A DNA stretch of 64,000 nt, taken from contig SVUK01000004.1 in assembly GCA_015063325.1 (NCBI GenBank), forward strand, positions 2,583 to 66,582, given 5' to 3'. The DNA is from Oscillospiraceae bacterium. Lineage in GTDB: Bacteria; Bacillota; Clostridia; Oscillospirales; CAG-272. The translations under genes and the position numbers were made by a program. The notes under the pieces are model-generated. The model did not search any database. It worked only from the letters and a program-made list of their open reading frames with translations, and was not told the DNA's origin. Numbering within the stretch: the stretch's first letter is position 1; each line of letters begins with the position of its first letter. This document shows positions 1-64,000 of the stretch, one piece after another.

Positions 1-1
1 T

Positions 2-181
2 AAGGTTGTAAAGGTTATGGCAGTCAAGTATATTGATAACGGTACCTCCTATTCTGTCATCGCGGATGTTTACAACTTAAACACTGCTGCAAAACAAGCA
101 ACCGAGCTGGTCGTTATTCCGTATGTTGGCGATAAACTCGGCGACGCTGCGATTGCAACCTACAACAGCGTATTCAACTAA
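2..181 (+). CDS. 3' end of a gene running in from the left edge; C-terminus resembles the shared surface-protein domain (partial)
   Basis: Open frame from base 2 to TAA 179-181: KVVKVMAVKYIDNGTSYSVIADVYNLNTAAKQATELVVIPYVGDKLGDAAIATYNSVFN*; followed by the RBS of the next small ORF. Confidence 0.6.
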   Translation, partial: KVVKVMAVKYIDNGTSYSVIADVYNLNTAAKQATELVVIPYVGDKLGDAAIATYNSVFN

Positions 182-202
182 TATAAAGGAAGGGAAAATA
201 AA

Positions 203-325
203 ATGAAAAAAACTTATCAAACCCCGGCAATTCTTGTTTTTCCGGTTGATTGCGCAGACTTGCTGACTGCATCGACAGATAACGACACTAATTGGGATAA
301 TCGTTGGAATATTGACATTGTTTAA
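203..325 (+). CDS. 40-aa small peptide, YxxP...DLLTAS leader family (copy 1)
   Basis: RBS AAGGAAGG, ATG 203: MKKTYQTPAILVFPVDCADLLTASTDNDTNWDNRWNIDIV*; stop overlaps the RBS of the next gene; two similar ORFs elsewhere in the window. Confidence 0.8.
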   Translation: MKKTYQTPAILVFPVDCADLLTASTDNDTNWDNRWNIDIV

Positions 326-338
326 GGAGAAAGAGAAA

Positions 339-2096
339 ATGAAAAGAGTATTCAGCGTTTTATTGATTCTTGCAATGCTCCTCGGCACGCTCATCATTCC
401 TGTTTCTGCATTGGATCCGCAGGTTCCCGAAGTTCTCGGCGCCTCTATTCGCACCGAGGGCAACCAGGGACTTCGCTTCGTCGGCCGTATCAAAAAGACC
501 GGTTCCATTACTCTAACGCACGGCTCGGAGGCAAACTTCGGATTCCTGATTATTCCGGAATCCTCCACCGATGGCAGCGCCATCACCAAGGATACTGACC
601 ATGTCAGCCAAATTCCTGCCGCTTTGGAAATGGGACAGGGCAGTGTGGAAGCCGCAGGCTTAACCTACGATCCAAATTACTACTATTTCTGCGTAGTACA
701 AATCAATATCCCGGCAAACTTCTATGGCACCAACTTTGTTGCAAGAGCTTATATTAACAATGGCGGCTCCTACATTTATTCCGATAGCGGCGAAACGCGC
801 GCAAAACGCTCCATTCAGTATGTGGCGCAGACCATTGCCGGAATGGGCGGCGATATTCCGGCGTTCATTACCACGGTTTTGACCAAGTGTGCCGAAGAGG
901 GCTACGACGTTTATGTCAACGGCAACCGCTTCTTCCCGTCTTCAGGCAGCTATGCTTCCAGCACGCTGCAAAACACCTATGCTCGCCTGACCACCGCAAA
1001 GAAACTGAACGTGGCATACCTTGGCGGTTCTATCACAAAGGGCGTTGGCGCTTCCGATGCGAACACCACCTCTTGGCGCGCGCTGACCACCAGCTGGCTG
1101 AAAACCAATTTCCCAGATGCTGACATTACCGAAACCAACGCGGGTATCGGCGGCACCGGCTCGGTCTTTGGCTGCTACCGCGCCATTGACGACCTGAAAC
1201 TGGAGAACGATTCCAAGAAACCCGATTTGCTCTTCATCGACTTTGCCATCAACGATCAATACGACGGCATTACAGTGGCGGAAGTAAAGCAATATATGGA
1301 AACCATCGTCCGCACGGTCTACGAGTATTCGCCTTATTGCGACATCGTCTTCGTTTACACCACCGACCGCACTCGCCGTAATTATACCGATTCTTCCAAT
1401 TATCCCACGCTCGCGGCACAGCATGACGTTGCAACCAAGTACGGTCTGACAGAGATCTACGTTGGTAAACAGCTCTGCGAGGCAAAGAGCATTACCAGCA
1501 CATCTACTTGGGATAGCTCCAATTTGTTTGCCGACATTGTTCACCCGAACGATTCCGGCCACGCACTGTATGCCGGCTACGTCACCTCGGTCCTGAACAC
1601 AGAGCTGACCAAATCGCTCAACCCCTACGGCTATGTGGCTCATTCCATCCTTTCGGCTTCCTACAGCCCGCTGACGGCTCCGGCAAGATATTTCTTCAAC
1701 GCTTCTTCCGGCAAAACCACCGGCTTCACCCTGTATGAAGGAACGAACCTGGACGAAAAGGGCTATCTGAAACCCGAGCCCGGCGAGACCGGCGCACAGG
1801 TCAAGTTCACCTTCGTCGGCACGGGCTTGCAGCTTTGGACATACGCAAGAACGGTATCTTCTACCATCAGCGTAAACATTGACGGTTCTTCTAATAGCTA
1901 TACCATTCAGCGTAGCGGTTCGGACGGCAACAAGCCCTACCGCGTGGCTTCCGGACTTTCCAATACCACGCATACCGTCACCATTACGGTCACGGCAACC
2001 AGCTCCACCACGTCCAGCAACGTGCTTGACCTGATGGCACTGATGGTAGAGGGCGACCCGAACTTTACCGGTGTAACCTTTATCAATGTAAACTGA
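339..2096 (+). CDS. Secreted SGNH/GDSL hydrolase with an N-terminal uncharacterised domain and a C-terminal beta-sandwich
   Basis: Signal peptide (MKRVFSVLLILAMLLGTLIIPVSA); SGNH blocks YLGGSIT, NAGIGGTGS, DFAIND, DIVHPNDSGH; RBS AAGGAG supports ATG 339. Confidence 0.85.
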   Translation: MKRVFSVLLILAMLLGTLIIPVSALDPQVPEVLGASIRTEGNQGLRFVGRIKKTGSITLTHGSEANFGFLIIPESSTDGSAITKDTDHVSQIPAALEMGQGSVEAAGLTYDPNYYYFCVVQINIPANFYGTNFVARAYINNGGSYIYSDSGETRAKRSIQYVAQTIAGMGGDIPAFITTVLTKCAEEGYDVYVNGNRFFPSSGSYASSTLQNTYARLTTAKKLNVAYLGGSITKGVGASDANTTSWRALTTSWLKTNFPDADITETNAGIGGTGSVFGCYRAIDDLKLENDSKKPDLLFIDFAINDQYDGITVAEVKQYMETIVRTVYEYSPYCDIVFVYTTDRTRRNYTDSSNYPTLAAQHDVATKYGLTEIYVGKQLCEAKSITSTSTWDSSNLFADIVHPNDSGHALYAGYVTSVLNTELTKSLNPYGYVAHSILSASYSPLTAPARYFFNASSGKTTGFTLYEGTNLDEKGYLKPEPGETGAQVKFTFVGTGLQLWTYARTVSSTISVNIDGSSNSYTIQRSGSDGNKPYRVASGLSNTTHTVTITVTATSSTTSSNVLDLMALMVEGDPNFTGVTFINVN

Positions 2097-2124
2097 ACAA
2101 AAACAGAACAATAAAGTATAGATA

Positions 2125-2164
2125 AGCAAAACGGAGCCGGAAAATTCCAGCTCCGTTTTGCTTT
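2125..2164 (+). terminator. Intrinsic terminator
   Basis: AGCAAAACGGAGC...GCTCCGTTTTGCT stem followed by T residues. Confidence 0.7.
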
Positions 2165-2228
2165 AAAAATCGGACGGTTCAATGTAAACTTTTTTGTTCT
2201 TTTCCAGTTTTTTTCGACTGCTTTCATC

Positions 2229-2257
2229 TTGACTTTTCCAATTCCATGTGATAAAAT
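2229..2257 (+). promoter_or_regulatory. Sigma-A-type promoter
   Basis: TTGACT-17 bp-TAAAAT with an extended -10 TG. Confidence 0.6.
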
Positions 2258-2318
2258 AAAAATGAATAAGAATCGCTTCCGTTCGGGAGAAAAAATAAAC
2301 AAAGGCGGTAAAAATCAA

Positions 2319-5300
2319 ATGAAAACAAAGATTCGTGTTCTGATCAGTGTTTTGCTCGTGTCCGTTCTGCTGTTTTCAGCGCTTTCGGTTGTTGTGAATG
2401 CGCAAAAAGCGGAATCTCAAACCATTTTTGCGGACGAGCTGTTCGATCTTCTTTTTCAGGGGAAAATACCGCTGACCGACGAAGAGCGTGCCTATCTGCG
2501 CTCCGGCGAGACGCTTTCCGTAACCTATTCAATGGATGACGTAAACGAATCGGATGTTGTTATTGTTAATCCGGAGTATACGGGACTTTTGCAAATTACG
2601 GCAAAAGAGGTCAAAAAAACGCTCGAAAACGGAATAGAAGTAATTTGGACGCCTAAATCGGTTTGCGCAAACGGTGAAAGCGAGACCAATCTTGAAGAAA
2701 AAAATAACTACTACAGCTATACTTATGACAAGCAGTGGCATTCAGGAGATGTTACGGTTACCGTTCAATATACCATGAGCATTTTGGTTCCGGAAACGGT
2801 TCTTAATCGAATTTTGACGGCTGACATTGATGCGGTCGTTGCCAAGCGCGCGAAGATTATTAGCGATTTTAATCAGGCGAAAAACGACTACGATAAATAT
2901 CAAAACGATCTCTCGAATTATCAAACCGCGCATGCTCAATGGGTGATTGATAAGCAGGCGTATGACGATTATTTGACCCAAAAAGAAGCATACGACCAAA
3001 GTGTAGCCGATTACAATGACCTTGCCGCGCAATGGCAGACATACAACGACTATCAAACGGCTCTTGAAGAATACGGAACCAAGAGCCAGCAATATACGTC
3101 CTACAAAGCGACCATGGACAAGGTAGATGCCTGCCTTGCCATTATGGAGAGTATGTTTTCGGTTGCCGAGGAGGGCGAATATAGCTTTTATCAAAGTTTG
3201 GCCGGGAAATCGGACGACGCAATTCTAAACGATTTAACGGTGCTGACCCAATTTGGTGTAGTGAGTGCTGATATTGAAGATGCAAAAGAGGAAATTGATG
3301 CAATTAAAAGTATATTGAGTTCGTATCAAGAGAAGCTTAGCGCATCTTACGAGACAGATTTTGCAAAAAAAGAAACGTTGTTCCAAGAATATACAAACAG
3401 TTATAGCAATTTACGTAAAAGTTTTAAAAACCTTGATAACTATTTGAATGATATTTACGGAAAGGATGGAGTGCAGCAGGGGATCGAATCTGACTATTCG
3501 GATAGTGCTTTTCATTTTGCCCAATTTTTGACGCAACTTACAAATTATAAGGGACAGCTGGTGGCGGAACAAGCCGACCCGAATAAAATTACCTTCCCGG
3601 AATCCTATTTGGAGGAGCCAACTGCTCCAACGGTAGTCACCCAGCCGGAAGAACAGCTTCCCGAAACCAATCCGGCAGACGAGCCTGCGCCCACCGCTGT
3701 AAAAAATCCCGGTGCAGAACCCACAGAGCCGCCCTCGGTTGCCAATCCCGGCGAGTCTGTCGATTTTTCGCAGTTGAGCCCGGAGGAAACCGCATTGTTG
3801 GCAAAGTATGATGCCAACGAGCTTCCGGATCGGAGCGGCGAGAAAAAGAGCGAGCCGCAAACCCATCAGTTTGGTGAAACGGTAACAAAATCGATTGTTC
3901 AAACAGTAGAGTACAAAAATAAACGTACCGTTACTTTCCTGAATGAACGCGGTGACCAAAAAGGAGAAACGCTCGTTCTCGAATACGGGGAGGAAATTAC
4001 CGTAACGCCTCCGGAACTGCTCCAGTCGGATTTAAAATCCAACACCATTGCAAAAACATACGAATTTGACGGTTGGTGCCTTACCACAAACAAGAGCAAA
4101 CTATTTTCCTTTAAAACTCCAATTACCTCCAATATCAAACTTGCGCCCCACTATATTGAAACGTTAATCGAATATACAGTAACATGGGAAGTAGATGACA
4201 GAATTATCCGGCAAGAAAAAATTGCATACGGCGAATTGCCGCCGAAACCCCAAACACCGACAAGAAAAGATGATGGAACCGGAAACTTTATCTATTTGTT
4301 TGACGGTTGGTCTCCCGATGTCAAGGCGGTTGAAGGAGATGTAACTTATGTTGCAACATGGAGAGCTTCTCCGCGTACTTGCAAAATTACTTGGCAACTT
4401 TGGAAAGGGGAATCTAGCACCATTTCGGTAAACAATGGTGATATCCCCGTATATCAAAACGGTGCAACGCCGCAAAGACCCTCCGACGAAAACTACAGCT
4501 ATGAGTTTTTGCAATGGTCGCCAAAAATTGAAGCGGCAACAAAAGATATTATTTATACTGCCGTATGGAAGGCTACTTCCCTGAATCCACAGTCAGAAAC
4601 TTATACCATCACATGGGATTTCGATAACGGTGCAGACCCGGTTCAGGAACAGCTGGTAGCCGGAACGGTCCCGGAATACAGCGGAATTCCCACAAAACCG
4701 TCCAGCGCGCAATATAGCTATGAATTTGACGGTTGGACTCCGGAGCCTGTCGCGGTTACCGGCAATGCTACCTATAAAGCAAAATGGAAAACCACTTTAC
4801 GCGAATATACCATTACGTGGGATCTGGGATACGAAGGCGGCACGCCGAAAACAGAAACACTGAAATACGGCGATCCCTTGAACTATGGGGAAACGCCTAC
4901 CAGACCGGCGGAAGGGGATACCGTTTATACCTTTATCGGTTGGAATCCTGCGCCCGGCGCAACGGTAACGGGTGCCGCAACCTATACCGCGCAGTGGACG
5001 ACCAACGCAACGCTTTATACCATTACGTGGAACGTCGATGGAAAAGAGACCCACGTGCAATATTACGGCGGCGTGACCCCAATATACGACGGAACGCCTA
5101 CCAAAGAGCAGGACGCGCAATATACCTATGAATTTGACGGGTGGGATAAAGAGATTGTTCCGGCAGATGGTGACGTTACCTACACTGCTCAATGGAAAAC
5201 CACTTTGCGCGAATATACCATTACGTGGGTCGTAGACGGAAAGGAAACTACTGTACAGGTTGCTTACGGAAAGGATCCGAATTATCGGGGAACACCGACA

Positions 5301-6851
5301 AAGGCATCAACTGCATCCAACGTCTACGAATTTAACGGCTGGTCACCTGCGCTCGCTAAGGTCGAGGGCGATGCCACATATACCGCTCAGTGGACAAAAA
5401 CGCCGCGCGAATATACTATTACATGGGACCTTGACAATGGAACCGAACCGATTACAAGTCAGGTCGCCTATGGCAAAATCCCCACATTTCCTGAAGAATT
5501 TCCGCTTGTCAAAGCACCGGATGAACAATACAGCTATGAATTTGATAAGTGGGAACCCGAGCTGAAGGCGGTGACCAGAAACGAGACTTATACCGCCAAA
5601 TGGAAGACGGGGCCGCGGAGCTTTGAGATCACATGGAATCTTGGCTATGGAGAACCGGCAACGAGTACGGCAGAGGTTATGAGCGGTGAAACGCCCGTTC
5701 CGCCCGAAGGCGCAACCGCGCGCCCGGACGACGAACACTATCGCTATACTTTCGTCGGCTGGTCGCCCGAAATCGCTCCTGCAAATGCCGCTGTCACCTA
5801 CACGGCAGTATGGGAAAAAGTGCCGCTGGTAACGGATGTGGAGGGAAATACGTACCCCACGCAAATTGATGGCGAAACGGTCGTCGTAGATGCGGCGCAA
5901 AGTCAACTTGGCTTGAAAAACGTTATTGATTTTGCCGCCGAAGAAAACAAAACCATAACGATAAAGCGTGAAAACACCGAGTTTATTTTGCAGGCAAAGA
6001 TGTTCAAAGAACAGTTGCCCGGTGTGAATGGCATCCGTTGGGTTGAAGATACCGAGAACGGCGGTTTCCGCGTGGAATTGATCAATTCTGATGGAAACGC
6101 AATGGAAACTAAACTGACCTATCAGGTTACAATTCCCACCGTTGACGATAACCGGAAACTGAGCATTTATGAGCTTGACGGCGAAGGGATGACCGAGATT
6201 AAATATTACATAATGGAGTCTATCCCCAACCGTTTGACCTACACGGCGCAGGTCGGCAAAACGGTCGTTTGCAAAATTCGGTATAAACTGGTGATTGAGG
6301 GAACTTATTTCTCCAACCTTCCTGATTTTGCGGAACCCGGAGAGACAATCTCTCTTGCCGCGGTGAGGTGCGAGACCGGCTTTGAGGTTATCGGTGCAAC
6401 GCTGATCCACGAGGATGGAACTGAAGAAAAAATCGGAACCTCCTTTACCATGCCTGCCGAATTCGTAACGGTCAGATTGCAGGTCAATCCCATTCAATAC
6501 CATATCGTTTTCAAGTGCAACGATCAGGTGATTTCCGATAAATCCTATGACTACGGCGAAAATATTGAAGTTCCTGCCGATCCCACTTTGCCGGATGAGG
6601 AAGGGTACAAGTTTGAGTTTGTCGGTTGGATTCCCCAGGTCAGCCAGACCGTGGCAGGTGATGCTCGCGAACAGGTCTATGAGGCGAAGTTTGTCAAAGT
6701 TCCCAACGCGCCGCAGGTGGAAGAAAAAACCGGATTCATTGATTCTCCTGCGTTTGCAGTTCTGATTATGGCATTGATCGTCGGCGCTGTGACTGCCGTT
6801 GCTGTCGTTGCAGTTGTTGTTCGGATGAAGAAAAAATCTGATGATAACTAA
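2319..6851 (+). CDS. Large membrane-anchored surface protein: coiled coil, Pro-rich segment and multiple InlB B-repeat/Listeria-Bacteroides-type repeats
   Basis: Signal peptide; roughly 9-10 repeats of about 70 aa (YTITW...PTK...YEFDGW.P...V.GDATYTAQW); C-terminal TM helix followed by RMKKK. Confidence 0.85.
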   Translation: MKTKIRVLISVLLVSVLLFSALSVVVNAQKAESQTIFADELFDLLFQGKIPLTDEERAYLRSGETLSVTYSMDDVNESDVVIVNPEYTGLLQITAKEVKKTLENGIEVIWTPKSVCANGESETNLEEKNNYYSYTYDKQWHSGDVTVTVQYTMSILVPETVLNRILTADIDAVVAKRAKIISDFNQAKNDYDKYQNDLSNYQTAHAQWVIDKQAYDDYLTQKEAYDQSVADYNDLAAQWQTYNDYQTALEEYGTKSQQYTSYKATMDKVDACLAIMESMFSVAEEGEYSFYQSLAGKSDDAILNDLTVLTQFGVVSADIEDAKEEIDAIKSILSSYQEKLSASYETDFAKKETLFQEYTNSYSNLRKSFKNLDNYLNDIYGKDGVQQGIESDYSDSAFHFAQFLTQLTNYKGQLVAEQADPNKITFPESYLEEPTAPTVVTQPEEQLPETNPADEPAPTAVKNPGAEPTEPPSVANPGESVDFSQLSPEETALLAKYDANELPDRSGEKKSEPQTHQFGETVTKSIVQTVEYKNKRTVTFLNERGDQKGETLVLEYGEEITVTPPELLQSDLKSNTIAKTYEFDGWCLTTNKSKLFSFKTPITSNIKLAPHYIETLIEYTVTWEVDDRIIRQEKIAYGELPPKPQTPTRKDDGTGNFIYLFDGWSPDVKAVEGDVTYVATWRASPRTCKITWQLWKGESSTISVNNGDIPVYQNGATPQRPSDENYSYEFLQWSPKIEAATKDIIYTAVWKATSLNPQSETYTITWDFDNGADPVQEQLVAGTVPEYSGIPTKPSSAQYSYEFDGWTPEPVAVTGNATYKAKWKTTLREYTITWDLGYEGGTPKTETLKYGDPLNYGETPTRPAEGDTVYTFIGWNPAPGATVTGAATYTAQWTTNATLYTITWNVDGKETHVQYYGGVTPIYDGTPTKEQDAQYTYEFDGWDKEIVPADGDVTYTAQWKTTLREYTITWVVDGKETTVQVAYGKDPNYRGTPTKASTASNVYEFNGWSPALAKVEGDATYTAQWTKTPREYTITWDLDNGTEPITSQVAYGKIPTFPEEFPLVKAPDEQYSYEFDKWEPELKAVTRNETYTAKWKTGPRSFEITWNLGYGEPATSTAEVMSGETPVPPEGATARPDDEHYRYTFVGWSPEIAPANAAVTYTAVWEKVPLVTDVEGNTYPTQIDGETVVVDAAQSQLGLKNVIDFAAEENKTITIKRENTEFILQAKMFKEQLPGVNGIRWVEDTENGGFRVELINSDGNAMETKLTYQVTIPTVDDNRKLSIYELDGEGMTEIKYYIMESIPNRLTYTAQVGKTVVCKIRYKLVIEGTYFSNLPDFAEPGETISLAAVRCETGFEVIGATLIHEDGTEEKIGTSFTMPAEFVTVRLQVNPIQYHIVFKCNDQVISDKSYDYGENIEVPADPTLPDEEGYKFEFVGWIPQVSQTVAGDAREQVYEAKFVKVPNAPQVEEKTGFIDSPAFAVLIMALIVGAVTAVAVVAVVVRMKKKSDDN

Positions 6852-6887
6852 CGCAAAGAAAAATAAAAAGCTATAAAATCAATCAAA

Positions 6888-6935
6888 AATCGGGGCTGCT
6901 TTCTCTTGCAAATGCAAGAGGAATCAGTCCCGATT
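6888..6935. terminator. Hairpin between convergent genes
   Basis: AATCGGGGCTG..TTCTCTTGCA / TGCAAGAGGAA..CAGTCCCGATT inverted repeat. Confidence 0.6.
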
Positions 6936-6959
6936 CCGAAAAAAGCGTTTTACGGTTGA

Positions 6960-7610
6960 TCATGTTGGGAAAACAAGCGTTTTCCATTCCGGCGCAATTG
7001 AAAATTCCCGAATTTCATTTCCGTCTGGAAAACTGATTTTGCGGCAGGCAAGCAGAATCCCTTTTTGACCGATCCCGGCAGGCAAGGAAGGTCCCCCATA
7101 GCGCCGATCTCCCAAAATCGGGTGCTTGCGAGAGGCAAATTGCACGCGGATTTGGTGCGTCCTGCCGGTGACCGGTTCAATCGACAAAAGCGAGATTTTG
7201 CCGATCCCGGTATCTTCGGCGGTGTTTTCCACCCGATAGCGCAAAACTGCCTTTTTTACCCCACGCCGCTCGCGCTCAACGGGAAAAACTTTGTTTCTTG
7301 CCCGATCATAATAAAGCAGGTCGGAAAGCTCGCCGGTTTCGGCTTCCAACACGCCGGCAACGGCGGCGAGGTATTCTTTCTTAAGGGAACCTTCGCGCGC
7401 AAGTTCCGAAAGCCGAGCCGCCTCGTTTGGTGTTTTGGCATAGAGGATCAAACCGCTAACTTCGCGGTCAAGGCGGTGGATTACGCCTGCATAGCCGTCG
7501 TTTTGCGTTGCAAGAAGATCGGCGAGCCCACGTCCGCCGTCCTGTTCGCTCAATATGCCAACCGGTTTGCGGACAACCCAGTAACGCTCGTTTTCAAATA
7601 GAATTTCCAA
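6960..7610 (-). CDS. RluA-family RNA pseudouridine synthase
   Basis: Motifs KPVG, HRLDREVSG, TGRTHQIRVQ, HPILGD; TTG start after AAAGGA. Confidence 0.92.
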   Translation of the reverse strand: MEILFENERYWVVRKPVGILSEQDGGRGLADLLATQNDGYAGVIHRLDREVSGLILYAKTPNEAARLSELAREGSLKKEYLAAVAGVLEAETGELSDLLYYDRARNKVFPVERERRGVKKAVLRYRVENTAEDTGIGKISLLSIEPVTGRTHQIRVQFASRKHPILGDRRYGGPSLPAGIGQKGILLACRKISFPDGNEIREFSIAPEWKTLVFPT

Positions 7611-7639
7611 GGCAGATTCCTTTCTGAAATGAGGATGGT

Positions 7640-8401
7640 ATGAAAGACTTTTTTAATTTGCAGACCTTGCGCCGCACCTGCGCCTTTTTGCCGGAGGACC
7701 GTATCTTTTTTTACGAGAAATGCGATTCCACCAATACGGCGGCAAAGAAATGGGCGAAAGATGGGAACCGGGGAGCCGCATTGTTCGCCGCCGCCGCACA
7801 AACGGCAGGCAGGGGGAGAATGGGACGAAGCTTTTTTTCTCCGCCAAAAAGCGGCGTTTATTTTACGTTGGTCAAAACGCTTGACCGTCCGGAAAATCCC
7901 GTCGGCGCGACATGTGCCGCCGCCGTTGCCGTTCTGCAAGCAATTTTTGAGATATGCGGCGTTACCTGCGAAATTAAATGGGTCAACGATTTGTTTTATC
8001 AAGGGAAAAAGGTTTGCGGTATTCTTACCGAATCGGTCGTTTGCGGCAACCAAACCGCAATGCTGATCGGCGTCGGCGTCAATCTTCGCCCGGCGATATT
8101 TCCGCCGGAGCTTGCCGAAATTGCCGGAAGTTTGGGGGACGAAAAAACGCCGCGCGTCGATCTGATTGCCGGGATTTGCAAACGGTTGCTTTCATTTTTG
8201 AAGGCGCCGTCTTCCGAAAAATGGATCGACGACTACCGCCGGTATTCCTGCGTGCTCGGCAGAAAGATCACGTTCCAAAGGGAAGGGATCGTCACCGAGG
8301 GAACGGCGCTGGAGATCACCGTCGACGGCGGATTGCTCGTCCGCACGGCGTCTGGGGAGGAAATTCTGCGCACCGGGGAGATCACGCTGCGCACCATTTG
8401 A
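7640..8401 (+). CDS. birA: Biotin-protein ligase without the N-terminal HTH
   Basis: DSTN, QTAGRGRMGRSF, KWVND, KKVCGILTE motifs. Confidence 0.92.
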   Translation: MKDFFNLQTLRRTCAFLPEDRIFFYEKCDSTNTAAKKWAKDGNRGAALFAAAAQTAGRGRMGRSFFSPPKSGVYFTLVKTLDRPENPVGATCAAAVAVLQAIFEICGVTCEIKWVNDLFYQGKKVCGILTESVVCGNQTAMLIGVGVNLRPAIFPPELAEIAGSLGDEKTPRVDLIAGICKRLLSFLKAPSSEKWIDDYRRYSCVLGRKITFQREGIVTEGTALEITVDGGLLVRTASGEEILRTGEITLRTI

Positions 8402-8446
8402 GCAAAAATCGAAATGGCTACCGCAAAAAACGGTAGCCTTTTTTCG

Positions 8447-9766
8447 TTATGCTTTTACAAATTCTTTGTAAATGGCGTTGGTTGCGCCTTCCAGATCGGC
8501 TTCCTCAACGCCGACGATGATGTTGAGCTCGCTCGATCCCTGGTCGATCATGCGAATATTGATGCCGGCGTTGGAGATCGCGTCGCAAACGCGCGCGGCG
8601 GTACCTTTGGATTTGACCATTCCGCGACCCACAACGGCAAGCAGGGCAAGACCGTCCTCAATGACGATGCTGTCCGGGCGGACCATGCGGTTGATCGAGG
8701 TGAGCAGACGTTCGCGGTAGGGGTCGATCGAAGCGGTGGAAACCACAACGCTCATGGTGTCAACGCCCGAGGGCAGGTGCTCAAAGGAAATTTCGTATTC
8801 CTCCAAAACCTCCAAAACGCGGCGTCCAAAGCCGATTTCGGCGTTCATCATATCCTTTTCAATGGTAATAACCGAGAGCCCCTTCTTTCCGGCAATTCCG
8901 GTAATCACCGTGTCGGCGTCGTAGTCGTTGGTCGCCGCAACGATCATGGTGCCGGGCTCCTCCGGGGCGTTGGTGTTGCGAATGTTGATCGGAATACCGG
9001 CGTAGCGCACCGGGAAGATCGCGTCCTCGTGCAAAACGGTGGCGCCCATATAGGAAAGCTCGCGCAGTTCGCGGTAGGTCACAGTACGAATCGGGCGCGG
9101 ATTATTCACAATGCGCGGATCCGCCATCAAACAGCCGGAAACGTCCGTCCAGTTCTCATAAAGCGTTGCTTCCGCCGCGCGTGCAACGATCGATCCTGTA
9201 ATATCCGATCCGCCGCGGCTGAAAGTTTTAATAGTGCCGTTGGGCATCACGCCGTAAAAGCCGGGAATCACCGCGTAGGGGTGATTGGCAAGCTCCTCGC
9301 GCAAAAGCGTGTTGGTTTTATCCTCGTCAAAGGTTCCGTTTTCGCGGAAGCAGACGACCGATTCGGCGTCAATAAAGGAAAAGCCGAGGAATTTTGCAAG
9401 AATCAGCGAATTAAGGTATTCTCCGCGAGAGGCGGCAAAATCGCGCCCCGAATGGTGCAGAATCGCGTTTTTAATATACTCCAGCTCACCGGTAATGTCA
9501 TATTGTAAATTGAGGTCGCGAATGATGCTGTTGTAGCGCTCGGCAATTTCGGCAAAGCATTCGGAAATATCCTCGCGGTTGTGAGCCAATTCGTAGCAGC
9601 GGTAAAGCAAATCGGTCACCTTTGTGTCGGCGGAAAAACGCTTTCCGGGCGCGGAGGCAACAACATAGCGGCGTTCGGGATCTGCTTTGACAATCTCGGC
9701 AACGCGGCGGAAGTGTTCGGCGTCGGCAAGCGAGGAGCCGCCGAATTTGACTACTTTGATTTTCAT
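8447..9766 (-). CDS. Aspartate kinase with two ACT domains
   Basis: VVKFGGSS, TFSRGGSDITG, WTDVSG..ADPR motifs; C-terminal ACT domains. Confidence 0.93.
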   Translation of the reverse strand: MKIKVVKFGGSSLADAEHFRRVAEIVKADPERRYVVASAPGKRFSADTKVTDLLYRCYELAHNREDISECFAEIAERYNSIIRDLNLQYDITGELEYIKNAILHHSGRDFAASRGEYLNSLILAKFLGFSFIDAESVVCFRENGTFDEDKTNTLLREELANHPYAVIPGFYGVMPNGTIKTFSRGGSDITGSIVARAAEATLYENWTDVSGCLMADPRIVNNPRPIRTVTYRELRELSYMGATVLHEDAIFPVRYAGIPINIRNTNAPEEPGTMIVAATNDYDADTVITGIAGKKGLSVITIEKDMMNAEIGFGRRVLEVLEEYEISFEHLPSGVDTMSVVVSTASIDPYRERLLTSINRMVRPDSIVIEDGLALLAVVGRGMVKSKGTAARVCDAISNAGINIRMIDQGSSELNIIVGVEEADLEGATNAIYKEFVKA

Positions 9767-9987
9767 ACTGTCCAAAGTCCTTTCGGGAAATCAAAATCAA
9801 TACTTATTATATTATATGGACAATTTTGGGCTTTGTCAAGAAGAAACGCAAAAAAAGGGCAAATCAAACGAAGGTGGAATCGGAAATTTCAGGAAATGTC
9901 GTCGTTTTGCTTGAAAAAAGGACGATTTTCGCGTATAATGAAAAAGACAGGGGAAAACCCGGTCGAAGAAAGGCGATTTTCAATGTT

Positions 9988-11436
9988 ATGAAACAGCAAA
10001 CACACGACCGCGCAAGCGGTATTTTGATGCATATTTCCTCCCTTTGGAGCGGCTATTCCGAGGGATCGTTCGGCGAATCCGTGCGCGAGTGGATCGATTT
10101 TCTTTCTGCAAGCGGTTTTCGCATTTGGCAGGTGCTTCCGTTCTGCCTGCCCGACGACTGTAATTCCCCCTACAAATCCACCGGCGCTTTTAGCCTGAAT
10201 CCCAATTTTATCGACCTGCCTACGCTGTACGAACAGGGATTGCTTTTCAAAGAGGAACTTGACGCGGCGAGGGAGAAAACGCCGTACATCTGCGAATTTG
10301 AACGGCTGCGTAAGGAGCGGTTTGCGCTGTTACATACCGTTTCGCGCCGCGTAACCGACCGAAAACCAATCGAGGACTTTTTGAAAACACATCCGCAAAC
10401 GGCTGAATTTTGCCGCTTTATGGCGATCAAAACGGCGAACGGATTTCGCGCGTGGAATGATTGGACGACCGATGCATATGACCCGGAAATCCTGTTTGCA
10501 TGGCAATTTTCACAGTACGAGGCATACCGACAGTGGATGCAGGTGCGCGCCTATGCGAAGGAAAAGGGCGTTGAGATCATCGGCGACGTTCCCATCTACG
10601 TTGCGGAGGACAGCGCCGACGTTTGGGCAAACCGAAAGCTGTTCTTGCTGGACAAAGACGGCAAACCTTCTTTGGTTGCCGGCGTTCCGCCCGACTATTT
10701 CAGCGCCGACGGACAGCTTTGGGGCAATCCGCTCTACGATTGGAAGGCAATGAAAGCCGACGGCTACCGCTGGTGGCAGGAGCGCATGAAATTTCAGCTG
10801 GAATTGTTTGACGGCGTCCGCATCGACCATTTTCGCGGACTGGAATCCTACTATGCCATTGCGGCGGAAGAGAAGACGGCGCGGAACGGCAAATGGAAAA
10901 AGGGACCCGGCATGGAGCTTATCCGCGCATTACAGCCAATCTGCAAAGGGAAACGAATGATTGCCGAAGATTTGGGTATTATCACCGACGAGGTGCGCGC
11001 ACTGGTGGAAAAGAGCGGTTTTCCGGGAATGCGCGTGCTGCAATTCGCTTTTTTGGGCGACCAAAACTCGCCCCACCTGCCGCACAACTATCCGGCAAAC
11101 TGCGCGGCATATACCGGAACGCACGACAACAACACCCTTCTCGGGTACATCTGGGAGCTTGATCCGTCAACGCGCGCGCGCGTTCTGCAGTATTTCGGAT
11201 ACGATGGCGACGATTGGGACCATTGCTACCCCAAAATCCTGCAAAGTATGCTTGCAAGCCATGCCGGAACGGTCATTTTTCCGGTGCAGGACCTGCTCCT
11301 TTACGGGAGCGATACTCGGCTGAACACCCCGGGCAAAGCCGAAGGAAACTGGGCATACCGCCTGACCCACGACCAACTTTTCGCCGTCGACACCGAAAAA
11401 TTCCACCGCTGGAATATTCTTTATGGAAGGGAGTAA
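9988..11436 (+). CDS. malQ: 4-alpha-glucanotransferase (GH77)
   Basis: GILMHISSL, GVPPDYFSADGQLWGNPLY, RIDHFRG, IAEDLG, YTGTHDN. Confidence 0.95.
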   Translation: MKQQTHDRASGILMHISSLWSGYSEGSFGESVREWIDFLSASGFRIWQVLPFCLPDDCNSPYKSTGAFSLNPNFIDLPTLYEQGLLFKEELDAAREKTPYICEFERLRKERFALLHTVSRRVTDRKPIEDFLKTHPQTAEFCRFMAIKTANGFRAWNDWTTDAYDPEILFAWQFSQYEAYRQWMQVRAYAKEKGVEIIGDVPIYVAEDSADVWANRKLFLLDKDGKPSLVAGVPPDYFSADGQLWGNPLYDWKAMKADGYRWWQERMKFQLELFDGVRIDHFRGLESYYAIAAEEKTARNGKWKKGPGMELIRALQPICKGKRMIAEDLGIITDEVRALVEKSGFPGMRVLQFAFLGDQNSPHLPHNYPANCAAYTGTHDNNTLLGYIWELDPSTRARVLQYFGYDGDDWDHCYPKILQSMLASHAGTVIFPVQDLLLYGSDTRLNTPGKAEGNWAYRLTHDQLFAVDTEKFHRWNILYGRE

Positions 11437-11577
11437 AAGCCCCCTGTGTTGGGATTATTTTCCCAAAATCTATTTACAAACCCGAAATTCCATGATAAAA
11501 TAAATACGGCGCTTGAGAGAGTCTTCCTCTCCGCCTTACCATGTCAATCTTATCATGAAAAAAGGAGAAAGAGAATC

Positions 11578-13014
11578 ATGGCTGAACCCCAATCCACCCG
11601 GCTGAAACTCAATTACAAGCGCACCATGCTCATCGGCTTTGCCTTTTTCGGCATTCTGCTGCTCTGGCAGGTGTACGACACCTGGTGCCCCCCGTTTCTG
11701 ACCGATATTTTTGCCCGGCAAATCTACGGCGTTTCCTCAAAAGTCCTCAAAGAGGTCAATCCGCAGGGAAACCTGGATGTTCAGTGGATCGTTGGTATCA
11801 TCATGGCGTGCGATAACCTCGCCGCGCTGATCCTTTTGCCAATCTTTGGCTCGCTTTCGGATCGAACGAAAACGCCCATTGGCAAACGGATGCCCTATAT
11901 TCTGGTCGGCACCTTTGTTTCCGCCCTTGCCTTCCCGTTCATCCCGGTGCTGTTCCATTTCCATCAGGTCGGCGGTATGATTGCCATGATGGCGATCGTG
12001 CTGATCTTTATGATGATCTACCGCAACCCTGCCGTCTCCCTCATGCCGGATATTACGCCGAAGCCTCTGCGCGCCAGAGCAAACGGAATCATCAACATCA
12101 TGGGCTATTTCGGCGGCGCATTTGCCGCGGTTCTTGCCATTTTCCTTGCCGCTTCCAAATATATTGAGGCAACGGATGAATTGAGAAATTTCTGGATCAT
12201 CGAGCTTCCGTTCCTGATCGCCTCGGTGCTGATGGTCATTTCGGCATTGATCCTGTTCTTTACCATTCGTGAAAACAAGCTCGCAAAGGAGCTCAAAGAC
12301 GAAATGGAAGCCGGCGAGCAGCTCGCCGCCGTTGAAAATCCGATCACGGACGACGCCCCCATGACAAAGGCAAACCGCCGGATGTTGCTTGCCATTCTTG
12401 GCGCCGAGTTTTTGTGGTTCATGGCGGACAACGCGCTCGGAACCTATATCAGCAACTACGTAGAGTATTATCTGCACGCGCCTTCGGTCGGCTTGCTCAT
12501 TATTCTGGGCGGCGTTGCCAGCGTTTTCGGCTTTGCAACGGCAGGCCGGATCGCCGATAAGATTGGCAGAAAATGGACCATTTCCCTGGGGCTTGGGATC
12601 AGCATTGTCGCCCTGGTCATCATGTGCTTTGTCAAACCGTCCGAAACCGTTACCGAAAAGAACGGGATCATGTATCATGCGTTCCCTGTGTTGCTTTACG
12701 TTGTCTGGATCGTTAAGGGATACGGAATGGCGTTAGTGCACAACTGCTCCTTCCCAATGGTGGTGGAGCTTTGTTCCAACCAAAAAATCGGCAAATTTAC
12801 GGGATACTATTACGCTTCCAGTATGGCGGCGCAAACCATTACTCCGGTGCTTTTGGGCTTTATTTTCAAAGCGAGCAAAAAATGGAACGCCATGCCAATT
12901 TACTGCACGATTCTGCTCGTTTGCAGTTGCGCCGTGTTCGTATTCCTGGTGAAAAATATCAAAGCGAAAAAGGTTGCAAACGCTCGCGGCTTGGAAGCCA
13001 TTGACGGAGATTGA
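11578..13014 (+). CDS. MFS sugar transporter, probably for maltose/maltodextrin
   Basis: About 12 TM segments; GSLSDRTKTPIGKRMPY motif; adjacent to malQ. Confidence 0.85.
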   Translation: MAEPQSTRLKLNYKRTMLIGFAFFGILLLWQVYDTWCPPFLTDIFARQIYGVSSKVLKEVNPQGNLDVQWIVGIIMACDNLAALILLPIFGSLSDRTKTPIGKRMPYILVGTFVSALAFPFIPVLFHFHQVGGMIAMMAIVLIFMMIYRNPAVSLMPDITPKPLRARANGIINIMGYFGGAFAAVLAIFLAASKYIEATDELRNFWIIELPFLIASVLMVISALILFFTIRENKLAKELKDEMEAGEQLAAVENPITDDAPMTKANRRMLLAILGAEFLWFMADNALGTYISNYVEYYLHAPSVGLLIILGGVASVFGFATAGRIADKIGRKWTISLGLGISIVALVIMCFVKPSETVTEKNGIMYHAFPVLLYVVWIVKGYGMALVHNCSFPMVVELCSNQKIGKFTGYYYASSMAAQTITPVLLGFIFKASKKWNAMPIYCTILLVCSCAVFVFLVKNIKAKKVANARGLEAIDGD

Positions 13015-13017
13015 TTT

Positions 13018-13851
13018 ATGAATCCCTGGATCATTGTACTCATCGTTCTTGCCGCGCTGTGTTTGCTTTTGCCGATCTTCGTTTTTGCGCCGGCACGCCC
13101 GGGCAAAAAGAAAAAAGCGCCCTTTTACGGCAAAAACATTGCCCACCGCGGACTGTATCAAAAAGACCAGAGCATTCCCGAAAATTCACTGCCTGCATTT
13201 GCGAGGGCGGTGGAAAACGGCTACGGCATGGAGCTGGACGTCCAGCTCTCCCGCGACGGATTGGTGGTCGTCTTTCACGACGACACACTGGAGCGCGTTT
13301 GCGGCGTTGCCAAACGGGTGGACGAACTGGATTATGCCGAACTGCAAAAGTTGCGCCTTTGCGGAACCGGCGAGAAAATTCCGCTGTTTGACGAGGTGCT
13401 TGCAACGGTTTCCGGCAAAACGCCAATTATTGTCGAACTGAAAACCGGAAAGCGCAACAAAGAACTCTGCGAAAAAACGCTTGCCGCCCTGCGCGGCTAT
13501 GCCGGGAAATACTGCGTGGAAAGTTTTGATCCCACCATTGTTGCATGGTTCCGCAAGCATGCGCCGGAAATCTACCGCGGACAACTGGCGCAGCCGCCCA
13601 AGCATTACCGCAAACACGGCAAATCCGCGCTGGTCAGTTTTCTGCTCGGCACCTGCGCTTTGAACGTGATCGCGCGCCCGAATTTCATTGCCTACCGCAT
13701 TGGCAGAAAGACGCTCGGCGTTCACCTTGCCGAGTGGATGGGCGCCACGCGTGTGGCGTGGACGAGCCGCGACGCGTCTACCGAGAAAAAATTTGACGTC
13801 GTCATTTTCGAGCACTACCTTCCGGAAACGGAATATAAAAAGCTGAAATAA
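13018..13851 (+). CDS. Glycerophosphodiester phosphodiesterase
   Basis: IAHRGL, PENSLPAF, ELDVQLSRDG.VVFHD; N-terminal TM. Confidence 0.92.
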   Translation: MNPWIIVLIVLAALCLLLPIFVFAPARPGKKKKAPFYGKNIAHRGLYQKDQSIPENSLPAFARAVENGYGMELDVQLSRDGLVVVFHDDTLERVCGVAKRVDELDYAELQKLRLCGTGEKIPLFDEVLATVSGKTPIIVELKTGKRNKELCEKTLAALRGYAGKYCVESFDPTIVAWFRKHAPEIYRGQLAQPPKHYRKHGKSALVSFLLGTCALNVIARPNFIAYRIGRKTLGVHLAEWMGATRVAWTSRDASTEKKFDVVIFEHYLPETEYKKLK

Positions 13852-13859
13852 AGCGCAAA

Positions 13860-13898
13860 AGAAGGAAGCCGGACGGCATTGCCGTCCGGCTTCCTTCT
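13860..13898. terminator. Bidirectional terminator-like hairpin
   Basis: Perfect 18-bp stem AGAAGGAAGCCGGACGGC-ATT-GCCGTCCGGCTTCCTTCT between convergent genes. Confidence 0.75.
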
Positions 13899-13904
13899 GT
13901 CATT

Positions 13905-16322
13905 TTAATTTGTCAGTTCTTTTTCCAACCGTTCCGCATAGCGAACGGCACCCATCGCGTCGGGCGAGTAGGCGTCGGCGCCGATCTGCGCGGCATATTC
14001 GGCGGTCAGGACCGCGCCGCCCACCATCACGCGGCACCATGGTGCGCTTTTTCGCAGTTGCCGGATGGTTTCTTCCATGGCTGGAACGGTGGTGGTCATC
14101 AGCGCGCTCAAACCGACCAGCGGTGCGTGAACCTTGACCGTTTGCGCAACGATTTTCTCCGCCGGAACGTCCCGACCGAGGTCGATCACCCGGAATCCGT
14201 AGTTTTCCAGGAGCAGACGAACAATGTTTTTGCCAATGTCGTGAATATCGCCTGCAACCGTGGCAAGCACGATCGGAAAACGCCCGTTTTGCTCCGCTTG
14301 GGAGGACTTTGCCGCTGAACGGATGGCTTCAAACGCCGCGCCTGCCGCCTCGGCGCTCATCAAAAGCTGGGGCAGATAAACGCGTTGCGCTTCAAATCCG
14401 CGCCCGACCTCGTCCAGCGCAGGAATGATCTCGCCGTTGATGATTTCGAGCGGTTCGCGCGTGGAAAGCAGTTGCCCTGCAAGAGTCGAAGCGCGCTCGC
14501 GCAAACCGGCAAGAATCGCGCCCGAGAGGGTAGTGGTATCGTTTTTTCCGGCTTTTTGATCTTCCGCCGCCGGAGCGATCGGACCGGAAACCGCCGGAAG
14601 CGTTTTTGCAAATTCCAGATATTCCGCGCAGTCGGCGTCCTTTCCGGCAAGGGCAAGGTAGGCGCGGTAGGCGCTCATCATCGCCGTGGAAAGCGGATTG
14701 AGAATGGCGGCGGAGAGCCCGTTTTGCAAAGCCAGCGCAAAGAAGGTGCCGTTGACGGTATCCCTTGCCGGAAGCCCAAAGGAAACGTTGGAAACGCCCA
14801 GCGAGGTATAACAGCCGAGTTCTTTTGCAATCGCGGCAACCGAATCGAGCGTGATCTGCGCGGCAAACCGGTCGGCGCTGATGGTCAGGGTGAGCGGATC
14901 AAACAGAAAATCTTGTTCGGAAAGCCCGTATTCCGCACCGACGGCAAGAATTTTTTTTGCAACGGCAAGCCGTCCTTCGGCGGTTTCGGAAATGCCGTTC
15001 TCGTCCAGCGTCAGGGCAACGACAACGCCGCCGTATTTCTTTACCAGCGGAAAAATCGAACGCATCACGTCTTCTTTGCCGTTCACCGAGTTGACCAGCG
15101 CCTTGCCGTTGTAGCGGCGCAGGGCGAGCTCCATAGCGGCAGGATTTGCGGTGTCCAGCTGTAAGGGCGCGTCGGTAACGCTTTGCAGAGCGGCGACGAC
15201 CTCGGTCAGCAGATCGCGCTCGTCCAATTCGGGGAGTCCCACGTTCACGTCCAAAACGTCGGCACCGGCTTCCTGTTGACGAATGCCTTCGTTCAAAATA
15301 TAGTCCAAATCATGCGCCCGCAAAGCTTCTTTCAGCCGTTTTTTGCCGGTGGGGTTGATGCGCTCGCCAATCAGCATCGGGCGCTCGCCAAAGACCACGG
15401 CGTGGGTGTAGGAGGAGATCACGGTGCGTTTTTTTTGCGCAACGGGCAGGGGGGTCAAATCCCGAACCGCCTCGGCAAGCGCGCGGATGTGTTCCGGCGT
15501 GGTGCCGCAGCAACCGCCCAAAATCCGGGCGCCGTTCTCCGCCGCCTGCCGCATCAGCGCGGCAAAATCGGATGGAGAGATGTCATAAATCGTTTTTCCG
15601 TTTTCCATGCGCGGCAGACCGGCGTTCGGCTTGAGGATCACGGGCAGGGAGGAAACGCGCAGGTATTGTTTTACGATTGGCAATAGTCCCTCGGGACCTT
15701 CCGAGCAGTTCACGCCGACAGCGTCGGCACCCAATCCTTCCAAAAGCGCAACCATCGCTTCCGGATCGGCGCCGGTCATCAGCTTTCCGTCGCCCCCATA
15801 GGCGTTGGTTACAAAAATCGGCAGGTCGCTGTTTTCTTTAGCGGCAAGCAGAGCGGCTTTTGTCTCGTAGGCGTCGCTCATCGTTTCAATGACGATCAAA
15901 TCGGCTCCGTGACGAACGCCGAGCCGCACCTGCGCGGCAAACAGAGAGACAGCATCCTCAAAATCCAAATCTCCGAGCGGTTTCAAAAGACGTCCTGTGG
16001 GACCGATGTCAAGAGCAACGAATTTTGCCTGCTTTGCGGTTGATTTTTCTGCCGCTTCGTGCGCAAGACGAATGGCGGAAGCGATTACACCGTCCAGTTC
16101 CTTTTCCGAGAAATGAAGCGGATTTGCGCCGAAGGTGTTCGCGTAAACAACGTTCGCGCCGGCATTGAAATAGGCAAGATGAATCTTTCGAACCACGTCG
16201 GGATGCGACAGATTCCAAAGCTCGGGTCGTTCGCCAACGGCAAGTCCTTCCGCTTGCAAAAGCGTGCCCATTCCGCCGTCTAAAATCAGAAAATTCGATT
16301 TGAGAAATTCGGTTAAATTCAA
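13905..16322 (-). CDS. metH: Cobalamin-dependent methionine synthase core (Hcy-binding, pterin-binding and B12-binding domains; no reactivation domain)
   Basis: LDGGMGT, GGCCGTTP, IGERINPTGK, DIHDIGKNIV (B12 DxHxxG). Confidence 0.92.
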   Translation of the reverse strand: MNLTEFLKSNFLILDGGMGTLLQAEGLAVGERPELWNLSHPDVVRKIHLAYFNAGANVVYANTFGANPLHFSEKELDGVIASAIRLAHEAAEKSTAKQAKFVALDIGPTGRLLKPLGDLDFEDAVSLFAAQVRLGVRHGADLIVIETMSDAYETKAALLAAKENSDLPIFVTNAYGGDGKLMTGADPEAMVALLEGLGADAVGVNCSEGPEGLLPIVKQYLRVSSLPVILKPNAGLPRMENGKTIYDISPSDFAALMRQAAENGARILGGCCGTTPEHIRALAEAVRDLTPLPVAQKKRTVISSYTHAVVFGERPMLIGERINPTGKKRLKEALRAHDLDYILNEGIRQQEAGADVLDVNVGLPELDERDLLTEVVAALQSVTDAPLQLDTANPAAMELALRRYNGKALVNSVNGKEDVMRSIFPLVKKYGGVVVALTLDENGISETAEGRLAVAKKILAVGAEYGLSEQDFLFDPLTLTISADRFAAQITLDSVAAIAKELGCYTSLGVSNVSFGLPARDTVNGTFFALALQNGLSAAILNPLSTAMMSAYRAYLALAGKDADCAEYLEFAKTLPAVSGPIAPAAEDQKAGKNDTTTLSGAILAGLRERASTLAGQLLSTREPLEIINGEIIPALDEVGRGFEAQRVYLPQLLMSAEAAGAAFEAIRSAAKSSQAEQNGRFPIVLATVAGDIHDIGKNIVRLLLENYGFRVIDLGRDVPAEKIVAQTVKVHAPLVGLSALMTTTVPAMEETIRQLRKSAPWCRVMVGGAVLTAEYAAQIGADAYSPDAMGAVRYAERLEKELTN

Positions 16323-16897
16323 AGAGATCCCTCCCGTAACCCGATGATCGCCGTGACCGATTTGGTGGGGATCATCAAAAGACTTTCGCTTAAGGTCAGC
16401 CCGATTTTGCGCGGACAGTCCAACAGCGAGAACATGTTTTTTTGAAAAGACAGGGGCAGGTCGTCATATCCCGGACTAAACCTGCGATTGGATTCGGAAA
16501 ACTGCGCGGTAAACCGGTCGCAAATCGCCTCAATGCGCTCGGTAAAGAATGCGTCTAAAAGGAGCGCGCGAACGGGGGAAATTGCACCGGCGCGGCTAAT
16601 CAGACGGTCGGCGTCTGTGCCCACCGTTGCGGCAAACAAAACGGCGCGATTACAGCCGGAAAGAAATGTTGCAAGTCCGCGGCTTCGTACCGATAGAGCG
16701 TCAAAAAATACGTCATTCCCTTTCAATTCGACCGGCAAAATCGAGTAGCAGAGTTTCGGCTTGAGTGCCGGAATGCCTTCGCGAATTGCATCCTCTAAAA
16801 GCGCGTCAATTCCATTTGCACCGTTGCCGTGCGCATAGCGCAGGATCATACGACGATCGGGCTTGGGAAGAGGCGGAACGTTCCAAAGTTCAATCAT
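16319..16897 (-). CDS. Stand-alone methionine synthase reactivation (AdoMet-binding) domain protein
   Basis: RFSPGYDD, LMIPTKSVTAIIG; translationally coupled to the metH core. Confidence 0.88.
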   Translation of the reverse strand: MIELWNVPPLPKPDRRMILRYAHGNGANGIDALLEDAIREGIPALKPKLCYSILPVELKGNDVFFDALSVRSRGLATFLSGCNRAVLFAATVGTDADRLISRAGAISPVRALLLDAFFTERIEAICDRFTAQFSESNRRFSPGYDDLPLSFQKNMFSLLDCPRKIGLTLSESLLMIPTKSVTAIIGLREGSL

Positions 16898-17772
16898 CTT
16901 CCCAAAATTGCCGAAAGATTGCCGGCAATGGTAGCGGCAACATCCGGTTTGTTCATCGAGTAGACGTGAATATGCTCTACACCGTTTGCCAAAAGGTCGA
17001 TGATTTGATCGGTGGCGTAAGCAATTCCGGCTTGTTTCATGGCGGCAGGATTTTCGCCGAAACGGTCGACCAAAGCGCGAAACCGCTGTGGCACCATCGC
17101 GCCCGAAAGTTTAATGGCGCGGCGAATCTGTCCGGCGTTGGTGATAGGCATGATTCCGGCAACAACCGGAACCGAAATCCCTGCCTCGCGGATCTTGTAA
17201 AGAAAATTATAAAGCACATTGTTGTCAAAAAACATTTGCGTTGTCAAAAAATCGCACCCGGCGTCCGTTTTTTCTTTTAAGTAGCGAATGTCGGCTTTTT
17301 GATCGACGCTTTCGGGGTGAACTTCCGGATAGCAGGCGCCGCCAATGCAAAAATCATAGCCGCTTTCGCGGAGCGCGCGCACAAGATCAACGGCATGGGG
17401 AAAATCTTTCAGAACGGATTCTCCCACCGGCGTGTCGGCAGGCAAATCACCGCGCAAAGCCATAATATTCTCAATCCCTGCGGCATGGAAGGCGTCGATC
17501 TTTTCGGCAATGCTCTTTTTTGTCGCGCCAACGCAGGTCAGATGGGCAAGGGTCGGTACGCCAAGCTCGCTGTTCATTTCTTCAGCGATGGCAAGCGTTG
17601 CGCGGTTGGTACTTCCGCCGGCACCGTAGGTCACGCTCATAAACGAGGGATGCAGACAGGCAATTTCGCGCACCGCCGCCTCCACTTCGGCAAATCCCGT
17701 TTCCTGCTTTGGCGGAAAGACCTCAAAGGAAAGGGTGGGGCGGTTGCTGTTCAGAATGGTTGAAAGTTTCAA
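16894..17772 (-). CDS. metF: 5,10-methylenetetrahydrofolate reductase
   Basis: SFEVFPPK, SVTYGAGGS, AHLTC, ALRGD, TQMFFDN. Confidence 0.95.
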   Translation of the reverse strand: MKLSTILNSNRPTLSFEVFPPKQETGFAEVEAAVREIACLHPSFMSVTYGAGGSTNRATLAIAEEMNSELGVPTLAHLTCVGATKKSIAEKIDAFHAAGIENIMALRGDLPADTPVGESVLKDFPHAVDLVRALRESGYDFCIGGACYPEVHPESVDQKADIRYLKEKTDAGCDFLTTQMFFDNNVLYNFLYKIREAGISVPVVAGIMPITNAGQIRRAIKLSGAMVPQRFRALVDRFGENPAAMKQAGIAYATDQIIDLLANGVEHIHVYSMNKPDVAATIAGNLSAILGR

Positions 17773-17787
17773 AATAAAATCTCCCTT

Positions 17788-18675
17788 TCAGAAAATTTCC
17801 GACCAATCGGGACGGTTGGAAGTTTTTGCGATATCGGAGCAAACGATCAGCGTTTTTTTCGGATCGACCTTATCCGGCTCAATTACCAGTTCGCCGATCC
17901 TTTCCGCGCGAATGGTACCGCTTTTGGGGTTGAAAACGCTTTCCACGCCGGACGCGATGTCCGCTTCCACTTCCGAATATTCAAAAGCGAGCGTGGTGTT
18001 CAGCAATTTGCAGTTGACAAGACGCAGATTTTGCACGTAGCAAAGCCCCTGTAAACTTTCAATGGTGCAGTTGATAAAGGTCAGATTTTTCGCGTTCCAA
18101 CCAATGTACTCGCCAGAGATGAACGAATCCGAAACGGTAACGTTTTCGCTGTTCCAAAAGGCGTCCTTCGTAACGAGGCGGGAGTTGCGGATCACCGCGT
18201 TCTTTACGCCGTCAAAAGAATATTTCCCGTCCAGTAAAAGCCCGTCAACCGTAATCTCTTCGCTGTTCATGGCAAAATAATTCCCTTTGAAGGTCACGTT
18301 TGAAAGTTTTACGCCGCTGCAATGCCAAAGCGTTTCGTCGGCATCCGAAAAGAAGACGTTTTCAAGCAATAAATTTCTGCACCGCCGGAAAGATTTCGGG
18401 GCGCATACCGAGGTGTTTCGTACCGTTACGTCGTTGGAATACCATACCGAGGCGCGCGCCGCCTGCCAAAAGGTACAGCCGTCGGCAACAACCTGATTGC
18501 AATACCAGATAGGGTATCTCCACCGAAAGACCGAATCGCGGATTTTAATATTCGTACATCCCTTCAACGGGGACTCTCCGACGTCAAAAATCGTATCGGT
18601 CACGGTCAGATCGCGTTTGCAGAACAGGGCGCGCTCCTCGGTAAAACGGGATTGCTTGATTTCGTTTGTTTCCAT
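17788..18675 (-). CDS. DUF3737-family beta-helix protein
   Basis: EERALF, GESPLK, KDAFWNSENVTV, LQGLCY, LAFEYS patterns. Confidence 0.8.
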   Translation of the reverse strand: METNEIKQSRFTEERALFCKRDLTVTDTIFDVGESPLKGCTNIKIRDSVFRWRYPIWYCNQVVADGCTFWQAARASVWYSNDVTVRNTSVCAPKSFRRCRNLLLENVFFSDADETLWHCSGVKLSNVTFKGNYFAMNSEEITVDGLLLDGKYSFDGVKNAVIRNSRLVTKDAFWNSENVTVSDSFISGEYIGWNAKNLTFINCTIESLQGLCYVQNLRLVNCKLLNTTLAFEYSEVEADIASGVESVFNPKSGTIRAERIGELVIEPDKVDPKKTLIVCSDIAKTSNRPDWSEIF

Positions 18676-18684
18676 GATTTCTCC

Positions 18685-20301
18685 TTAATTTTCCTTTTGG
18701 GTAAGATCCCCGATGCGATCGAGAATTTTTTCATAGGTCAGACCGTAGCCCTCGGCAATGTCGCGGGCGTAGCTCTTTCCGTCCGGCTTGGCGCGCAGGA
18801 TTTTGAAGGAGCGTTTTCCTTCGCTTTCCATCCCGGCAACCAGCGTGTCGATGGGCGCTCCGCCGGCGGCGAGAGAGGCGCGGTTCAGTTCTTCAATCTG
18901 TGCGGCAAGCTCGTGCAGGTGGGTGGAAAATAGCGCGCGGCAACCCACTTGCGCAAGGCCGCGCAAAACCTCGGCGGCAAGGTAGGAGGCCTCAAAACTG
19001 CCGGTGGAGGAGAGCGACTCGTCCAACAGCACCAGCGAGTTGGGGGTCACGCAGTCAAAAATTTCGCCCAACCGCGCGCATTCCTCGCCCAATCGACCTT
19101 TGTCAATGGTGTCGTCCGACCCGGTGGGAAAGTGCGTATAGATAGCGTCCACCGGGGAAAGGGCGATTTTTTCCGCCGGCAGGTACATTCCAAGCTGGAA
19201 CAGGACCTGCGAAAGTCCGAGCGCGCAGGTGATCACCGATTTGCCGCCGCGGTTTGGTCCGGTGAGGACGTAGATCCGTGCGGTCTCATCAAACGAGAGA
19301 TCGTTGGGAACGAGCTTTTCTTCAGATTTCAGCGCCACGCAGGGGTTGTAAAGATCGAACGCTGCAAAAGCGTGTTCGTTCATCGGGTGTATTTCGGGCG
19401 AGGCGAGCGGATATCCCTTCTCGCGAAGTGCGCGCAGAAATGCTGTTCCGCCTGCCAAGAACTCAAATTCCGGCATCAAATCCAAAAGGAACGCCGTTTT
19501 ATCCAAAACGTAAGTCTGAACAACCTTTTTCCAGGAATGGAGCGAGGATTTGTAAACCTCGTTGATGGCGCTGTAAAAAGCGTTGGAAAGAGCGGCTTTC
19601 TGGTTTTCGTTCTGTTTTTTGCCAAAGGGAACAAGGTTTGCAATGCAGGTGTATTCGCTCTTTTTGCCCATGCGCAAAATCTTTTCCAAAATATCGCCGG
19701 ACTGAAACGGGTCGGGATTGATCGAAAGAACGCCGGCGGATTCGGGGCGCAGCTGCGCGTCTAAATTGACGCCGATGGTCACCGAGCGAATCTCGCGGAC
19801 GCGCTTGGTCAGCTCTTTGAGCTTTTCGTTCAGTTCGCGGTAATAGTCGCTTTCGGCAAGCCCGGCAACCAGTTTTGCAAGCGATAGAAACGCAGGACTT
19901 TTCAGTTTGCTTTTCAAGCCGGAAAGGGAGGAGTGCAGAATTTCCACCGAGGAAATGTAAAGCTCGATCTCGGTCAGCGTAGAGAGGTAGTCGTCTTTGC
20001 CGTTTTCAGCCTCCAACTGCCGCAGTTCCAGAATGTCGTTCAGCACGGGCACCAGCCGTTCCTGCATTGCCGAAAGTTCGGGGCAGGCGAGCATATCGGA
20101 AAAGACCGAAAGCCGATAGTTGATCACTTCGGGATCGGTCGTCAAAAACCGGGGAAGACCTTCGCCCGAAACCGAAAAGAATTCCGAAAGACCTAATTCT
20201 TCCAATGTGAACAGATCAATATCGGGCGTGTCCTTTCCGCAATCGTGGCGCGCTTTTGTTTCGGCATTCGGATAAAGCAAGCTGAAATTTGTAAAGTCCA
20301 T
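18685..20301 (-). CDS. MutS-related ATPase (MutS domain V only)
   Basis: LTGPNRGGKS, GRLGEE, LLDESLSST, STHLHEL; no mismatch-recognition domain. Confidence 0.85.
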   Translation of the reverse strand: MDFTNFSLLYPNAETKARHDCGKDTPDIDLFTLEELGLSEFFSVSGEGLPRFLTTDPEVINYRLSVFSDMLACPELSAMQERLVPVLNDILELRQLEAENGKDDYLSTLTEIELYISSVEILHSSLSGLKSKLKSPAFLSLAKLVAGLAESDYYRELNEKLKELTKRVREIRSVTIGVNLDAQLRPESAGVLSINPDPFQSGDILEKILRMGKKSEYTCIANLVPFGKKQNENQKAALSNAFYSAINEVYKSSLHSWKKVVQTYVLDKTAFLLDLMPEFEFLAGGTAFLRALREKGYPLASPEIHPMNEHAFAAFDLYNPCVALKSEEKLVPNDLSFDETARIYVLTGPNRGGKSVITCALGLSQVLFQLGMYLPAEKIALSPVDAIYTHFPTGSDDTIDKGRLGEECARLGEIFDCVTPNSLVLLDESLSSTGSFEASYLAAEVLRGLAQVGCRALFSTHLHELAAQIEELNRASLAAGGAPIDTLVAGMESEGKRSFKILRAKPDGKSYARDIAEGYGLTYEKILDRIGDLTQKEN

Positions 20302-20427
20302 TTCATAATCCTTTCGCAACAGATTACACTATACCAATTTTATATTCTACCATAAAAAAAGGGTTTCGTCTACACAAAACCCGAAATTTTTGCATTTTGT
20401 TCAAAAAATATCCGAAAACAGATTTCG

Positions 20428-20928
20428 TTATTCCCACTCAAATTTCGTCAAGTGTCCGGCCTCAACCATCCCTTCAAAATCGCGCTGGCGCAACACTTCG
20501 TAAACTGCAACGGCAACCGAATTGGAAAGATTCAGCGAGCGCAACCCCTCGCGCATCGGCAGGCGAACGCAGCGGTCGGGGTTTGCATAAAGGAAGTCTT
20601 CGGGCAGCCCTTTTGTCTCCTTGCCGAAGAACAGGTACACGTTTTCGGGGTATTCGACCTCGGTATATTTGCGCGGCGCCTTGGTGGAAAAGCAGTAGAA
20701 ATCGGCGTCCGGGTGCTTGGCAAAAAAGTCATCCAACCCGTCGTAGTAGGAAATGTCAAGATAGTGCCAATAGTCCAATCCGGCGCGTTTGAGCTTGCGG
20801 TCGTCAATTTCAAATCCCAGGGGACGAATCAGGTGCAAAGCCGCCCCGGTGGCAGCACAGGTGCGCGCAATATTGCCGGTATTTTGGGGGATTTCCGGTT
20901 CGTGAAGAACAATGTTGATGTTTGCCAT
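20428..20928 (-). CDS. trmL: tRNA (cytidine/uridine-34 2'-O)-methyltransferase
   Basis: PEIPQNTGNIARTC, KRAGLDYW, FGKETKGLP, RSLNLSN. Confidence 0.95.
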   Translation of the reverse strand: MANINIVLHEPEIPQNTGNIARTCAATGAALHLIRPLGFEIDDRKLKRAGLDYWHYLDISYYDGLDDFFAKHPDADFYCFSTKAPRKYTEVEYPENVYLFFGKETKGLPEDFLYANPDRCVRLPMREGLRSLNLSNSVAVAVYEVLRQRDFEGMVEAGHLTKFEWE

Positions 20929-21143
20929 GATATCAAAATCTCTTTTCTGTTCGTTGCTCCTATCATATCACAATTAAAGAAATTTTTCAAGTTTTTTTCG
21001 CAAATCCCGAAATATTTACAAAATATTCCACAATTTTGCAGAAAAGAATGATATAATAACTTCTAAAGTGCATATTATGCTTTTCAGAATTTTCCAAGAC
21101 AGAATCCTCCAAGACAGAATCCCACAAGAAAGGATTTCAGAAA

Positions 21144-23903
21144 ATGTCCCTTATTACCAAGATTTTCGGAACTTATAGTCAACGGCAGCTCAAAAAGATC
21201 AAATCAATCGCCGATCAGATCGACGGGCTCGCCGACCACTACCGCGGACTTTCCAACACCGAATTGCAAGCGGTAACGCCGGCGCTCAAAGCGCGGCTTG
21301 CCGCCGGGGAAACGACGGATGATATTCTGCCCGACGCCTTTGCCGCTATTCGCGAGGCGGCGGACCGCGTGTTGGGCAAACGACCCTTCCGTGTGCAGGT
21401 GCTGGGCGGTATCGTTTTGCACCAGGGAAGAATTGCCGAAATGAAGACCGGAGAAGGCAAAACGCTGGTTGCCACACTTCCCGCATACTTGAACGCGCTG
21501 ACCGGAAACGGCGTTCATATCGTCACGGTCAACGATTACCTTGCGCGTGTCGGCGCCGAGGAAATGGGCAGAGTATACGAGTTTATGGGGCTCTCTACCG
21601 GACTTGTGGTGCAGGGGCAGAGCAATGCCGAAAAACACGTCGCATACAACGCCGACATTACCTACGGCACCAACAACGAATTCGGATTCGACTATCTGCG
21701 TGATAATATGGTACCTTATAAGGAGAGCATGGTTCAGCGCGGACACGCGTTTGCCATTGTGGACGAAGTGGACTCCATTCTGATCGACGAAGCGCGCACA
21801 CCGCTGATCATCTCGGGTCAGGGCGAGCAGGTTTCGGATCTTTATGCGCAGGCGGATCGGCTGGTTCGCAGTATGAAGAAGAAGGTCATTAAGGAAGTGG
21901 ACGCCAAGGAGAGCCAGGACGACGTCGATGCCGACTATATCGTGGACGAGAAGGCGAACAATGCCATTTTGACGCCGCGCGGAGCGAAGAAAGCCGAGGA
22001 ATTTTTCGGGTTGGAGAACTTTACCGATCTGGAAAACGTCGAATATGCGCACCATGTCAATCAGGCGATTCGTGCCCACGGTTGCATGCACCGCGACGTC
22101 GACTACGTGGTCAACGAGAACGGCGTCATGATTGTGGACACCTTTACCGGACGTCTGATGCCGGGCAGACGATATTCGGACGGCTTGCACCAGGCAATCG
22201 AAGCAAAGGAGGGTGTGGAGGTTCAGAAAGAGAACAAAACGCTGGCAACCATCACTTTCCAAAACTATTTCCGCATGTACCGCAAACTTTCGGGCATGAC
22301 CGGAACGGCACTGACCGAGGAGGACGAATTCCGCGAAATTTACGCGCTGGACGTTGTGGAAATTCCAACCAATATGCCCATGATCCGAAACGATCACAAC
22401 GATGTGATCTATAAAACGGTGAACGCGAAGTATAACGCCGTGATCGAGCAGGTGCGCGAATGCCACGAAAAAGGACAGCCTGTATTGGTCGGTACCGTTT
22501 CCATTGATAAATCCGAGGAGCTTTCCCGTCGGCTGAAAAACGCAGGAATTCCGCATACCGTTCTGAATGCGAAATTCCACGCCAAGGAGGCGGAGATCGT
22601 CGCACAGGCAGGTAAATTCGGAGCGGTCACCATTTCCACCAATATGGCAGGGCGCGGAACCGATATTCTGTTGGGCGGCAACCCGGAATTTATGGCAAAA
22701 GCCGATATGCGTGCCAAGGGCGTGCCCGAGGAGTATATCGCCCGTTGTACGGGTATGACCGAGACAGACGACGAAGAGCTGATTGCCGCACGCGCACAGT
22801 TCCGCGAGTTGTTGGAAAAACATCGCGCCGAAATTGCGCCCGAAGCCGAAAAGGTCAAGTCGGTGGGCGGATTGTTCATCATCGGCACAGAGCGGCATGA
22901 AAGCCGCCGCATTGATAACCAGCTTCGCGGCCGTTCCGGACGTCAAGGCGACCCCGGCGAATCGCAGTTCTTCCTTTCCATGGAGGACGATCTTATGCGC
23001 CTGTTCGGCACCGACCGTATCATGGGGTTGGTCAACGCGCTGAAAATGCCGGAGGATCAACCCATCAATTCCGGGCTTCTTACCGGCGCAATCGAGCGCG
23101 CGCAAAAGAACCTGGAGGCAACCAACTTCCGCCGCCGGAAGTACGTTTTGGAATATGATGACGTTATGAATCGTCAAAGAACCATCATTTACGGTCAGCG
23201 GCAGGATGTTTTGAACGGAAAGGACGTTTCCGAAACGATACAAAAAATGCTCACGTCCACCGTTTCGGCAACCGTGGCGGAATATCTGCACGGCGAACGC
23301 GGAGAATGGGATTTCAACGGTCTGCGCGCACATTTCAACGGCACGCTGACATCGGATGAGGATTTCCGCTACGACGAGGGAGAATTACGGCGGATTACGC
23401 CCGAAGAGATTGACGAAATGCTTTGCGACCGCGTCATGAAACGGTATCACGAAAAAGAGGAGCTGTTCGGTTCCGACGTATTCCGCGAGGTGGAACGTTC
23501 GGTTCTTCTTCGGAGCGTTGATACGGCGTGGATGGAGCATATCGACGAAATGGAAGACCTGAAAAACGGGGTCAGTCTGCAAGGATATGCTCAGCGCGAT
23601 CCGATCAACGAATACCGCATTCAGGGAGCCGCGCTGTTCGATTCCATGATCGACACCATCCGGCAGAATACCCTGCGTACCATTCTTTCGGTCGTTCCCA
23701 AGCAGGAACCCATTCGCCGGGAGCAGGTTGCAAAGCCGCTGTTTGCAGGCTTTGAGGGAACGCGAAATCTTAAAAAGAATGTGCGCGTAGTCAATAAACC
23801 GGCGGCAAAAGTGCAAACGGTGGGAAGAAACGATCCCTGCCCCTGCGGTTCCGGAAAAAAATATAAGAACTGCTGTATGAGAAAGGATCAGTCGGGCAAT
23901 TGA
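21144..23903 (+). CDS. secA: Preprotein translocase ATPase SecA
   Basis: MKTGEGKT, DEVDSILIDEARTPL, TNMAGRGTD, RRIDNQLRGRSGRQGD, C-terminal GRNDPCPCGSGKKYKNC. Confidence 0.99.
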   Translation: MSLITKIFGTYSQRQLKKIKSIADQIDGLADHYRGLSNTELQAVTPALKARLAAGETTDDILPDAFAAIREAADRVLGKRPFRVQVLGGIVLHQGRIAEMKTGEGKTLVATLPAYLNALTGNGVHIVTVNDYLARVGAEEMGRVYEFMGLSTGLVVQGQSNAEKHVAYNADITYGTNNEFGFDYLRDNMVPYKESMVQRGHAFAIVDEVDSILIDEARTPLIISGQGEQVSDLYAQADRLVRSMKKKVIKEVDAKESQDDVDADYIVDEKANNAILTPRGAKKAEEFFGLENFTDLENVEYAHHVNQAIRAHGCMHRDVDYVVNENGVMIVDTFTGRLMPGRRYSDGLHQAIEAKEGVEVQKENKTLATITFQNYFRMYRKLSGMTGTALTEEDEFREIYALDVVEIPTNMPMIRNDHNDVIYKTVNAKYNAVIEQVRECHEKGQPVLVGTVSIDKSEELSRRLKNAGIPHTVLNAKFHAKEAEIVAQAGKFGAVTISTNMAGRGTDILLGGNPEFMAKADMRAKGVPEEYIARCTGMTETDDEELIAARAQFRELLEKHRAEIAPEAEKVKSVGGLFIIGTERHESRRIDNQLRGRSGRQGDPGESQFFLSMEDDLMRLFGTDRIMGLVNALKMPEDQPINSGLLTGAIERAQKNLEATNFRRRKYVLEYDDVMNRQRTIIYGQRQDVLNGKDVSETIQKMLTSTVSATVAEYLHGERGEWDFNGLRAHFNGTLTSDEDFRYDEGELRRITPEEIDEMLCDRVMKRYHEKEELFGSDVFREVERSVLLRSVDTAWMEHIDEMEDLKNGVSLQGYAQRDPINEYRIQGAALFDSMIDTIRQNTLRTILSVVPKQEPIRREQVAKPLFAGFEGTRNLKKNVRVVNKPAAKVQTVGRNDPCPCGSGKKYKNCCMRKDQSGN

Positions 23904-23917
23904 CCCGATAGAAGAAT

Positions 23918-24655
23918 ATGGGATTCGGATATTTGTTTTTGGGGTATCTCTGCGCCTTCCTGTTGAAAGTTACGGCGGATATCCAGCCGCTCGGCGCCGG
24001 CGCGCTTGCGGTGTTGCTCGGCATTATGCTGATGGCGGCAGGCATTCGCAAACTTTCGGAATATGAAAGCTCATTTCGGCTTTCGTTTTTTCCATTGGGA
24101 CTTTTGCTGATCGAAAATTGCTATCGGCTGATCGGCATGGTCGGCGCGTGGATCGGCGCAAAACCGGAGTGGATGACCGCAACGGTTGATTCGGCGGTCT
24201 CGTGGGTGGAATTTGTCCTTATTCTCGCCGTCCATGCAGCGCTTTTTTGGGCAATTGCGCGCCTTGCGCTGGCGGTGGATTTGCGCAAAACGGCAAATGC
24301 GGCAATTCGGAATCTTGTGTTTGTCGGATTGTGGGGAATTCTGTATTTGGTTTGGGCGCTTGTGCCCATGCCGCAGGAGTGGAAAAACGCCTTTTTCCGC
24401 ATCCAGGTCATCGTCAATCTGCTTGTCATTTTGTTCAATCTGGCATTGCTCCTCTCTTGCATGAAAAATATTGCGCCCGAGGAGGATGCCGATCAACCAC
24501 CGCACCGCTACCGGTGGAATTTCCTCAATCGCGTTGGCGATCGTTTTTTCAGCGAGCACGAGCGCGCGGCGGAGAAAAAGCAAAAGGAGACAGAGGACTT
24601 TTTGCGCCGCCGGAGAGAACGTAAAGAGGAAAAGAAAAAAGAGAAAAAGAAGTAG
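23918..24655 (+). CDS. Hypothetical membrane protein
   Basis: About 6 hydrophobic segments and a charged tail; 14 bp after secA. Confidence 0.75.
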   Translation: MGFGYLFLGYLCAFLLKVTADIQPLGAGALAVLLGIMLMAAGIRKLSEYESSFRLSFFPLGLLLIENCYRLIGMVGAWIGAKPEWMTATVDSAVSWVEFVLILAVHAALFWAIARLALAVDLRKTANAAIRNLVFVGLWGILYLVWALVPMPQEWKNAFFRIQVIVNLLVILFNLALLLSCMKNIAPEEDADQPPHRYRWNFLNRVGDRFFSEHERAAEKKQKETEDFLRRRRERKEEKKKEKKK

Positions 24656-24783
24656 AATCAAATTTTTGCTTTTTAAGCTACGAAAAAAAGCGAGCGTAAA
24701 AAAGCGAGCGTAAAAAAGCGATTAAAAAAGAGAACAAAAGAGATTAAAACCGAGATTGTAAGCAATCGGAAAGGAGAGGCGCC

Positions 24784-26181
24784 ATGAAGAAGAACCGGGG
24801 AACGGGATATGCGCTGATGTTGATTGCCGGACTGTTTTTGTGGAATCCAACCGTCGGAATGGTCGACGTTCTGCCGGACTTGATCGGATATCTTCTTCTG
24901 TTTGCCGGACTTTCCCGGGTTGCCGATCTGCAAGAGGAAATTTACGAGACAAGGGAACGGTTTCGCACTGTCACATGGATTGCGCTCGGTGAGATCGTCG
25001 CGCAGCTTTTTATTCGCTTTTTCCTATCGGTCACCGTTTCTTCGGAGGACCTTTACGGGCAAAATACCCCCATGTGGATTTTGCTGTTTTCGTTTGTCGT
25101 AACCGTTTTGGAATGCTATTTTCTCATCCCTGCATATCGCGGACTGTTTCGGGGACTGGGACGACTTGCCGAGCGAAAGGAAGCGGCGCATATCAATGGC
25201 GGCGCACGTGCCAAGAGCCGGTATGAACGCATGGTTGTTTTTTGCGTTTTTTTTGTCATCGGCAAAAATTTGCTCTCGCTTTTGCCCGAGCTTTCCGCAC
25301 TTTCCACAGCCGCCTATGCGGCAGGAACGGCGACGACCGACTGGTATGCGTATATCCGCGTCATTCGTCTGTTGTTATTCCTGCCGGCGCTGGTGCTAAC
25401 GAGTTGCTGGCTGGTTTCGTGGGTCCGTATTTTCGCTTCGGCAAAAAAGGATTTTGCATTCCAAGAGGCAATTCAAAAGGATTACGAGACAAAAATTTTG
25501 CCCAACCGGGGACTTCTCCTGGGGCGTCGCGTGCGCCTTTCCTTTCTGCTTGCGCGGATCGGCGCCGCCCTGTTGCCGACTTTTGTACTCTTGTGGGAAG
25601 GGAGCGAGCAAACGCAAGTGCGTTTTGGAACCGAGATTTTGCCGGATTTTGCCGCCGTCACATTTCTGATGGCGTCCATTATCTTGCTCGGCTTGTTCGA
25701 GCATATTCGACAAAGCGAAATCTGGGTTGGTGCCGCGGCAATATTCGGGGGAACGGTCGATTGGATTTTGTGTACGCTTTTCTATCAAAAATATACGTTG
25801 CGTGATGCGCGCAACCTCCCGGATGCTATTCGGAGTATGCAAATTCTGACGGTTACAACCATTCTTTCCTCATTGCTTACAGCGGCACTTTTCTGCCTGT
25901 TTTTCTTGCGTATCATCCGCTTAATCAAAGCCGAGATTGGTGGGAAGGCGATCAAGGATTATCAAGGTAGATTGGTTTGGCTGTTCATTTTGCTGACCTG
26001 TATTACTGCCGGGAAGATTGCCGATCGAATCCTGCGTCCGTGGACGGGGTGGATTTGGTGGATCCCACTGTTGTTAACCGTTGCGTTTGTTCTGATTCTT
26101 TCCTCTGTGTTTTCCGATTTGAGCGTCGCATTGGATGCGCGTTATCCGGCAAAAAATCCGGAACAGGTCGGCGCGGATTGA
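24784..26181 (+). CDS. Hypothetical polytopic membrane protein
   Basis: RBS AAGGAG; many TM segments; DVLPDLIGY motif, echoed internally as EILPDFAA. Confidence 0.8.
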   Translation: MKKNRGTGYALMLIAGLFLWNPTVGMVDVLPDLIGYLLLFAGLSRVADLQEEIYETRERFRTVTWIALGEIVAQLFIRFFLSVTVSSEDLYGQNTPMWILLFSFVVTVLECYFLIPAYRGLFRGLGRLAERKEAAHINGGARAKSRYERMVVFCVFFVIGKNLLSLLPELSALSTAAYAAGTATTDWYAYIRVIRLLLFLPALVLTSCWLVSWVRIFASAKKDFAFQEAIQKDYETKILPNRGLLLGRRVRLSFLLARIGAALLPTFVLLWEGSEQTQVRFGTEILPDFAAVTFLMASIILLGLFEHIRQSEIWVGAAAIFGGTVDWILCTLFYQKYTLRDARNLPDAIRSMQILTVTTILSSLLTAALFCLFFLRIIRLIKAEIGGKAIKDYQGRLVWLFILLTCITAGKIADRILRPWTGWIWWIPLLLTVAFVLILSSVFSDLSVALDARYPAKNPEQVGAD

Positions 26182-26293
26182 TTTTCATCAAAAGAAAAAT
26201 ACAAACGAAAAATAAAAAAAAGAACGAGGTTAAAATTTAAAATTTTAAAATAAGATTAGAATAAATAAAAAAAGCAAAACGAAAGTTATGCGA

Positions 26294-26330
26294 AAAAAGG
26301 CGCGCCGCTTTTTCAGCGGCGCGCCTTTTT
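26294..26330 (+). terminator. Intrinsic terminator
   Basis: AAAAAGGCGCGCCGCT / AGCGGCGCGCCTTTTT. Confidence 0.75.
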
Positions 26331-26420
26331 CTTGAGTCAGCAATTTGGAGTTCACTTTACTTTTTCGTATGCTTTTTTCAATTTTGGGGAATCCTGTCAA
26401 TGAAGAAAGGAGCAAGGAAA

Positions 26421-27875
26421 ATGGAGCAAACGCAAACCGGACTTTCAGAAAATTTGGAAACAATTCTTTCGGCGTTTCGCACCGACGCGTCGTTTCGGTG
26501 CCGGGTGTTTCAAACAGGAATGGGAGCGCGCGCGGCAATCTGTTATTTGGACGGAATGGTGTCGCAGGAAGTGGTTCGCGAAGGCGTGATCCGTCCGCTG
26601 ATGCTGGCTCTGCCGACGAGTGAACCGAATCTTGCCGCCTATGCCTCGGAATGCGTTCTTTTTGCGACCGAGGTCAAGGGAACCGATTCGATTGATACGG
26701 CGATCGACGGGCTTTTAGGCGGCGCGGCGATCCTGTTTTTCGACGCCTGCCCAACCGTTCTCGTCATCGATGCCAAAGGGTTCCGTTCCCGTGGCATCCA
26801 GGAGCCGGAAAACGAATCGGTTTTGCAGGGACCGCGCGAAGGATTTGACGAGGTTGCAATCCAAAGCATTGCCATGATCCGCCGCAAGTTGCAAACGCCC
26901 GATCTGTGCGCCGAGCAAATCACCCTCGGCAAACAAACAAAAACGGCGATTTATCTTTGCTATCTGCGTCGGTTGGCTTCTCCGAGATTGGTCGCCGAGC
27001 TCAAACGCCGCCTTGCCAAGATAGAGATCGACGGCGTTTTGGATACCAATTACCTCAACGAGTTGATCCGGGATAAAAAAACGTCGATTTTCAAAACGAT
27101 GGGAACGACCGAACGTCCCGACGTGGTTGCCGCCAAACTGTTGGAAGGACGGGTGGCAATTCTTGCAAACGGGACGCCGGTGGTTTTAACGGTACCCTAT
27201 CTATTTGCCGAAAACTTTCAGTCCGACGAAGATTACTACGTTAATTTTTGGGGCGCTTCCATCGGGCGCCTCTTGCGGTATTTGTGCTTTTTTCTTACCA
27301 TATCGGTCCCTGCGGTTTATCTCGCCCTTTTAACGCATCATCAAAGGCTACTGCCCACCTTCCTGTTGCTTTCGGCTGCAGGAACACGAGGCGGCGTTCC
27401 GTTCTCCTCGCTTGTGGAGTGTTTGGTTTTGATATTGGTTTTGGAGATTTTGAAGGAGACCGGCGCGCGCATGCCGCAGAACTTGGGACACACGCTGGGC
27501 ATCATCGGCGGCTTGGTGGTGGGGCAGGCGGCGGTGGAGGCAAGATTGGTCAGCGCGTCTATGCTGATTGTCGTCGCCGTCAGCGGTATTGCAGGATTGA
27601 TGATTCCGCGTCTGCGTGCGGCGGTGTTCTTTTTGCGCGTGGGACTTGTCCTGTTGTCGGCGTGGTTGGGATTGGCAGGATGGCTTTTGGGAGTCTCTGC
27701 TTTGCTGATCCGTCTGACGGGGACGACCTCGTTCGGCGTTTCTTACCTGCAACCGTTGGAATCGCCTACCGCGCAGGGAATGAAGGATACCTTTTTGCGT
27801 GTTTCGTGGGGAAAAATGCTTACTCGTCCTGCATTCAACCGCAATTTGACCCGGCAAAGGAGAAAAAAAGAATGA
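26421..27875 (+). CDS. Spore germination receptor A subunit (GerA family)
   Basis: EPENESVLQGPREGF, TERPDVVAAKLLEGR, IIGGLVVGQAAVEA. Confidence 0.93.
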   Translation: MEQTQTGLSENLETILSAFRTDASFRCRVFQTGMGARAAICYLDGMVSQEVVREGVIRPLMLALPTSEPNLAAYASECVLFATEVKGTDSIDTAIDGLLGGAAILFFDACPTVLVIDAKGFRSRGIQEPENESVLQGPREGFDEVAIQSIAMIRRKLQTPDLCAEQITLGKQTKTAIYLCYLRRLASPRLVAELKRRLAKIEIDGVLDTNYLNELIRDKKTSIFKTMGTTERPDVVAAKLLEGRVAILANGTPVVLTVPYLFAENFQSDEDYYVNFWGASIGRLLRYLCFFLTISVPAVYLALLTHHQRLLPTFLLLSAAGTRGGVPFSSLVECLVLILVLEILKETGARMPQNLGHTLGIIGGLVVGQAAVEARLVSASMLIVVAVSGIAGLMIPRLRAAVFFLRVGLVLLSAWLGLAGWLLGVSALLIRLTGTTSFGVSYLQPLESPTAQGMKDTFLRVSWGKMLTRPAFNRNLTRQRRKKE

Positions 27876-28507
27876 AAAACCATTTTTTTCTGCCGATTTT
27901 TTTGTGTTTGATCAGTTTTTCGGCTTTCGGATGCCGAGCGGTAGAACCGGAAGAGGTGTATCTGATTTCGGCACTGGGGTTCGACCGAACAAATTCGGGA
28001 GTGCGCGTGTCTGCCGAAGTTCCGCTGACGCGCGAGGATGAAGCCGATAAAATGGAGGTGCGCGTTTTTGAAGGAGAGGGGGAAACTTTTCCGTCCGCGC
28101 TGGAAGCCATGAAAGCCGGGCTTGCCAAACAGTTGGAATTCGGACATTGCGCCCTGATCGTTTTTGGGGACGGAATGGAAAATTCGAGATTAGACGAGAT
28201 TTTGGAATGCCTTTTCGAATGGCAGGTTCCGCTTTCCGCAACCGTCGTTTATTCGCCGAATGCCGGGGAATTGCTAAAAAAAGGGAGCTTGAGCGCCCCT
28301 GCCGTCGGATATGAGATCCCCGATATTTTGCGGCTGATTTCAAAAGAGCGCGGCATTTTGTTCCAATGCAGGGTCTACGAGGTCGCGTCGTCGGGCGGAT
28401 CGTTCCGAATTCCGCAATTTTTGCCGAACGGAGAGGAAGCCGCCGAGGTGGATCGGTTGGAGGGTGAATGTGTATATCATGAGAAAAAGGCGGTGGGGAT
28501 TGAATGA
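27872..28507 (+). CDS. Spore germination receptor C subunit-like lipoprotein (short)
   Basis: Lipobox SAFGC then EPEEVYLISALGFD; ATGA overlap with gerA; 211 aa. Confidence 0.75.
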   Translation: MKNHFFLPIFLCLISFSAFGCRAVEPEEVYLISALGFDRTNSGVRVSAEVPLTREDEADKMEVRVFEGEGETFPSALEAMKAGLAKQLEFGHCALIVFGDGMENSRLDEILECLFEWQVPLSATVVYSPNAGELLKKGSLSAPAVGYEIPDILRLISKERGILFQCRVYEVASSGGSFRIPQFLPNGEEAAEVDRLEGECVYHEKKAVGIE

Positions 28508-29460
28508 AAACGAAGGAGGGTTTGCGCGGACTGCATGAAATCGCGCTGGTATCGCTGTTCACGCTTGGAAATACGCTTTTGCAATTTCCGTGGGCGAACG
28601 CGCAGGCAGGCGTTACCGTTTCCTTTCTCCTTTCAGCGCTTGCGGCACTGTTGTTTGGACTGGGTACGTCCTATTTTGCGGCATGGTTGTTTCGAAAATG
28701 GATGCGAAGTGGAACTAAAGTACGAATCGTTTTCTGCATTTTTCTTGCAATTCCGATTTGTGCGCTTGCGTTTTTTTATGCCGTCAAAGGGAGCCGGGAT
28801 ATATTGTCTTTTTTAGAGAAAACAATCCTTCCCAAAAAGACGGGATTGGTTTTTGCGGCATTTTTTCTTGCAGTTTGCGCGTGGCTTTCCCGGGGACCGC
28901 GGCGGGGAATGGACGTTTTTGCACTCATCGCTTTTTTTACGACTCTTGTTGCCGTGACGGTATTGTTTTTGCTGGGAATTCCGCAGTTCCGCACCGCGTA
29001 CGGCAAAATTGAACTTCCGAAAATTGAGGCAGTCGGCGCTTCCATTCTTCCGATTTTAACGGAGTTTGCTTTTCCAATGGCTCCGTTGGGCGTCTATTTG
29101 GCGCTTGCAAAACCGAAGAGGGGGAAAAGCCGTTCGCAAAAACCGCTTGCCGTTGGAATTTTGGTGGGCGGCGCAATCATGTTGGTGTGCGTTCTGCAAA
29201 CCCTGCTGACTTTCGGAGCGTCTTTTGCGGCAAGCTTGGAGTATCCTTATTCGGCGGCGGTACGCGTGGTTTCAGTCGGCGCATATGCCTTCCGACCCGA
29301 GTTGCTCTCCTATTTTTTGGATTTTTCCGCTTGCCTGATTCGCGTTGCCGTTTGTTTTTCGTGTTTTAAGTTTATGGTGGGAAGATTTTTGCCGCGCGCG
29401 CGGAACTTTGTTCCGCCGCTTGCCGCACTGTTCGTATTTATTACGCTTTGCTTCGTATAG
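28504..29460 (+). CDS. Spore germination receptor B subunit-like membrane protein
   Basis: Polytopic; YPYSAAVRVVSVGAYAFRPE; ATGA overlap with the C subunit. Confidence 0.75.
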   Translation: MKTKEGLRGLHEIALVSLFTLGNTLLQFPWANAQAGVTVSFLLSALAALLFGLGTSYFAAWLFRKWMRSGTKVRIVFCIFLAIPICALAFFYAVKGSRDILSFLEKTILPKKTGLVFAAFFLAVCAWLSRGPRRGMDVFALIAFFTTLVAVTVLFLLGIPQFRTAYGKIELPKIEAVGASILPILTEFAFPMAPLGVYLALAKPKRGKSRSQKPLAVGILVGGAIMLVCVLQTLLTFGASFAASLEYPYSAAVRVVSVGAYAFRPELLSYFLDFSACLIRVAVCFSCFKFMVGRFLPRARNFVPPLAALFVFITLCFV

Positions 29461-30779
29461 TGCTTGCCAAAGCGTTTCAAAGTTTCCTGTCGAATCTCTT
29501 TTCGAAGTAAAACGAGCGAAACGAGGTTGATCGAGGTCAAAATGGTAATGGCAAAATCCGAAATGCTCCAGATTGCTCCCGGCGCAACGGCACAGCCAAT
29601 CGGAATACAACAAAGAAAAACAATTGTATAAGCGATTTTTAAAGGTTTGGAGGAATTGATTGCCCAAAGAGCAGAAGCACCGTAGTCTGCCCAGCAAATG
29701 ACCGTGGCATAACCAAAACAGAAAATTGCCGCCGAAAGGAACCAGGCGGCACCGTCGCCGAGCGAGGCGGAAAACGCCGCAACCGTCATTAAAACGGGAG
29801 AATCGGTGAATTGGGAGGCGGCAGGAAGATTAACCAAAATCACAAATGCCGTCAGCGAGCAGAGGAGAATGGTGTCAACAAATACTTCAAGGATCCCCCA
29901 AACGCCCTGCGCGGCAGGGGAATTTGTGTTTGCGCTTGCATGAGCGGTCGGCGCGGTGCCGCATCCTGCCTCGTTGGAGAGAAGACCGCGCATGGTACCG
30001 ATTTTCAACGCGCGACAGGTCAAAAAACCGAGAATTCCGCCGGCGGCGCTCGCCGGAGAGAACGCACCGCAGAAAATCGACGCCAATACCGATGGAAGCG
30101 CCTCTCGCCGCAAAATCAAGACAGTAACCGCAAGCACCAAAAATCCAAGGGACATGATGGGAACAAGATATTCGGTCAGTGCAGAGATCCCTTTTGATCC
30201 GCAAAGAATCACAGGCGCTGAAAGAAGAACCAAAATCAGAGCAACAATCCAAACGGGAACACCCAAAACGCCCGAAAAGGAGGAGGAGACCGCATTGACT
30301 TGAATGATGCATCCCATGGTAAAGGAATTAAGAATCATAAAAAGGGCAAACAAGGCCGAGATTAAACCGCCGAGGCGAGCCGACCGACCAAATGCGCGGC
30401 GAATGTAATAAACGGCACCGCCTGAGTGGGAACCGTCGGAAAGTTCAATGCGGTGACGAACGGCGAGCAGAATTTCGGCATATTTCAGGACCATGGCGAG
30501 CAGAGCGGAGATCCACATCCAAAAAAGCGCCCCGGCACCACCCACAGCAAGCGCGTTTGCAACACCGACAATGTTTCCAACGCCAAGCGTTCCGGCAAGC
30601 GACTGCGTAAGAGCACGGAAAGGAGAGGTACCGCCGGGTTGCTTTTCTAATAATGCAGAAAACAGAGCGTGCGGACGAAGAAAAGGGAGACCGTGTAAAT
30701 AGAAAAGGAAAAAGAGGGCGCAGCCGGTCAGCAGAAAAGGAATTCCACCACCGGTCAGTAAACTCAAAAAGATCGACAT
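29310..30779 (-). CDS. Alanine/glycine:cation symporter (AGCS family)
   Basis: LAGTLGVGNIVGVA, GGAGALFWMW, RGLLSNEAGCGTAP, EVFVDT; start chosen at MSIFL. Confidence 0.9.
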   Translation of the reverse strand: MSIFLSLLTGGGIPFLLTGCALFFLFYLHGLPFLRPHALFSALLEKQPGGTSPFRALTQSLAGTLGVGNIVGVANALAVGGAGALFWMWISALLAMVLKYAEILLAVRHRIELSDGSHSGGAVYYIRRAFGRSARLGGLISALFALFMILNSFTMGCIIQVNAVSSSFSGVLGVPVWIVALILVLLSAPVILCGSKGISALTEYLVPIMSLGFLVLAVTVLILRREALPSVLASIFCGAFSPASAAGGILGFLTCRALKIGTMRGLLSNEAGCGTAPTAHASANTNSPAAQGVWGILEVFVDTILLCSLTAFVILVNLPAASQFTDSPVLMTVAAFSASLGDGAAWFLSAAIFCFGYATVICWADYGASALWAINSSKPLKIAYTIVFLCCIPIGCAVAPGAIWSISDFAITILTSINLVSLVLLRKEIRQETLKRFGKHYTKQSVINTNSAASGGTKFRARGKNLPTINLKHEKQTATRIRQAEKSKK

Positions 30780-30904
30780 TCCAATCATTCCCCCAAAAAT
30801 TAAACCGATTTTTATGATTTTATGAGAGCAAAACAGAAAAACATTCCAAAACGGGGAAAGCAGGGAGGAGAAAAAAGAAAAGCAAGAATCTTTCAAAACA
30901 AGAC

Positions 30905-30933
30905 TTGACAAGAGAAAAGAAATCGGATATAAT
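30905..30933 (+). promoter_or_regulatory. Sigma-A promoter of the tRNA gene
   Basis: TTGACA-17 bp-TATAAT. Confidence 0.85.
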
Positions 30934-30956
30934 AGATTTGTTCAAAAAAAGAGAAT

Positions 30957-31030
30957 GCAGATGTAGCTCAATGGTAGAGCGTCCGCTTCCCAAGCCGAAA
31001 ACGCGGGTTCGATTCCCGTCATCTGCTCCA
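30957..31030 (+). tRNA. tRNA-Gly (anticodon CCC)
   Basis: Acceptor stem GCAGATG/CATCTGC, D-arm GCTC/GAGC, anticodon loop TT-CCC-AA, T-loop GGTTCGATTCC, encoded CCA; 74 nt. Confidence 0.93.
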
Positions 31031-31059
31031 TCTAAGTAGTATGAAAATGCTACGCACAA

Positions 31060-31100
31060 CAAAAACCACAAGATATGGTTTCCGTATCTTGTGGTTTTTG
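31060..31100 (+). terminator. Terminator after the tRNA
   Basis: CAAAAACCACAAGATATGG...CCGTATCTTGTGGTTTTTG. Confidence 0.75.
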
Positions 31101-31334
31101 CTATATTTTGTTGTTTTCAAGCAAAACGGTGGTCTTGTGTAATCTTCGATTTTGACTGCTGACATTTGGCGGTTTTTCTATAAAAACAGGTTTTGAACCC
31201 GCGACTATGTTCAAAACCGGAACAATCATCAAATAACATATTTCATTCGACAGGTCGTGCGGATCGTTTCGTGCGACCTGTTTTCATATAAAATGATAGT
31301 GGCTGGAAAATAAAAAAATAAAGGAGCGAGGAAA

Positions 31335-31630
31335 ATGAAATACAAGGATTGGTTAAAAGAGTGGCTGGACAACTATGTTGAGCCAACGTCGAAAGAGGAC
31401 CTCTAGCAGATATTCGGAGATCGTCAGGCAACACCTGATCCCAAAACTCGGAGAAAGCGAGATGGATGAAATCACACCGATTGTCCTACAACATTTCGTT
31501 ACAGAGTTATTGCAAACAGGAAATCTGAGAACAGGGAAAGGTCTGTCTGCAAACTTTGTTAGTAGCATCATCAATGTGATGCAAAGTTCGTTGCGGACGG
31601 CTTATCAACTCGGTTATACAAAGGAATATA
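31335..31630 (+). pseudogene. Tyrosine recombinase/integrase N-terminal (SAM-like) fragment, frameshifted and truncated
   Basis: MKYKDWLKEWLDNYVEPTSKE, then a frameshift into RTSSRYSEIVRQHLIPKLG...LSANFVSSIINVMQSSLRTAYQLGY; no catalytic domain follows. Confidence 0.75.
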
Positions 31631-31807
31631 ACGCAATAGCACTTTTGACAACCTGCGGTCATCAAAAGCGCATTGCGCTCTGCGAGGCAGATGCCACGGC
31701 GAAAAATAAACGCTTTTCCAGGCGCTTATTTTTCTTGTGGTCAGGCTACGCTCCACGCTCTGCGGAGCGTACCCGAAAGAGCCACAATGAATTTCGGAAG
31801 CCGCTTC

Positions 31808-31836
31808 TGAATATCGAACATTTGTTCGTTTGTCAA
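31808..31836 (-). promoter_or_regulatory. Promoter with a perfect Bacillota LexA box in its spacer
   Basis: Minus strand TTGACA-17 bp-TATTCA; CGAAC-ATTT-GTTCG at 31815-31828. Confidence 0.65.
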
Positions 31837-31962
31837 GAGAAAATACGAAACTTTTTTCGTTTTTTTTCTTTTTCTTATTATCGTCTGCGATTCGGCCTGA
31901 AAGCGGCGACCTATCGGTGCGGATCCGTGCTGAAAAATTCATCAAAATTTCATTTTTGATAC

Positions 31963-31991
31963 TTGAAAAAACATTTGTACTATGTTATACT
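31963..31991 (+). promoter_or_regulatory. Candidate promoter for the giant surface protein gene
   Basis: TTGAAA-17 bp-TATACT with an extended TG. Confidence 0.55.
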
Positions 31992-32212
31992 GAAAGATTG
32001 AAAGGCGAAGTGCAAAGAATGCGGAAAGGGGCTTGACGAGTTCGATGAAGTTTGCGATGATCTCGTATAGACGGCATAAGTCTGGTTTCTTTTTCGTTGG
32101 ACTCGGTTACATAAATAAGTAACAACAATACAGCGTCACGTGCAGGTTGGCATCCTTGTGCCATTTGATGAGAGCGCTGTTTTATATAAACAACTAAACA
32201 GGAGGAGATCAA

Positions 32213-35200
32213 ATGATCACAACAAAAAGAAGACTTTTGAGAGGACTGATCGCGGTTATTATGATCATCAGTATGTTTGCGATTGTCCACATCATGCCGA
32301 TGGCGGCAAAGGCTGATGGCGATGTGCCTGTGCCCGGCGGCAGGGTCATTGTATGGAGCGGCGAGACGCTCCTGAATACCTTTTCGATGCGCGACGGTGA
32401 AACCCATAAGCTGACCGGGTCTGATTCCGCAAACGGGATCACCGTCAATTATTTGGGCGGTCAGTTATTATCCGACTCTGGGTTTTATGCAAACTACGAA
32501 AGCAGCACCAACTCTAATACGAAGATCATACGTCTGAACAACTCTGACAGTGAGCTGACGTTTACGTCAGCCTCCGACAACAGTTTTATCACTAAGATCG
32601 TCATAGAGTTCGATAAGTATTTTACTATTTCCGGAGCTACCAGCGATACCACGATCGACCACATTGTGGTCAACCACGGCGCGTGGACGAATGAGGATGT
32701 AATAGGCAGCAACGGCAAGCACACGCTGACTCTGGAAGGCAATGCGGCGCGCAGCGTCACAATAAGAAAAAACAGCGATACCTATCATTACGGGATCCGT
32801 GGGATCACCTCCATCCGGTTCTACATAACGGAAAACCTCTATACGATTCCCACTCTTGAGAGCGGCTTTTACGTGTATGATCAGGAGGACGGCGGCGTCA
32901 AGATCGTCCACGGCAATCCCGCCAGACCGCTCGCCGGCTCGCCGTTCATTGTCAGAAGCGGCGGCAAGATCGCCGGCTTTTCTCAGGCTGACGCCGACGA
33001 TACGACGTCCTATACGATAGAAAATCCTACGGCGGCGTTTACATTTGAGCTCGACGATGGCAGCGATACGATAACAGTCGACAATATCGACGATTTCATG
33101 CTGGCGTTGGGGCTGGCGCGCTACCGTTCGATCTACCTCTCGGCCGACCTCACCTTTGATGGCGGCTTTACGATCACGAGAACTGTCAGCATAGACCTCA
33201 AAGGGAAGTCGCTGACTTGCGACAGTTCTGCGACTGACAAAACCATCCGTGTGACCGGCGGTAATCCTACTGTTACGAGCACCGGCTATTATTGGTATGA
33301 TATCGTAAACAGTGATATCAGCGGCTTTGACAAGATCGAGGTCACCGGCGGTTCGCTGACGATCAAAGGCGGCAGATATGATCTCCCCGAAGGCTTCAGC
33401 GGAAACGTCAGACTGTCGGGCGGTCTCTACAAGCTGAATGATGCGGTCGATATGAATAAACTGGCCGACAGCGCCGTCAACCATTTGCCTGTTGAGATCG
33501 ACGGCACTTGGGCAGGGCTCAAATTTCACGTTCATGACTATAATACGATCTTTGAAACGCTTAGCGACGGCGGTATTCATTATATCAATCGCTGTGACGG
33601 ATGCGACCACACCGTAAAAGAGTGGACGCTCACCAACGAAGAGATCAACACGCTGATCGGGCTCAACGGCGGCGCCTTTACTCCCGTGACCAACTGGAAC
33701 CCGAATTCACCGGGCTCAGTTACCCTCTATCTGAGAATAACCGAGGACACCTACAACACCGCGATCGCCGCGCCCTATAATATGAACGCCGACGCGCTGA
33801 AAATGCTCAGAGACAACGGTATTCTCGGCAATTGGGAAACACACGGCGCATGGACGAACTATTCAACAGAGAACGGCGGCTATCACTCGGATGACGTGGA
33901 TATCACCTTCGATGATGACGGGTATCGTTATGTAGGCGTCGACGAACCGATGACCGTCACCTCGAAAAACGGCAAAAATATCTACCGCGCCGTGATACAT
34001 ATAGATGAATATTACAAAGAGCGGACTAACCAGACGTACGTCAACAGAGGCAATGCGATCATATCCGACGACGCTTTGACCATCACGGTAACGAATATCA
34101 ACTCCAAGTCCTTCACGTTTAACTTCAGCGGAGCATCTTATGAGTTCGTGCCGGTCGAATCGGTCGAGTTGTGTTATGCAGGCAGCGGCCAAAACATCAG
34201 CTATGTTACGGTGAACACGACGCCGGATGCCGATAACTGCTACGGCCACACGATGACCTATGACTATCGCGATCACACCTATACCTTACACTTCACCAGC
34301 ACGAACCCGCATCATCATCTGCAAGGCGAGCCTGACTGGAATCTCACGGATGACGGCGTCAATGCTACTATGACGGCAACAACGCATTGTACCGTATGCG
34401 GCGAAGAACTCCATCTTAACGTTGAATCGTACTCTTCGGGCACCCGCGAGGCGACGTATACGCGAGAAAGAACAAAGCTTTGGCACTTCCTTGCGCAAAC
34501 GGACCAATACTATTATTATGATTATTTGCAGGTCATAGGTCCGAAGCTCCCGGTCACCACTCATTCTATTGAAGATGGAAACGGCAACATACTCGAATAC
34601 TATGAAGATGAGAGTACCGGCAAGTATTTCATTGATCTTGACGGTCCGGCCATTGCGCTTGATCAAATTCGCATTCCGGAAACCAAGATCGACGCTGTTC
34701 CGGCAGCCGACGAGGCGGACGGCAACATCGAGTATTACACCTGCTCGAACGGAAGATACTTCAAGCTCGAAGACGGCAAGTATATTGAGATCGCAAGAAA
34801 CGCCTGGGTGTCACACATAGGCGAGTCTGAAGAGATCGATTTGACGATGCATCGCGGTACGATGGTCTTCACCGGTCAGAATGTCAAGGTGACTGCTGAC
34901 ATGATCTGGGACTGGTATAGCTCTTATAAAGGTGTAACCTTGTTCGGCTCTGCAGCACATGTTACCGGCTTAAACGGCAAGAAGATCAAAGCGATCGAAG
35001 TGACCAGATCGAAGGACGCAAGCTACGCTAGCCATATCTATATCAACGTTGGCGGAGAATATGATCATGACTATACTTTGATCGGCGACAGCGGCGATGT
35101 ATTTATGTACGGCAACTTATCCGCTTCCGAGGTAGCAGTGTACGGCGACTTTAACAATATCACGTCTGTCAAGGTCTGGTACTATGATGATTCGATGATC

Positions 35201-38200
35201 GTCACTTATACGAAGGTAGGGGCGATTGATCCCACTCCTACTGCGACGGGCAACATCGAGTACTACATCGGTCCTGACGGCAGATACTACGTCAGAGACG
35301 GTGCAAGATACGTGAGGATCGCGGAGAACTCCTGGATCATTCCCAAAGTCGTTCTGACCAAGTACGAAACGACACCGGCGACCGAAAACGCTGCCGGCAA
35401 CACCGAGTATTACGCCGGCGACAACGGCAAGTATTACGTCAAGAACGGCGACGATTACGATGAGATCACGTATAACTCGTGGATTATTCCCGCCCTCGAC
35501 GGCAGTACGTTCGAAACCATTGTGATACACACCGAATGGGATCCAAAAACCCTTTTCAGCGGAGAAAACGCCGACGTATCCTGCGACATACCCACCTTTA
35601 ATGAAATCTGCGTTGACGGCCAAGAAAACAGAAACTTGTACATTAACGCGAAATACGGCAAGACGTTTTATAAGGTCGTATTCCATATCTCAAGTTTGGA
35701 AGGAAACTCCGTTTACGCAAAGACCGACAAGGGTGCGATAGAGGTTTCCGATGACGGACGGACCGTCACGGTATGGAACTTCAGCTCCGACAGTCTCATG
35801 CTTTCCAACAAGATGGCCTTCTACGTAAATTCCGTTGACGTGTATTATACCGGCAGACCGGTCACGATCCTGACCTATTTAGATGAGAGTTTCGTTTTCA
35901 ACGGCTCCAACGATTACTACGGCGATCTTGCGTCCGCCCACGCCGACCTGTGCTATTCCGACGGCGCTTATGTCAGAACGTATGAAACCGGTGAAGAATC
36001 AAGTAAGATAACCGTCACCGGAAAGAACGGACAGGAACTCTACAAAGTAGTCTTCCACGTCAGTTATAACACGGAAAGAAGCTGGTGGGCGAAGGTCGAT
36101 CACGGCAACATCTCCGTATCCGATGACGGCACGACGATCACCGTGACGGACATCGGCGCAAACTCCGTCACGCTTTCGACGAATTTCTGTGACGAAGATC
36201 ATTTGTGGGACAGAGAAGAATGGGAGGAAGACATTCCCTGGGATACCTACTTCCAGGTAAGCTCTGTCGACATTTACTGCTGGGTAAACGAAGCAGAGAG
36301 AGTTACCTATTTGAAAGTTCCCGCAACGGCTCCTACCTTCACCTCGGCGGGCAACACCGAGTACTACGTCGGCTCGAACGGCAAATACTATGTCAAGGAC
36401 GGCGGAGACTACACCGAGATCGCCGAAAATTCGTGGATCATCCCCGTCATCACCCTTGAAAAGGTCGAGGCGAAAGCCGCCACCGTTGACGAGGCGGGCA
36501 ACACCGAGTATTATATCGGCTCGGACGGCAAGTATTACGTCAAGAACGGAAACGATTATACCGAGGTAGCAAAGAATTCCTGGGTCATTCCCAAGATCAC
36601 TTCCTATACGGTAACCTGGAAAAACTACAACGGCACCACTCTTGAAACCGATGTAAAACAGGTAACCGGCGCCAATCCGTCCTATGACGGTGCAACGCCT
36701 ACCAAACCCGCAGATGCGGACTACGTTTATACCTTCTCGGGCTGGACTCCCGCGGTCGTTCCCGTATCGGGCAACGCGACCTATACGGCTGTCTTCACCG
36801 CTTCCCCGAAACCCGACGTTGAGTTTTCCGGCAGAGTCTTTGACGACGGTGTACTCGAAGCAGATCAGCTCTCGCTCGGCGACGTCATCTCCCGCGGTAT
36901 CTACTTCTTTAATTGCAACGGTAAAACCATCGTTCTCAAGGGCGGCAGATACGGCACAAGAAATGGTGATGTATTCACGGTAGTATCCGCCAACAGTGCC
37001 GGATACACCGATCTGGGTATTACATTCAATGAATTCTGTGAACTGTATGACTATGACGGCGGTAGCCTTTTCTTCCCTGCTAAACAGAGCGGCGAGCTCG
37101 CCGATGCCGTGCTCGTTATGGCAATAGACGGCAACACGATCACCCTCGGCGGTTGTGAGCTTCCGGAGGGTTACGTTCACATCACATACGAGAGAGTTTG
37201 GGAAGAATTGCCCACCGAAACCCAACCGGGTATCCGTGAACACTACATCGGCTCCGACGGCAAGTATTATATTATGGAAAACGGCGAATATGTCGAGGTC
37301 GATTACGACTCCCTGATCATTCCGCCTACAGGCGGCGGCTCCGACCAGCCCGGCGGAGAAGGATCACAGGACGGACTCACAGCTTCTCAGATGACCGCCG
37401 ATATGATCGAGAATATGCATGATGTCTCCGATATGCCCGGCAACTTTGTTCAGGTCGATTTGGATACTGCAAGGTCATGGACCGGCGCGCCGCAGAACGG
37501 TTGGGCGCATCTGATTTACGCAACCGAAAATGGTGACCTGAAAGAGGTTGGATTCGAAAACGGAATGGTAATGGGCGACGGTATGCTCAGAATATCGGAT
37601 TTGTCGATGTTCCTTAATTGGGGCGAAGCGGTTTATTACGTTACCGGCGCAGGTTCCGGCTCCGGCGGACAGGGCTCACAGGGCGGTCTTACGGTTGTTC
37701 AGATGACCGCTGATATGGCTGAAAATGTTCATTTTGCCTATGATATGCCCGGCAACTTTGTTCAGGTCGATCTGGACACTGCAAGGTCATGGACCGGCGC
37801 GCCGCAGAACGGTAGGGCTTATTTGGTCTATGGAGTTGAAAATGAAGATCTGCTGAAAGCAGTCGTGTTTAATTGGGGAGAGTTTAACGACGATAGAACT
37901 TTCTTCGCACAAGAATTACGAGATTTCATCAATTGTGGTGAGAGCGTCTATTATGTCACCGGCTCAGGCTCACAGGGCGGCTCAGGTCAACAGGGGGGCA
38001 ATCTTGCGGTTTCTCAGATGACCGCAGATATGGCAATGAGTATCAATTCCGTCAACGATATGCCCGGCAACTTCGTTCAGGTCGATTTGGACACTGCAAG
38101 ATCATGGACCAGCGCGCCGCAGAACGGCAGATCATATCTGATCTATGGTGTTGAAAATGAAGAACGTCTGAAAGCTATTGTTTTCTTTGAGGGACGCTTT

Positions 38201-40393
38201 GAAGACGAAAGAGGATTCTTTGCAGATGAATTCAGAATGTTCATCGACTGGGGCGAGAGCGTCTATTATGTCACCGGTTCCGGCTCACAGGGCGGCGGTA
38301 ATGAACCTCAGATCACCTACACCAGAGTCGACTACAAGGCGCCTACCCCCAACGAAACCGGTAACCAAGAGTACTACATCGGTTCGGACGGAAACTATTA
38401 CGAGAAATACAACGATGAATATTATCAGAATCCGATCGACTACTTCGTTATCCCCAAGGTTTCCGTAACACGCCGCGCGGCGGTTGTGGCTACTCCCAAC
38501 GCAGCCGGCAACATCGAGTACTACACCGGTAATGACGGTAAGTATTATGTGAAGAACGGCAACATCTACGAAGAGGTTTCTTCTGCTTCCGTTACCATCG
38601 CAAAGGTTAGTGTCACCCGCCATGAGGCAGTCGCCGCTACCTACACCTCGGAGGGCAATACCGAATACTACATTGGCGCTGACGGCAAGTACTATGTAAA
38701 GAACGGCAACAACTATACCGAAACAACGCTTGAGGCTGTTACCATTGCAAGACTTACGCTTGTTCATCATAATGCGGTCGCCGCTTCCTGCACGGCAAAC
38801 GGCAATACCGAGTACTGGCATGACGAAGCGAACGACAAGTACTTCTCAGACGCAAATGGAGAACATGAGATTTCGCTTGCAGAAACGGTTGTACCCGCAG
38901 GCGGACATTCCTTTGGCGAATGGGTTGTGACCAAAGAGGCGCAAGTGGGCGTGAAGGGCGAAGAAACACGCACCTGCTCTGTTTGCGGCAAGACTGAAAC
39001 GAGAGAGATCGCAGCTCTGCCCTATGTACCGGTTACAAATGAAGACGGTGACAAAGTGTACGCCGAAACCGTGACAGAAGAAGTCAAAGATGTAACCGTA
39101 CTCTTTGCACAAGCCAAAGCGGAGGAAGGCACGGTCGAAGTTCAATCGAACGATTTTGCAATCGTATTTGACAGCGCTGCGGTCAGTGCGATCGGCGACG
39201 CCAATGTGACGCTTTCGGCAAAGGTAGTCACCGAAGACCTGCCGGAGAATGTACCGGAAAATGCTGAACTCGTACTGGAAGTCACACTCACGGGCGCAAC
39301 GTTCGAAGGCGGTCAGGCAAAGGTAACCATTCCGTTTGAAAAGGAAGCTCCCGCGGGTAAAGTTGCCAAGGTTTATTATATTGATGATGACGGCAACAAA
39401 ACCGATATGAACGCAACGTTTGAAAACGGCAAGGTAACTTTTGTAACCAACCACTTCTCCACCTATGTGTTGGTGTTTGAAGAGGCTGAGGCTGATGAAG
39501 ATACCCTGAAATTCTACGGCGCATCACTCACCCTGCAGAACAATCTGAAAGTGAACTTCTTTGTGGAAAAAGATTTGATCGATGGAAACGGATATGAAAA
39601 TCCCTACGTCCTCTTTAACATGAACGGCAACGAGATCACCGTTTCGGATTATACTGTCAGCGGAGACTATTATGTATTCAGCTTCAGCAACATTGCTCCC
39701 GACAAGATGAACGATACCATCACCGCTGCGCTTCACGCCACTCGTGACAGCATTGAATATGTCAGCGACGAACTGGAATACAGCATCGCGCAATATTGCT
39801 ATTCCATGCTGAGCAAAGAGACAACAAGTGATGCGTTGCGCACCTTGCTTGTAGATCTTCTTCATTATGGCGCGGCATCTCAGCTTTATACCGACTATAA
39901 TACGGATGCATTGGTTGACGCTTCTTTGACTGCGGAACAACTCGCGTGGGGCACGGCGGCAGATCCGGATATGACGTCGGTGACAAATGCTCGCTATCAC
40001 GAGATCGATAATCCGTCGGTATCATGGAGCGGTGTGTCACTGAACCTGAATGATTCAATCACCATGCAGTTCGTTTTCGCCGTGGAAAGCACCGAAGGAG
40101 TAACGGTTAAGGTTACAAACGGAAACGATGCTCTTTTGAAAGAAATTTCAGAGGAGGAACTTGTAGCTGCCGGCGGATACTATGTTGCAAAGTTCAAAGG
40201 GCTTACTGCCGGACAGATGAGCGATACCGTTTACGTCACGGCGTATCGTGGAGAGGAAGCGATCAGCAACACGGTGGCGTACAGCATTGAATCTTACGCC
40301 TGCGCAAAGCAAAATGACGCGAATGCTGTTCTCGCAAACCTGGTCAAAGCCATGATGAAATACGGAAATTCGGCATTTGTCTACGCGCAATGA
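32213..40393 (+). CDS. Giant (2726 aa) secreted multi-repeat surface protein with two C-terminal copies of the shared unnamed domain
   Basis: RBS AGGAGG; signal peptide ending AAKA; about 11 GN(T/I)EYY.G.DGKYYVKNG repeats; three ~100-aa QMTADM..DMPGNFVQVDLDTARSW repeats; one InlB-type repeat; CxxC segments. Confidence 0.9.
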   Translation: MITTKRRLLRGLIAVIMIISMFAIVHIMPMAAKADGDVPVPGGRVIVWSGETLLNTFSMRDGETHKLTGSDSANGITVNYLGGQLLSDSGFYANYESSTNSNTKIIRLNNSDSELTFTSASDNSFITKIVIEFDKYFTISGATSDTTIDHIVVNHGAWTNEDVIGSNGKHTLTLEGNAARSVTIRKNSDTYHYGIRGITSIRFYITENLYTIPTLESGFYVYDQEDGGVKIVHGNPARPLAGSPFIVRSGGKIAGFSQADADDTTSYTIENPTAAFTFELDDGSDTITVDNIDDFMLALGLARYRSIYLSADLTFDGGFTITRTVSIDLKGKSLTCDSSATDKTIRVTGGNPTVTSTGYYWYDIVNSDISGFDKIEVTGGSLTIKGGRYDLPEGFSGNVRLSGGLYKLNDAVDMNKLADSAVNHLPVEIDGTWAGLKFHVHDYNTIFETLSDGGIHYINRCDGCDHTVKEWTLTNEEINTLIGLNGGAFTPVTNWNPNSPGSVTLYLRITEDTYNTAIAAPYNMNADALKMLRDNGILGNWETHGAWTNYSTENGGYHSDDVDITFDDDGYRYVGVDEPMTVTSKNGKNIYRAVIHIDEYYKERTNQTYVNRGNAIISDDALTITVTNINSKSFTFNFSGASYEFVPVESVELCYAGSGQNISYVTVNTTPDADNCYGHTMTYDYRDHTYTLHFTSTNPHHHLQGEPDWNLTDDGVNATMTATTHCTVCGEELHLNVESYSSGTREATYTRERTKLWHFLAQTDQYYYYDYLQVIGPKLPVTTHSIEDGNGNILEYYEDESTGKYFIDLDGPAIALDQIRIPETKIDAVPAADEADGNIEYYTCSNGRYFKLEDGKYIEIARNAWVSHIGESEEIDLTMHRGTMVFTGQNVKVTADMIWDWYSSYKGVTLFGSAAHVTGLNGKKIKAIEVTRSKDASYASHIYINVGGEYDHDYTLIGDSGDVFMYGNLSASEVAVYGDFNNITSVKVWYYDDSMIVTYTKVGAIDPTPTATGNIEYYIGPDGRYYVRDGARYVRIAENSWIIPKVVLTKYETTPATENAAGNTEYYAGDNGKYYVKNGDDYDEITYNSWIIPALDGSTFETIVIHTEWDPKTLFSGENADVSCDIPTFNEICVDGQENRNLYINAKYGKTFYKVVFHISSLEGNSVYAKTDKGAIEVSDDGRTVTVWNFSSDSLMLSNKMAFYVNSVDVYYTGRPVTILTYLDESFVFNGSNDYYGDLASAHADLCYSDGAYVRTYETGEESSKITVTGKNGQELYKVVFHVSYNTERSWWAKVDHGNISVSDDGTTITVTDIGANSVTLSTNFCDEDHLWDREEWEEDIPWDTYFQVSSVDIYCWVNEAERVTYLKVPATAPTFTSAGNTEYYVGSNGKYYVKDGGDYTEIAENSWIIPVITLEKVEAKAATVDEAGNTEYYIGSDGKYYVKNGNDYTEVAKNSWVIPKITSYTVTWKNYNGTTLETDVKQVTGANPSYDGATPTKPADADYVYTFSGWTPAVVPVSGNATYTAVFTASPKPDVEFSGRVFDDGVLEADQLSLGDVISRGIYFFNCNGKTIVLKGGRYGTRNGDVFTVVSANSAGYTDLGITFNEFCELYDYDGGSLFFPAKQSGELADAVLVMAIDGNTITLGGCELPEGYVHITYERVWEELPTETQPGIREHYIGSDGKYYIMENGEYVEVDYDSLIIPPTGGGSDQPGGEGSQDGLTASQMTADMIENMHDVSDMPGNFVQVDLDTARSWTGAPQNGWAHLIYATENGDLKEVGFENGMVMGDGMLRISDLSMFLNWGEAVYYVTGAGSGSGGQGSQGGLTVVQMTADMAENVHFAYDMPGNFVQVDLDTARSWTGAPQNGRAYLVYGVENEDLLKAVVFNWGEFNDDRTFFAQELRDFINCGESVYYVTGSGSQGGSGQQGGNLAVSQMTADMAMSINSVNDMPGNFVQVDLDTARSWTSAPQNGRSYLIYGVENEERLKAIVFFEGRFEDERGFFADEFRMFIDWGESVYYVTGSGSQGGGNEPQITYTRVDYKAPTPNETGNQEYYIGSDGNYYEKYNDEYYQNPIDYFVIPKVSVTRRAAVVATPNAAGNIEYYTGNDGKYYVKNGNIYEEVSSASVTIAKVSVTRHEAVAATYTSEGNTEYYIGADGKYYVKNGNNYTETTLEAVTIARLTLVHHNAVAASCTANGNTEYWHDEANDKYFSDANGEHEISLAETVVPAGGHSFGEWVVTKEAQVGVKGEETRTCSVCGKTETREIAALPYVPVTNEDGDKVYAETVTEEVKDVTVLFAQAKAEEGTVEVQSNDFAIVFDSAAVSAIGDANVTLSAKVVTEDLPENVPENAELVLEVTLTGATFEGGQAKVTIPFEKEAPAGKVAKVYYIDDDGNKTDMNATFENGKVTFVTNHFSTYVLVFEEAEADEDTLKFYGASLTLQNNLKVNFFVEKDLIDGNGYENPYVLFNMNGNEITVSDYTVSGDYYVFSFSNIAPDKMNDTITAALHATRDSIEYVSDELEYSIAQYCYSMLSKETTSDALRTLLVDLLHYGAASQLYTDYNTDALVDASLTAEQLAWGTAADPDMTSVTNARYHEIDNPSVSWSGVSLNLNDSITMQFVFAVESTEGVTVKVTNGNDALLKEISEEELVAAGGYYVAKFKGLTAGQMSDTVYVTAYRGEEAISNTVAYSIESYACAKQNDANAVLANLVKAMMKYGNSAFVYAQ
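37380..38300 (+). repeat. Three intragenic tandem repeats of about 310 bp
   Basis: CAGATGACCGC.GATATG...GATATGCCCGGCAACTT.GTTCAGGTCGAT.TGGA.ACTGCAAG.TCATGGACC recurs at about 37388, 37700 and 38015. Confidence 0.9.
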
Positions 40394-40407
40394 AAGGATT
40401 GTGTGAA

Positions 40408-40554
40408 ATGAATAAAGAAAAGCAAAAGTTTATAGAACCTAAGATCGAGATCATTCGAATCAGAACGGAAGATATTATAACTACAAGTTCCGGAACAAAT
40501 CAGAATGATGACTCGGGTATCAACCTTCCCATTGATCCGTTTATTATAACATGA
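40408..40554 (+). CDS. 48-aa small peptide, FxxP...DIITTS leader family (copy 2)
   Basis: RBS AAAGGA, ATG 40408: MNKEKQKFIEPKIEIIRIRTEDIITTSSGTNQNDDSGINLPIDPFIIT*; ATGA overlap with the next gene. Confidence 0.8.
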   Translation: MNKEKQKFIEPKIEIIRIRTEDIITTSSGTNQNDDSGINLPIDPFIIT

Positions 40555-40808
40555 AGAAAACAATAGTCTTTATTCTCCTGTTCGTCATATTGCTTTTATC
40601 GGCAGTCGGCTGCACGGATCCCAAGAAGGATCCGTCTGCCGAAACGCAACCGACGAACAGCACAGAAACAAATTCAACCGATCAAACAGACTCAACAATG
40701 GCGCCGGAGACCTCGTCTTCTTCCGGCACTCAAACTACGCCGAGCACAGATCCACCGTTTGTCACAGGTAATGACGGCGTTGATTTGCCCGTTGACTCGT
40801 TTGATTAA
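40551..40808 (+). CDS. Small lipoprotein: lipobox, Ser/Thr-rich linker and a short C-terminal motif
   Basis: MKKTIVFILLFVILLLSAVG-C; tail GNDGVDLPVDSFD. Confidence 0.85.
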   Translation: MKKTIVFILLFVILLLSAVGCTDPKKDPSAETQPTNSTETNSTDQTDSTMAPETSSSSGTQTTPSTDPPFVTGNDGVDLPVDSFD

Positions 40809-40814
40809 GCATTA

Positions 40815-40854
40815 AAAAATCGCGGTGAAGCAGAAATGCTCCGCCGCGATTTTT
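40815..40854 (+). terminator. Intrinsic terminator closing the giant protein-peptide-lipoprotein operon
   Basis: AAAAATCGCGG...CCGCGATTTTT. Confidence 0.7.
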
Positions 40855-40915
40855 CTCTCTGCAGTGAAACTGCCCTCACTCGAAAGTGGGGGCAGGATTC
40901 TTGATATGGGGTTTG

Positions 40916-41194
40916 CTATGCTTTGTCTCTGATTACGCCAAACGGTTCGGTCATCAGCCGGACGCCGAGTCGAAAGCCATAGGAGAACGCTTCGACCTCT
41001 GCCGTGGCGTTCACTTCCTTTACCGCTGAGTCGTATTTCTCAAACAGTTCGGCTTGCTCGGGGGTTAAAGAAGCGCCGAGTCTTTCCTGATCCTTTGCCG
41101 CAATGCGAAGCAGGTTTTTGTACTCTTTATTTACCTCGAGGAATTCTTCGACCGGATGGACGTTCCCGTACCACAAGTTTTCGAGTATTGTCAT
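40916..41194 (-). CDS. Small mobile-element-associated protein (DUF6809-like)
   Basis: ILENLWYGNVHP.E...AFSYGFRLGVRLM pattern. Confidence 0.75.
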   Translation of the reverse strand: MTILENLWYGNVHPVEEFLEVNKEYKNLLRIAAKDQERLGASLTPEQAELFEKYDSAVKEVNATAEVEAFSYGFRLGVRLMTEPFGVIRDKA

Positions 41195-41562
41195 GCGAAC
41201 ACCACCTCACTTTCCACGATCTCTTCGGCGCGATTGCGGATGTTGTTCATGCGGCGCACCCATTCCATTTGGTCTTTGGCTTTGAGTAGTTCGGTAATGC
41301 CTTCGACTTGTTTCATTTCTTCTACCAGTTGAGAAAACATTTCCTCTGCCTGGCGGTCAATCTCTTCGATATGCTCTTTCAGCTTGCCCGAAAGCAACAG
41401 GTCCGAATAGGTGACCCGCTTATGGTTACGCAGATACTCGTGATACATCATCCCGAAGCTGCCGACTTTCGGTGCCTCCGGCGCTTCCAGGCAGGGATAA
41501 TAGTAGTCGCCCACCAATTCATATTTCAGCCCGTTTTTTTCGTCTGTAATGTACTTTTCCAT
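41191..41562 (-). CDS. tnpV: TnpV-family transposon-encoded protein
   Basis: NGLKYELVGDYYYPCL, GITELLKAKDQMEWVRRMNNIRNRAEEIV. Confidence 0.85.
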   Translation of the reverse strand: MEKYITDEKNGLKYELVGDYYYPCLEAPEAPKVGSFGMMYHEYLRNHKRVTYSDLLLSGKLKEHIEEIDRQAEEMFSQLVEEMKQVEGITELLKAKDQMEWVRRMNNIRNRAEEIVESEVVFA

Positions 41563-41659
41563 TTGAGTTTCCTCCGATAAGTTTGATTTCACTCCGCAAT
41601 TCCCGTGTTTACCGTCTAAAACACGTTTTGCTTCGTTTTGTCCTTATCGTGGCTCACTC

Positions 41660-41836
41660 ATGTTGATTGCTTATGCAACAAAAGATCAAGGCGGTGCTTA
41701 TGAGTGCATGAAGAAAGCACAACAGAAAGGAATAAAAGTAACGGGAAATAAAAACGCGAAAATAGTTGAAGAAAGCGTTTTTATATGGTATAATTCATTT
41801 AAGAGAATCATCAAGCAAATGGAAAAGGAACGATAA
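41660..41836 (+). pseudogene. Possible C-terminal remnant of a SLOG/YspA-like gene
   Basis: MLIAYATKDQGGAYECMKKAQQKGIKV resembles the LIAY...GGA...A.KKG C-terminal motif; no RBS. Confidence 0.35.
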
Positions 41837-41930
41837 CTCCTTGGCATAGCAAAACCTCCTATGATAAATGTACTTTCATTTTACCATAGGAGGCTCTTTT
41901 TTTCTATGTCCGTTTTTTACGGACTTGTGC

Positions 41931-41980
41931 AGAGCGCGAGGGGAGGGGAAAACTTTTTGCAAAAAATTTTCCCCTCCCCC
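41931..41980. repeat. REP-like extragenic palindrome, copy A
   Basis: AGAGCGCGAG-GGGAGGGGAAAACTTTTTGCAAAAAATTTTCCCCTCCCC; related to 49700-49751. Confidence 0.65.
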
Positions 41981-41996
41981 AAGGTCTACCCCTTTT

Positions 41997-43355
41997 TCAA
42001 TTCTTCAAACTATGAATGGGTGCAGGGATGCGGCCGCCGCGGTTGATGAAGCGTGCCGGCGAATAGGTATTGAGCGGCATGACGGGTGCCGATCCAAGCA
42101 GTCCTCCGAACTCCACGCTGTCGCCTGCTTTTTTGCCGTAGGCAGGGATCAGACGGACGGCGGTGGTCTTGGTGTTGACAACACCGATGGAAATTTCGTC
42201 AGCGATAATGCCGTCAATCACCTCTTCGGGTGTGTCACCCGGAATGGCAATCATATCAAGACCAACCGAGCAAACGGCAGTCATAGCTTCCAGCTTTTCC
42301 AGGGTCAGGGCACCGCGTTCGGCGGCGGCAATCATACCGGCGTCCTCGGAGACAGGAATAAACGCGCCCGAAAGTCCGCCCACGTGGGAAGAAGCCATCA
42401 CGCCGCCTTTTTTTACGGCGTCGTTCAGCATGGCAAGCGCGGCGGTCGTACCGTGGGCACCGCAGGATTCGAGTCCCATTTCTTCCAAAATGTAGGCAAC
42501 TGAGTCGCCCACCGCAGGTGTGGGAGCAAGCGATAGATCAACAATCCCAAAGGGAACGTTCAGCGCTTTTGCCGCCTCGCTGGCAACAAGCTGACCCACG
42601 CGCGTAATCTTGAAAGCGGTTTTTTTAATGATGTCGGCAAGCTCGGAAAGATTACAGTCGCCTGCGCGGCGAATTGCCGAAGCCACCACGCCCGGACCGC
42701 TGACGCCAACGTTGATTGCCGTTTCCGGTTCCCCGATTCCGCAGAATGCGCCTGCCATAAAGGGGTTGTCTTCAGGAACATTGGCAAAAACGACCAGTTT
42801 GGCGCAAGCAATGGAGTTGTTGTCGCGCGTCAGATAAGCGGCGCGTTTGATAGCCGAACCCATGCGTGCAATGGCGTCCATATTGATTCCGGCTTTAGTG
42901 GAGGCAACATTTACCGACGAGCAAACGTTCTGCGTTTCGGTCAGTGCCTCGGGGATTACAGAAATCAACCGGTCGGTGCCGGTGGTCATTCCTTTTTGTA
43001 CGAGCGCGGAGAAACCGCCGATAAAGTTGATGCCCAAAGCGTCTGCCGCTCGTTGCAGGGTTTGAGCAATTTTAATGTAGTCCTCGGGCGCGCAGTTGCC
43101 GCCGATAAGCGAGATGGGCGTGACAGAAACGCGCTTATTGACGATTGGAATGCCGTAGCGTTTTTCAATTTCGCCCCCCACCGCAACCAAATTTTTGGCG
43201 CGCGAGGTGATTTTATTGTAAATATTATCGCAGAGCCGTTTCGGATCCTCGCTGACGCAATCCCAAAGCGAAATACCCATGGTAGTGGTGCGAATGTCGA
43301 GGTTCTCCTCACGGATCATCTGAATTGTTTCCAGAATATCTTTTGTGTTGATCAT
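41997..43355 (-). CDS. UPF0210/DUF711 (PFL-like) family protein
   Basis: [49 protein letters not shown]. Confidence 0.92.
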
Positions 43356-43367
43356 GGTTTTTCCTCG

Positions 43368-43637
43368 TCAAACGTGGTGCATGGTGTTAAAAATGTCTTC
43401 GTGCATGGCATGAATATCCAAATGCTTTTCTTTGCCCAATGCGGCAAGCTGATCGGCAAATTGCGAAAATTCGGTTTTTAATCCGTTGATATCGGTCAGC
43501 ATAATCATGGCGAAATAGTCGCTGATAACGCTTTGTGTAATATCCATAATGTTTGCGCCGTGTTTTGCGCAAAGTCCGGCAACTTCGGCGATGATGCCGA
43601 CGGTGTCTTTTCCGGTCACAGTGATGACAGCTTTCAT
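43368..43637 (-). CDS. ACT-domain protein (UPF0237)
   Basis: MKAVITVTGKDTVGIIA...HEDIFNTMHHV; usual partner of UPF0210. Confidence 0.9.
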   Translation of the reverse strand: MKAVITVTGKDTVGIIAEVAGLCAKHGANIMDITQSVISDYFAMIMLTDINGLKTEFSQFADQLAALGKEKHLDIHAMHEDIFNTMHHV

Positions 43638-43960
43638 AACTTGATTTTCCTCCTTGGGAATATTGAAAAAAGTATATAAAATATTATACAACCGGCGAAA
43701 TAAAATTGCAAGATTTTTGCATAATTTGTTTGCAAATTTGTTTGCTTTTCCAAAGACGGAATTTTTTGCGTTCGACAAAATTTGACCGCTTTTTTGCAAA
43801 AACCTGTGGAAAAGTCTGTGGAAACTGTGTAAAACTCGCTTTAAAACACGATAAAACAGATTTTTTTCAAAAAAATTTTTAGAAATGTTCTTTATTTTGA
43901 TCGTCCAAAATTGGAAAAAATGGGTGAAAAGTGGGTAAAAAAAGTTCGCTTTTTATATAA

Positions 43961-43997
43961 AAAACGGGATCGTCTTGCGTAGACGATCCCGAAAAAA
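43961..43997 (-). terminator. Terminator downstream of recX
   Basis: CGGGATCGTCT...AGACGATCCCG flanked by A runs. Confidence 0.65.
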
Positions 43998-44108
43998 GAG
44001 AAAAAGAGAAAAAGAGAAATAGAGAAATAGAGAAATTAAAAAAAGAAAAACAGAGAAATAGAAAAGGTAAAATAAAGAACAAATAGAACAAATAGAAGAG
44101 AGAAAAAA

Positions 44109-44768
44109 TTATTTTTGAACAAGACGAAATGCCGCACGAATCTCTTCGGGCGAATATCCGTACCGTACCAGCGAGGCATATAGCTTTTTGCGCGCGGCGG
44201 AATCTTGCGGTAGCGTGCCGTTGTGCTTGCGGATCAGCGCGGCGCAGTTTTCGGCAAAATCGACGGGTTCCAAAAGGGAAGGGAGCGAGGAAAACGCTTC
44301 TTTTGCAAATCCTTTTGACCAAAGATGATTTTGAATCCTTCGCGCCCCCCAAAGCTTGCGCAGGCATTTTTCTACCTCGCGCGCCAGCTGGTCGTCTTCG
44401 TTGATCAGTCCGGCGTCACGCAGACGCTCGGCGGCGGCGGTCGCTTCCTCCTTGGAGTAGCCGTGCCGCATGATCTTTTGCGTCAGGTGCAAAACCGACG
44501 CCGAGCCGTAGGAAAGCGCCGATTGCCCCGAGCGAATTGCGCCGCAAAGACGGGCGGCGGTTTCCAACGCGTCAAATTGCTCCTCGGTTATGGCTCCCTT
44601 TTTCGGCTTGAGCGCGCAGTATTGCTCGGTCAAAATCACCAGTTTGTGAACGTCGCGCGCCGACCCGTTTTCGATTACGGCAATGATTTGCATTTCCTCG
44701 CCGTTTTTTTGCGCACGTATGGATTCAATTGTGATCTTCAGCGGTTCGGTTTCGTCAAAATCGGTCAA
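44109..44768 (-). CDS. recX: RecX regulatory protein
   Basis: Directly after recA; GLINEDDQLA, WGARRIQNHLWSKGF, KLYASLVRYGY. Confidence 0.85.
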   Translation of the reverse strand: MTDFDETEPLKITIESIRAQKNGEEMQIIAVIENGSARDVHKLVILTEQYCALKPKKGAITEEQFDALETAARLCGAIRSGQSALSYGSASVLHLTQKIMRHGYSKEEATAAAERLRDAGLINEDDQLAREVEKCLRKLWGARRIQNHLWSKGFAKEAFSSLPSLLEPVDFAENCAALIRKHNGTLPQDSAARKKLYASLVRYGYSPEEIRAAFRLVQK

Positions 44769-44784
44769 AATACGTCCTCCCGGA

Positions 44785-45885
44785 TCAGTTCAGCCCAAGG
44801 TCAAATTCGTCGCCGTCGTCCTCGTCAACCTCAAATTCTTCCTCGTTCAGTTTGACGTTTTCGCTCTCGGCGCGGACTTTCGCTTCAATTTCTTCAAACA
44901 GCTCCGGATTGGTCTCTAACAGCTTGCGAACGTTTTCTTTGCCCTGACCGATACGGTCTCCGTTGTAGGAGAACCACGATCCGCTCTTTTTGATAATATC
45001 CAAAAGGATGGCGTAGTCCAAAACCTCGCCGGTACGGGAAATGCCTTTGCCGTAAAGAATGTCAAATTCCGCGGTGCGGAAAGGAGGCGCGACCTTGTTT
45101 TTCACGATCTTGCACTTGACGTGGTTGCCGTAAACGTCGTTGCCGTCCTTGAGCTGTTCGGTTTTGCGGACGTCGATGCGCACCGAGGCAAAGAATTTGA
45201 GCGCACGACCGCCGGGGGTGGTTTCAGGGTTGCCGTACATCACGCCCACTTTCTCGCGAATTTGGTTGATAAACACGACCACGCAGTTGCTCTTGGAAAT
45301 CACGCCCGAAAGCTTGCGCATTGCCTGCGACATCATGCGCGCCTGAACGCCGACCATGCTTTGCCCCATATCGCCTTCAATCTCCTGGCGGGGAACCAAG
45401 GCGGCGACCGAGTCGACGATGATGGCGTCCACTGCTCCGGAACGGGCAAGCGCTTCGCAAATTTCCAGCGCGTCCTCGCCGCAGTCGGGTTGGGAGACGA
45501 GCAGTTCGTCAATGTTGACGCCCAAAGCCTTGGAGTAAACCGGGTCGAGCGCGTGCTCGGCGTCGATGAAAGCGGCGGTTCCGCCGGCTTTTTGCACCTC
45601 GGCAACGATATGGAGCGCAACGGTGGTTTTACCGGAAGATTCCGGCCCGAAAATTTCAATAATTCTTCCGCGCGGAACGCCGCCGATGCCAAGGGCAAGG
45701 TCCAAAGAGAGCGAACCGGTATGTACCGCCTGGACTTCCATATGGCGGTTTTCGCCCAATTTCATAATCGAACCTGCGCCGAAATCGCGTTCGATTTGCG
45801 ACATTGCGGTGGCAAGCGCCTTCTTTTTGCCTTCGGCGTCCAAATCGGTGGGAACAGCGGACTTCATTTTTTTCGTAACAGCCAT
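44785..45885 (-). CDS. recA: Recombinase A
   Basis: [51 protein letters not shown]. Confidence 0.99.
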
Positions 45886-45938
45886 TTTCAAAAAATCCTT
45901 TCAAACGGCAAAAGCCGGTATTTTGGTGCGTTGTCTGT

Positions 45939-45967
45939 ATTATAGCGCGTTTTTCCCTGTTTGTCAA
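45939..45967 (-). promoter_or_regulatory. recA promoter
   Basis: Minus strand TTGACA-17 bp-TATAAT. Confidence 0.85.
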
Positions 45968-46087
45968 TAGGTTTTTAAAATATTTGTTTCCAAAAGTGGA
46001 ATATTATTTTTGACTAACCGATTTTAAATATTGTTAAATATTTTTATAATTCCAAAACAGGAACGAACAGCCGAGGAACAATTCGTC

Positions 46088-46202
46088 CGCCGCGCCGGGC
46101 GGTGACGGTGCCCGTCACCGCAAACAAAAAAGGAGCAAAACGCAAAAATTGCGTTTTGCTCTTTTTTAACTCCGCAAACGTTCCGTTTGCGGCGGCGCGG
46201 CG
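46088..46202. repeat. Four-way-junction (cloverleaf) palindromic element, copy 1
   Basis: 10-bp closing stem enclosing three hairpins of 10, at least 13, and 9 bp, all with 3-nt loops. Confidence 0.75.
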
Positions 46203-46208
46203 CGGCAG

Positions 46209-46451
46209 TTATCGAATTTCCTGATCCAGCGTGCGGAAGGTGTCTGTGTTAAAAAAATCGAAGATGGAAATGCCCATCCCGTCGCAAAGCATTTTGATCG
46301 TTACAATTCCCGGGTTGGTGCTTTTTCCGTAGAGAATATTTTTGATGGTAGAGGGAGGCACGGCGGATTCGGTTGCGAGTTTGTGAATGGACAGATGATA
46401 TTCTCCGCAGAGTGCCAGCAAGCGGTTTTTGACAGCCGAGCAGGTATCCAT
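46209..46451 (-). CDS. XRE-family HTH transcriptional regulator
   Basis: SIHKLATESAVPPSTIKNILYGKSTNPGIVTIKMLCDGMGISIFDFF. Confidence 0.9.
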   Translation of the reverse strand: MDTCSAVKNRLLALCGEYHLSIHKLATESAVPPSTIKNILYGKSTNPGIVTIKMLCDGMGISIFDFFNTDTFRTLDQEIR

Positions 46452-46503
46452 AGTAAAGAAACCCCTTTTTCAAAAGATTCAGGATAATTATATCCAAAAA
46501 GCC

Positions 46504-46532
46504 TTGACAAAGTGGGCTATATATGATACAAT
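46504..46532 (+). promoter_or_regulatory. Sigma-A promoter of the peptide/DUF6273 operon
   Basis: TTGACA-17 bp-TACAAT with an extended TG; GGCTATAWAT occurs in the spacer and again just downstream (candidate XRE operators). Confidence 0.7.
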
Positions 46533-46577
46533 ATAGGCTATAAATAGACCATTTCAAAAAAAGGAAAGGAGAAAAGG

Positions 46578-46697
46578 ATGAAAAAACTCTATCAACCGCC
46601 GGAAATTCTGAAAATTTCAATTGATTTACAGGATATTCTGACCACCTCGCCGGGGAGCAGTGAACTTGACCCGGACATGAAGATTTCAAAGCCCTAA
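46578..46697 (+). CDS. 39-aa small peptide, YxxP...DILTTS leader family (copy 3)
   Basis: RBS AAGGAG, ATG 46578: MKKLYQPPEILKISIDLQDILTTSPGSSELDPDMKISKP*; first ORF after the promoter. Confidence 0.8.
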   Translation: MKKLYQPPEILKISIDLQDILTTSPGSSELDPDMKISKP

Positions 46698-46732
46698 AAA
46701 AAGAAAAAAGGACAAAAAAGGAGAAAAAGAAA

Positions 46733-48529
46733 ATGAAAAAGAAGATTTTATGGTTTGTTTTGACCGCGGTTTGCCTTGCGGCGTTGCTTGGCGCATTTTT
46801 TGCCGTCAATGCAACCGAAACACCGGCAACCGACATTGTCGGACACAACCTCGCGCTGGATGACAGCATTCAGATCGACATTATTTATTATGTTGATCAA
46901 ACGGCTCCCGAAGGGGCAGAGACCGGCGTTCTCTGTTGGTTTGCGCCGCAGGAGAGCTATACTCTTGAAAACGCGGAGTACAAGCTGAAGCAAAACGGCA
47001 CGAGAATCATCGGCGGAAAAGAATACGCGCAGTATAATTCCCCGCGCATCCACGCAAAGATGATCACGCAGGACGTTTACGCCGTTTCCTACGTCAAAGT
47101 AGGCAATGAAGTTACCTACAGCGATCTGGATAAATACAGCGTGTTGCAGTATTGCTACAACAAAAAAGGCAGTACCTTCGTTCGTCCCGGCGGCACGGCA
47201 ACCTTGGGCGAGCTGATTACCGATATGCTCAACTACGGCGCAACGGTGCAGAAATACTTCAATTTTAATACCGACCGTTTGGCAAATGCCGAGTACCACA
47301 TGAACACCGTGGTGGACGGCACGCTGAAAGACGGAACGGCGCAAGGGCTTTACTACGTTGGCGAGACGATTGTCCTGTCGACCGATAGGGTCATTCCCGA
47401 GGGCTACCGTTTGGTTTGGCGGAACAGCGCCGGCGTTTCGCTGGGCGTTGGGCGGACGATTGAGGTTGCCGCTCCCTCAAGAAATGAAACCTACACCCCC
47501 GTTTTGCAGGACGCAAAACTTGCGAAAGCCGCCTATACACGCATTGATGCAGACGGAAACGAGGACGAGAACGGCGACTACATTCTGTTCGGTTCCTATC
47601 CGCAAAGAGAAATTACCGACGGCACGCTCAAGCTCATGCTCATGATGCAGGTCGGCACGGTGCCCACCCCCGAAGACCCGAAGGGCTGGACTTCCTACGG
47701 CTACTATATCGAAGGCACCGTACAGGATTATATGTGGTACGTCGATGTTTCCTACAACGGCGAAACCTACCGCGGCGTGTATTTCACTTCCTATCGGTCG
47801 GATTGGACAACAAAAGCTTCCAACAAGGATAACACCCTTCAGGACGATTACGGATATACCCCGAATAATTTCTATTGGTTCCTCTATGAGCCGCTCAAAT
47901 GGAGAATTCTTTCCGAGGAGGACGGCACGGCACTGATCCTTTGCGAAAGCATTATTGACAGCCAGCAGTATTATAACAACACCGACAATCGCACCATTGA
48001 CGGGGAGACGATCTATCCAAGCAACTACGAACACAGCGACATTCGCGCATGGTTGAATAAGGTCTTCTACGAAACGGCGTTTGACAAATTGCAACAAGAG
48101 TTGATCGAAACAACGTTGGTTGACAACAGCGCAAGAAGCACGAACCCAAACAATAGCGCAACAGCATTCAATGGTGGAATCAATCTGTATACATGTAAAG
48201 ATACCGAGGATAATGTATTCCTCCTCAGTGAAAAAGAAGCTACAACTTCGGCATATGGTTTTGGAACATATGACAGTTATGGTCCGACTAATACAAGATG
48301 TAAGAAAACCACGGCATATGCAAAAGTACAAGGTGTATGGATTCCTTCTGCAGATTACGCCGATAACGGGCAATGGTGGCTCAGGTCACCGGATTATGCC
48401 TATTCTACCAACGGGCGTTGCATCAGCCACGGTGGATGGGCAAACCCGGATAATCGCTGTAATCCTAACAGTACACGTTTTGGCATTGTCCCTGCTATGC
48501 AAATTTGGCTTGGAACTCTGCCCGAGTAG
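46733..48529 (+). CDS. Secreted protein with the shared unnamed N-terminal domain and a DUF6273-like C-terminal domain
   Basis: Signal peptide; FGSYPQ, YEPLKWRIL, SDIRAWLN, DNVFLLSEKE, WWLRSP...GIVPAM motifs. Confidence 0.85.
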   Translation: MKKKILWFVLTAVCLAALLGAFFAVNATETPATDIVGHNLALDDSIQIDIIYYVDQTAPEGAETGVLCWFAPQESYTLENAEYKLKQNGTRIIGGKEYAQYNSPRIHAKMITQDVYAVSYVKVGNEVTYSDLDKYSVLQYCYNKKGSTFVRPGGTATLGELITDMLNYGATVQKYFNFNTDRLANAEYHMNTVVDGTLKDGTAQGLYYVGETIVLSTDRVIPEGYRLVWRNSAGVSLGVGRTIEVAAPSRNETYTPVLQDAKLAKAAYTRIDADGNEDENGDYILFGSYPQREITDGTLKLMLMMQVGTVPTPEDPKGWTSYGYYIEGTVQDYMWYVDVSYNGETYRGVYFTSYRSDWTTKASNKDNTLQDDYGYTPNNFYWFLYEPLKWRILSEEDGTALILCESIIDSQQYYNNTDNRTIDGETIYPSNYEHSDIRAWLNKVFYETAFDKLQQELIETTLVDNSARSTNPNNSATAFNGGINLYTCKDTEDNVFLLSEKEATTSAYGFGTYDSYGPTNTRCKKTTAYAKVQGVWIPSADYADNGQWWLRSPDYAYSTNGRCISHGGWANPDNRCNPNSTRFGIVPAMQIWLGTLPE

Positions 48530-48532
48530 AAA

Positions 48533-49486
48533 GTGACCATCCCGGAAACCTATACGCGCATTGACGTTGACGGCAACGAGGACGAAAACGGCGACTACGT
48601 TCTGTTCGGCTCCTATCCGCAAAGCGAAGTGAAGAACCACGTTCTCGAAACCATGCTGAACACCAAAGCCGGCGATCTTCCCACCGCCGAGAATCCGCAG
48701 GCGTGGACGTCCTACGACTACTATATCAACGGCACCGTGCAGGATTATATGTGGTATCAGGACGTTACCCTGAACGGCGAAACCTACCGCGGCGTTTATT
48801 TTGAATCCTATCGACCGTCTTGGACGATTTATTATTCCTCGACTGGCAACAGCGACCAAGACGAGAATGGCTATTTTGTCGGTAATGTTTACTGGTTCCA
48901 ATACGAGCCTCTCAAATGGAGAATCCTTTCGGAAGAGGATGGCACAGCGCTGATTCTTTGCGAAAGCATTATTGACGGTCAGCAGTATTATAATAACACC
49001 AGTGACCGTACCATTGATGAGCAAATCTATCCGAATAACTACGAATACAGCGATATTCGCGCATGGCTGAACGAGGTGTTCTATGAAACAGCGTTCACCG
49101 AATTGCAGAAAGCGCTGATTGAGACGACGCTGGTTGACAACAGCGCAAGAAGCACCAATCCACAGAATGAAGTATGGAACAACGGCGTCAACGTTTATGC
49201 CTGCAACGACACCGAAGACAAAGTCTTCCTGCTTTCCGAGCGAGAGGTCACCAACAGTGAATATGGGTTTAACGGCGATTCCAATCGCATCAAAGTTCCA
49301 ACCGCTTATGCAAAAGTACAAGGAACATACATAAATAACGGCGATGGTGTTTGGTGGATCCGGTCGCCGTATTGCAACTATTCTCTCTACGGGCGCGGAG
49401 TCAGCTACGGTGGCATTGCCGCTCACTACGGTAACGTCTTCCACGCGGATTACGGCGTAGTTCCCGCTTTGCAAATTCGTTTCTAA
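48533..49486 (+). CDS. Second DUF6273-like domain, in frame with the previous ORF behind a TAG stop
   Basis: Paralogous to about 47533-48510; GTG start with no clear RBS; ends WWIRSP...GVVPALQIRF. Confidence 0.75.
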   Translation: MTIPETYTRIDVDGNEDENGDYVLFGSYPQSEVKNHVLETMLNTKAGDLPTAENPQAWTSYDYYINGTVQDYMWYQDVTLNGETYRGVYFESYRPSWTIYYSSTGNSDQDENGYFVGNVYWFQYEPLKWRILSEEDGTALILCESIIDGQQYYNNTSDRTIDEQIYPNNYEYSDIRAWLNEVFYETAFTELQKALIETTLVDNSARSTNPQNEVWNNGVNVYACNDTEDKVFLLSEREVTNSEYGFNGDSNRIKVPTAYAKVQGTYINNGDGVWWIRSPYCNYSLYGRGVSYGGIAAHYGNVFHADYGVVPALQIRF

Positions 49487-49521
49487 TTTATATCCCTACC
49501 GGGGCGGCGTTGCAAAATAAA

Positions 49522-49644
49522 ACCCCCGCCGCGCCGGCGGAACGGAAACGCGGAGCGTTTCCGTTCCGCAACGCAAAAAGGAGAGCAAAATTTGCTCTCC
49601 TTTTTGCGTTGGAACCCGGCAATGCCGGGCGGCGCGGCGGGGGT
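49522..49644. repeat. Four-way-junction (cloverleaf) palindromic element, copy 2
   Basis: 15-bp closing stem enclosing hairpins of 15, 19 and 6 bp, all with 3-nt loops. Confidence 0.8.
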
Positions 49645-49699
49645 GTGGGGTTAGAAAAAAGCAAACCTTTCCCAGTTTTTCAAGTTTTTCAAAACGGGG

Positions 49700-49751
49700 A
49701 GAGCGCGAGAGGGGAGAAACCTTTTTGAAAAAAGGTTTCTCCCCTCTCGCG
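49700..49751. repeat. REP-like extragenic palindrome, copy B
   Basis: Perfect 22-bp stem CGCGAGAGGGGAGAAACCTTTT-TGAA-AAAAGGTTTCTCCCCTCTCGCG. Confidence 0.7.
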
Positions 49752-49764
49752 GCCTTTCTCCCCC

Positions 49765-50478
49765 TCAATCCTTACTGTAAATCACGGTAACGTCGGGGTG
49801 GAGCTGCAGGACGGAAGCCTGAATTTGTGGCGTAACGGGACCGGAAACGGCTTTTTGGACGATCTCTTTTTTTGCCGCGCCGTTGGCGATCAGCAAAATT
49901 TTGCGTGCGCGCATGATGCTGCCAATGCCCATGGTGAGTGCCGAGCGAGGAACCTCGTCGACGCTTTCAAAAAATCGCGCGTTTGCCGCAATGGTGGAAG
50001 GATGAAGCGCAACAAGGTGGGTGGATTCCACAAAGCAGTCGCCTGGCTCGTTGAAGCCGATATGACCATCCAATCCAATGCCCAAAAGCTGCAAATCGAT
50101 TCCGCCAAGTTCCTCAATCTTGCGGTCGTATGCGGCGCACTCGGCGGCAGAATCTTCGGCAAGTCCGTTTGGAACAAAGGTTTTTTTCGGATCAATATTA
50201 ACCGAATCAAACAGGTTCTTTTGCATGAAATAGCGGTAGCTTTGCGGATGGTCGCCGCCTAACCCCACATATTCGTCTAAATTGACCGACGTGATTTTCG
50301 AAAAATCCAGCTCGCCGGAGCGGTATCGGGCAATCAGATTTTGGTAGATTCCTACCGGCGAAGATCCGGTGGCAAGTCCGAGAACGGAATTGGGTTTCTT
50401 TTGAATTTGTGCGGCAATGATATCCGCGCCGCGGCGGCAAAGTTCATCGTATGTATCAACAATTTGAAAATCAATCAC
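49765..50478 (-). CDS. nagB: Glucosamine-6-phosphate deaminase
   Basis: LGLATGSSP, NLDEYVGL, LGIGLDGHIGFNEPG, ASVLQLH. Confidence 0.96.
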   Translation of the reverse strand: MIDFQIVDTYDELCRRGADIIAAQIQKKPNSVLGLATGSSPVGIYQNLIARYRSGELDFSKITSVNLDEYVGLGGDHPQSYRYFMQKNLFDSVNIDPKKTFVPNGLAEDSAAECAAYDRKIEELGGIDLQLLGIGLDGHIGFNEPGDCFVESTHLVALHPSTIAANARFFESVDEVPRSALTMGIGSIMRARKILLIANGAAKKEIVQKAVSGPVTPQIQASVLQLHPDVTVIYSKD

Positions 50479-50511
50479 GGGGGAACGGGCTCCTTTTTGG
50501 GTATTTTGAAA

Positions 50512-51345
50512 TCAGGATCTTTGCCGGTATTTTCCGGGCGGAACGCCCATGACGCGGCGAAAGACAGTGTTAAAATAGTTTTGATCTGCATAGCCGAGCG
50601 CGGCGGCTGTTTCGCCCACGCGAGCGCCTGCCCTCAGCATTTCGGCGGCACGGCGTATTTTCATCTCTGTAAAATACCGTGAAACGCCCATGCCGGCATA
50701 GTTTGCAAAAATCTTTTTCAATTTGGAAAGGCTCATGCGGCTCATTTTGGCAATGTCGCCGGCTTGCAGGTTCTCGGAAATGTGATCCCCCATCAGCCGG
50801 ACAATCTCGGCATAGCAAAGCGCACCCGAATGGGTGGAAACGCCGTCTTCGTGCCCGTTTCGGAAGGCGAGCAGCAACCAGCGCTCCAGACGCACGCGTT
50901 GGGCGGCGAGCAGGGTAATATCCGAATTGTGCAACCCTTCCCGAATCTCGGTGGAAATTTCGATGAACTCTTCGCGCAAACTGTCGGACGGCTCAAAAAT
51001 GCGTCCGTCCTCCGGCAGGTTTAGTCGGTCGGCGTGGAAGGAAAGATTGATCACATGCGGCTCGGAGTTTTCCTCCGCGCGAATACGGTGAAATTCGTCT
51101 GGCGTGTGCATCAGGCACTGACCTGCCGATAGCGTATAAAATTTGTCGCCTGCCGTAATACCGGCAATGCCGCTGAGAACGTACACGATCTCATAGAACG
51201 GGTGCGATTCGCCGGCGAAATCGTAGCCTTTGCCGAAAATGCGGTCTAAAGAAAAATGAAAAGAGGTGATATCCGGACTTCGCGGAATGGAAACGTCGGT
51301 CATGGGTTCCCATTTCGTTTTGACATATTCTGTAGCTTTTTTCAA
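50512..51345 (-). CDS. AraC-family regulator (cupin plus HTH); start uncertain (TTG 51345 or ATG 51303)
   Basis: GESHPFYEIVYV; LGYADQNYFNTVFRRVMGVPP. Confidence 0.9.
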   Translation of the reverse strand: MKKATEYVKTKWEPMTDVSIPRSPDITSFHFSLDRIFGKGYDFAGESHPFYEIVYVLSGIAGITAGDKFYTLSAGQCLMHTPDEFHRIRAEENSEPHVINLSFHADRLNLPEDGRIFEPSDSLREEFIEISTEIREGLHNSDITLLAAQRVRLERWLLLAFRNGHEDGVSTHSGALCYAEIVRLMGDHISENLQAGDIAKMSRMSLSKLKKIFANYAGMGVSRYFTEMKIRRAAEMLRAGARVGETAAALGYADQNYFNTVFRRVMGVPPGKYRQRS

Positions 51346-51465
51346 AGACAAATGCCCCCTTTCAAATAAAAATATATATTTAGATATTTTACAAGAAAAT
51401 GGTATCACAAAAAGGCGAAAAATGCAATAAAAAATAATAAAATTTTCTTAAAATTATTTTGATAT

Positions 51466-51508
51466 TTGAAATGTCATATTTGACAAATTTCAATTAACAA
51501 TGTATAAT
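51466..51508 (+). promoter_or_regulatory. Sigma-A promoter with a palindrome over the -35 element
   Basis: TTGACA(51480)-17 bp-TATAAT; TTGAAA-TGTCA-TATT-TGACA-AA-TTTCAA inverted repeat. Confidence 0.7.
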
Positions 51509-51556
51509 GATTTATAGAAGAATTATTGATTTTTATTTTGAAGGAGATCGACTGAC

Positions 51557-52648
51557 GTGAACGAGCCGAATTTTACCGAAATTTTATCGCATTTTTCCAT
51601 TAATCTTCCTCTCAAACCGTTCGGAAACGGACATATCAACACTACCTTTCAGGTAGGGGATCCGCCATGCTACATCCTGCAAAAAATCAATACCGCCGTC
51701 TTCGCCGACGCCGAGGGCTTGATGGAAAATGTGATGGCGGTTACAAATCACTTGCGCCGGAAGATTGCCGAAGAGGGGGGAGCCCCCGAACGCGAAACGC
51801 TGACCTATCTGAAAACGGAGGAAGGTTCGAATTTTTACAGGGACGCGGAGGGCAATTGCTGGCGAATGTATCGATTCATCGGCGACGCACATGCGTTTGA
51901 AACGGCAACGCCCAAACTGTTTGCCGAATCTGCAAGGGCGTTCGGCAATTTTCAAAAAATGCTTGCCGATTTTCCGGCGGACACCCTGCACGAGACGATT
52001 CCGCAGTTTCACGACACCGCGGCAAGGCTGAAACAGCTGCGCGCGGCGGTCTTGGAAAACAAAAGCGGAAGAGCCGACGCCGTGGGCGCCGAGATTGAGT
52101 TTGCCTTTGCCCGTGCCGGCGAGGCGGATACCATTGTTTCGGCGTTGCAAAACGGCGAGATTCCTTTGCGCGTGACCCATAACGACACCAAGCTCAATAA
52201 CGTTTTGTTTGACGATCAAACCGACAAAACGCTTTGCGTGATCGATTTGGATACCGTTATGCCCGGTTCGCTCCTCTATGATTACGGTGATGCGCTCCGC
52301 TTCGGCGCGTCCACTGCCGCCGAGGACGAAACCGATCTTGCAAAGGTACAGTTTGATTTAGAGCTGTTCCGCGCCTATACCGACGCTTATTTGGAAACGC
52401 TTGCCGGAAGCATTACCGAACGCGAGATTGACCTTTTGCCCATGGGGGCAAAGCTTATCACGTTGGAGTGTGGCATGCGATTCCTTGCCGACTATATCAA
52501 CGGGGACGTTTATTTCCGAATCCATCGGGAAAATCAGAACCTTGACCGTGCGCGCACGCAGTTCAAGCTGGTTGCCGATATGGAGTCGAAATTTGACGAA
52601 ATGAAGGCGATTGTCCGGACGGCAAAGGAAAAGTATTGTTGCTTTTAA
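51557..52648 (+). CDS. APH-like phosphotransferase, N-acetylhexosamine 1-kinase-like
   Basis: GNGHINTT, YILQKIN, RVTHNDTKLNN, VIDLDTVMPG; divergent from AraC/nagB. Confidence 0.85.
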   Translation: MNEPNFTEILSHFSINLPLKPFGNGHINTTFQVGDPPCYILQKINTAVFADAEGLMENVMAVTNHLRRKIAEEGGAPERETLTYLKTEEGSNFYRDAEGNCWRMYRFIGDAHAFETATPKLFAESARAFGNFQKMLADFPADTLHETIPQFHDTAARLKQLRAAVLENKSGRADAVGAEIEFAFARAGEADTIVSALQNGEIPLRVTHNDTKLNNVLFDDQTDKTLCVIDLDTVMPGSLLYDYGDALRFGASTAAEDETDLAKVQFDLELFRAYTDAYLETLAGSITEREIDLLPMGAKLITLECGMRFLADYINGDVYFRIHRENQNLDRARTQFKLVADMESKFDEMKAIVRTAKEKYCCF

Positions 52649-52682
52649 AGAGAAAAGAGATTTAAAAAAAAGCGGATATTGC

Positions 52683-52711
52683 TTGACAAAATTCGACGGA
52701 ACGAGTATAAT
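52683..52711 (+). promoter_or_regulatory. Sigma-A promoter
   Basis: TTGACA-17 bp-TATAAT. Confidence 0.8.
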
Positions 52712-52783
52712 TCTATAATGTAAAGAAAAACCGGAAGGGCGGAGATTCCCCTTTGCCGGTCCATCATTTGGAGGCGGTTGACT

Positions 52784-54184
52784 ATGCCGGTGGAGCTTTC
52801 CTCATCGTTACAAGTTTTATTAGCACTTTCTATAGCGCTCATGGCAGGACTTATCATGTCCCGTGTGACCAAGCGCTGGAATTTACCTGCCGTGACCGGG
52901 TATCTGGTTGCCGGGATTCTGATCGGACCGTATTGTTTGGGTCAGTTGGGGATTTTGGGACTCGGATTTGTGGATGCGGCGGATGTGAAAAAATACGACA
53001 TCATTTCCAAAGTCGCGCTCGGTTTTATCGCCATTGCCATGGGCAACGAGTTCCGGCTTTCCGAGCTGAAAAAAATCGGCAAAAAGGCAACAGTCATCGC
53101 CGTTTTGCAGGCATTGACGGCAACCGTCTTTGTAGACATCGCCCTGATTCTGGTGCATTTTTGGCTGGGCGAGAAATTCCCGATCTCGGTTGCGGTTACG
53201 TTGGGTGCCGTCGCCGCGGCAACTGCCCCGGCTGCAACGCTGATGGTGGTCAAGCAGTATAAAGCAGAGGGACCGCTGACCAAGCTGCTTTTGCCGATCG
53301 TGGCGTTGGATGACGCGGTGGGGCTTGTGGTATTTGCCGTTTCTTTCGGAATCGCTCAGGCGCTGGACGGCGGCAATGTGGACGTGATTTCGGTTGCGCT
53401 CAATCCGCTTATCGAGGTGGTTGCCTCTCTTCTTTTGGGCGCGGCGCTCGGTTTTCTGTTCCATTTTTCGGAGCGCTTCTTCCATTCGCGCAGCAAACGT
53501 ATGAGCATATCTGTCGCCTTTGTCTTTCTTGCCGTTGCGCTCTCCATGTTGGAGTTCCATATCGGCAGCGTGACCATCGGGTTTTCCTCACTTCTCGTTT
53601 GTATGATGCTCGGGACGGTATTTTGCAATTTGTGCGACTTCTCCGAGGAGCTGATGGACCGCATTGACCGCTGGACCGGACCTTTGATGGTGCTGTTTTT
53701 TGTCATCAGCGGCGCGGAGTTGGAACTTAACGTTTTTAAAGATTGGCAAATCGTTGTTGTCGGCGCGATTTACATCTTGTTCCGGTCGATGGGCAAAATC
53801 GGGGGTGCGAGCATTTCTTCCAAAATGATGAAGTGCGAACCGCAGGTACAAAAATACCTCGGTTTTACGCTTTTGCCGCAGGCAGGCGTTGCGCTGGGAA
53901 TGTCGCTGATTGCGGCGGAACGAATGCCGGGCGACGAGGGAAAGCTCGTTCGCAGTATCACCCTGTTTGCCGTGCTGATTTACGAATTGGTCGGACCGCT
54001 GATGACAAAGATTGCTTTGGATAAAGCCGGTGAAATTCATGAAAAACCGGTGCCCGAGCGCGTCAAAGCCGGAATGGAGAAAAAAGAAAAAAAGAAGGGA
54101 AGCGTTGCACCGTCCGCCGCAGAACGATTGGAAAGTCAAGGCGTATCTGCCGGTTTATCCGCACCCGACAATCAAAAGAAATAA
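52784..54184 (+). CDS. Cation:proton antiporter (CPA2-like)
   Basis: LPAVTGYLVAGILIGP, ATAPAAT, VALDDAVG, LLPQAGVALG; GGAGG RBS before ATG 52784. Confidence 0.9.
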   Translation: MPVELSSSLQVLLALSIALMAGLIMSRVTKRWNLPAVTGYLVAGILIGPYCLGQLGILGLGFVDAADVKKYDIISKVALGFIAIAMGNEFRLSELKKIGKKATVIAVLQALTATVFVDIALILVHFWLGEKFPISVAVTLGAVAAATAPAATLMVVKQYKAEGPLTKLLLPIVALDDAVGLVVFAVSFGIAQALDGGNVDVISVALNPLIEVVASLLLGAALGFLFHFSERFFHSRSKRMSISVAFVFLAVALSMLEFHIGSVTIGFSSLLVCMMLGTVFCNLCDFSEELMDRIDRWTGPLMVLFFVISGAELELNVFKDWQIVVVGAIYILFRSMGKIGGASISSKMMKCEPQVQKYLGFTLLPQAGVALGMSLIAAERMPGDEGKLVRSITLFAVLIYELVGPLMTKIALDKAGEIHEKPVPERVKAGMEKKEKKKGSVAPSAAERLESQGVSAGLSAPDNQKK

Positions 54185-54595
54185 AAGAAATAACAAAAAA
54201 GTTTCAGCTTTATAGATTGAAAAAGCCGTTTGTAAAAAAGCAGACGGCTTTTCTTTTTTTATTTCTTCCATTTTATAATATTGTTTTCTACATAAGAGGA
54301 AAAACAATTGCATATCGGTATACATTTTAAAAATTTGGTGATTTGCACAATTTTGCAAATGAAAAACGTGAATATTTATCTTGCATATTGGCTCGCAGAG
54401 CCGTTTTGTTCGATTTTTTGCTTGACTAATTTTTAACAAAATCTTGCAGAATAGATTAAAAATGACAGAAAAATTGTTAAAAATATAAAAAATATCAAAA
54501 AGTTTTTACAAAAAAATTGTTGACAATCACGATTGCTTGTGCTACAATGTTGTTGCGGTTAAAAAACCGACTTTATACATTTTTTGGAGGGAGTT

Positions 54596-55918
54596 ATGAA
54601 AAAACTTCTCGCATTCACTCTTGCTTGCCTGATGGTAGTTTCCTGCTTCGCGCTCGCAGCTTGCGGTAAGAAGGAGACAAAACTCAGCGCAACCCAAGAA
54701 ATCATCAAACAAGCGCAAACCATGACCCTGGAAGAACTGGCAAGAAAAGCCATTGAGGAATCCAACGGCAAGACCTTCTACGGCGTTGGTAACTCCAGCC
54801 GCGGCAAGAGCGCACTTCCGCTCTTTATCGAGTATCTGCAGACCATTGATTCCAGCTACAACATGACCTACGAGTGGCAGCAGCCGAAGAACAACAAGAT
54901 CTTCGATCAGCTGACCGCCGACTCCAAGAAGACCACCGGCACCTTTGCAATGACCCTGATCCAGGACGGCAACCAGATTGAAAGCAAGATGGTTCAAACC
55001 GGCATTCTGGACACCTTTATTCCGAAGGATTGGGCAGACGCAAACGGCGTGAAAGCCGAGGACTACAACGGCTACCTCGCTCTGCAAACCCTGAATAAGA
55101 TCTTCATGTACAACTCCACCGGTTCCAAGACCTATACCAACTGCTGGGATTTCGTAGCGGAAGGCGAACATGGTCTGTTTATGGACATTGACTCCGAGCT
55201 TGTCGGCAAAAACTTCCTGTATATGCTGACAAAGGACGAGTATGCAAATCAGCTCAAAGCCGCTTACGATGTTCTGTCTGCCGAAAAGAAAGCTTATATT
55301 GACACCGCTGTTAAGGCTGTGGAAGGCGACGCAAAAGACTTCGGTCTCGGCGCAAACGGCAAATATGCTCTCGCTTGGATCAAACTCTGGGTGGAAAGCT
55401 ACAACGCACAAAGCGACGACGGCCCGATCTGCAACACGCTGGTGAAAGATTCGGCTACCGATCAATTCGGTCTGCTTGTTTACTCCAAACTGCGTTCCGT
55501 TTCGGAAACCGAAGAAACTTCCAAGAACAACGTAAAAGTTGCCGCTTACCAGGATGACTACAAGGGCATCGGCGGCTATGGCTACTGCCACTACCTGTTC
55601 GTAACCGACAACTCTCCGCTTCCCTGGACCGCCTGCGCGTTCATTGCCTACATGACCTGCACCGTTGACGGTTTCAGCGCATGGGGCAAAGATATCGGCG
55701 GTTACTCCTCCAACCCGACGGTTGCAGCCGGAACCGAAGAGAAATACCATCACTCCACCGGCGGCGACACTGCCGAAGGCGGTCCGTTCCCGGCTCTGAA
55801 TGATAAGGGATTCACCTGGTGGAAAGACAGACTCGTCATTGAAGATCCCGAGTACTGCGCAAGCGTTGCATTCACCGTGGGAAGCTGGATTGAACTGTTG
55901 ACCAAATACACGGGATAA
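54596..55918 (+). CDS. ABC transporter substrate-binding lipoprotein
   Basis: Lipobox LAAC; first gene of an SBP-permease-ATPase operon; 3' stem-loop at about 55944-55972. Confidence 0.85.
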   Translation: MKKLLAFTLACLMVVSCFALAACGKKETKLSATQEIIKQAQTMTLEELARKAIEESNGKTFYGVGNSSRGKSALPLFIEYLQTIDSSYNMTYEWQQPKNNKIFDQLTADSKKTTGTFAMTLIQDGNQIESKMVQTGILDTFIPKDWADANGVKAEDYNGYLALQTLNKIFMYNSTGSKTYTNCWDFVAEGEHGLFMDIDSELVGKNFLYMLTKDEYANQLKAAYDVLSAEKKAYIDTAVKAVEGDAKDFGLGANGKYALAWIKLWVESYNAQSDDGPICNTLVKDSATDQFGLLVYSKLRSVSETEETSKNNVKVAAYQDDYKGIGGYGYCHYLFVTDNSPLPWTACAFIAYMTCTVDGFSAWGKDIGGYSSNPTVAAGTEEKYHHSTGGDTAEGGPFPALNDKGFTWWKDRLVIEDPEYCASVAFTVGSWIELLTKYTG

Positions 55919-55986
55919 TTTTTGCGGAATTTAACTGATTACCGGGGGCTGTATTTCTCATAATACAGCCCCTTCTTGGAGGATAT

Positions 55987-57825
55987 ATGACCAATCAATT
56001 GAACGCAACAAAACGGGCGTCATCCTTCCGCATCGGTCGCAACAAGCTGTTCACCTTTCTTTCGCAACCGTATAACGTCATTCTGATCGTGCTGGGTGTG
56101 GTTTGCACCATTACCACGGTTGCACCAATCGTTGCGATCATCGAGGACACGCTGAAAATCCACCCCGGAACGATTGACCAGTATCTGACCGGGAAAACCG
56201 AGGGCTTTTCTTTTGCGAACTATATTGACCTATTCACAAGCAAATTGGCAAAAACCAATTTGTGGGAGCCGCTCGGCAACACGCTGATTATTTCCTTCTT
56301 TGCCTGCGTTACGGCAATTTTGGTTGGCGGACTGTTTGCATTCCTGGTCACGCGGACCAACATGAAGTTTAAAAAATATTTAAGTTCCATTTTCATTTTC
56401 CCCTACATCATGCCGCAGTGGACGCTGGCGCTCGTTTGGAGAAATCTGTTCAACTCCAACGCTGTTACCGGAACAAGCGACGGGCTTCTCGCCTCGCTGT
56501 TCGGTATCCGGATGCCGCTTTGGTGGTGCCAGGGAATTTTCCCCTGCATTATTGTGCTCGGTCTTCACTATTCGGCGTTTGCTTATATTTTGATCGGCGG
56601 CATTTTCCGGAATATGGACGCCAACTTGGAAGAGGCGGCAACCATTCTCAACACGCCTAAGTGGCGAATTGTAACGCGCATTACGCTTCCCATGGTCAAA
56701 CCGGCAATTCTTTCCACCGTGCTTCTTGTTTTCGGAAGCTCCATGGGAAGCTATCCGGTACCGCACTACCTCAAACTTTCCACGCTCTCTACGCGCTATC
56801 TGGAAATGAACGATAAATACGCCGGCGAGGCAAGTATTCTTGCTGTCATCATGATCGTCATCGGCGTTGCTATTATGATTATCAACCAACAGAGCCTGAA
56901 GAGCCGGAAAAACTACACCACCGTTACCGGAAAATCTGGGCAAATTTCGAAAATCAATCTCGGCAAGGTCGGCAAATACGCTGTTGCCATCATTCTGATT
57001 TTCACCACCTTTATGACCAGTATTTACCCGTTGATCTCCTTTGCGTTCGAGACCTTCCTGCCAAACCCGGGCGACTACAGTTTCCTGCGCACGTGGAATC
57101 CGAGCAACCTGACCTTAAAATGGTGGATCACAAACGAGAACGTGACCGAAAACGGACTTTACGGGCAAATGGGTATGTTGTTCAATAAAACGATTTGGAC
57201 TGCCTACGGCGGTACGATCTTCCTTTCCATCATGTGCGCGCTCTTTGCCGGCACCATTGGAACGCTGATCGGCTATGCTGTTTCCAAAAAGCGCCGCAAC
57301 CGCTTTGCAAACTACGTTAATAACATTGCCTTTTTGCCATATCTTATGCCTTCGGTTGCAGTTGGTATTGCTTACTTTATTTTGCTTGCCACCAACGATC
57401 ATTTCAACCTGTACAATACCTACGCGCTCCTCATCATCGTCGGAACGGTCAAATACATTCCGTTTGCAAGCCGCGCGTCGCTCAACTCCATGCTGCAGCT
57501 CAGCGGAGAGATTGAGGAATCGGCGTTGATTCAGAACGTCCCGTGGTTCAAGCGGATGTTCCGCATCATCATTCCGATCCAAAAATCCTCGATTTTGAGC
57601 GGATTTTTGCTCCCGTTCATCACCTGTATGCGTGAACTTTCCTTGTTCATGCTGCTCTGCGTGCAGGGCTTTATCATGTCCACGACGATGGACTATTTCG
57701 ATGAAATGGGACTTGCCGCATTTTCCAGCGGCATGAACTTGATGCTGATTGTCACCATCCTTATTTTCAACGGGATCATTAATAAGATCACCGGTGCAAG
57801 CCTGGATAAGGGTATCGGCGGCTGA
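55987..57825 (+). CDS. ABC permease with two fused domains (FbpB/iron(III)-type)
   Basis: Two EAA-type loops (LEEAATIL..., IEESALIQ...). Confidence 0.88.
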   Translation: MTNQLNATKRASSFRIGRNKLFTFLSQPYNVILIVLGVVCTITTVAPIVAIIEDTLKIHPGTIDQYLTGKTEGFSFANYIDLFTSKLAKTNLWEPLGNTLIISFFACVTAILVGGLFAFLVTRTNMKFKKYLSSIFIFPYIMPQWTLALVWRNLFNSNAVTGTSDGLLASLFGIRMPLWWCQGIFPCIIVLGLHYSAFAYILIGGIFRNMDANLEEAATILNTPKWRIVTRITLPMVKPAILSTVLLVFGSSMGSYPVPHYLKLSTLSTRYLEMNDKYAGEASILAVIMIVIGVAIMIINQQSLKSRKNYTTVTGKSGQISKINLGKVGKYAVAIILIFTTFMTSIYPLISFAFETFLPNPGDYSFLRTWNPSNLTLKWWITNENVTENGLYGQMGMLFNKTIWTAYGGTIFLSIMCALFAGTIGTLIGYAVSKKRRNRFANYVNNIAFLPYLMPSVAVGIAYFILLATNDHFNLYNTYALLIIVGTVKYIPFASRASLNSMLQLSGEIEESALIQNVPWFKRMFRIIIPIQKSSILSGFLLPFITCMRELSLFMLLCVQGFIMSTTMDYFDEMGLAAFSSGMNLMLIVTILIFNGIINKITGASLDKGIGG

Positions 57826-57863
57826 CCGGCACAACGAAAACAACAGAAAGGAATTTGCGGCTT

Positions 57864-59489
57864 ATGCCAGAGATTATTTTAACAGACGTTACCAAACGGT
57901 GGGGCAGTTTTTACGCCGTTGACCATTTGAGCATGACCATTGAGGACAACGCATTCGTCACCTTGTTAGGTCCCTCCGGATGCGGCAAAACCACCACCCT
58001 GCGTATGATTGCCGGTTTGGAAACGCCCACCAGCGGCAGAATCACTATCGGTGACCGCGTGGTCTTCGATAGCGAGCAGGGAATCAACATTCCGGCAAAC
58101 AAACGGCGCGTTGGCTTTTTGTTCCAGAACTACGCCCTTTGGCCAAACATGACCGTTTACCAAAACATTTCCTTTGGTCTTACCAACATCAAAGAGGAAA
58201 TGCCCAAGATCAATTTCAAGGCGAAAACGGCGCAAAGAAAGGTTGAAATTCTTGCCGATCCGAAAAAGCTCGCCGCCCTGATCAACGATTCTACCGATAA
58301 AGACGGCAAGCTCAACCCCCAAAGAGCTCTTTTGAAATTGATTGATACCTATGAAATTTCCATTTATACCGCCAAGGAGCTTCTCGCGCTCGGAATTCAC
58401 GATGGCAAGGATCCTGCCGGGGAAATTGCAAAATTGCAAAACTTGGTGGATGGCGAAAAGGCCGCCGCCGAGGTCAAGGGCTTTACCCTGAACGAGAATT
58501 TTGAATACGAAAAAGGCGGAGAAATTGTTACCAAGGTCCGCAAACTCTCCAAAGAGGAAGTGGATCTTGCCGTTCGCCGCGTTTCGCGTATCGTGAAAAT
58601 CGGAATGTTTATGGATCGCTACCCGGCGGAGCTTTCCGGCGGTCAGCAGCAACGCGTTGCCATTGCAAGAACGCTCGCGCCCGAACCCACCGTACTTTTC
58701 ATGGATGAACCGCTCTCCAACCTGGATGCAAAACTCCGTTTGGAAATGCGCTCCGAGCTGCAGCGCTTGCATCTGGACACCGGAAGTACCTTCGTTTACG
58801 TTACCCACGACCAGATGGAAGCCATGACGCTTGCCACCAAGATCTGCCTGCTCGATAACGGCGTACTTCGTCAATATGACGCACCGCTCACCGTTTACCG
58901 CAATCCGAGCGACACCTTTGTTGCCGACTTTGTGGGCAGCCCTGCCATCAACTTTGCGCAGGCGCACGGCGAAGCCGTGGACGGCGGCATTGAGCTGACC
59001 TTCCTGGAAGGCGTCAAGGGCACATTTCGCCCCACCGAGCCGCTGGATCTTGCCGAGTGGATTAAAAGCGACTACGCAAAGGACCGCGAGATTGCCGAAT
59101 GGCGCGCCGAACTGCTCAAGGATAAGCGCAACGTGGAAAAAGGAAACAAGGATACCGTTTTCAAATGCCACATTGCCAAAGTGGATGAAACCGAATTTGA
59201 GGAAGAGCGCCCCATCGGCGATAACGACTTTATTCTCGGCATCCGCCCCGAAGCCATTCATATCAGCAAAGAGGGAAAGATCCCGGCAGAAGTTTACAGC
59301 TCTATGCCGACCGGTATGGAAACCACCGTGCGTCTGCGCGTTGGCAAACTGCTCCTGACCGGCGTTTCCTTCGGAAAGATCACCTTTGCGCTGGAGGAAA
59401 AAGTGCGTTTCGATTTCGGCAAAGCCGAGGTCGTGCTTTTCTCGGCGCGTTCGGGACGTCTCATCTCCACGGGTACGCTTGAACTGTAA
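57864..59489 (+). CDS. ABC ATPase (FbpC/MalK-type) with a large internal insertion
   Basis: GPSGCGKT, FQNYALWP, LSGGQQQR, MDEPLSNLD, VTHDQ; TOBE-like C-terminus. Confidence 0.92.
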   Translation: MPEIILTDVTKRWGSFYAVDHLSMTIEDNAFVTLLGPSGCGKTTTLRMIAGLETPTSGRITIGDRVVFDSEQGINIPANKRRVGFLFQNYALWPNMTVYQNISFGLTNIKEEMPKINFKAKTAQRKVEILADPKKLAALINDSTDKDGKLNPQRALLKLIDTYEISIYTAKELLALGIHDGKDPAGEIAKLQNLVDGEKAAAEVKGFTLNENFEYEKGGEIVTKVRKLSKEEVDLAVRRVSRIVKIGMFMDRYPAELSGGQQQRVAIARTLAPEPTVLFMDEPLSNLDAKLRLEMRSELQRLHLDTGSTFVYVTHDQMEAMTLATKICLLDNGVLRQYDAPLTVYRNPSDTFVADFVGSPAINFAQAHGEAVDGGIELTFLEGVKGTFRPTEPLDLAEWIKSDYAKDREIAEWRAELLKDKRNVEKGNKDTVFKCHIAKVDETEFEEERPIGDNDFILGIRPEAIHISKEGKIPAEVYSSMPTGMETTVRLRVGKLLLTGVSFGKITFALEEKVRFDFGKAEVVLFSARSGRLISTGTLEL

Positions 59490-59507
59490 AATTTTTACAC
59501 CTGCATT

Positions 59508-59540
59508 GCGCCGCCGGAAGTTCCGGCGGCGCTTTTTTTT
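59508..59540 (+). terminator. Intrinsic terminator
   Basis: GCGCCGCCGGA...TCCGGCGGCGC followed by T8. Confidence 0.85.
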
Positions 59541-59552
59541 CACAAACGGTTC

Positions 59553-59581
59553 TTGACATTTATTGCATTATTCTTTATAAT
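59553..59581 (+). promoter_or_regulatory. Sigma-A promoter
   Basis: TTGACA-17 bp-TATAAT. Confidence 0.8.
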
Positions 59582-59641
59582 AATCTTGAAATGAATACAG
59601 AATAGTATTATCAAAAAATAAAACGGGCTTGAGGTTGAAAA

Positions 59642-61390
59642 ATGGAACTTTACGCGGTTTTGTCGCTCATCGGAGGATTGGCGTTTTTCCTGTTTGGAAT
59701 GCACACCATGTCGTCCTCGCTTTCCAAAATGGCGTCAGGAGGTTTGGAGCGCACGCTCAAAAAGGTTACGTCCAAGCCTATTTTGAGCCTTTTGCTGGGC
59801 GTTGTTATCACGGTTGCCATGCAGTCCTCCTCGGCAACCACCGTCATGCTGGTGGGACTTGTCAGTTCGGGGCTCATGCAATTTTCGCAAACCATCTACG
59901 TCATTTTGGGCGCCAATGTGGGTACAACGCTGACGGCGTGGATTCTGTCGCTTTCGGGAATTCAAAATGAGGCGGTTTGGGTGCAAATGCTTAAACCCTC
60001 GCATTTTTCGCCCATTGTTGCCATTATCGGCATTATGTTGTTGATGTTTACGAAAACCGATAAAAAGAAGACGATCGGAACCGTGATGATCGGTTTTGCG
60101 CTTTTGATGTTCGGTATGACGCTGATGAGCGACGCGGTCAGTCCGCTGGCGGCAAAGCCTGAATTCAAGGACGTTTTGGAAAGTCTTGCAAATCCATATC
60201 TCGGCCTTTTCGTTTCCCTCGGCTTTACCGCTGTGGTGCAGAGCTCGGCGGCAACCATCGGCGTATTGCAGGCGATTTCGCTGTCAGGCGGTATGAGTTA
60301 TTCCATGGCGATTCCGATGATTATGGGACTGAATATCGGTACCTGCGCAACCTCGCTCATCTCCTGCATTGGGGCGAACACCAACGCCAAGCGCGTTGCC
60401 GTTTCGCACCTGACCATTAAGATTTTAGGTGCGCTGGTCGGACTTCCGGTCTTCCTTTTATTAGAGTATTTCGGGCTTTTGCCCTTCGCGGCGGACGCCG
60501 TTTCACCGTGGGGGATTGCACTGATCCACACCGTTTATAACCTGATTTTAACGCTTTTGTTCCTGCCGCTTGCCAAACCGCTGACAAAACTTGTGGAAAA
60601 GCTGGTGCGCGAAAAGAAAAAGGATGAACGCGAGGAGGTTTTTACGCTGGACGAACGTTTGTTGCGCGTCCCCTCGGTCGCCATTGCCGAATGTGCCAAC
60701 AAGACCGGCGAAATGTGCTCCATTGCCTGCAGCATTTTGCAGGATTCTTTTGAGATTCTGTTTGACTACAAAAAAGAAATTGCCGCAAAGATTGAGGAGC
60801 AGGAAAACAAGCTGGATCTTTTGGAAGATAAACTCGGCACTTATCTTGTTCCGCTCGGCACCAAAAATCTTTCGGTGGCGGATAGCCGCAAGGTTTCGGA
60901 AATGCTGCACACCATCGGCGATTTTGAGCGGCTCGGCGACCATGCCGTCAACCTGATGAAAGTCTCGCGAGAAATTGCCGAGAAGGAGATTGTTTTTTCC
61001 GAGGACGCCACCGCGGAATTGAAAACGGCAATGGCGGCGGCAACCGAAATTTTGGATTTGACCGAAGAGGCATACCGCACCGGAAACGCCGAACTTGCCC
61101 GTAGGGTTGAGCCGCTGGAGCAGGTGATTGATCGTCTGATTTCTTCCACCAAGGATCACCATATCGACCGCCTGGTTGCCGGAAATTGCACCATTGAGCA
61201 TGGATTTGTCCTTTCGGATATTTTGACGAATATTGAACGGATTTCCGACCATTGCTCCAATGTTGCCGTTGCGCTGATCGAACTGGGACACAATTCCTTT
61301 GAAACGCACCAATACCTCAATGATGTCAAATCGGGCAACGAGGAGTTCGAGCGGCAGTATGCGTTCTATGCCGAAAAATACGGCGTCTGA
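59642..61390 (+). CDS. Na+/phosphate cotransporter with C-terminal PhoU domains
   Basis: Repeated QSSSATT/QSSAAT and GANVGT/GLNIGT; ERLGDH and ERISDH. Confidence 0.93.
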   Translation: MELYAVLSLIGGLAFFLFGMHTMSSSLSKMASGGLERTLKKVTSKPILSLLLGVVITVAMQSSSATTVMLVGLVSSGLMQFSQTIYVILGANVGTTLTAWILSLSGIQNEAVWVQMLKPSHFSPIVAIIGIMLLMFTKTDKKKTIGTVMIGFALLMFGMTLMSDAVSPLAAKPEFKDVLESLANPYLGLFVSLGFTAVVQSSAATIGVLQAISLSGGMSYSMAIPMIMGLNIGTCATSLISCIGANTNAKRVAVSHLTIKILGALVGLPVFLLLEYFGLLPFAADAVSPWGIALIHTVYNLILTLLFLPLAKPLTKLVEKLVREKKKDEREEVFTLDERLLRVPSVAIAECANKTGEMCSIACSILQDSFEILFDYKKEIAAKIEEQENKLDLLEDKLGTYLVPLGTKNLSVADSRKVSEMLHTIGDFERLGDHAVNLMKVSREIAEKEIVFSEDATAELKTAMAAATEILDLTEEAYRTGNAELARRVEPLEQVIDRLISSTKDHHIDRLVAGNCTIEHGFVLSDILTNIERISDHCSNVAVALIELGHNSFETHQYLNDVKSGNEEFERQYAFYAEKYGV

Positions 61391-61465
61391 TTTTTTCGGG
61401 AGAAAAAAGGTTCCTATTTTAATAAAATGATTGACAAACCGTTTTTTTTGTGTTAAACTGATAGT

Positions 61466-61728
61466 CGAACGACGAAGACGGAGTCCCACGGACGGAGCAA
61501 TTTGCAGAGAGCGCGCAGTTGGTGAAAGCGCGCAGTTGTGCCGGAAGTATAAAGGGGTATCGCTCCCGAGTCGGTCTTGCCGAAGATTTTGGATCCCTTT
61601 TCCAAATTGCGTAAGCAGATCCGTTCCACCGCGTTAAGGAGAAAAAGTGCGCCGCTTTGCGGCGAAGATGAGTGGTACCGCGGAGTTTTTTCCGTCTCAT
61701 GCCGTTTGGCATGAGACGGTTTTTTATT
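61466..61728 (+). promoter_or_regulatory. Ile T-box riboswitch leader
   Basis: AGAGA and GGTGAAA stem I motifs; AUC specifier at 61559-61561; T-box AAGATGAGTGGTACCGCG; terminator CCGTCTCATGCC...GGCATGAGACGG followed by a T run; promoter TTGACA(61431)-17 bp-TAAACT. Confidence 0.92.
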
Positions 61729-61780
61729 AAGACTCAAAAATCTTTGGAATTCAGAAATTTACAAATATAGGAGTCAGAAA

Positions 61781-64000
61781 ATGGCAAAAGATTACACAAG
61801 CACCCTGAATTTGCCGGCAACCGAGTTTCCCATGCGCGCAAATTTGCCCGAACGGGAACCGGGAATGCTGGAATACTGGCAAAAGATCAAACTTTACGAT
61901 CTTTTGCAAAAGAACGGCGCCGGAAAGCCCATGTTCAATATCCATGACGGGCCTCCGTTCTCCAACGGAAACATCCACATGGGAACGGCGATGAACAAAA
62001 TTCTTAAGGATATCATCAACAAATCAAAAACGATGGCAGGGTTCCACGTGCCCTACTACCCCGGCTGGGATAACCATGGAATGCCCATCGAATCCGCCAT
62101 CATTAAGCAGAATAAATTGGACCGCAAGAAGATGTCCATTCCCGAGTTCCGAAACGCCTGCCACAAATTTGCGCAGGACTTTGTGGAAAAGCAAATGGAT
62201 CAGTTCAAGCGGTTGGGCGTCACGGCGGATTGGGAGCACCCTTATCTGACCATGAACCCCTCGTTTGAGGCAAACGAAATCAAGGTGTTCGGCGAGATGT
62301 ACCGCCGCGGCTATATCTATAAGGGTATGAAGCCGGTTTATTGGTGCCCCCATGATGAAACCGCTCTTGCCGAAGCTGAAATTGAGTACCAGACCGACGC
62401 CTGCACCTCCATTTACGTCAAATTCCGCGTCAAGGACGACCAAGGTAAATTGGCGAGCATTTGCGATCTTTCCAAAACCTATTTCGTTATTTGGACGACC
62501 ACGACTTGGACCCTCCCCGGCAACCAGGCGATTGCTCTGAACCCGGTGGAGGACTACGTTCTGGCGCGTGCCGAAAACGGCGAGACCTATATTCTTGCCG
62601 AGGCGCTTTGCGAAAAGACCATGAAAGCCGCCGGTATAGAAAAATGGGAAATTCTTGCAACCTTCAAAGGGCAGGATTTTGAATACATGACCGCGCGGCA
62701 CCCGTTCCTGAATCGGGAGAGCCTTGTGGTTGTCGCCGACTACGTCACCATGGATAGCGGTACCGGTTGCGTGCATACCGCCGGCGGTTTCGGCGCCGAC
62801 GATAACGTTACCTGCCGCCGCTACAAACTGCCTCCGCTTGTTCCGGTGGATGACCGCGGCTACCAGACCGCCGAGGCAGGCAAATTTGCCGGACTGCGCT
62901 ACGACGAATCCAACAAAGCGATTCTCGAAGACCTCAAAGAAACCGGCGCGCTCCTCGCCTCCGAGGAATTGACGCACGAATATCCGCACTGCTGGCGATG
63001 CAAACAGCCCATCATCTTCCGCGCAACGCCGCAGTGGTTCTGCTCCGTGGAAGCTTTTAAAGAGGACGCCGTTCGCGCGGCGGACGCTGTACAATGGCTT
63101 CCCGAATGGGGCGGCGAACGCATGAAGCAGATGATCCGCGAGCGCGCTGACTGGTGCATTTCCCGTCAGCGCCACTGGGGCTTGCCCATTCCGGTATTCT
63201 ACTGTGAAGACTGCAAAAAGCCGATCGTGACCGAAGAAACCATCGAAGCCGTTTCCAAAGCCTTTGGCGAGAGCGGTTCTAACGTATGGTATGAAAAGAC
63301 AGCCGCCGAGCTGCTTCCTGCCGGCTTTACCTGTCCGCATTGCGGCGGAAAGTCCTTCAGCCAAGAGACCGATACGTTGGACGGTTGGTTCGATTCGGGT
63401 TCTTCCCATTTTGCCGCCAACGATAACGCCGGCTATCGCATTCCCGCCGACCTCTATCTGGAAGGCGCCGACCAGTATCGCGGTTGGTTCCAGTCCTCGC
63501 TTTTAACGGCTGTCGGTGCCGGTAAGACCGCAGAGGCGCCCTATCGCACCGTTTTGACCCACGGCTGGGTGGTGGACGGCGAAGGCAAAGCAATGCACAA
63601 GTCGCTCGGCAACTCGGTCCTCCCCTCGGATGTTATTCCCAAGTACGGCGCCGATCTCGTTCGCCTTTGGATTGCTTCGTCGGATTATCGCGTTGACGTT
63701 CGCGTGTCGGATCCCATTTTCCGTCAGCTGTCGGACGCCTACCGCAAGATCCGCAACACCGCGCGTATTCTGATTGCCGATTTGAATGATTTTGATCCGA
63801 ATACCGACGCGCTTCCGTTAGATACGTTGCCCGAGATCGACCGCTGGATCGTCTCGCGCATGAACGATTTGACCAAGACGGTGCGCCAATCCTATGCCGA
63901 TTATGAATTCCACGTGATTTACCACGAAATCGGTAACTTCTGCGTCAACGAGCTTTCTAAACTCTATATTGACATTACCAAAGACCGCGTTTACGTCGAA
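61781..64000 (+). CDS. ileS: Isoleucyl-tRNA synthetase (type 1), runs off the right edge
   Basis: TLNLPATEFPMRANL, HDGPPFSNG, PGWDNHGMPIE, WTTTTWTLP, DWCISRQRHWG, EGADQYRGWF; absent from the ORF track because there is no stop in the window. Confidence 0.97.
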   Translation, partial: MAKDYTSTLNLPATEFPMRANLPEREPGMLEYWQKIKLYDLLQKNGAGKPMFNIHDGPPFSNGNIHMGTAMNKILKDIINKSKTMAGFHVPYYPGWDNHGMPIESAIIKQNKLDRKKMSIPEFRNACHKFAQDFVEKQMDQFKRLGVTADWEHPYLTMNPSFEANEIKVFGEMYRRGYIYKGMKPVYWCPHDETALAEAEIEYQTDACTSIYVKFRVKDDQGKLASICDLSKTYFVIWTTTTWTLPGNQAIALNPVEDYVLARAENGETYILAEALCEKTMKAAGIEKWEILATFKGQDFEYMTARHPFLNRESLVVVADYVTMDSGTGCVHTAGGFGADDNVTCRRYKLPPLVPVDDRGYQTAEAGKFAGLRYDESNKAILEDLKETGALLASEELTHEYPHCWRCKQPIIFRATPQWFCSVEAFKEDAVRAADAVQWLPEWGGERMKQMIRERADWCISRQRHWGLPIPVFYCEDCKKPIVTEETIEAVSKAFGESGSNVWYEKTAAELLPAGFTCPHCGGKSFSQETDTLDGWFDSGSSHFAANDNAGYRIPADLYLEGADQYRGWFQSSLLTAVGAGKTAEAPYRTVLTHGWVVDGEGKAMHKSLGNSVLPSDVIPKYGADLVRLWIASSDYRVDVRVSDPIFRQLSDAYRKIRNTARILIADLNDFDPNTDALPLDTLPEIDRWIVSRMNDLTKTVRQSYADYEFHVIYHEIGNFCVNELSKLYIDITKDRVYVE

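Follow-up and report, generated by a model that had tools for sequence, protein, structure and literature searches.

Among described systems, the paeninodin/pseudomycoidin-type lasso-peptide clusters of Firmicutes come closest to the genes analyzed here. According to an excerpt of one description (PMC7533575), their leaders start with MKK, continue with an aromatic-xx-P-x-hydrophobic motif and have a Thr just before the core; our peptides share all of this. A PqqD/B1 RRE is common to both systems. According to an excerpt of a second description (PMC8498205), the lasso clusters hold an HprK-like kinase, a nucleotidyltransferase and an ABC exporter, all with counterparts in our system, and in characterised lasso clusters the kinase targets a C-terminal Ser. 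In our system, by contrast, neither a cyclase nor a transglutaminase-like B2 protease was detected, and a soluble S26-type peptidase is found instead. The leader is also about 4 residues longer, the cores have neither a conserved ring acceptor nor a conserved C-terminal Ser, and many precursors lie scattered over each genome. Judged by its genes, the system is a lasso-related, cyclase-less variant, and we consider it probable that the three short ORFs described below are real precursor-peptide genes of this widespread Clostridial maturation pathway.

The window, by which we mean the whole stretch of 64,000 nucleotides analyzed, holds three genes of the family, the only family genes of the genome that fall inside it. 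All are on the forward strand: P0001 (203-325) encodes a 40-aa peptide with a WDxxWN-type acidic tail (profile E 1.3e-22), P0002 (40408-40554) a 48-aa peptide (E 3.1e-18), and P0003 (46578-46697) a 39-aa peptide with the core SPGSSELDPDMK (E 1.3e-22). The initial annotation had described them as ORFs with an RBS that share one leader and lack a Sec signal. Their coordinates and translations were reproduced exactly, and all three have the same 24-residue leader with identical spacing, (Y/F)xxPxI-x8-D(I/L)(I/L)T(A/T)S. An RBS is visible 7-14 nt 5' of each start codon, and no hydrophobic signal-like stretch was found in any of the three. P0002 starts 14 nt past the stop of a 2726-aa ORF; an alternative ATG at 40390 overlaps that stop and makes the start ambiguous, and a public homologue (P0042) begins at the earlier ATG. 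The stop of P0002 overlaps (ATGA) the start of an 85-aa lipoprotein-like gene (40551-40808, forward strand), which has weak lipoprotein-type N-terminal NCBIfam matches and is followed by a terminator-like hairpin at 40870-40895. A promoter-like site lies 5' of P0003 on the same strand (46504-46532); it is sigma-70-like, with 11/12 consensus matches and an extended -10 (TG).

As the initial annotation had suggested, short ORFs were scanned with a leader profile. A profile built from regex hits was compared with 44,277 stop-to-stop frames of the genome; seven ORFs matched at E 1e-18 to 1e-22 and five more at 4e-10 to 0.016, giving 12 family genes, which independent profiles confirmed. In public data, 1062 cluster representatives match the profile (E<=1e-3), and nearly all of the 150 listed are 32-60 aa long. 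The family is spread over many families of Clostridia. It was called unannotated, which is correct insofar as Pfam and NCBIfam have no model for it; the ORFs themselves are called by gene callers in public data. The peptides are thus a very large, unnamed family of about 40 residues. In 11 paralogue pairs, pS was 0.41-0.98 and pN 0.04-0.24, and for the P0003 paralogues on contigs C13, C14 and C17, pS likewise far exceeded pN. Since synonymous change greatly exceeds non-synonymous change, the family ORFs are coding and under purifying selection.

The 24-residue leader follows the consensus MKKxYxxPxhEhhxhxxxDhhTxS, and the tail behind it is short, variable, strongly acidic and cysteine-poor. 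Among 293 sequences, the leader has Y in 95%, P in 87%, D in 100%, T in 96% and S in 100%, with a hydrophobic residue two positions after P and the T two positions before the invariant S. It therefore has the YxxPxL motif and the conserved Thr near the cleavage site that mark lasso leaders; the invariant D and S are not known to occur in those leaders. The 293 cores have a median length of 16 aa and contain 24% D+E and 3.8% K+R; Cys occurs in 12 of them, and 21 end in Ser.

The initial annotation had predicted RRE/PqqD-dependent processing in trans and proposed a genome-wide look for the responsible genes. The genome has a single PqqD gene, located between an HprK-like kinase gene and a gene for a soluble S26-type Ser/His peptidase; the trio stands alone on another contig, while the 12 precursor genes are scattered over the genome. 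The PqqD protein, which corresponds to the PqqD-type RRE (B1) of lasso systems, scores 67.4 bits against Pfam PqqD (cut-off 23.4) and misses the lasso-specific NCBIfam models (34 vs 70 bits). When its profile was compared with PDB, TbiB1 was the best match (6.3e-8), followed by TfuB1 and two other lasso B1 chaperones. No specific NCBIfam model is matched above its curated cut-off by any of the three proteins of the trio. In the peptidase, the motifs GxSMxP, H-R and GDN, with residues G21, S23, M24, P26, H63, R64, G77 and D78, are invariant in 12/12 homologues; its best NCBIfam match is TIGR02228 (archaeal/ER-type; 25.5 bits vs a cut-off of 51.85), and its fold matches SpsB, SipA (4n31), LexA and SEC11A. 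It thus has the catalytic Ser motif of S26 signal peptidase I together with its general base and its GDN box. The membrane anchor that places the active site of such enzymes outside the cell is absent, as no TM segment was found in any of the 12 homologues (maximum 19-residue hydropathy, KD19, 0.54-1.33). The kinase has a Walker A motif, SGxGKSTH, conserved in 14/14 sequences. No sequence match to it was found in PDB; its structure model (pLDDT 91.6) matches PEPCK and HprK/P folds, the latter (1jb1 and 1kkl) at E ~3e-6 and TMt 0.5-0.58 in Foldseek, so a P-loop protein of the HprK/PEPCK fold is predicted. An NTP_transf_5 gene (C23) and the ABC genes near it are not beside the trio and, at 25-29% identity, might belong to the pathway. 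A radical-SAM route was rejected: near the trio, radical SAM proteins are represented by a single convergent gene (Radical_SAM_N/DUF3362), which the other clusters lack.

In other Clostridia, peptide and enzymes are neighbors, as in RRE-dependent RiPP systems generally, where the precursor lies beside the RRE and tailoring or processing genes; in the genome itself they are not adjacent. Homologues of the kinase-RRE-peptidase trio directly follow a family peptide in 14/71 loci from other Clostridia and in one further locus (L031), which favors processing in trans by such a trio. An ABC exporter and an NTP_transf_5 nucleotidyltransferase are usually found downstream in these clusters. Peptide and kinase also co-occur across genomes, the initial annotation having proposed to look for maturation genes with a matching phyletic distribution. 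Among 300 high-quality genomes sampled at the class level, the kinase was found in 54 and detectable peptides in 40: 39 had both, 1 had the peptide only, 15 had the kinase only and 245 had neither, as raw counts without correction for ancestry. “Full-length” kinase matches were judged by eye from the match table, and the one peptide-only genome has a shorter kinase-like match; the 15 of 54 kinase genomes counted as peptide-free are so at E<=1e-3. The peptide-positive genomes span 28 genera, and peptide and kinase are adjacent in 12/39 double-positive genomes. At the genus level, raw counts were 17 genomes with both, 1 with the peptide only, 0 with the kinase only and 6 with neither.

Parts of the system resemble other known ones. 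The dedicated peptidases SipW (for TasA/TapA) and the pilus-associated SipA likewise have the S26 fold with a Ser/His-type motif and are encoded beside their substrates; SipW, whose substrates include TasA, belongs to the His type. Unlike them, the family peptidase has no membrane anchor and is paired with an RRE, and the family peptides have no hydrophobic signal core. Double-glycine leader peptides are also small, leader-bearing and without a Sec signal, and have an ABC exporter in the cluster. Double-glycine/PCAT export was rejected, since the leader ends in T-x-S with no GG motif and the five ABC proteins examined contain only ABC_membrane and ABC_tran domains, with a C39 peptidase domain in none (0/5). 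An HprK-like P-loop protein also adjoins a PqqD-family protein in the TIGR04352 (HprK_rel_A) and TIGR04249 (ScmC) cassettes, which have other partners; matches to these models were weak (E 1.3e-4 and 1.9e-4), and with scores of 21 bits and cut-offs at 200 and 125, membership was rejected.

The three ORFs had also been noted for their pairing with large secreted proteins, and all three such proteins indeed have a signal-like N-terminus. P0001 is directly followed by a secreted GDSL/CE2-type esterase (339-2096, forward strand; Lipase_GDSL_2 3.4e-16, CE2_N), and P0003 by a secreted DUF6273 protein (46733-48529, forward strand; Pfam DUF6273 1.8e-21) with a visible signal peptide; the string of genes continues with another DUF6273 protein (48533-49486, forward strand; 2e-22). 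The pairing is less regular at P0002, whose large partner, the 2726-aa secreted protein (32213-40393, forward strand; signal-like N-terminus, no Pfam family), lies upstream, with only the small lipoprotein gene downstream. In the genome, 9/12 downstream genes have a signal-like N-terminus, against a background of 344/1397 (24.6%; p 3.5e-4) by a crude hydropathy rule. This enrichment is inflated by duplicated cassettes, since the peptide and about 600 nt of the next gene are 72-75% identical on C13, C14, C17 and C18, and no weight is placed on it here. Across all loci, 51/111 downstream ORFs look secreted, in a list that contains fragments and duplicates.

The association with a neighboring domain proved real and more specific than first described. 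The last ~300 residues of the 2726-aa protein (39509-40390, forward strand) are homologous to the C-termini of large peptide-upstream proteins in seven other loci (L057, L065, L076, L107, L058, L087 and L074). The first half of the same domain lies at the N-terminus of the DUF6273 protein behind P0003 (46832-47317, forward strand; C18:49414-49899 of the genome), which profile positions 17-167 match at E 1e-19. This partner domain is borne by secreted proteins and abuts a peptide gene, as it does in all 7 bearers of the genome (7/7). The domain DNA is the 3' end of an upstream gene or the 5' end of a downstream gene. No named relative was found in Pfam, Atlas or PDB; the domain is uncharacterised and new here. 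No partner domain was detected alongside 61/118 peptide genes. P0001 is one of these, with neither the domain nor a maturation enzyme nearby; in profile-profile comparisons, the probability of a match to the domain was 0.3% for the N-terminal part of the protein at 339-2096 and 1.3% for the C-terminal part of the 899-aa protein upstream, and a partner domain at P0001 was rejected. Where both are present, peptide and partner domain may work together outside the cell. It is conceivable, if rather speculative, that the exported acidic peptides are the cognate ligand, docking tag or maturation factor for the ~300-residue domain of giant surface proteins. Each peptide gene would then travel with its domain DNA, and one shared RRE-kinase-S26-ABC machine would serve many diversifying pairs at the surface of gut Clostridia.

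The chemistry, cleavage site and function of the family peptides given here are predictions. The RRE would bind the YxxP leader, which would add a beta strand to it, and the S26-type peptidase would cut the leader off at the invariant T-x-S, either behind the S, as the -3/-1 rule of signal peptidases would have it, or ahead of the S, in the lasso register with T at -2. The kinase and the nucleotidyltransferase may decorate a Ser or Thr, and the ABC transporter would export the short anionic peptide.

Could the peptides instead be ordinary lasso precursors, with a cyclase and a B2 protease encoded elsewhere? The leader is lasso-like, with YxxPxh and a T that precedes the putative core by two or three residues, and is weakly matched by NF033528 lasso_cyano (E 0.016, below cut-off); the RRE is nearest to lasso B1; and Firmicutes lasso clusters come with kinase, nucleotidyltransferase and ABC genes according to the excerpts of PMC7533575 and PMC8498205. 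D/E is found at core positions 7-9 in 212/293 sequences (72%), but this is far from invariant, the composition alone predicting 56%; certain cores are just 7-9 residues in length, and the lasso pattern of a small residue 1 with Asp/Glu at 7-9 is not conserved. No B2 match (PF13471) above cut-off was found in the genome, where one match (19.8 bits, below the 26-bit cut-off) lies in a 782-aa ORF elsewhere, or in the five cluster-bearing genomes (0/5). The 15 cluster loci contain no Asn-synthetase-like lasso cyclase and, apart from ABC transporters, no cyclase-sized ORF. The only strong Asn_synthase of the genome has a glutamine amidotransferase domain and adjoins CTP synthase and glutamine synthetase genes. 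In the five cluster genomes, Asn_synthase matches are near-full-length and strong (E 1e-85 to 1e-94 in 4/5), and none lies within ±8 kb around the clusters. With neither a B2 protease nor a lasso cyclase found in these searches, and with the ring acceptor not conserved, lasso membership was rejected, and an ordinary lasso pathway is very improbable. Still less credible is that the ORFs are chance frames or mis-called fragments. They are short, and the window holds 788 ORFs of at least 25 aa; this reading is refuted by in-genome profile E values down to 1e-22, by 1062 public representatives that agree in start, length and motif, and by clear purifying selection.

As regulatory leader peptides, the ORFs would act in cis, upstream of the neighboring genes for secreted proteins, and have nothing to do with the PqqD cluster. 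Such a role would fit the position at the 5' end of secreted-protein operons, as behind the promoter-like site of P0003, and the excess of signal-like downstream genes. However, it is the amino-acid sequence that is conserved, not the RNA; the peptide family is shared by many Clostridial families; at least 36 other peptide genes resemble P0002 in that they follow, rather than precede, a large gene; and the enzyme set shows strong linkage to, and co-occurrence with, the peptides. We regard this role as improbable. A less remote, though still unlikely, alternative is that the peptides are cut and exported but otherwise unmodified, as pheromone-like molecules or ligands, while the kinase and nucleotidyltransferase have some other substrate or act solely on the leader. 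The subfamily-specific core motifs (NELEPDh, WDxxWN and LPxhP, without Cys) agree with this, as do the cores in not conserving the C-terminal Ser used by lasso kinases, and the nucleotidyltransferase gene is unlinked to the trio in the genome. Yet no gene is linked to the peptide more tightly than the kinase, which comes first after it in most clusters and co-occurs with it 39 to 1. Such tight linkage is typical of an enzyme that acts on the peptide and argues against an unmodified product.

No description of a maturation pathway of this kind was found in the main texts of the openly accessible literature searched. If the reading of the three ORFs as precursors of a cyclase-less, lasso-related pathway is true, gut and rumen Clostridia would have an undescribed branch of RRE-guided maturation with a large unnamed family of peptides as its substrate set, a branch that retains the leader and B1 principle of lasso systems but has a soluble signal-peptidase-like enzyme in place of their protease and no cyclase. 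This would widen the range of known leader peptidase-RRE pairings, provide a new signature for genome mining and enlarge the repertoire of abundant commensals by a class of short anionic peptides. That the peptide genes are so tightly coupled to a new domain of surface proteins hints at a partnership of peptide and protein on the cell surface, for which we know of no precedent among RiPPs.

All three leader-bearing small ORFs of the initial annotation, P0001 (203-325), P0002 (40408-40554) and P0003 (46578-46697), were recovered with exact coordinates and translations, each behind a purine-rich ribosome-binding site, and in their alignment M1, P8, I10, D19, T22 and S24 of the conserved leader were invariant. 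P0001 translates as MKKTYQTPAILVFPVDCADLLTAS followed by TDNDTNWDNRWNIDIV. P0002, on the forward strand, starts 14 nt past the end of a 2726-aa ORF or, alternatively, at an earlier ATG (40390) where its public homologue P0042 begins; its stop codon and the start of a lipoprotein-like gene (85 aa) overlap, and a hairpin (40870-40895) lies 3' of that gene. P0003 is the first ORF behind a promoter-like site on the forward strand (46504-46532; 11/12 consensus match). As first described, the peptides were confined to surface-protein islands, and the remaining window is ordinary chromosome, with genes for 4-alpha-glucanotransferase, an MFS transporter, a MetH-like protein, a MutS-domain protein, SecA, GerA, an alanine symporter, DUF711 and RecA. 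No Pfam family (E<=1e-5) matched a 465-aa ORF at 24784-26181, which lies between the regions of SecA and GerA. A tandem pair of DUF6273 genes occupies 46733-49486; a stretch of about 620 nt in the first gene (47532-48154) shares 75% identity with the beginning of the second. The 5' part of the esterase gene at 339-2096 has a paralogue (72% nucleotide identity) on contig C16 of the same genome (locus L123, 2887-3419), upstream of which no family peptide was detected.

The leader family recognized in the window extends beyond it. In the window's own genome (1.68 Mb in 24 contigs, 95.6% complete; window at C18:2583-66582), motif scanning and profile searching of all 44,277 stop-to-stop frames yielded 12 members, and three independent profile searches recovered the same 12. 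A word-indexed protein search returned 49 unnamed relatives, and an exhaustive profile search with a cut-off of E<=1e-3 returned 1062 public cluster representatives; among the 150 of these matches that were listed, nearly all had 32-60 residues and a common M-K-K start. Named contigs with the family, from gut and rumen, included Lachnospiraceae, Oscillospiraceae, Acutalibacteraceae, Ruminococcus, Roseburia, Coprococcus, Flavonifractor and others; Coprococcus ammoniilyticus and Clostridium sp. AM49-4BH are examples of named isolates with peptide genes of the family. Pfam and NCBIfam hold no model for it; the only hints were a lasso-precursor model matched over 13 residues (E 0.016) and a match to an unrelated model (0.066).

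Among 293 anchored sequences, the leader residues were conserved at 95% (Y), 87% (P), 100% (D), 96% (T) and 100% (S), under an anchoring pattern that permitted D/E and S/G at two of the conserved positions. The tails (median 16 residues, n=293) were abundant in D, G, E, N and P, scarce in K and R (3.8%), and contained Cys in 12/293 cases; their motif subfamilies include NELEPDh, WDxxWN and LPxhP. In 11 pairs of paralogues from the window's genome, pS was 0.41-0.98 versus a pN of 0.04-0.24. Synonymous differences far exceed non-synonymous ones, which places the reading frame under selection at the protein level. The core motif NELEPDI was doubled in some precursors, one 97-aa protein consisted of two family units in a row, and several loci had two tandem peptide genes (peptides P0030, P0051, P0056, P0058 and P0099; loci L048, L053, L086, L099 and L111). 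P0055, a 2809-aa protein in which 36 separate stretches match profile positions 17-25, is probably an unrelated repeat protein.

RRE/PqqD-dependent processing in trans had been proposed, and a genome-wide search for PqqD genes led to a stand-alone trio on contig C17. Its PqqD-family gene, the single copy in the genome, is flanked by genes for proteins of 152 aa and 240-266 aa, and fold and motif identify all three enzymes. The nearest relatives of the PqqD protein are lasso B1 chaperones, both in NCBIfam, with scores below cut-off, and among PDB structures (TbiB1, 6.3e-8, then TfuB1). The 152-aa neighbour belongs to the S26-type peptidases: GxSMxP, H-R and GDN were invariant in 12/12 homologues, its best family match was the archaeal/ER-type signal peptidase model, and its predicted fold matches SpsB, SipA, LexA and SEC11A; no membrane segment was found in it. 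The 240-266-aa protein is an HprK-like kinase with a conserved Walker A motif, whose predicted structure (pLDDT 91.6) had PEPCK and HprK/P as top structural matches. Convergent to the peptidase gene on C17 lies a Radical_SAM_N/DUF3362 radical SAM gene (locus L014, 5271-7475), a gene that the clusters elsewhere lacked. On contig C23 (locus L119), a stand-alone NTP_transf_5 gene (5225-6385) adjoins homoserine dehydrogenase, and a pair of ABC half-transporter genes (9019-13000) lies 3-8 kb downstream of it; these genes may belong to the pathway without being linked to the trio.

Elsewhere, homologues of the trio adjoin peptide genes. Kinase homologues lay within the retrieved sequence at 14/71 peptide-profile loci, and at locus L031 of a genus relative. 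The order at most kinase-bearing loci was peptide, kinase, PqqD, peptidase, ABC exporter and NTP_transf_5 nucleotidyltransferase, sometimes with a small lipoprotein or membrane protein gene between peptide and kinase. L057 is an example of a compact cluster, and in Flavonifractor sp. An82 too the cluster adjoins the peptide gene. A 143-150-aa hydrophobic protein without a Pfam family recurs after long-core peptides (ADIF...TEIEV...ATDF...QPFSIF) at loci L052 (8210-8659), L056, L078-L080 and L104, its gene sitting between peptide and kinase in L052; in locus L048 (5695-7926), two PqqD genes stand either side of the ABC exporter gene in one cluster.

Peptide and kinase co-occurred, in raw genome counts uncorrected for relatedness. 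Both were present in 17 of the 24 other genomes of the genus, the peptide only in 1, the kinase only in 0 and neither in 6. For 300 Clostridia genomes of at least 90% completeness, where a kinase was a full-length match sorted by eye, the corresponding numbers were 39, 1, 15 and 245; the peptide-positive genomes spanned 28 genera, and 12 of the 39 genomes with both had a peptide gene upstream of the kinase gene, on its strand and no more than 2 kb away. The peptide profile has 42 positions, and its low power may account for the 15 kinase-only genomes. At the order level, peptides were found in 0/5 kinase-negative genomes and in 2/5 with a kinase-like match. A second HprK-like family, with ORFs of ~285-335 aa that match only kinase-profile positions ~70-235 (E 1e-42 to 1e-57), is common in other families of Clostridia, which lack the peptides (e.g. 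genomes G047, G054 and G082). The peptides are a coding family, tied by adjacency and co-occurrence to a conserved gene set.

The association with secreted proteins held, in a more specific form than first described. Genes downstream of the peptides in the window's genome encode diverse secreted proteins (GDSL/CE2 esterase, DUF6273, cohesin/dockerin, BspA-type LRR, transglutaminase and Flg_new), and 9/12 downstream neighbours looked secreted versus a 24.6% background, a crude excess that is inflated because the peptide gene was duplicated as a cassette together with about 600 nt from the start of the next gene. The more specific signal was adjacency to one domain. Large proteins ending just before peptide genes share a C-terminal domain of ~300 residues, found in canonical clusters and in the window's 2726-aa protein before P0002, with no relative in Pfam or the PDB and none named in the Atlas. 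Its first half forms the N-terminal domain of proteins just downstream of P0003-type peptides (46832-47317 in the window). Among 118 unique peptide genes, a domain-bearing ORF ended within 200 nt upstream of 36, the domain began the downstream ORF of 7, upstream sequence was lacking for 14, and 61, P0001 among them, had the domain on neither side. In the window's genome 7/7 domain-bearing ORFs abut a peptide gene, and in the 300-genome sample the domain occurred in 10 genomes, 10/10 of them among the 39 with peptide and kinase.

A strict lasso system was rejected, since B2 and the cyclase were not found and the ring-acceptor position was not invariant. PF13471 (B2) gave nothing over cut-off in the window's genome and 0/5 in cluster genomes, the sole strong asparagine synthetase of the former is a housekeeping-type AsnB, and cluster loci held no cyclase-sized genes besides ABC transporters; the ring-acceptor position was acidic in 72% of cores versus 56% expected from composition. 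A double-glycine system was also rejected. Firmicutes lasso clusters encode HPr-kinase homologues and nucleotidyltransferases, which phosphorylate a C-terminal Ser before glycosylating it (PMC8498205; PMC7533575), and their leaders, MKKDWTIPTLEVLDINMTMA and similar in PMC7533575, resemble those of the present family. Because of these shared genes and similar leaders, we read the present gene set as a putative lasso-derived pathway without cyclase or B2, in which leader removal probably falls to the soluble S26-type enzyme.

The peptides are probably substrates of this trio/ABC/NTP_transf_5 pathway. The RRE would bind the leader and the S26-type enzyme would cut at T-x-S, in the cytoplasm; the invariant T-x-S is compatible with the -3/-1 rule of signal peptidases, and also with a lasso register in which T stands at -2 and S is the first core residue. 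Phosphorylation, or nucleotidyl- or glycosyl-transfer, might follow. Only 21/293 tails end in Ser, and candidate targets of the kinase include the motif's invariant S or T. That the peptides are cut and exported without further modification is unlikely, and the remaining rivals carry little weight. The ABC transporter would export the peptide, which may then act together with the surface domain.

In the main texts of the open full-text literature, we found no description of the motif, the cluster, or any pairing of a PqqD RRE with a leader peptidase of the S26 type, and a term search of two RRE-mining papers found no mention of kinase, nucleotidyltransferase or signal peptidase. The peptide system is classed as a variant within RRE-guided peptide maturation, of which the coupling of peptide and domain could be the part new in kind.

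Follow-up and report, generated by a model that had tools for sequence, protein, structure and literature searches.

A leader-type peptide and a lipoprotein with a common C-terminal tail, and the predicted docking of this tail on a module of the adjacent giant secreted protein in an Oscillospiraceae genome

In the cellulosomes of Clostridia and ruminococci, secreted proteins are anchored to cell-bound scaffoldins by the cohesin-dockerin interaction. C-terminal peptides are recognized by β-augmentation, as in PDZ-type domains and donor-strand complementation. In lactobacilli and enterococci, the Csc/WxL complexes contain a small anchored protein that accompanies large surface proteins lacking an anchor of their own. 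The cassette described here likewise joins, in one gene cluster, a large secreted anchorless protein with a small anchored partner. Its domains are unrelated to those of the Csc/WxL complexes, as judged here by absent Pfam hits, and those complexes are not known to have the shared tail and the leader-type peptide found in the cassette. We found no known family, name or paper that matched the peptide family, the receptor-like module or the cassette, and the nearest systems are alike in mechanism only. The literature search returned no description of any of the three; its scope was that of articles outside their supplements, which possibly hold precursor lists.

The window, by which we mean the whole 64,000-nt stretch of DNA analyzed, is part of contig C18 of a 1.68-Mb genome assembled in 24 contigs and 95.6% complete. 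On its forward strand, an ORF whose translation gives a giant secreted protein of 2,726 residues (32213..40393) is the first gene of a putative operon and is preceded by promoter-like sites at 31963-31991 and 32033-32061. The giant protein has a signal-peptide-like N terminus; Pfam and NCBIfam scans assigned it to no family over cut-off and revealed no known wall or membrane anchor. It is followed by the gene for peptide 2, a leader-type peptide of 48 residues (40408..40554, forward strand; family profile match of 53.5 bits), and by an ORF for a lipoprotein of 85 residues (40551..40808, forward strand). The Shine-Dalgarno-like sequence AAGGA (40394..40398, forward strand) lies 9 nt before the peptide ATG at 40408, and an alternative peptide ATG at 40390 overlaps the stop of the giant gene as ATGA (40390-40393). 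The lipoprotein ATG overlaps the TGA of the peptide gene in the same way, so that the translational coupling described in an earlier, sequence-only reading of this DNA is seen in the ORF overlap at 40551.

Directly 3' of the lipoprotein stop, a terminator-like hairpin with flanking A and U runs (40815..40854, forward strand) marks the end of the operon, and a second terminator-like hairpin follows at 40870..40896 on the same strand. The RNA fold of 40806-40905 has an energy of -48 kcal/mol (z -7.24), and none of 200 shuffled sequences was equally stable. From the ATGA overlaps, the AAGGA and the two hairpins after 40808, we read the genes for the giant protein, peptide and lipoprotein as one operon. 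In RNA libraries, run X16 gave identical contigs over 40265-40417 and 40578-40753, and run X19 gave one over 40255-40432, with none from run X10; this shows presence in these libraries only and not transcription or operon structure. To the left of the operon are a tRNA-Gly gene (30957-31030) and an N-terminal fragment of an integrase, and to the right are genes for DUF6809 and TnpV proteins; these surroundings look like the remnant of a mobile element. A second cassette, on contig C6, has the same order: a cohesin protein ending in the C-terminal module described below, then a peptide, and then an ATGA-coupled lipoprotein with an L-P-x-D-x-F tail at its end.

The peptide and the lipoprotein of the window both carry G-[IV]-[ND]-L-P-[IV]-D-x-F near the C terminus, a likeness first pointed out in the sequence-only reading. 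The lipoprotein tail is G-V-D-L-P-V-D-S-F, and the C-terminal end of this protein is as that reading gave it. The tail of the peptide, G-I-N-L-P-I-D-P-F, lies within residues 35-45 (40510..40542, forward strand), the stretch delimited by tail alignment and co-folding. The reading had placed the end of the peptide at ...PIDPF, which was wrong, as three further residues precede the stop. Among the 11 columns of the tail alignment, five are identical (G, L, P, D and F) and most others are conservative changes. When all 44,277 six-frame ORFs of the 1.68-Mb genome (2.85 million residues) were searched with the strict pattern G[IVL][NDE]LP[IVL]D.[FWY], only these two ORFs were found, a count that says merely that nothing else matches, since the pattern was derived from the pair itself. 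At the DNA level, 18 of 33 bases agree, and two of the five identical residues share a codon, so the likeness has been kept at the protein level and does not come from a recent DNA duplication. The likeness of the two tails is real and beyond chance. The weaker echo that had also been proposed for the first peptide locus did not hold up: shuffled tails equaled its best local score in 1,196 of 2,000 trials, a paralogous pair on contig C2 showed no co-variation at that site, and we attribute the echo to chance.

The remainder of the lipoprotein is, as had been noticed, a lipobox followed by a Ser/Thr/Pro-rich tether. The protein starts with M-K-K, a hydrophobic stretch and the lipobox ...A-V-G-C, the signal peptide and lipobox together ending at Cys21 (40551..40613, forward strand). 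This is followed by a low-complexity linker of Ser, Thr, Pro, Asp and Glu (residues 22-72, 40614..40766) and by the C-terminal tail (residues 73-85, 40767..40805), both on the forward strand. The N terminus gave weak matches to many lipoprotein models, and no Pfam or NCBIfam family was found over cut-off for the protein. Besides the window copy there are eight orthologues of 85-147 residues, all without a functional name. In these nine sequences Cys21, L79, P80 and F84 are invariant and the signal peptide and the last ~20 residues are conserved, and the linker contains a 62-residue indel. Among seven lipoproteins from different loci, whose linkers range from ~30 to ~170 residues, the only common parts are the lipobox Cys (7/7) and the C-terminal motif h-h-x-[LMF]-P-x-[DV]-x-[FW] (6/7); a different, acidic tail is found in the seventh. 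Genes for both Lsp (signal peptidase II) and Lgt are present in the genome, the first matching PF01252 at 141.8 bits and the second PF01790 at 234.7 and 116 bits. Judged by its sequence, the 85-residue ORF is a true Sec/Lgt/Lsp lipoprotein that is conserved solely in its anchor signal and its tail. The notion that one motif is delivered by two routes is right as anatomy, one gene encoding a YxxP-type leader and the other a lipid anchor. A sortase substrate of the LPXTG type was considered and rejected, as L-P-x-D-x-F sits 0-3 residues from the C terminus with no hydrophobic segment behind it.

The predicted receptor of the tail is a module of 298 residues at the C terminus of the giant protein (39497..40390, forward strand). 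The model shows two repeats of a β-sandwich plus a helical hairpin, with a pLDDT of 94.6 and a pTM of 0.90. No Pfam family covers the module, a protein atlas gave only clusters of "hypothetical protein", and a Foldseek search of the PDB with the model returned generic tandem Ig-like rows with a query-normalized TM of at most 0.25. Of 61 related genomes, 17 carry the module, and these are all of the same genus; it is also seen in cassettes of Ruminococcus, Roseburia, Lachnospiraceae and other Clostridia genomes, the closest relative (53% identical) being found in a Roseburia MAG. Isolates of Ruminococcus flavefaciens and R. callidus are among the carriers of related cassettes. It is carried by proteins with unrelated passenger domains, including a GDSL/CE2 esterase, DUF6273, cohesin and BspA-type LRR, and Pfam scans of these proteins found no known anchor domain. 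Such a combination of unrelated passengers and no anchor domain is as expected of a localization module. At one locus (L002) the module is followed by its own acidic and aromatic C-terminal extension of 27 residues, which remained disordered (pLDDT 32-44) when the two were folded together.

In that many unrelated secreted proteins share a module, with a predicted non-covalent docking to a cell-bound partner, the cassette recalls the cohesin-dockerin system, and the paralogous cassette on contig C6 in fact carries a cohesin domain. The differences are that the ligand here is a linear tail of ~9 residues where dockerin is a calcium-binding domain of ~70 residues, and that the receptor module is on the secreted protein, the anchor is a lipoprotein, and a leader peptide with the same tail is present in addition. 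A dockerin/cohesin pair in this operon was rejected; none of its three proteins had such a Pfam match, and the module is FN3/CBM56-like.

We then considered the gene order in a sample of 89 peptide ORFs in 86 loci, of which 20 loci (17 ORFs) had been fetched by the module itself. The module was observed to end at most 400 nt upstream of the peptide gene for 46 of the 89 ORFs and to start at most 400 nt downstream for six; it lay farther away for three, and none was detected for 34. When only loci fetched by the peptide alone were counted, the module ended at most 400 nt upstream for 35 of 72 ORFs. These counts indicate that the peptide gene sits at whichever end of its neighbor gene encodes the module. 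A short lipoprotein or membrane-anchored protein stands beside approximately 11 of the 89 ORFs (loci L001, L003, L004, L006, L007, L009, L019, L020, L022, L042 and L058), so the lipoprotein is an optional add-on. A scan of metagenomes gave 17 more peptide loci and no new lipoprotein pair.

Eight of these pairs were used to compare the tail of each anchored protein with the core of the peptide beside it. The summed local alignment score of each core with its own neighbor's tail was 223; the derangements of the pairs had a mean of 145.6, a standard deviation of 16.1 and a maximum of 204, and none of 14,833 reached 223. Tails of peptide and anchored protein are thus more alike when they come from one locus than when they come from two. 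Four loci stood outside this test: L004, a near copy of L003; L006, with a 50-residue lipoprotein that is maybe truncated; L010, with a lipoprotein and no detected peptide; and L058, a later find without a match. The own partner ranked first in L009 and L042, which have quite different tail types. Clear matches are seen in the window pair, in L009 (both G-E-W) and in L042 (both E-E-G-E-F-G-D-[WF]-E), and moderate ones in the LP-class loci L003 and L022. The mimicry fails in L007, L019 and L020, as well as in the later-found L058.

Co-conservation of the motif in homologous pairs, on which the sequence-only reading had made its idea depend, is therefore partial. It is observed in approximately five of nine pairs, L058 included, and is beyond all derangements of the eight-pair test; the other four of the nine are unmatched. 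Where mimicry is present, it is seen in distant taxa and with three tail types that are unrelated to each other. As to the proposed search for lipoproteins ending in the motif, all nine orthologues keep the tail and six of the seven lipoproteins from different loci share a version of it.

Peptide 2 itself has a leader of 27 residues (40408..40488, forward strand), recognized by family alignment, with F/Y-x-x-P, an alternating hydrophobic stretch and D-h-h-T-x-S. The leader ends in D-[IV]-[IL]-T-[TAS]-S; of 232 members, 231 have its D, 212 its T and 231 its S. It is followed by a core of 8-63 residues (median 17), in which only four members have two or more Cys. The family thus has the conserved leader and variable core expected of an RRE-dependent RiPP precursor. 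No Pfam or NCBIfam family over cut-off was found for the peptide, and a homology search with the peptide alone returned only its own cluster. A profile built from 16 peptides matched 4,763 clusters in an exhaustive search at E ≤0.001. In a word-indexed collection the same profile found 97 proteins, none functionally named and one given as "hypothetical protein". Some members of the family have tails resembling that of the window lipoprotein. Of the 12 peptide genes of the genome, the window contains three (203-325, 40408-40554 and 46578-46697); seven of the 12 are upstream of a module-bearing protein and two are downstream. On these sequence grounds the peptide is a member of a very large family of RiPP-like precursors.

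The genome has a single PqqD gene (C17:403997-404191, 67.9 bits), which has an HprK-like gene and a gene for an S24/S26-like peptidase at its flanks and lies on contig C17, far from all peptide genes. Among 60 related genomes, 29 have both the peptide and the HprK-like kinase, two the peptide only, five the kinase only and 24 neither, so that the kinase is present in 29 of 31 peptide-carrying genomes; outside the genus, it is present in four of four genomes with the peptide versus three of 20 without. In these co-occurrence counts the related genomes are non-independent and many are incomplete. At other loci the genes are adjacent: PqqD-like genes adjoin the peptide gene in L009, L024, L043, L044, L051 and L085, and HprK-like genes in L009, L043, L044 and L077. 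The peptide is probably handled in the cytoplasm by this PqqD, HprK-like and S24-like trio encoded elsewhere in the genome.

In its YxxP leader, in the PqqD gene beside an HprK-like gene, and in the co-occurrence of peptide and trio genes at the level of genomes, the system resembles the lasso and other RRE-dependent precursors with PqqD and HPr-kinase-type tailoring described in PMC7533575. It differs from the lasso systems in that no B2 partner was found, that the conserved Thr is at -3 rather than -2, and that the cores are as short as eight residues, a lasso ring being formed by an Asp/Glu at core position 7-9; the 12 precursor genes are moreover scattered, most being beside module-bearing genes and away from the single trio. 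Assignment as a lasso peptide was rejected on these grounds. The best match to PF13471 (B2) in the genome was 19.8 bits (cut-off 26), inside a 782-residue frame elsewhere, and neither a cyclase nor a B2 gene is beside the trio. The leader of the locus-1 peptide had matched a lasso-peptide model at a sub-threshold 15.2 bits (cut-off 33).

We then co-folded the C-terminal domains of the giant protein with the peptide, a check that the sequence-only reading had called for. With the 298-residue module and the whole peptide, the ipSAE was 0.84 (0.81, 0.85 and 0.84 in individual runs) compared to 0.25 for the best of three controls. The runs had no fewer than 65% of contacts in common, and the partner pLDDT did not fall below 46. 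The peptide was the scored partner, and the input included our own alignments of the module and peptide families; the result passed the mark used, which 58 of 80 solved complexes and 2 of 110 mismatched pairs also attain, calibration counts that hold only roughly here because of these alignments. The confident peptide contacts were made by residues 35-45 only, that is, by the shared motif, with the leader outside the interface. The lowest expected errors were at L40, D43 and I38 of the peptide, to which L, D and V of the lipoprotein are equivalent; over all contacting positions the lipoprotein has V, D, L, P, V, D, S and F, the same or similar residues.

On the module, the predicted interface comprises residues 6-14, 20, 22, 100, 103-104, 114, 117, 235, 237-239, 293 and 296-297. 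Conservation is higher in these 23 residues than elsewhere in the module (0.533 versus 0.34; 2 of 20,000 random sets reached this value), and they include eight of its 20 most conserved positions, a conservation of the groove that could alternatively be structural in cause. The predicted binding mode resembles β-augmentation, the aromatic-ending tail running along an edge strand (residues 6-14) and against helices 100-117 and 293-297. Unlike a PDZ domain, the fold is an FN3/CBM56-like sandwich with a helical hairpin, and the predicted likeness is one of mechanism only.

The above considerations lead to a reading that we hold with moderate confidence, in which the tail is a docking tag for the module and the lipoprotein is a membrane tether of the giant protein. 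Presented on a flexible spacer ~50 residues long, the tail G-h-(D/N)-L-P-h-(D/N)-x-F would lie against the first β-strand and the helical hairpins of the module as predicted by the model, and the lipoprotein would thereby hold the otherwise anchorless giant protein at the membrane surface non-covalently. We infer for the free peptide a more general role as a partner of the module at the same site, where it might be a cap, a competitor or an adaptor, since most cassettes are without a lipoprotein. The original docking-tag idea is in this manner partly supported, in silico, by the co-fold, by the confinement of the contacts to the tail and by the conserved surface, and is weakened by the four of nine pairs that are unmatched, by the small share of peptide ORFs with an anchored neighbor and by the lack of an evident export route that would bring a cytoplasmic peptide to a secreted module.

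Those same four pairs would also fit a reading in which the co-fold is a false positive and the tail is read by a third party, such as a protease or PDZ-type protein that binds C-terminal peptides, a transporter, or the PqqD, HprK-like and S24-like set itself. In the window pair the motif is at or within three residues of the C terminus, and an acidic core with an aromatic end is general in the family: 221 of 232 cores are net negative, and an aromatic residue is found among the last six positions of 163. Mismatched pairs do at times pass the co-fold (2 of 110), and our own alignments are outside its calibration. We nonetheless consider a third-party reader unlikely, since the cassettes encode no candidate for it and the module is their only constant neighbor, and since the predicted interface, from which the leader is excluded, is the most conserved surface of the module.

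The conserved leader and variable core of the peptide would also fit a diffusible product. Phr-type pro-peptides, for example, are exported by Sec and clipped. The peptide and lipoprotein might by analogy be pro-forms of one signal or bacteriocin-like peptide, the one matured by the leader-dependent PqqD/kinase/peptidase set and the other exported by Sec and clipped from its anchor, with the giant protein a mere neighbor. The lipoprotein is suited to this role, having nothing in it besides an anchor, a spacer and the tail, and the kinase in 29 of 31 peptide-carrying genomes and the PqqD or kinase genes beside the peptide in seven loci are in keeping with such maturation. We consider this quite unlikely. 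Both genes are overlap-coupled to that of a 2,726-residue structural protein, 12 peptide genes occur in a single 1.68-Mb genome, most of them directly beside a module-bearing protein, and the tail is predicted to dock on the neighbor's module. No receptor, regulator or exporter was found nearby. The peptide has no signal peptide, and the 95.6%-complete genome has no C39-type exporter domain (PF03412). Export by the latter route was rejected, as peptide 2 has S-G after its leader where a double-glycine leader has Gly-Gly, and for want of a PF03412 match.

The structure of the module suggests a further alternative. The best matches of its first sandwich were to β-1,3-glucan-binding CBM56 modules and FN3 domains (Z 9.2-9.4, rmsd 2.3-2.4 over 82-83 residues), and by this resemblance the module might bind wall glycan and itself be the anchor, the tails modulating it or being unrelated to anchoring. 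The tails could, for instance, carry a phospho- or glyco-modification recognized by the module; some peptide genes have genes for an HprK-like kinase or a nucleotidyltransferase-like protein in their company. According to the discussion of PMC7533575, enzymes of this type phosphorylate and glycosylate a C-terminal Ser in lasso-peptide clusters. This alternative appears decidedly unlikely, as a Z of ~9 is barely above the structural-search background of 7-8 and the identity is 12-14%. The lipoprotein, having no leader, would moreover be no substrate for leader-dependent enzymes.

It is highly improbable that the likeness is a historical residue, a lipoprotein 3' end duplicated from the peptide 3' end and without present function, for although the L042 tails share 31 of 39 bases and seven of ten codons of identical residues, which would fit gene conversion or a duplication of fairly recent date, the DNA of the window pair has diverged with the motif kept, the tail is the conserved part in nine orthologues, and the mimicry recurs with unrelated tail types in distant taxa.

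Returning to the tail as a docking tag and the lipoprotein as a tether, a wider form of this reading takes in the whole peptide family. It is tentative, and we regard it as possible but doubtful. The peptides would be partners of surface modules rather than antibiotics or signals, each module-bearing gene having a peptide gene of its own alongside. The trio would be recruited by the leaders of the peptides, and some of the cassettes would have as their anchor a lipoprotein or membrane protein bearing the tail. The tail of the peptide would plug the groove of the module, and the leader, supplied in trans, would cap, mark or process the protein. Outside the cell, the lipoprotein or membrane protein with the same tail would take over the groove and become the anchor. 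Such a peptide-mediated, sortase-independent hand-over and anchoring would be widespread in gut Clostridia.

If the docking reading is true, a very large and unannotated peptide family would gain its first concrete partner, as would the module, itself unannotated, which in Clostridia of gut and rumen is borne by esterases, cohesin proteins, LRR adhesins and giant proteins. Leader peptides of the RiPP type would then be protein ligands rather than precursors of free natural products. The pairing of a short tag with a 300-residue catcher that works outside the cell would be of practical use. For the surface of these Gram-positive bacteria it would mean a new principle of retention, in which a tail of ~9 residues on a lipid-anchored spacer docks into a module of the secreted protein.

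The 48-aa peptide of the operon (40408-40554) belongs to a family of leader-type peptides, defined by a YxxP...D-h-h-T-x-S leader and a variable core, with 12 genes in the genome of this Oscillospiraceae bacterium (G000). Two others lie in the window, at 203-325 and 46578-46697, and the remainder are scattered over contigs C2, C5, C6, C13, C14 (two), C17, and C20 (two). Seven of the 12 peptide genes are located immediately 5' of a gene for a secreted protein carrying, at its N-terminus, the same beta-sandwich module as the giant protein, as with the GDSL/CE2 esterase (339-2093) directly downstream of the first window gene and the DUF6273 protein (46733-48526) directly downstream of the second.

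Examination of the same genome revealed a second complete cassette (L019, C6:11470-13379), encoding a 465-aa cohesin-domain protein that ends in the two-repeat module found at the C-terminus of the giant protein, together with a 39-aa peptide. The 121-aa lipoprotein of this cassette is ATGA-coupled and terminates in an L-P-x-D-x-F tail. At this locus, the tail of the peptide itself did not match that of the lipoprotein.

The tail-bearing lipoproteins of L003 and L004 (genomes G016 and G013) are 346-350 aa long, and in them the linker is separated from an L-P-E-D-x-F motif by a sialate-O-acetylesterase-like (SASA) domain; the tail is therefore not confined to linker-only lipoproteins. Within the genus, the module most closely related to that of the giant protein (47-49% identity) is encoded at L002 (G005:C160), in a protein having its own acidic and aromatic C-terminal extension of 27 residues. 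The L002 locus lacks a lipoprotein gene, and its peptide ends in a tail of the L-P-D-D-E-W type.

The operon itself appears to be located within a mobile-element remnant: the upstream flank (30957-31959) holds a tRNA-Gly(ccc) gene and the N-terminal part of an integrase, and the downstream flank (40916-41592) minus-strand DUF6809 and TnpV genes. Elsewhere in the window, a 1,540-aa protein (2229-6851) with Listeria-Bacteroides repeats and a C-terminal membrane segment has repeats in common with residues 1449-1576 of the giant protein.

On the minus strand of contig C17 (403536-405105, L021) are genes encoding an HprK-like kinase, a PqqD-family protein, and an S24/S26-like peptidase, with no precursor gene adjoining this trio. 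It is likely that these three proteins constitute the processing set for the 12 scattered leader-type peptides.

In other taxa, the shared leader precedes quite different cores, some Cys-rich and adjoining HprK-like and PqqD genes and a large ORF (L044, L049), others His/Gly/Pro-rich and adjoining a 318-aa ORF (L080, L081, L087). The leader seems to be common to several product classes.
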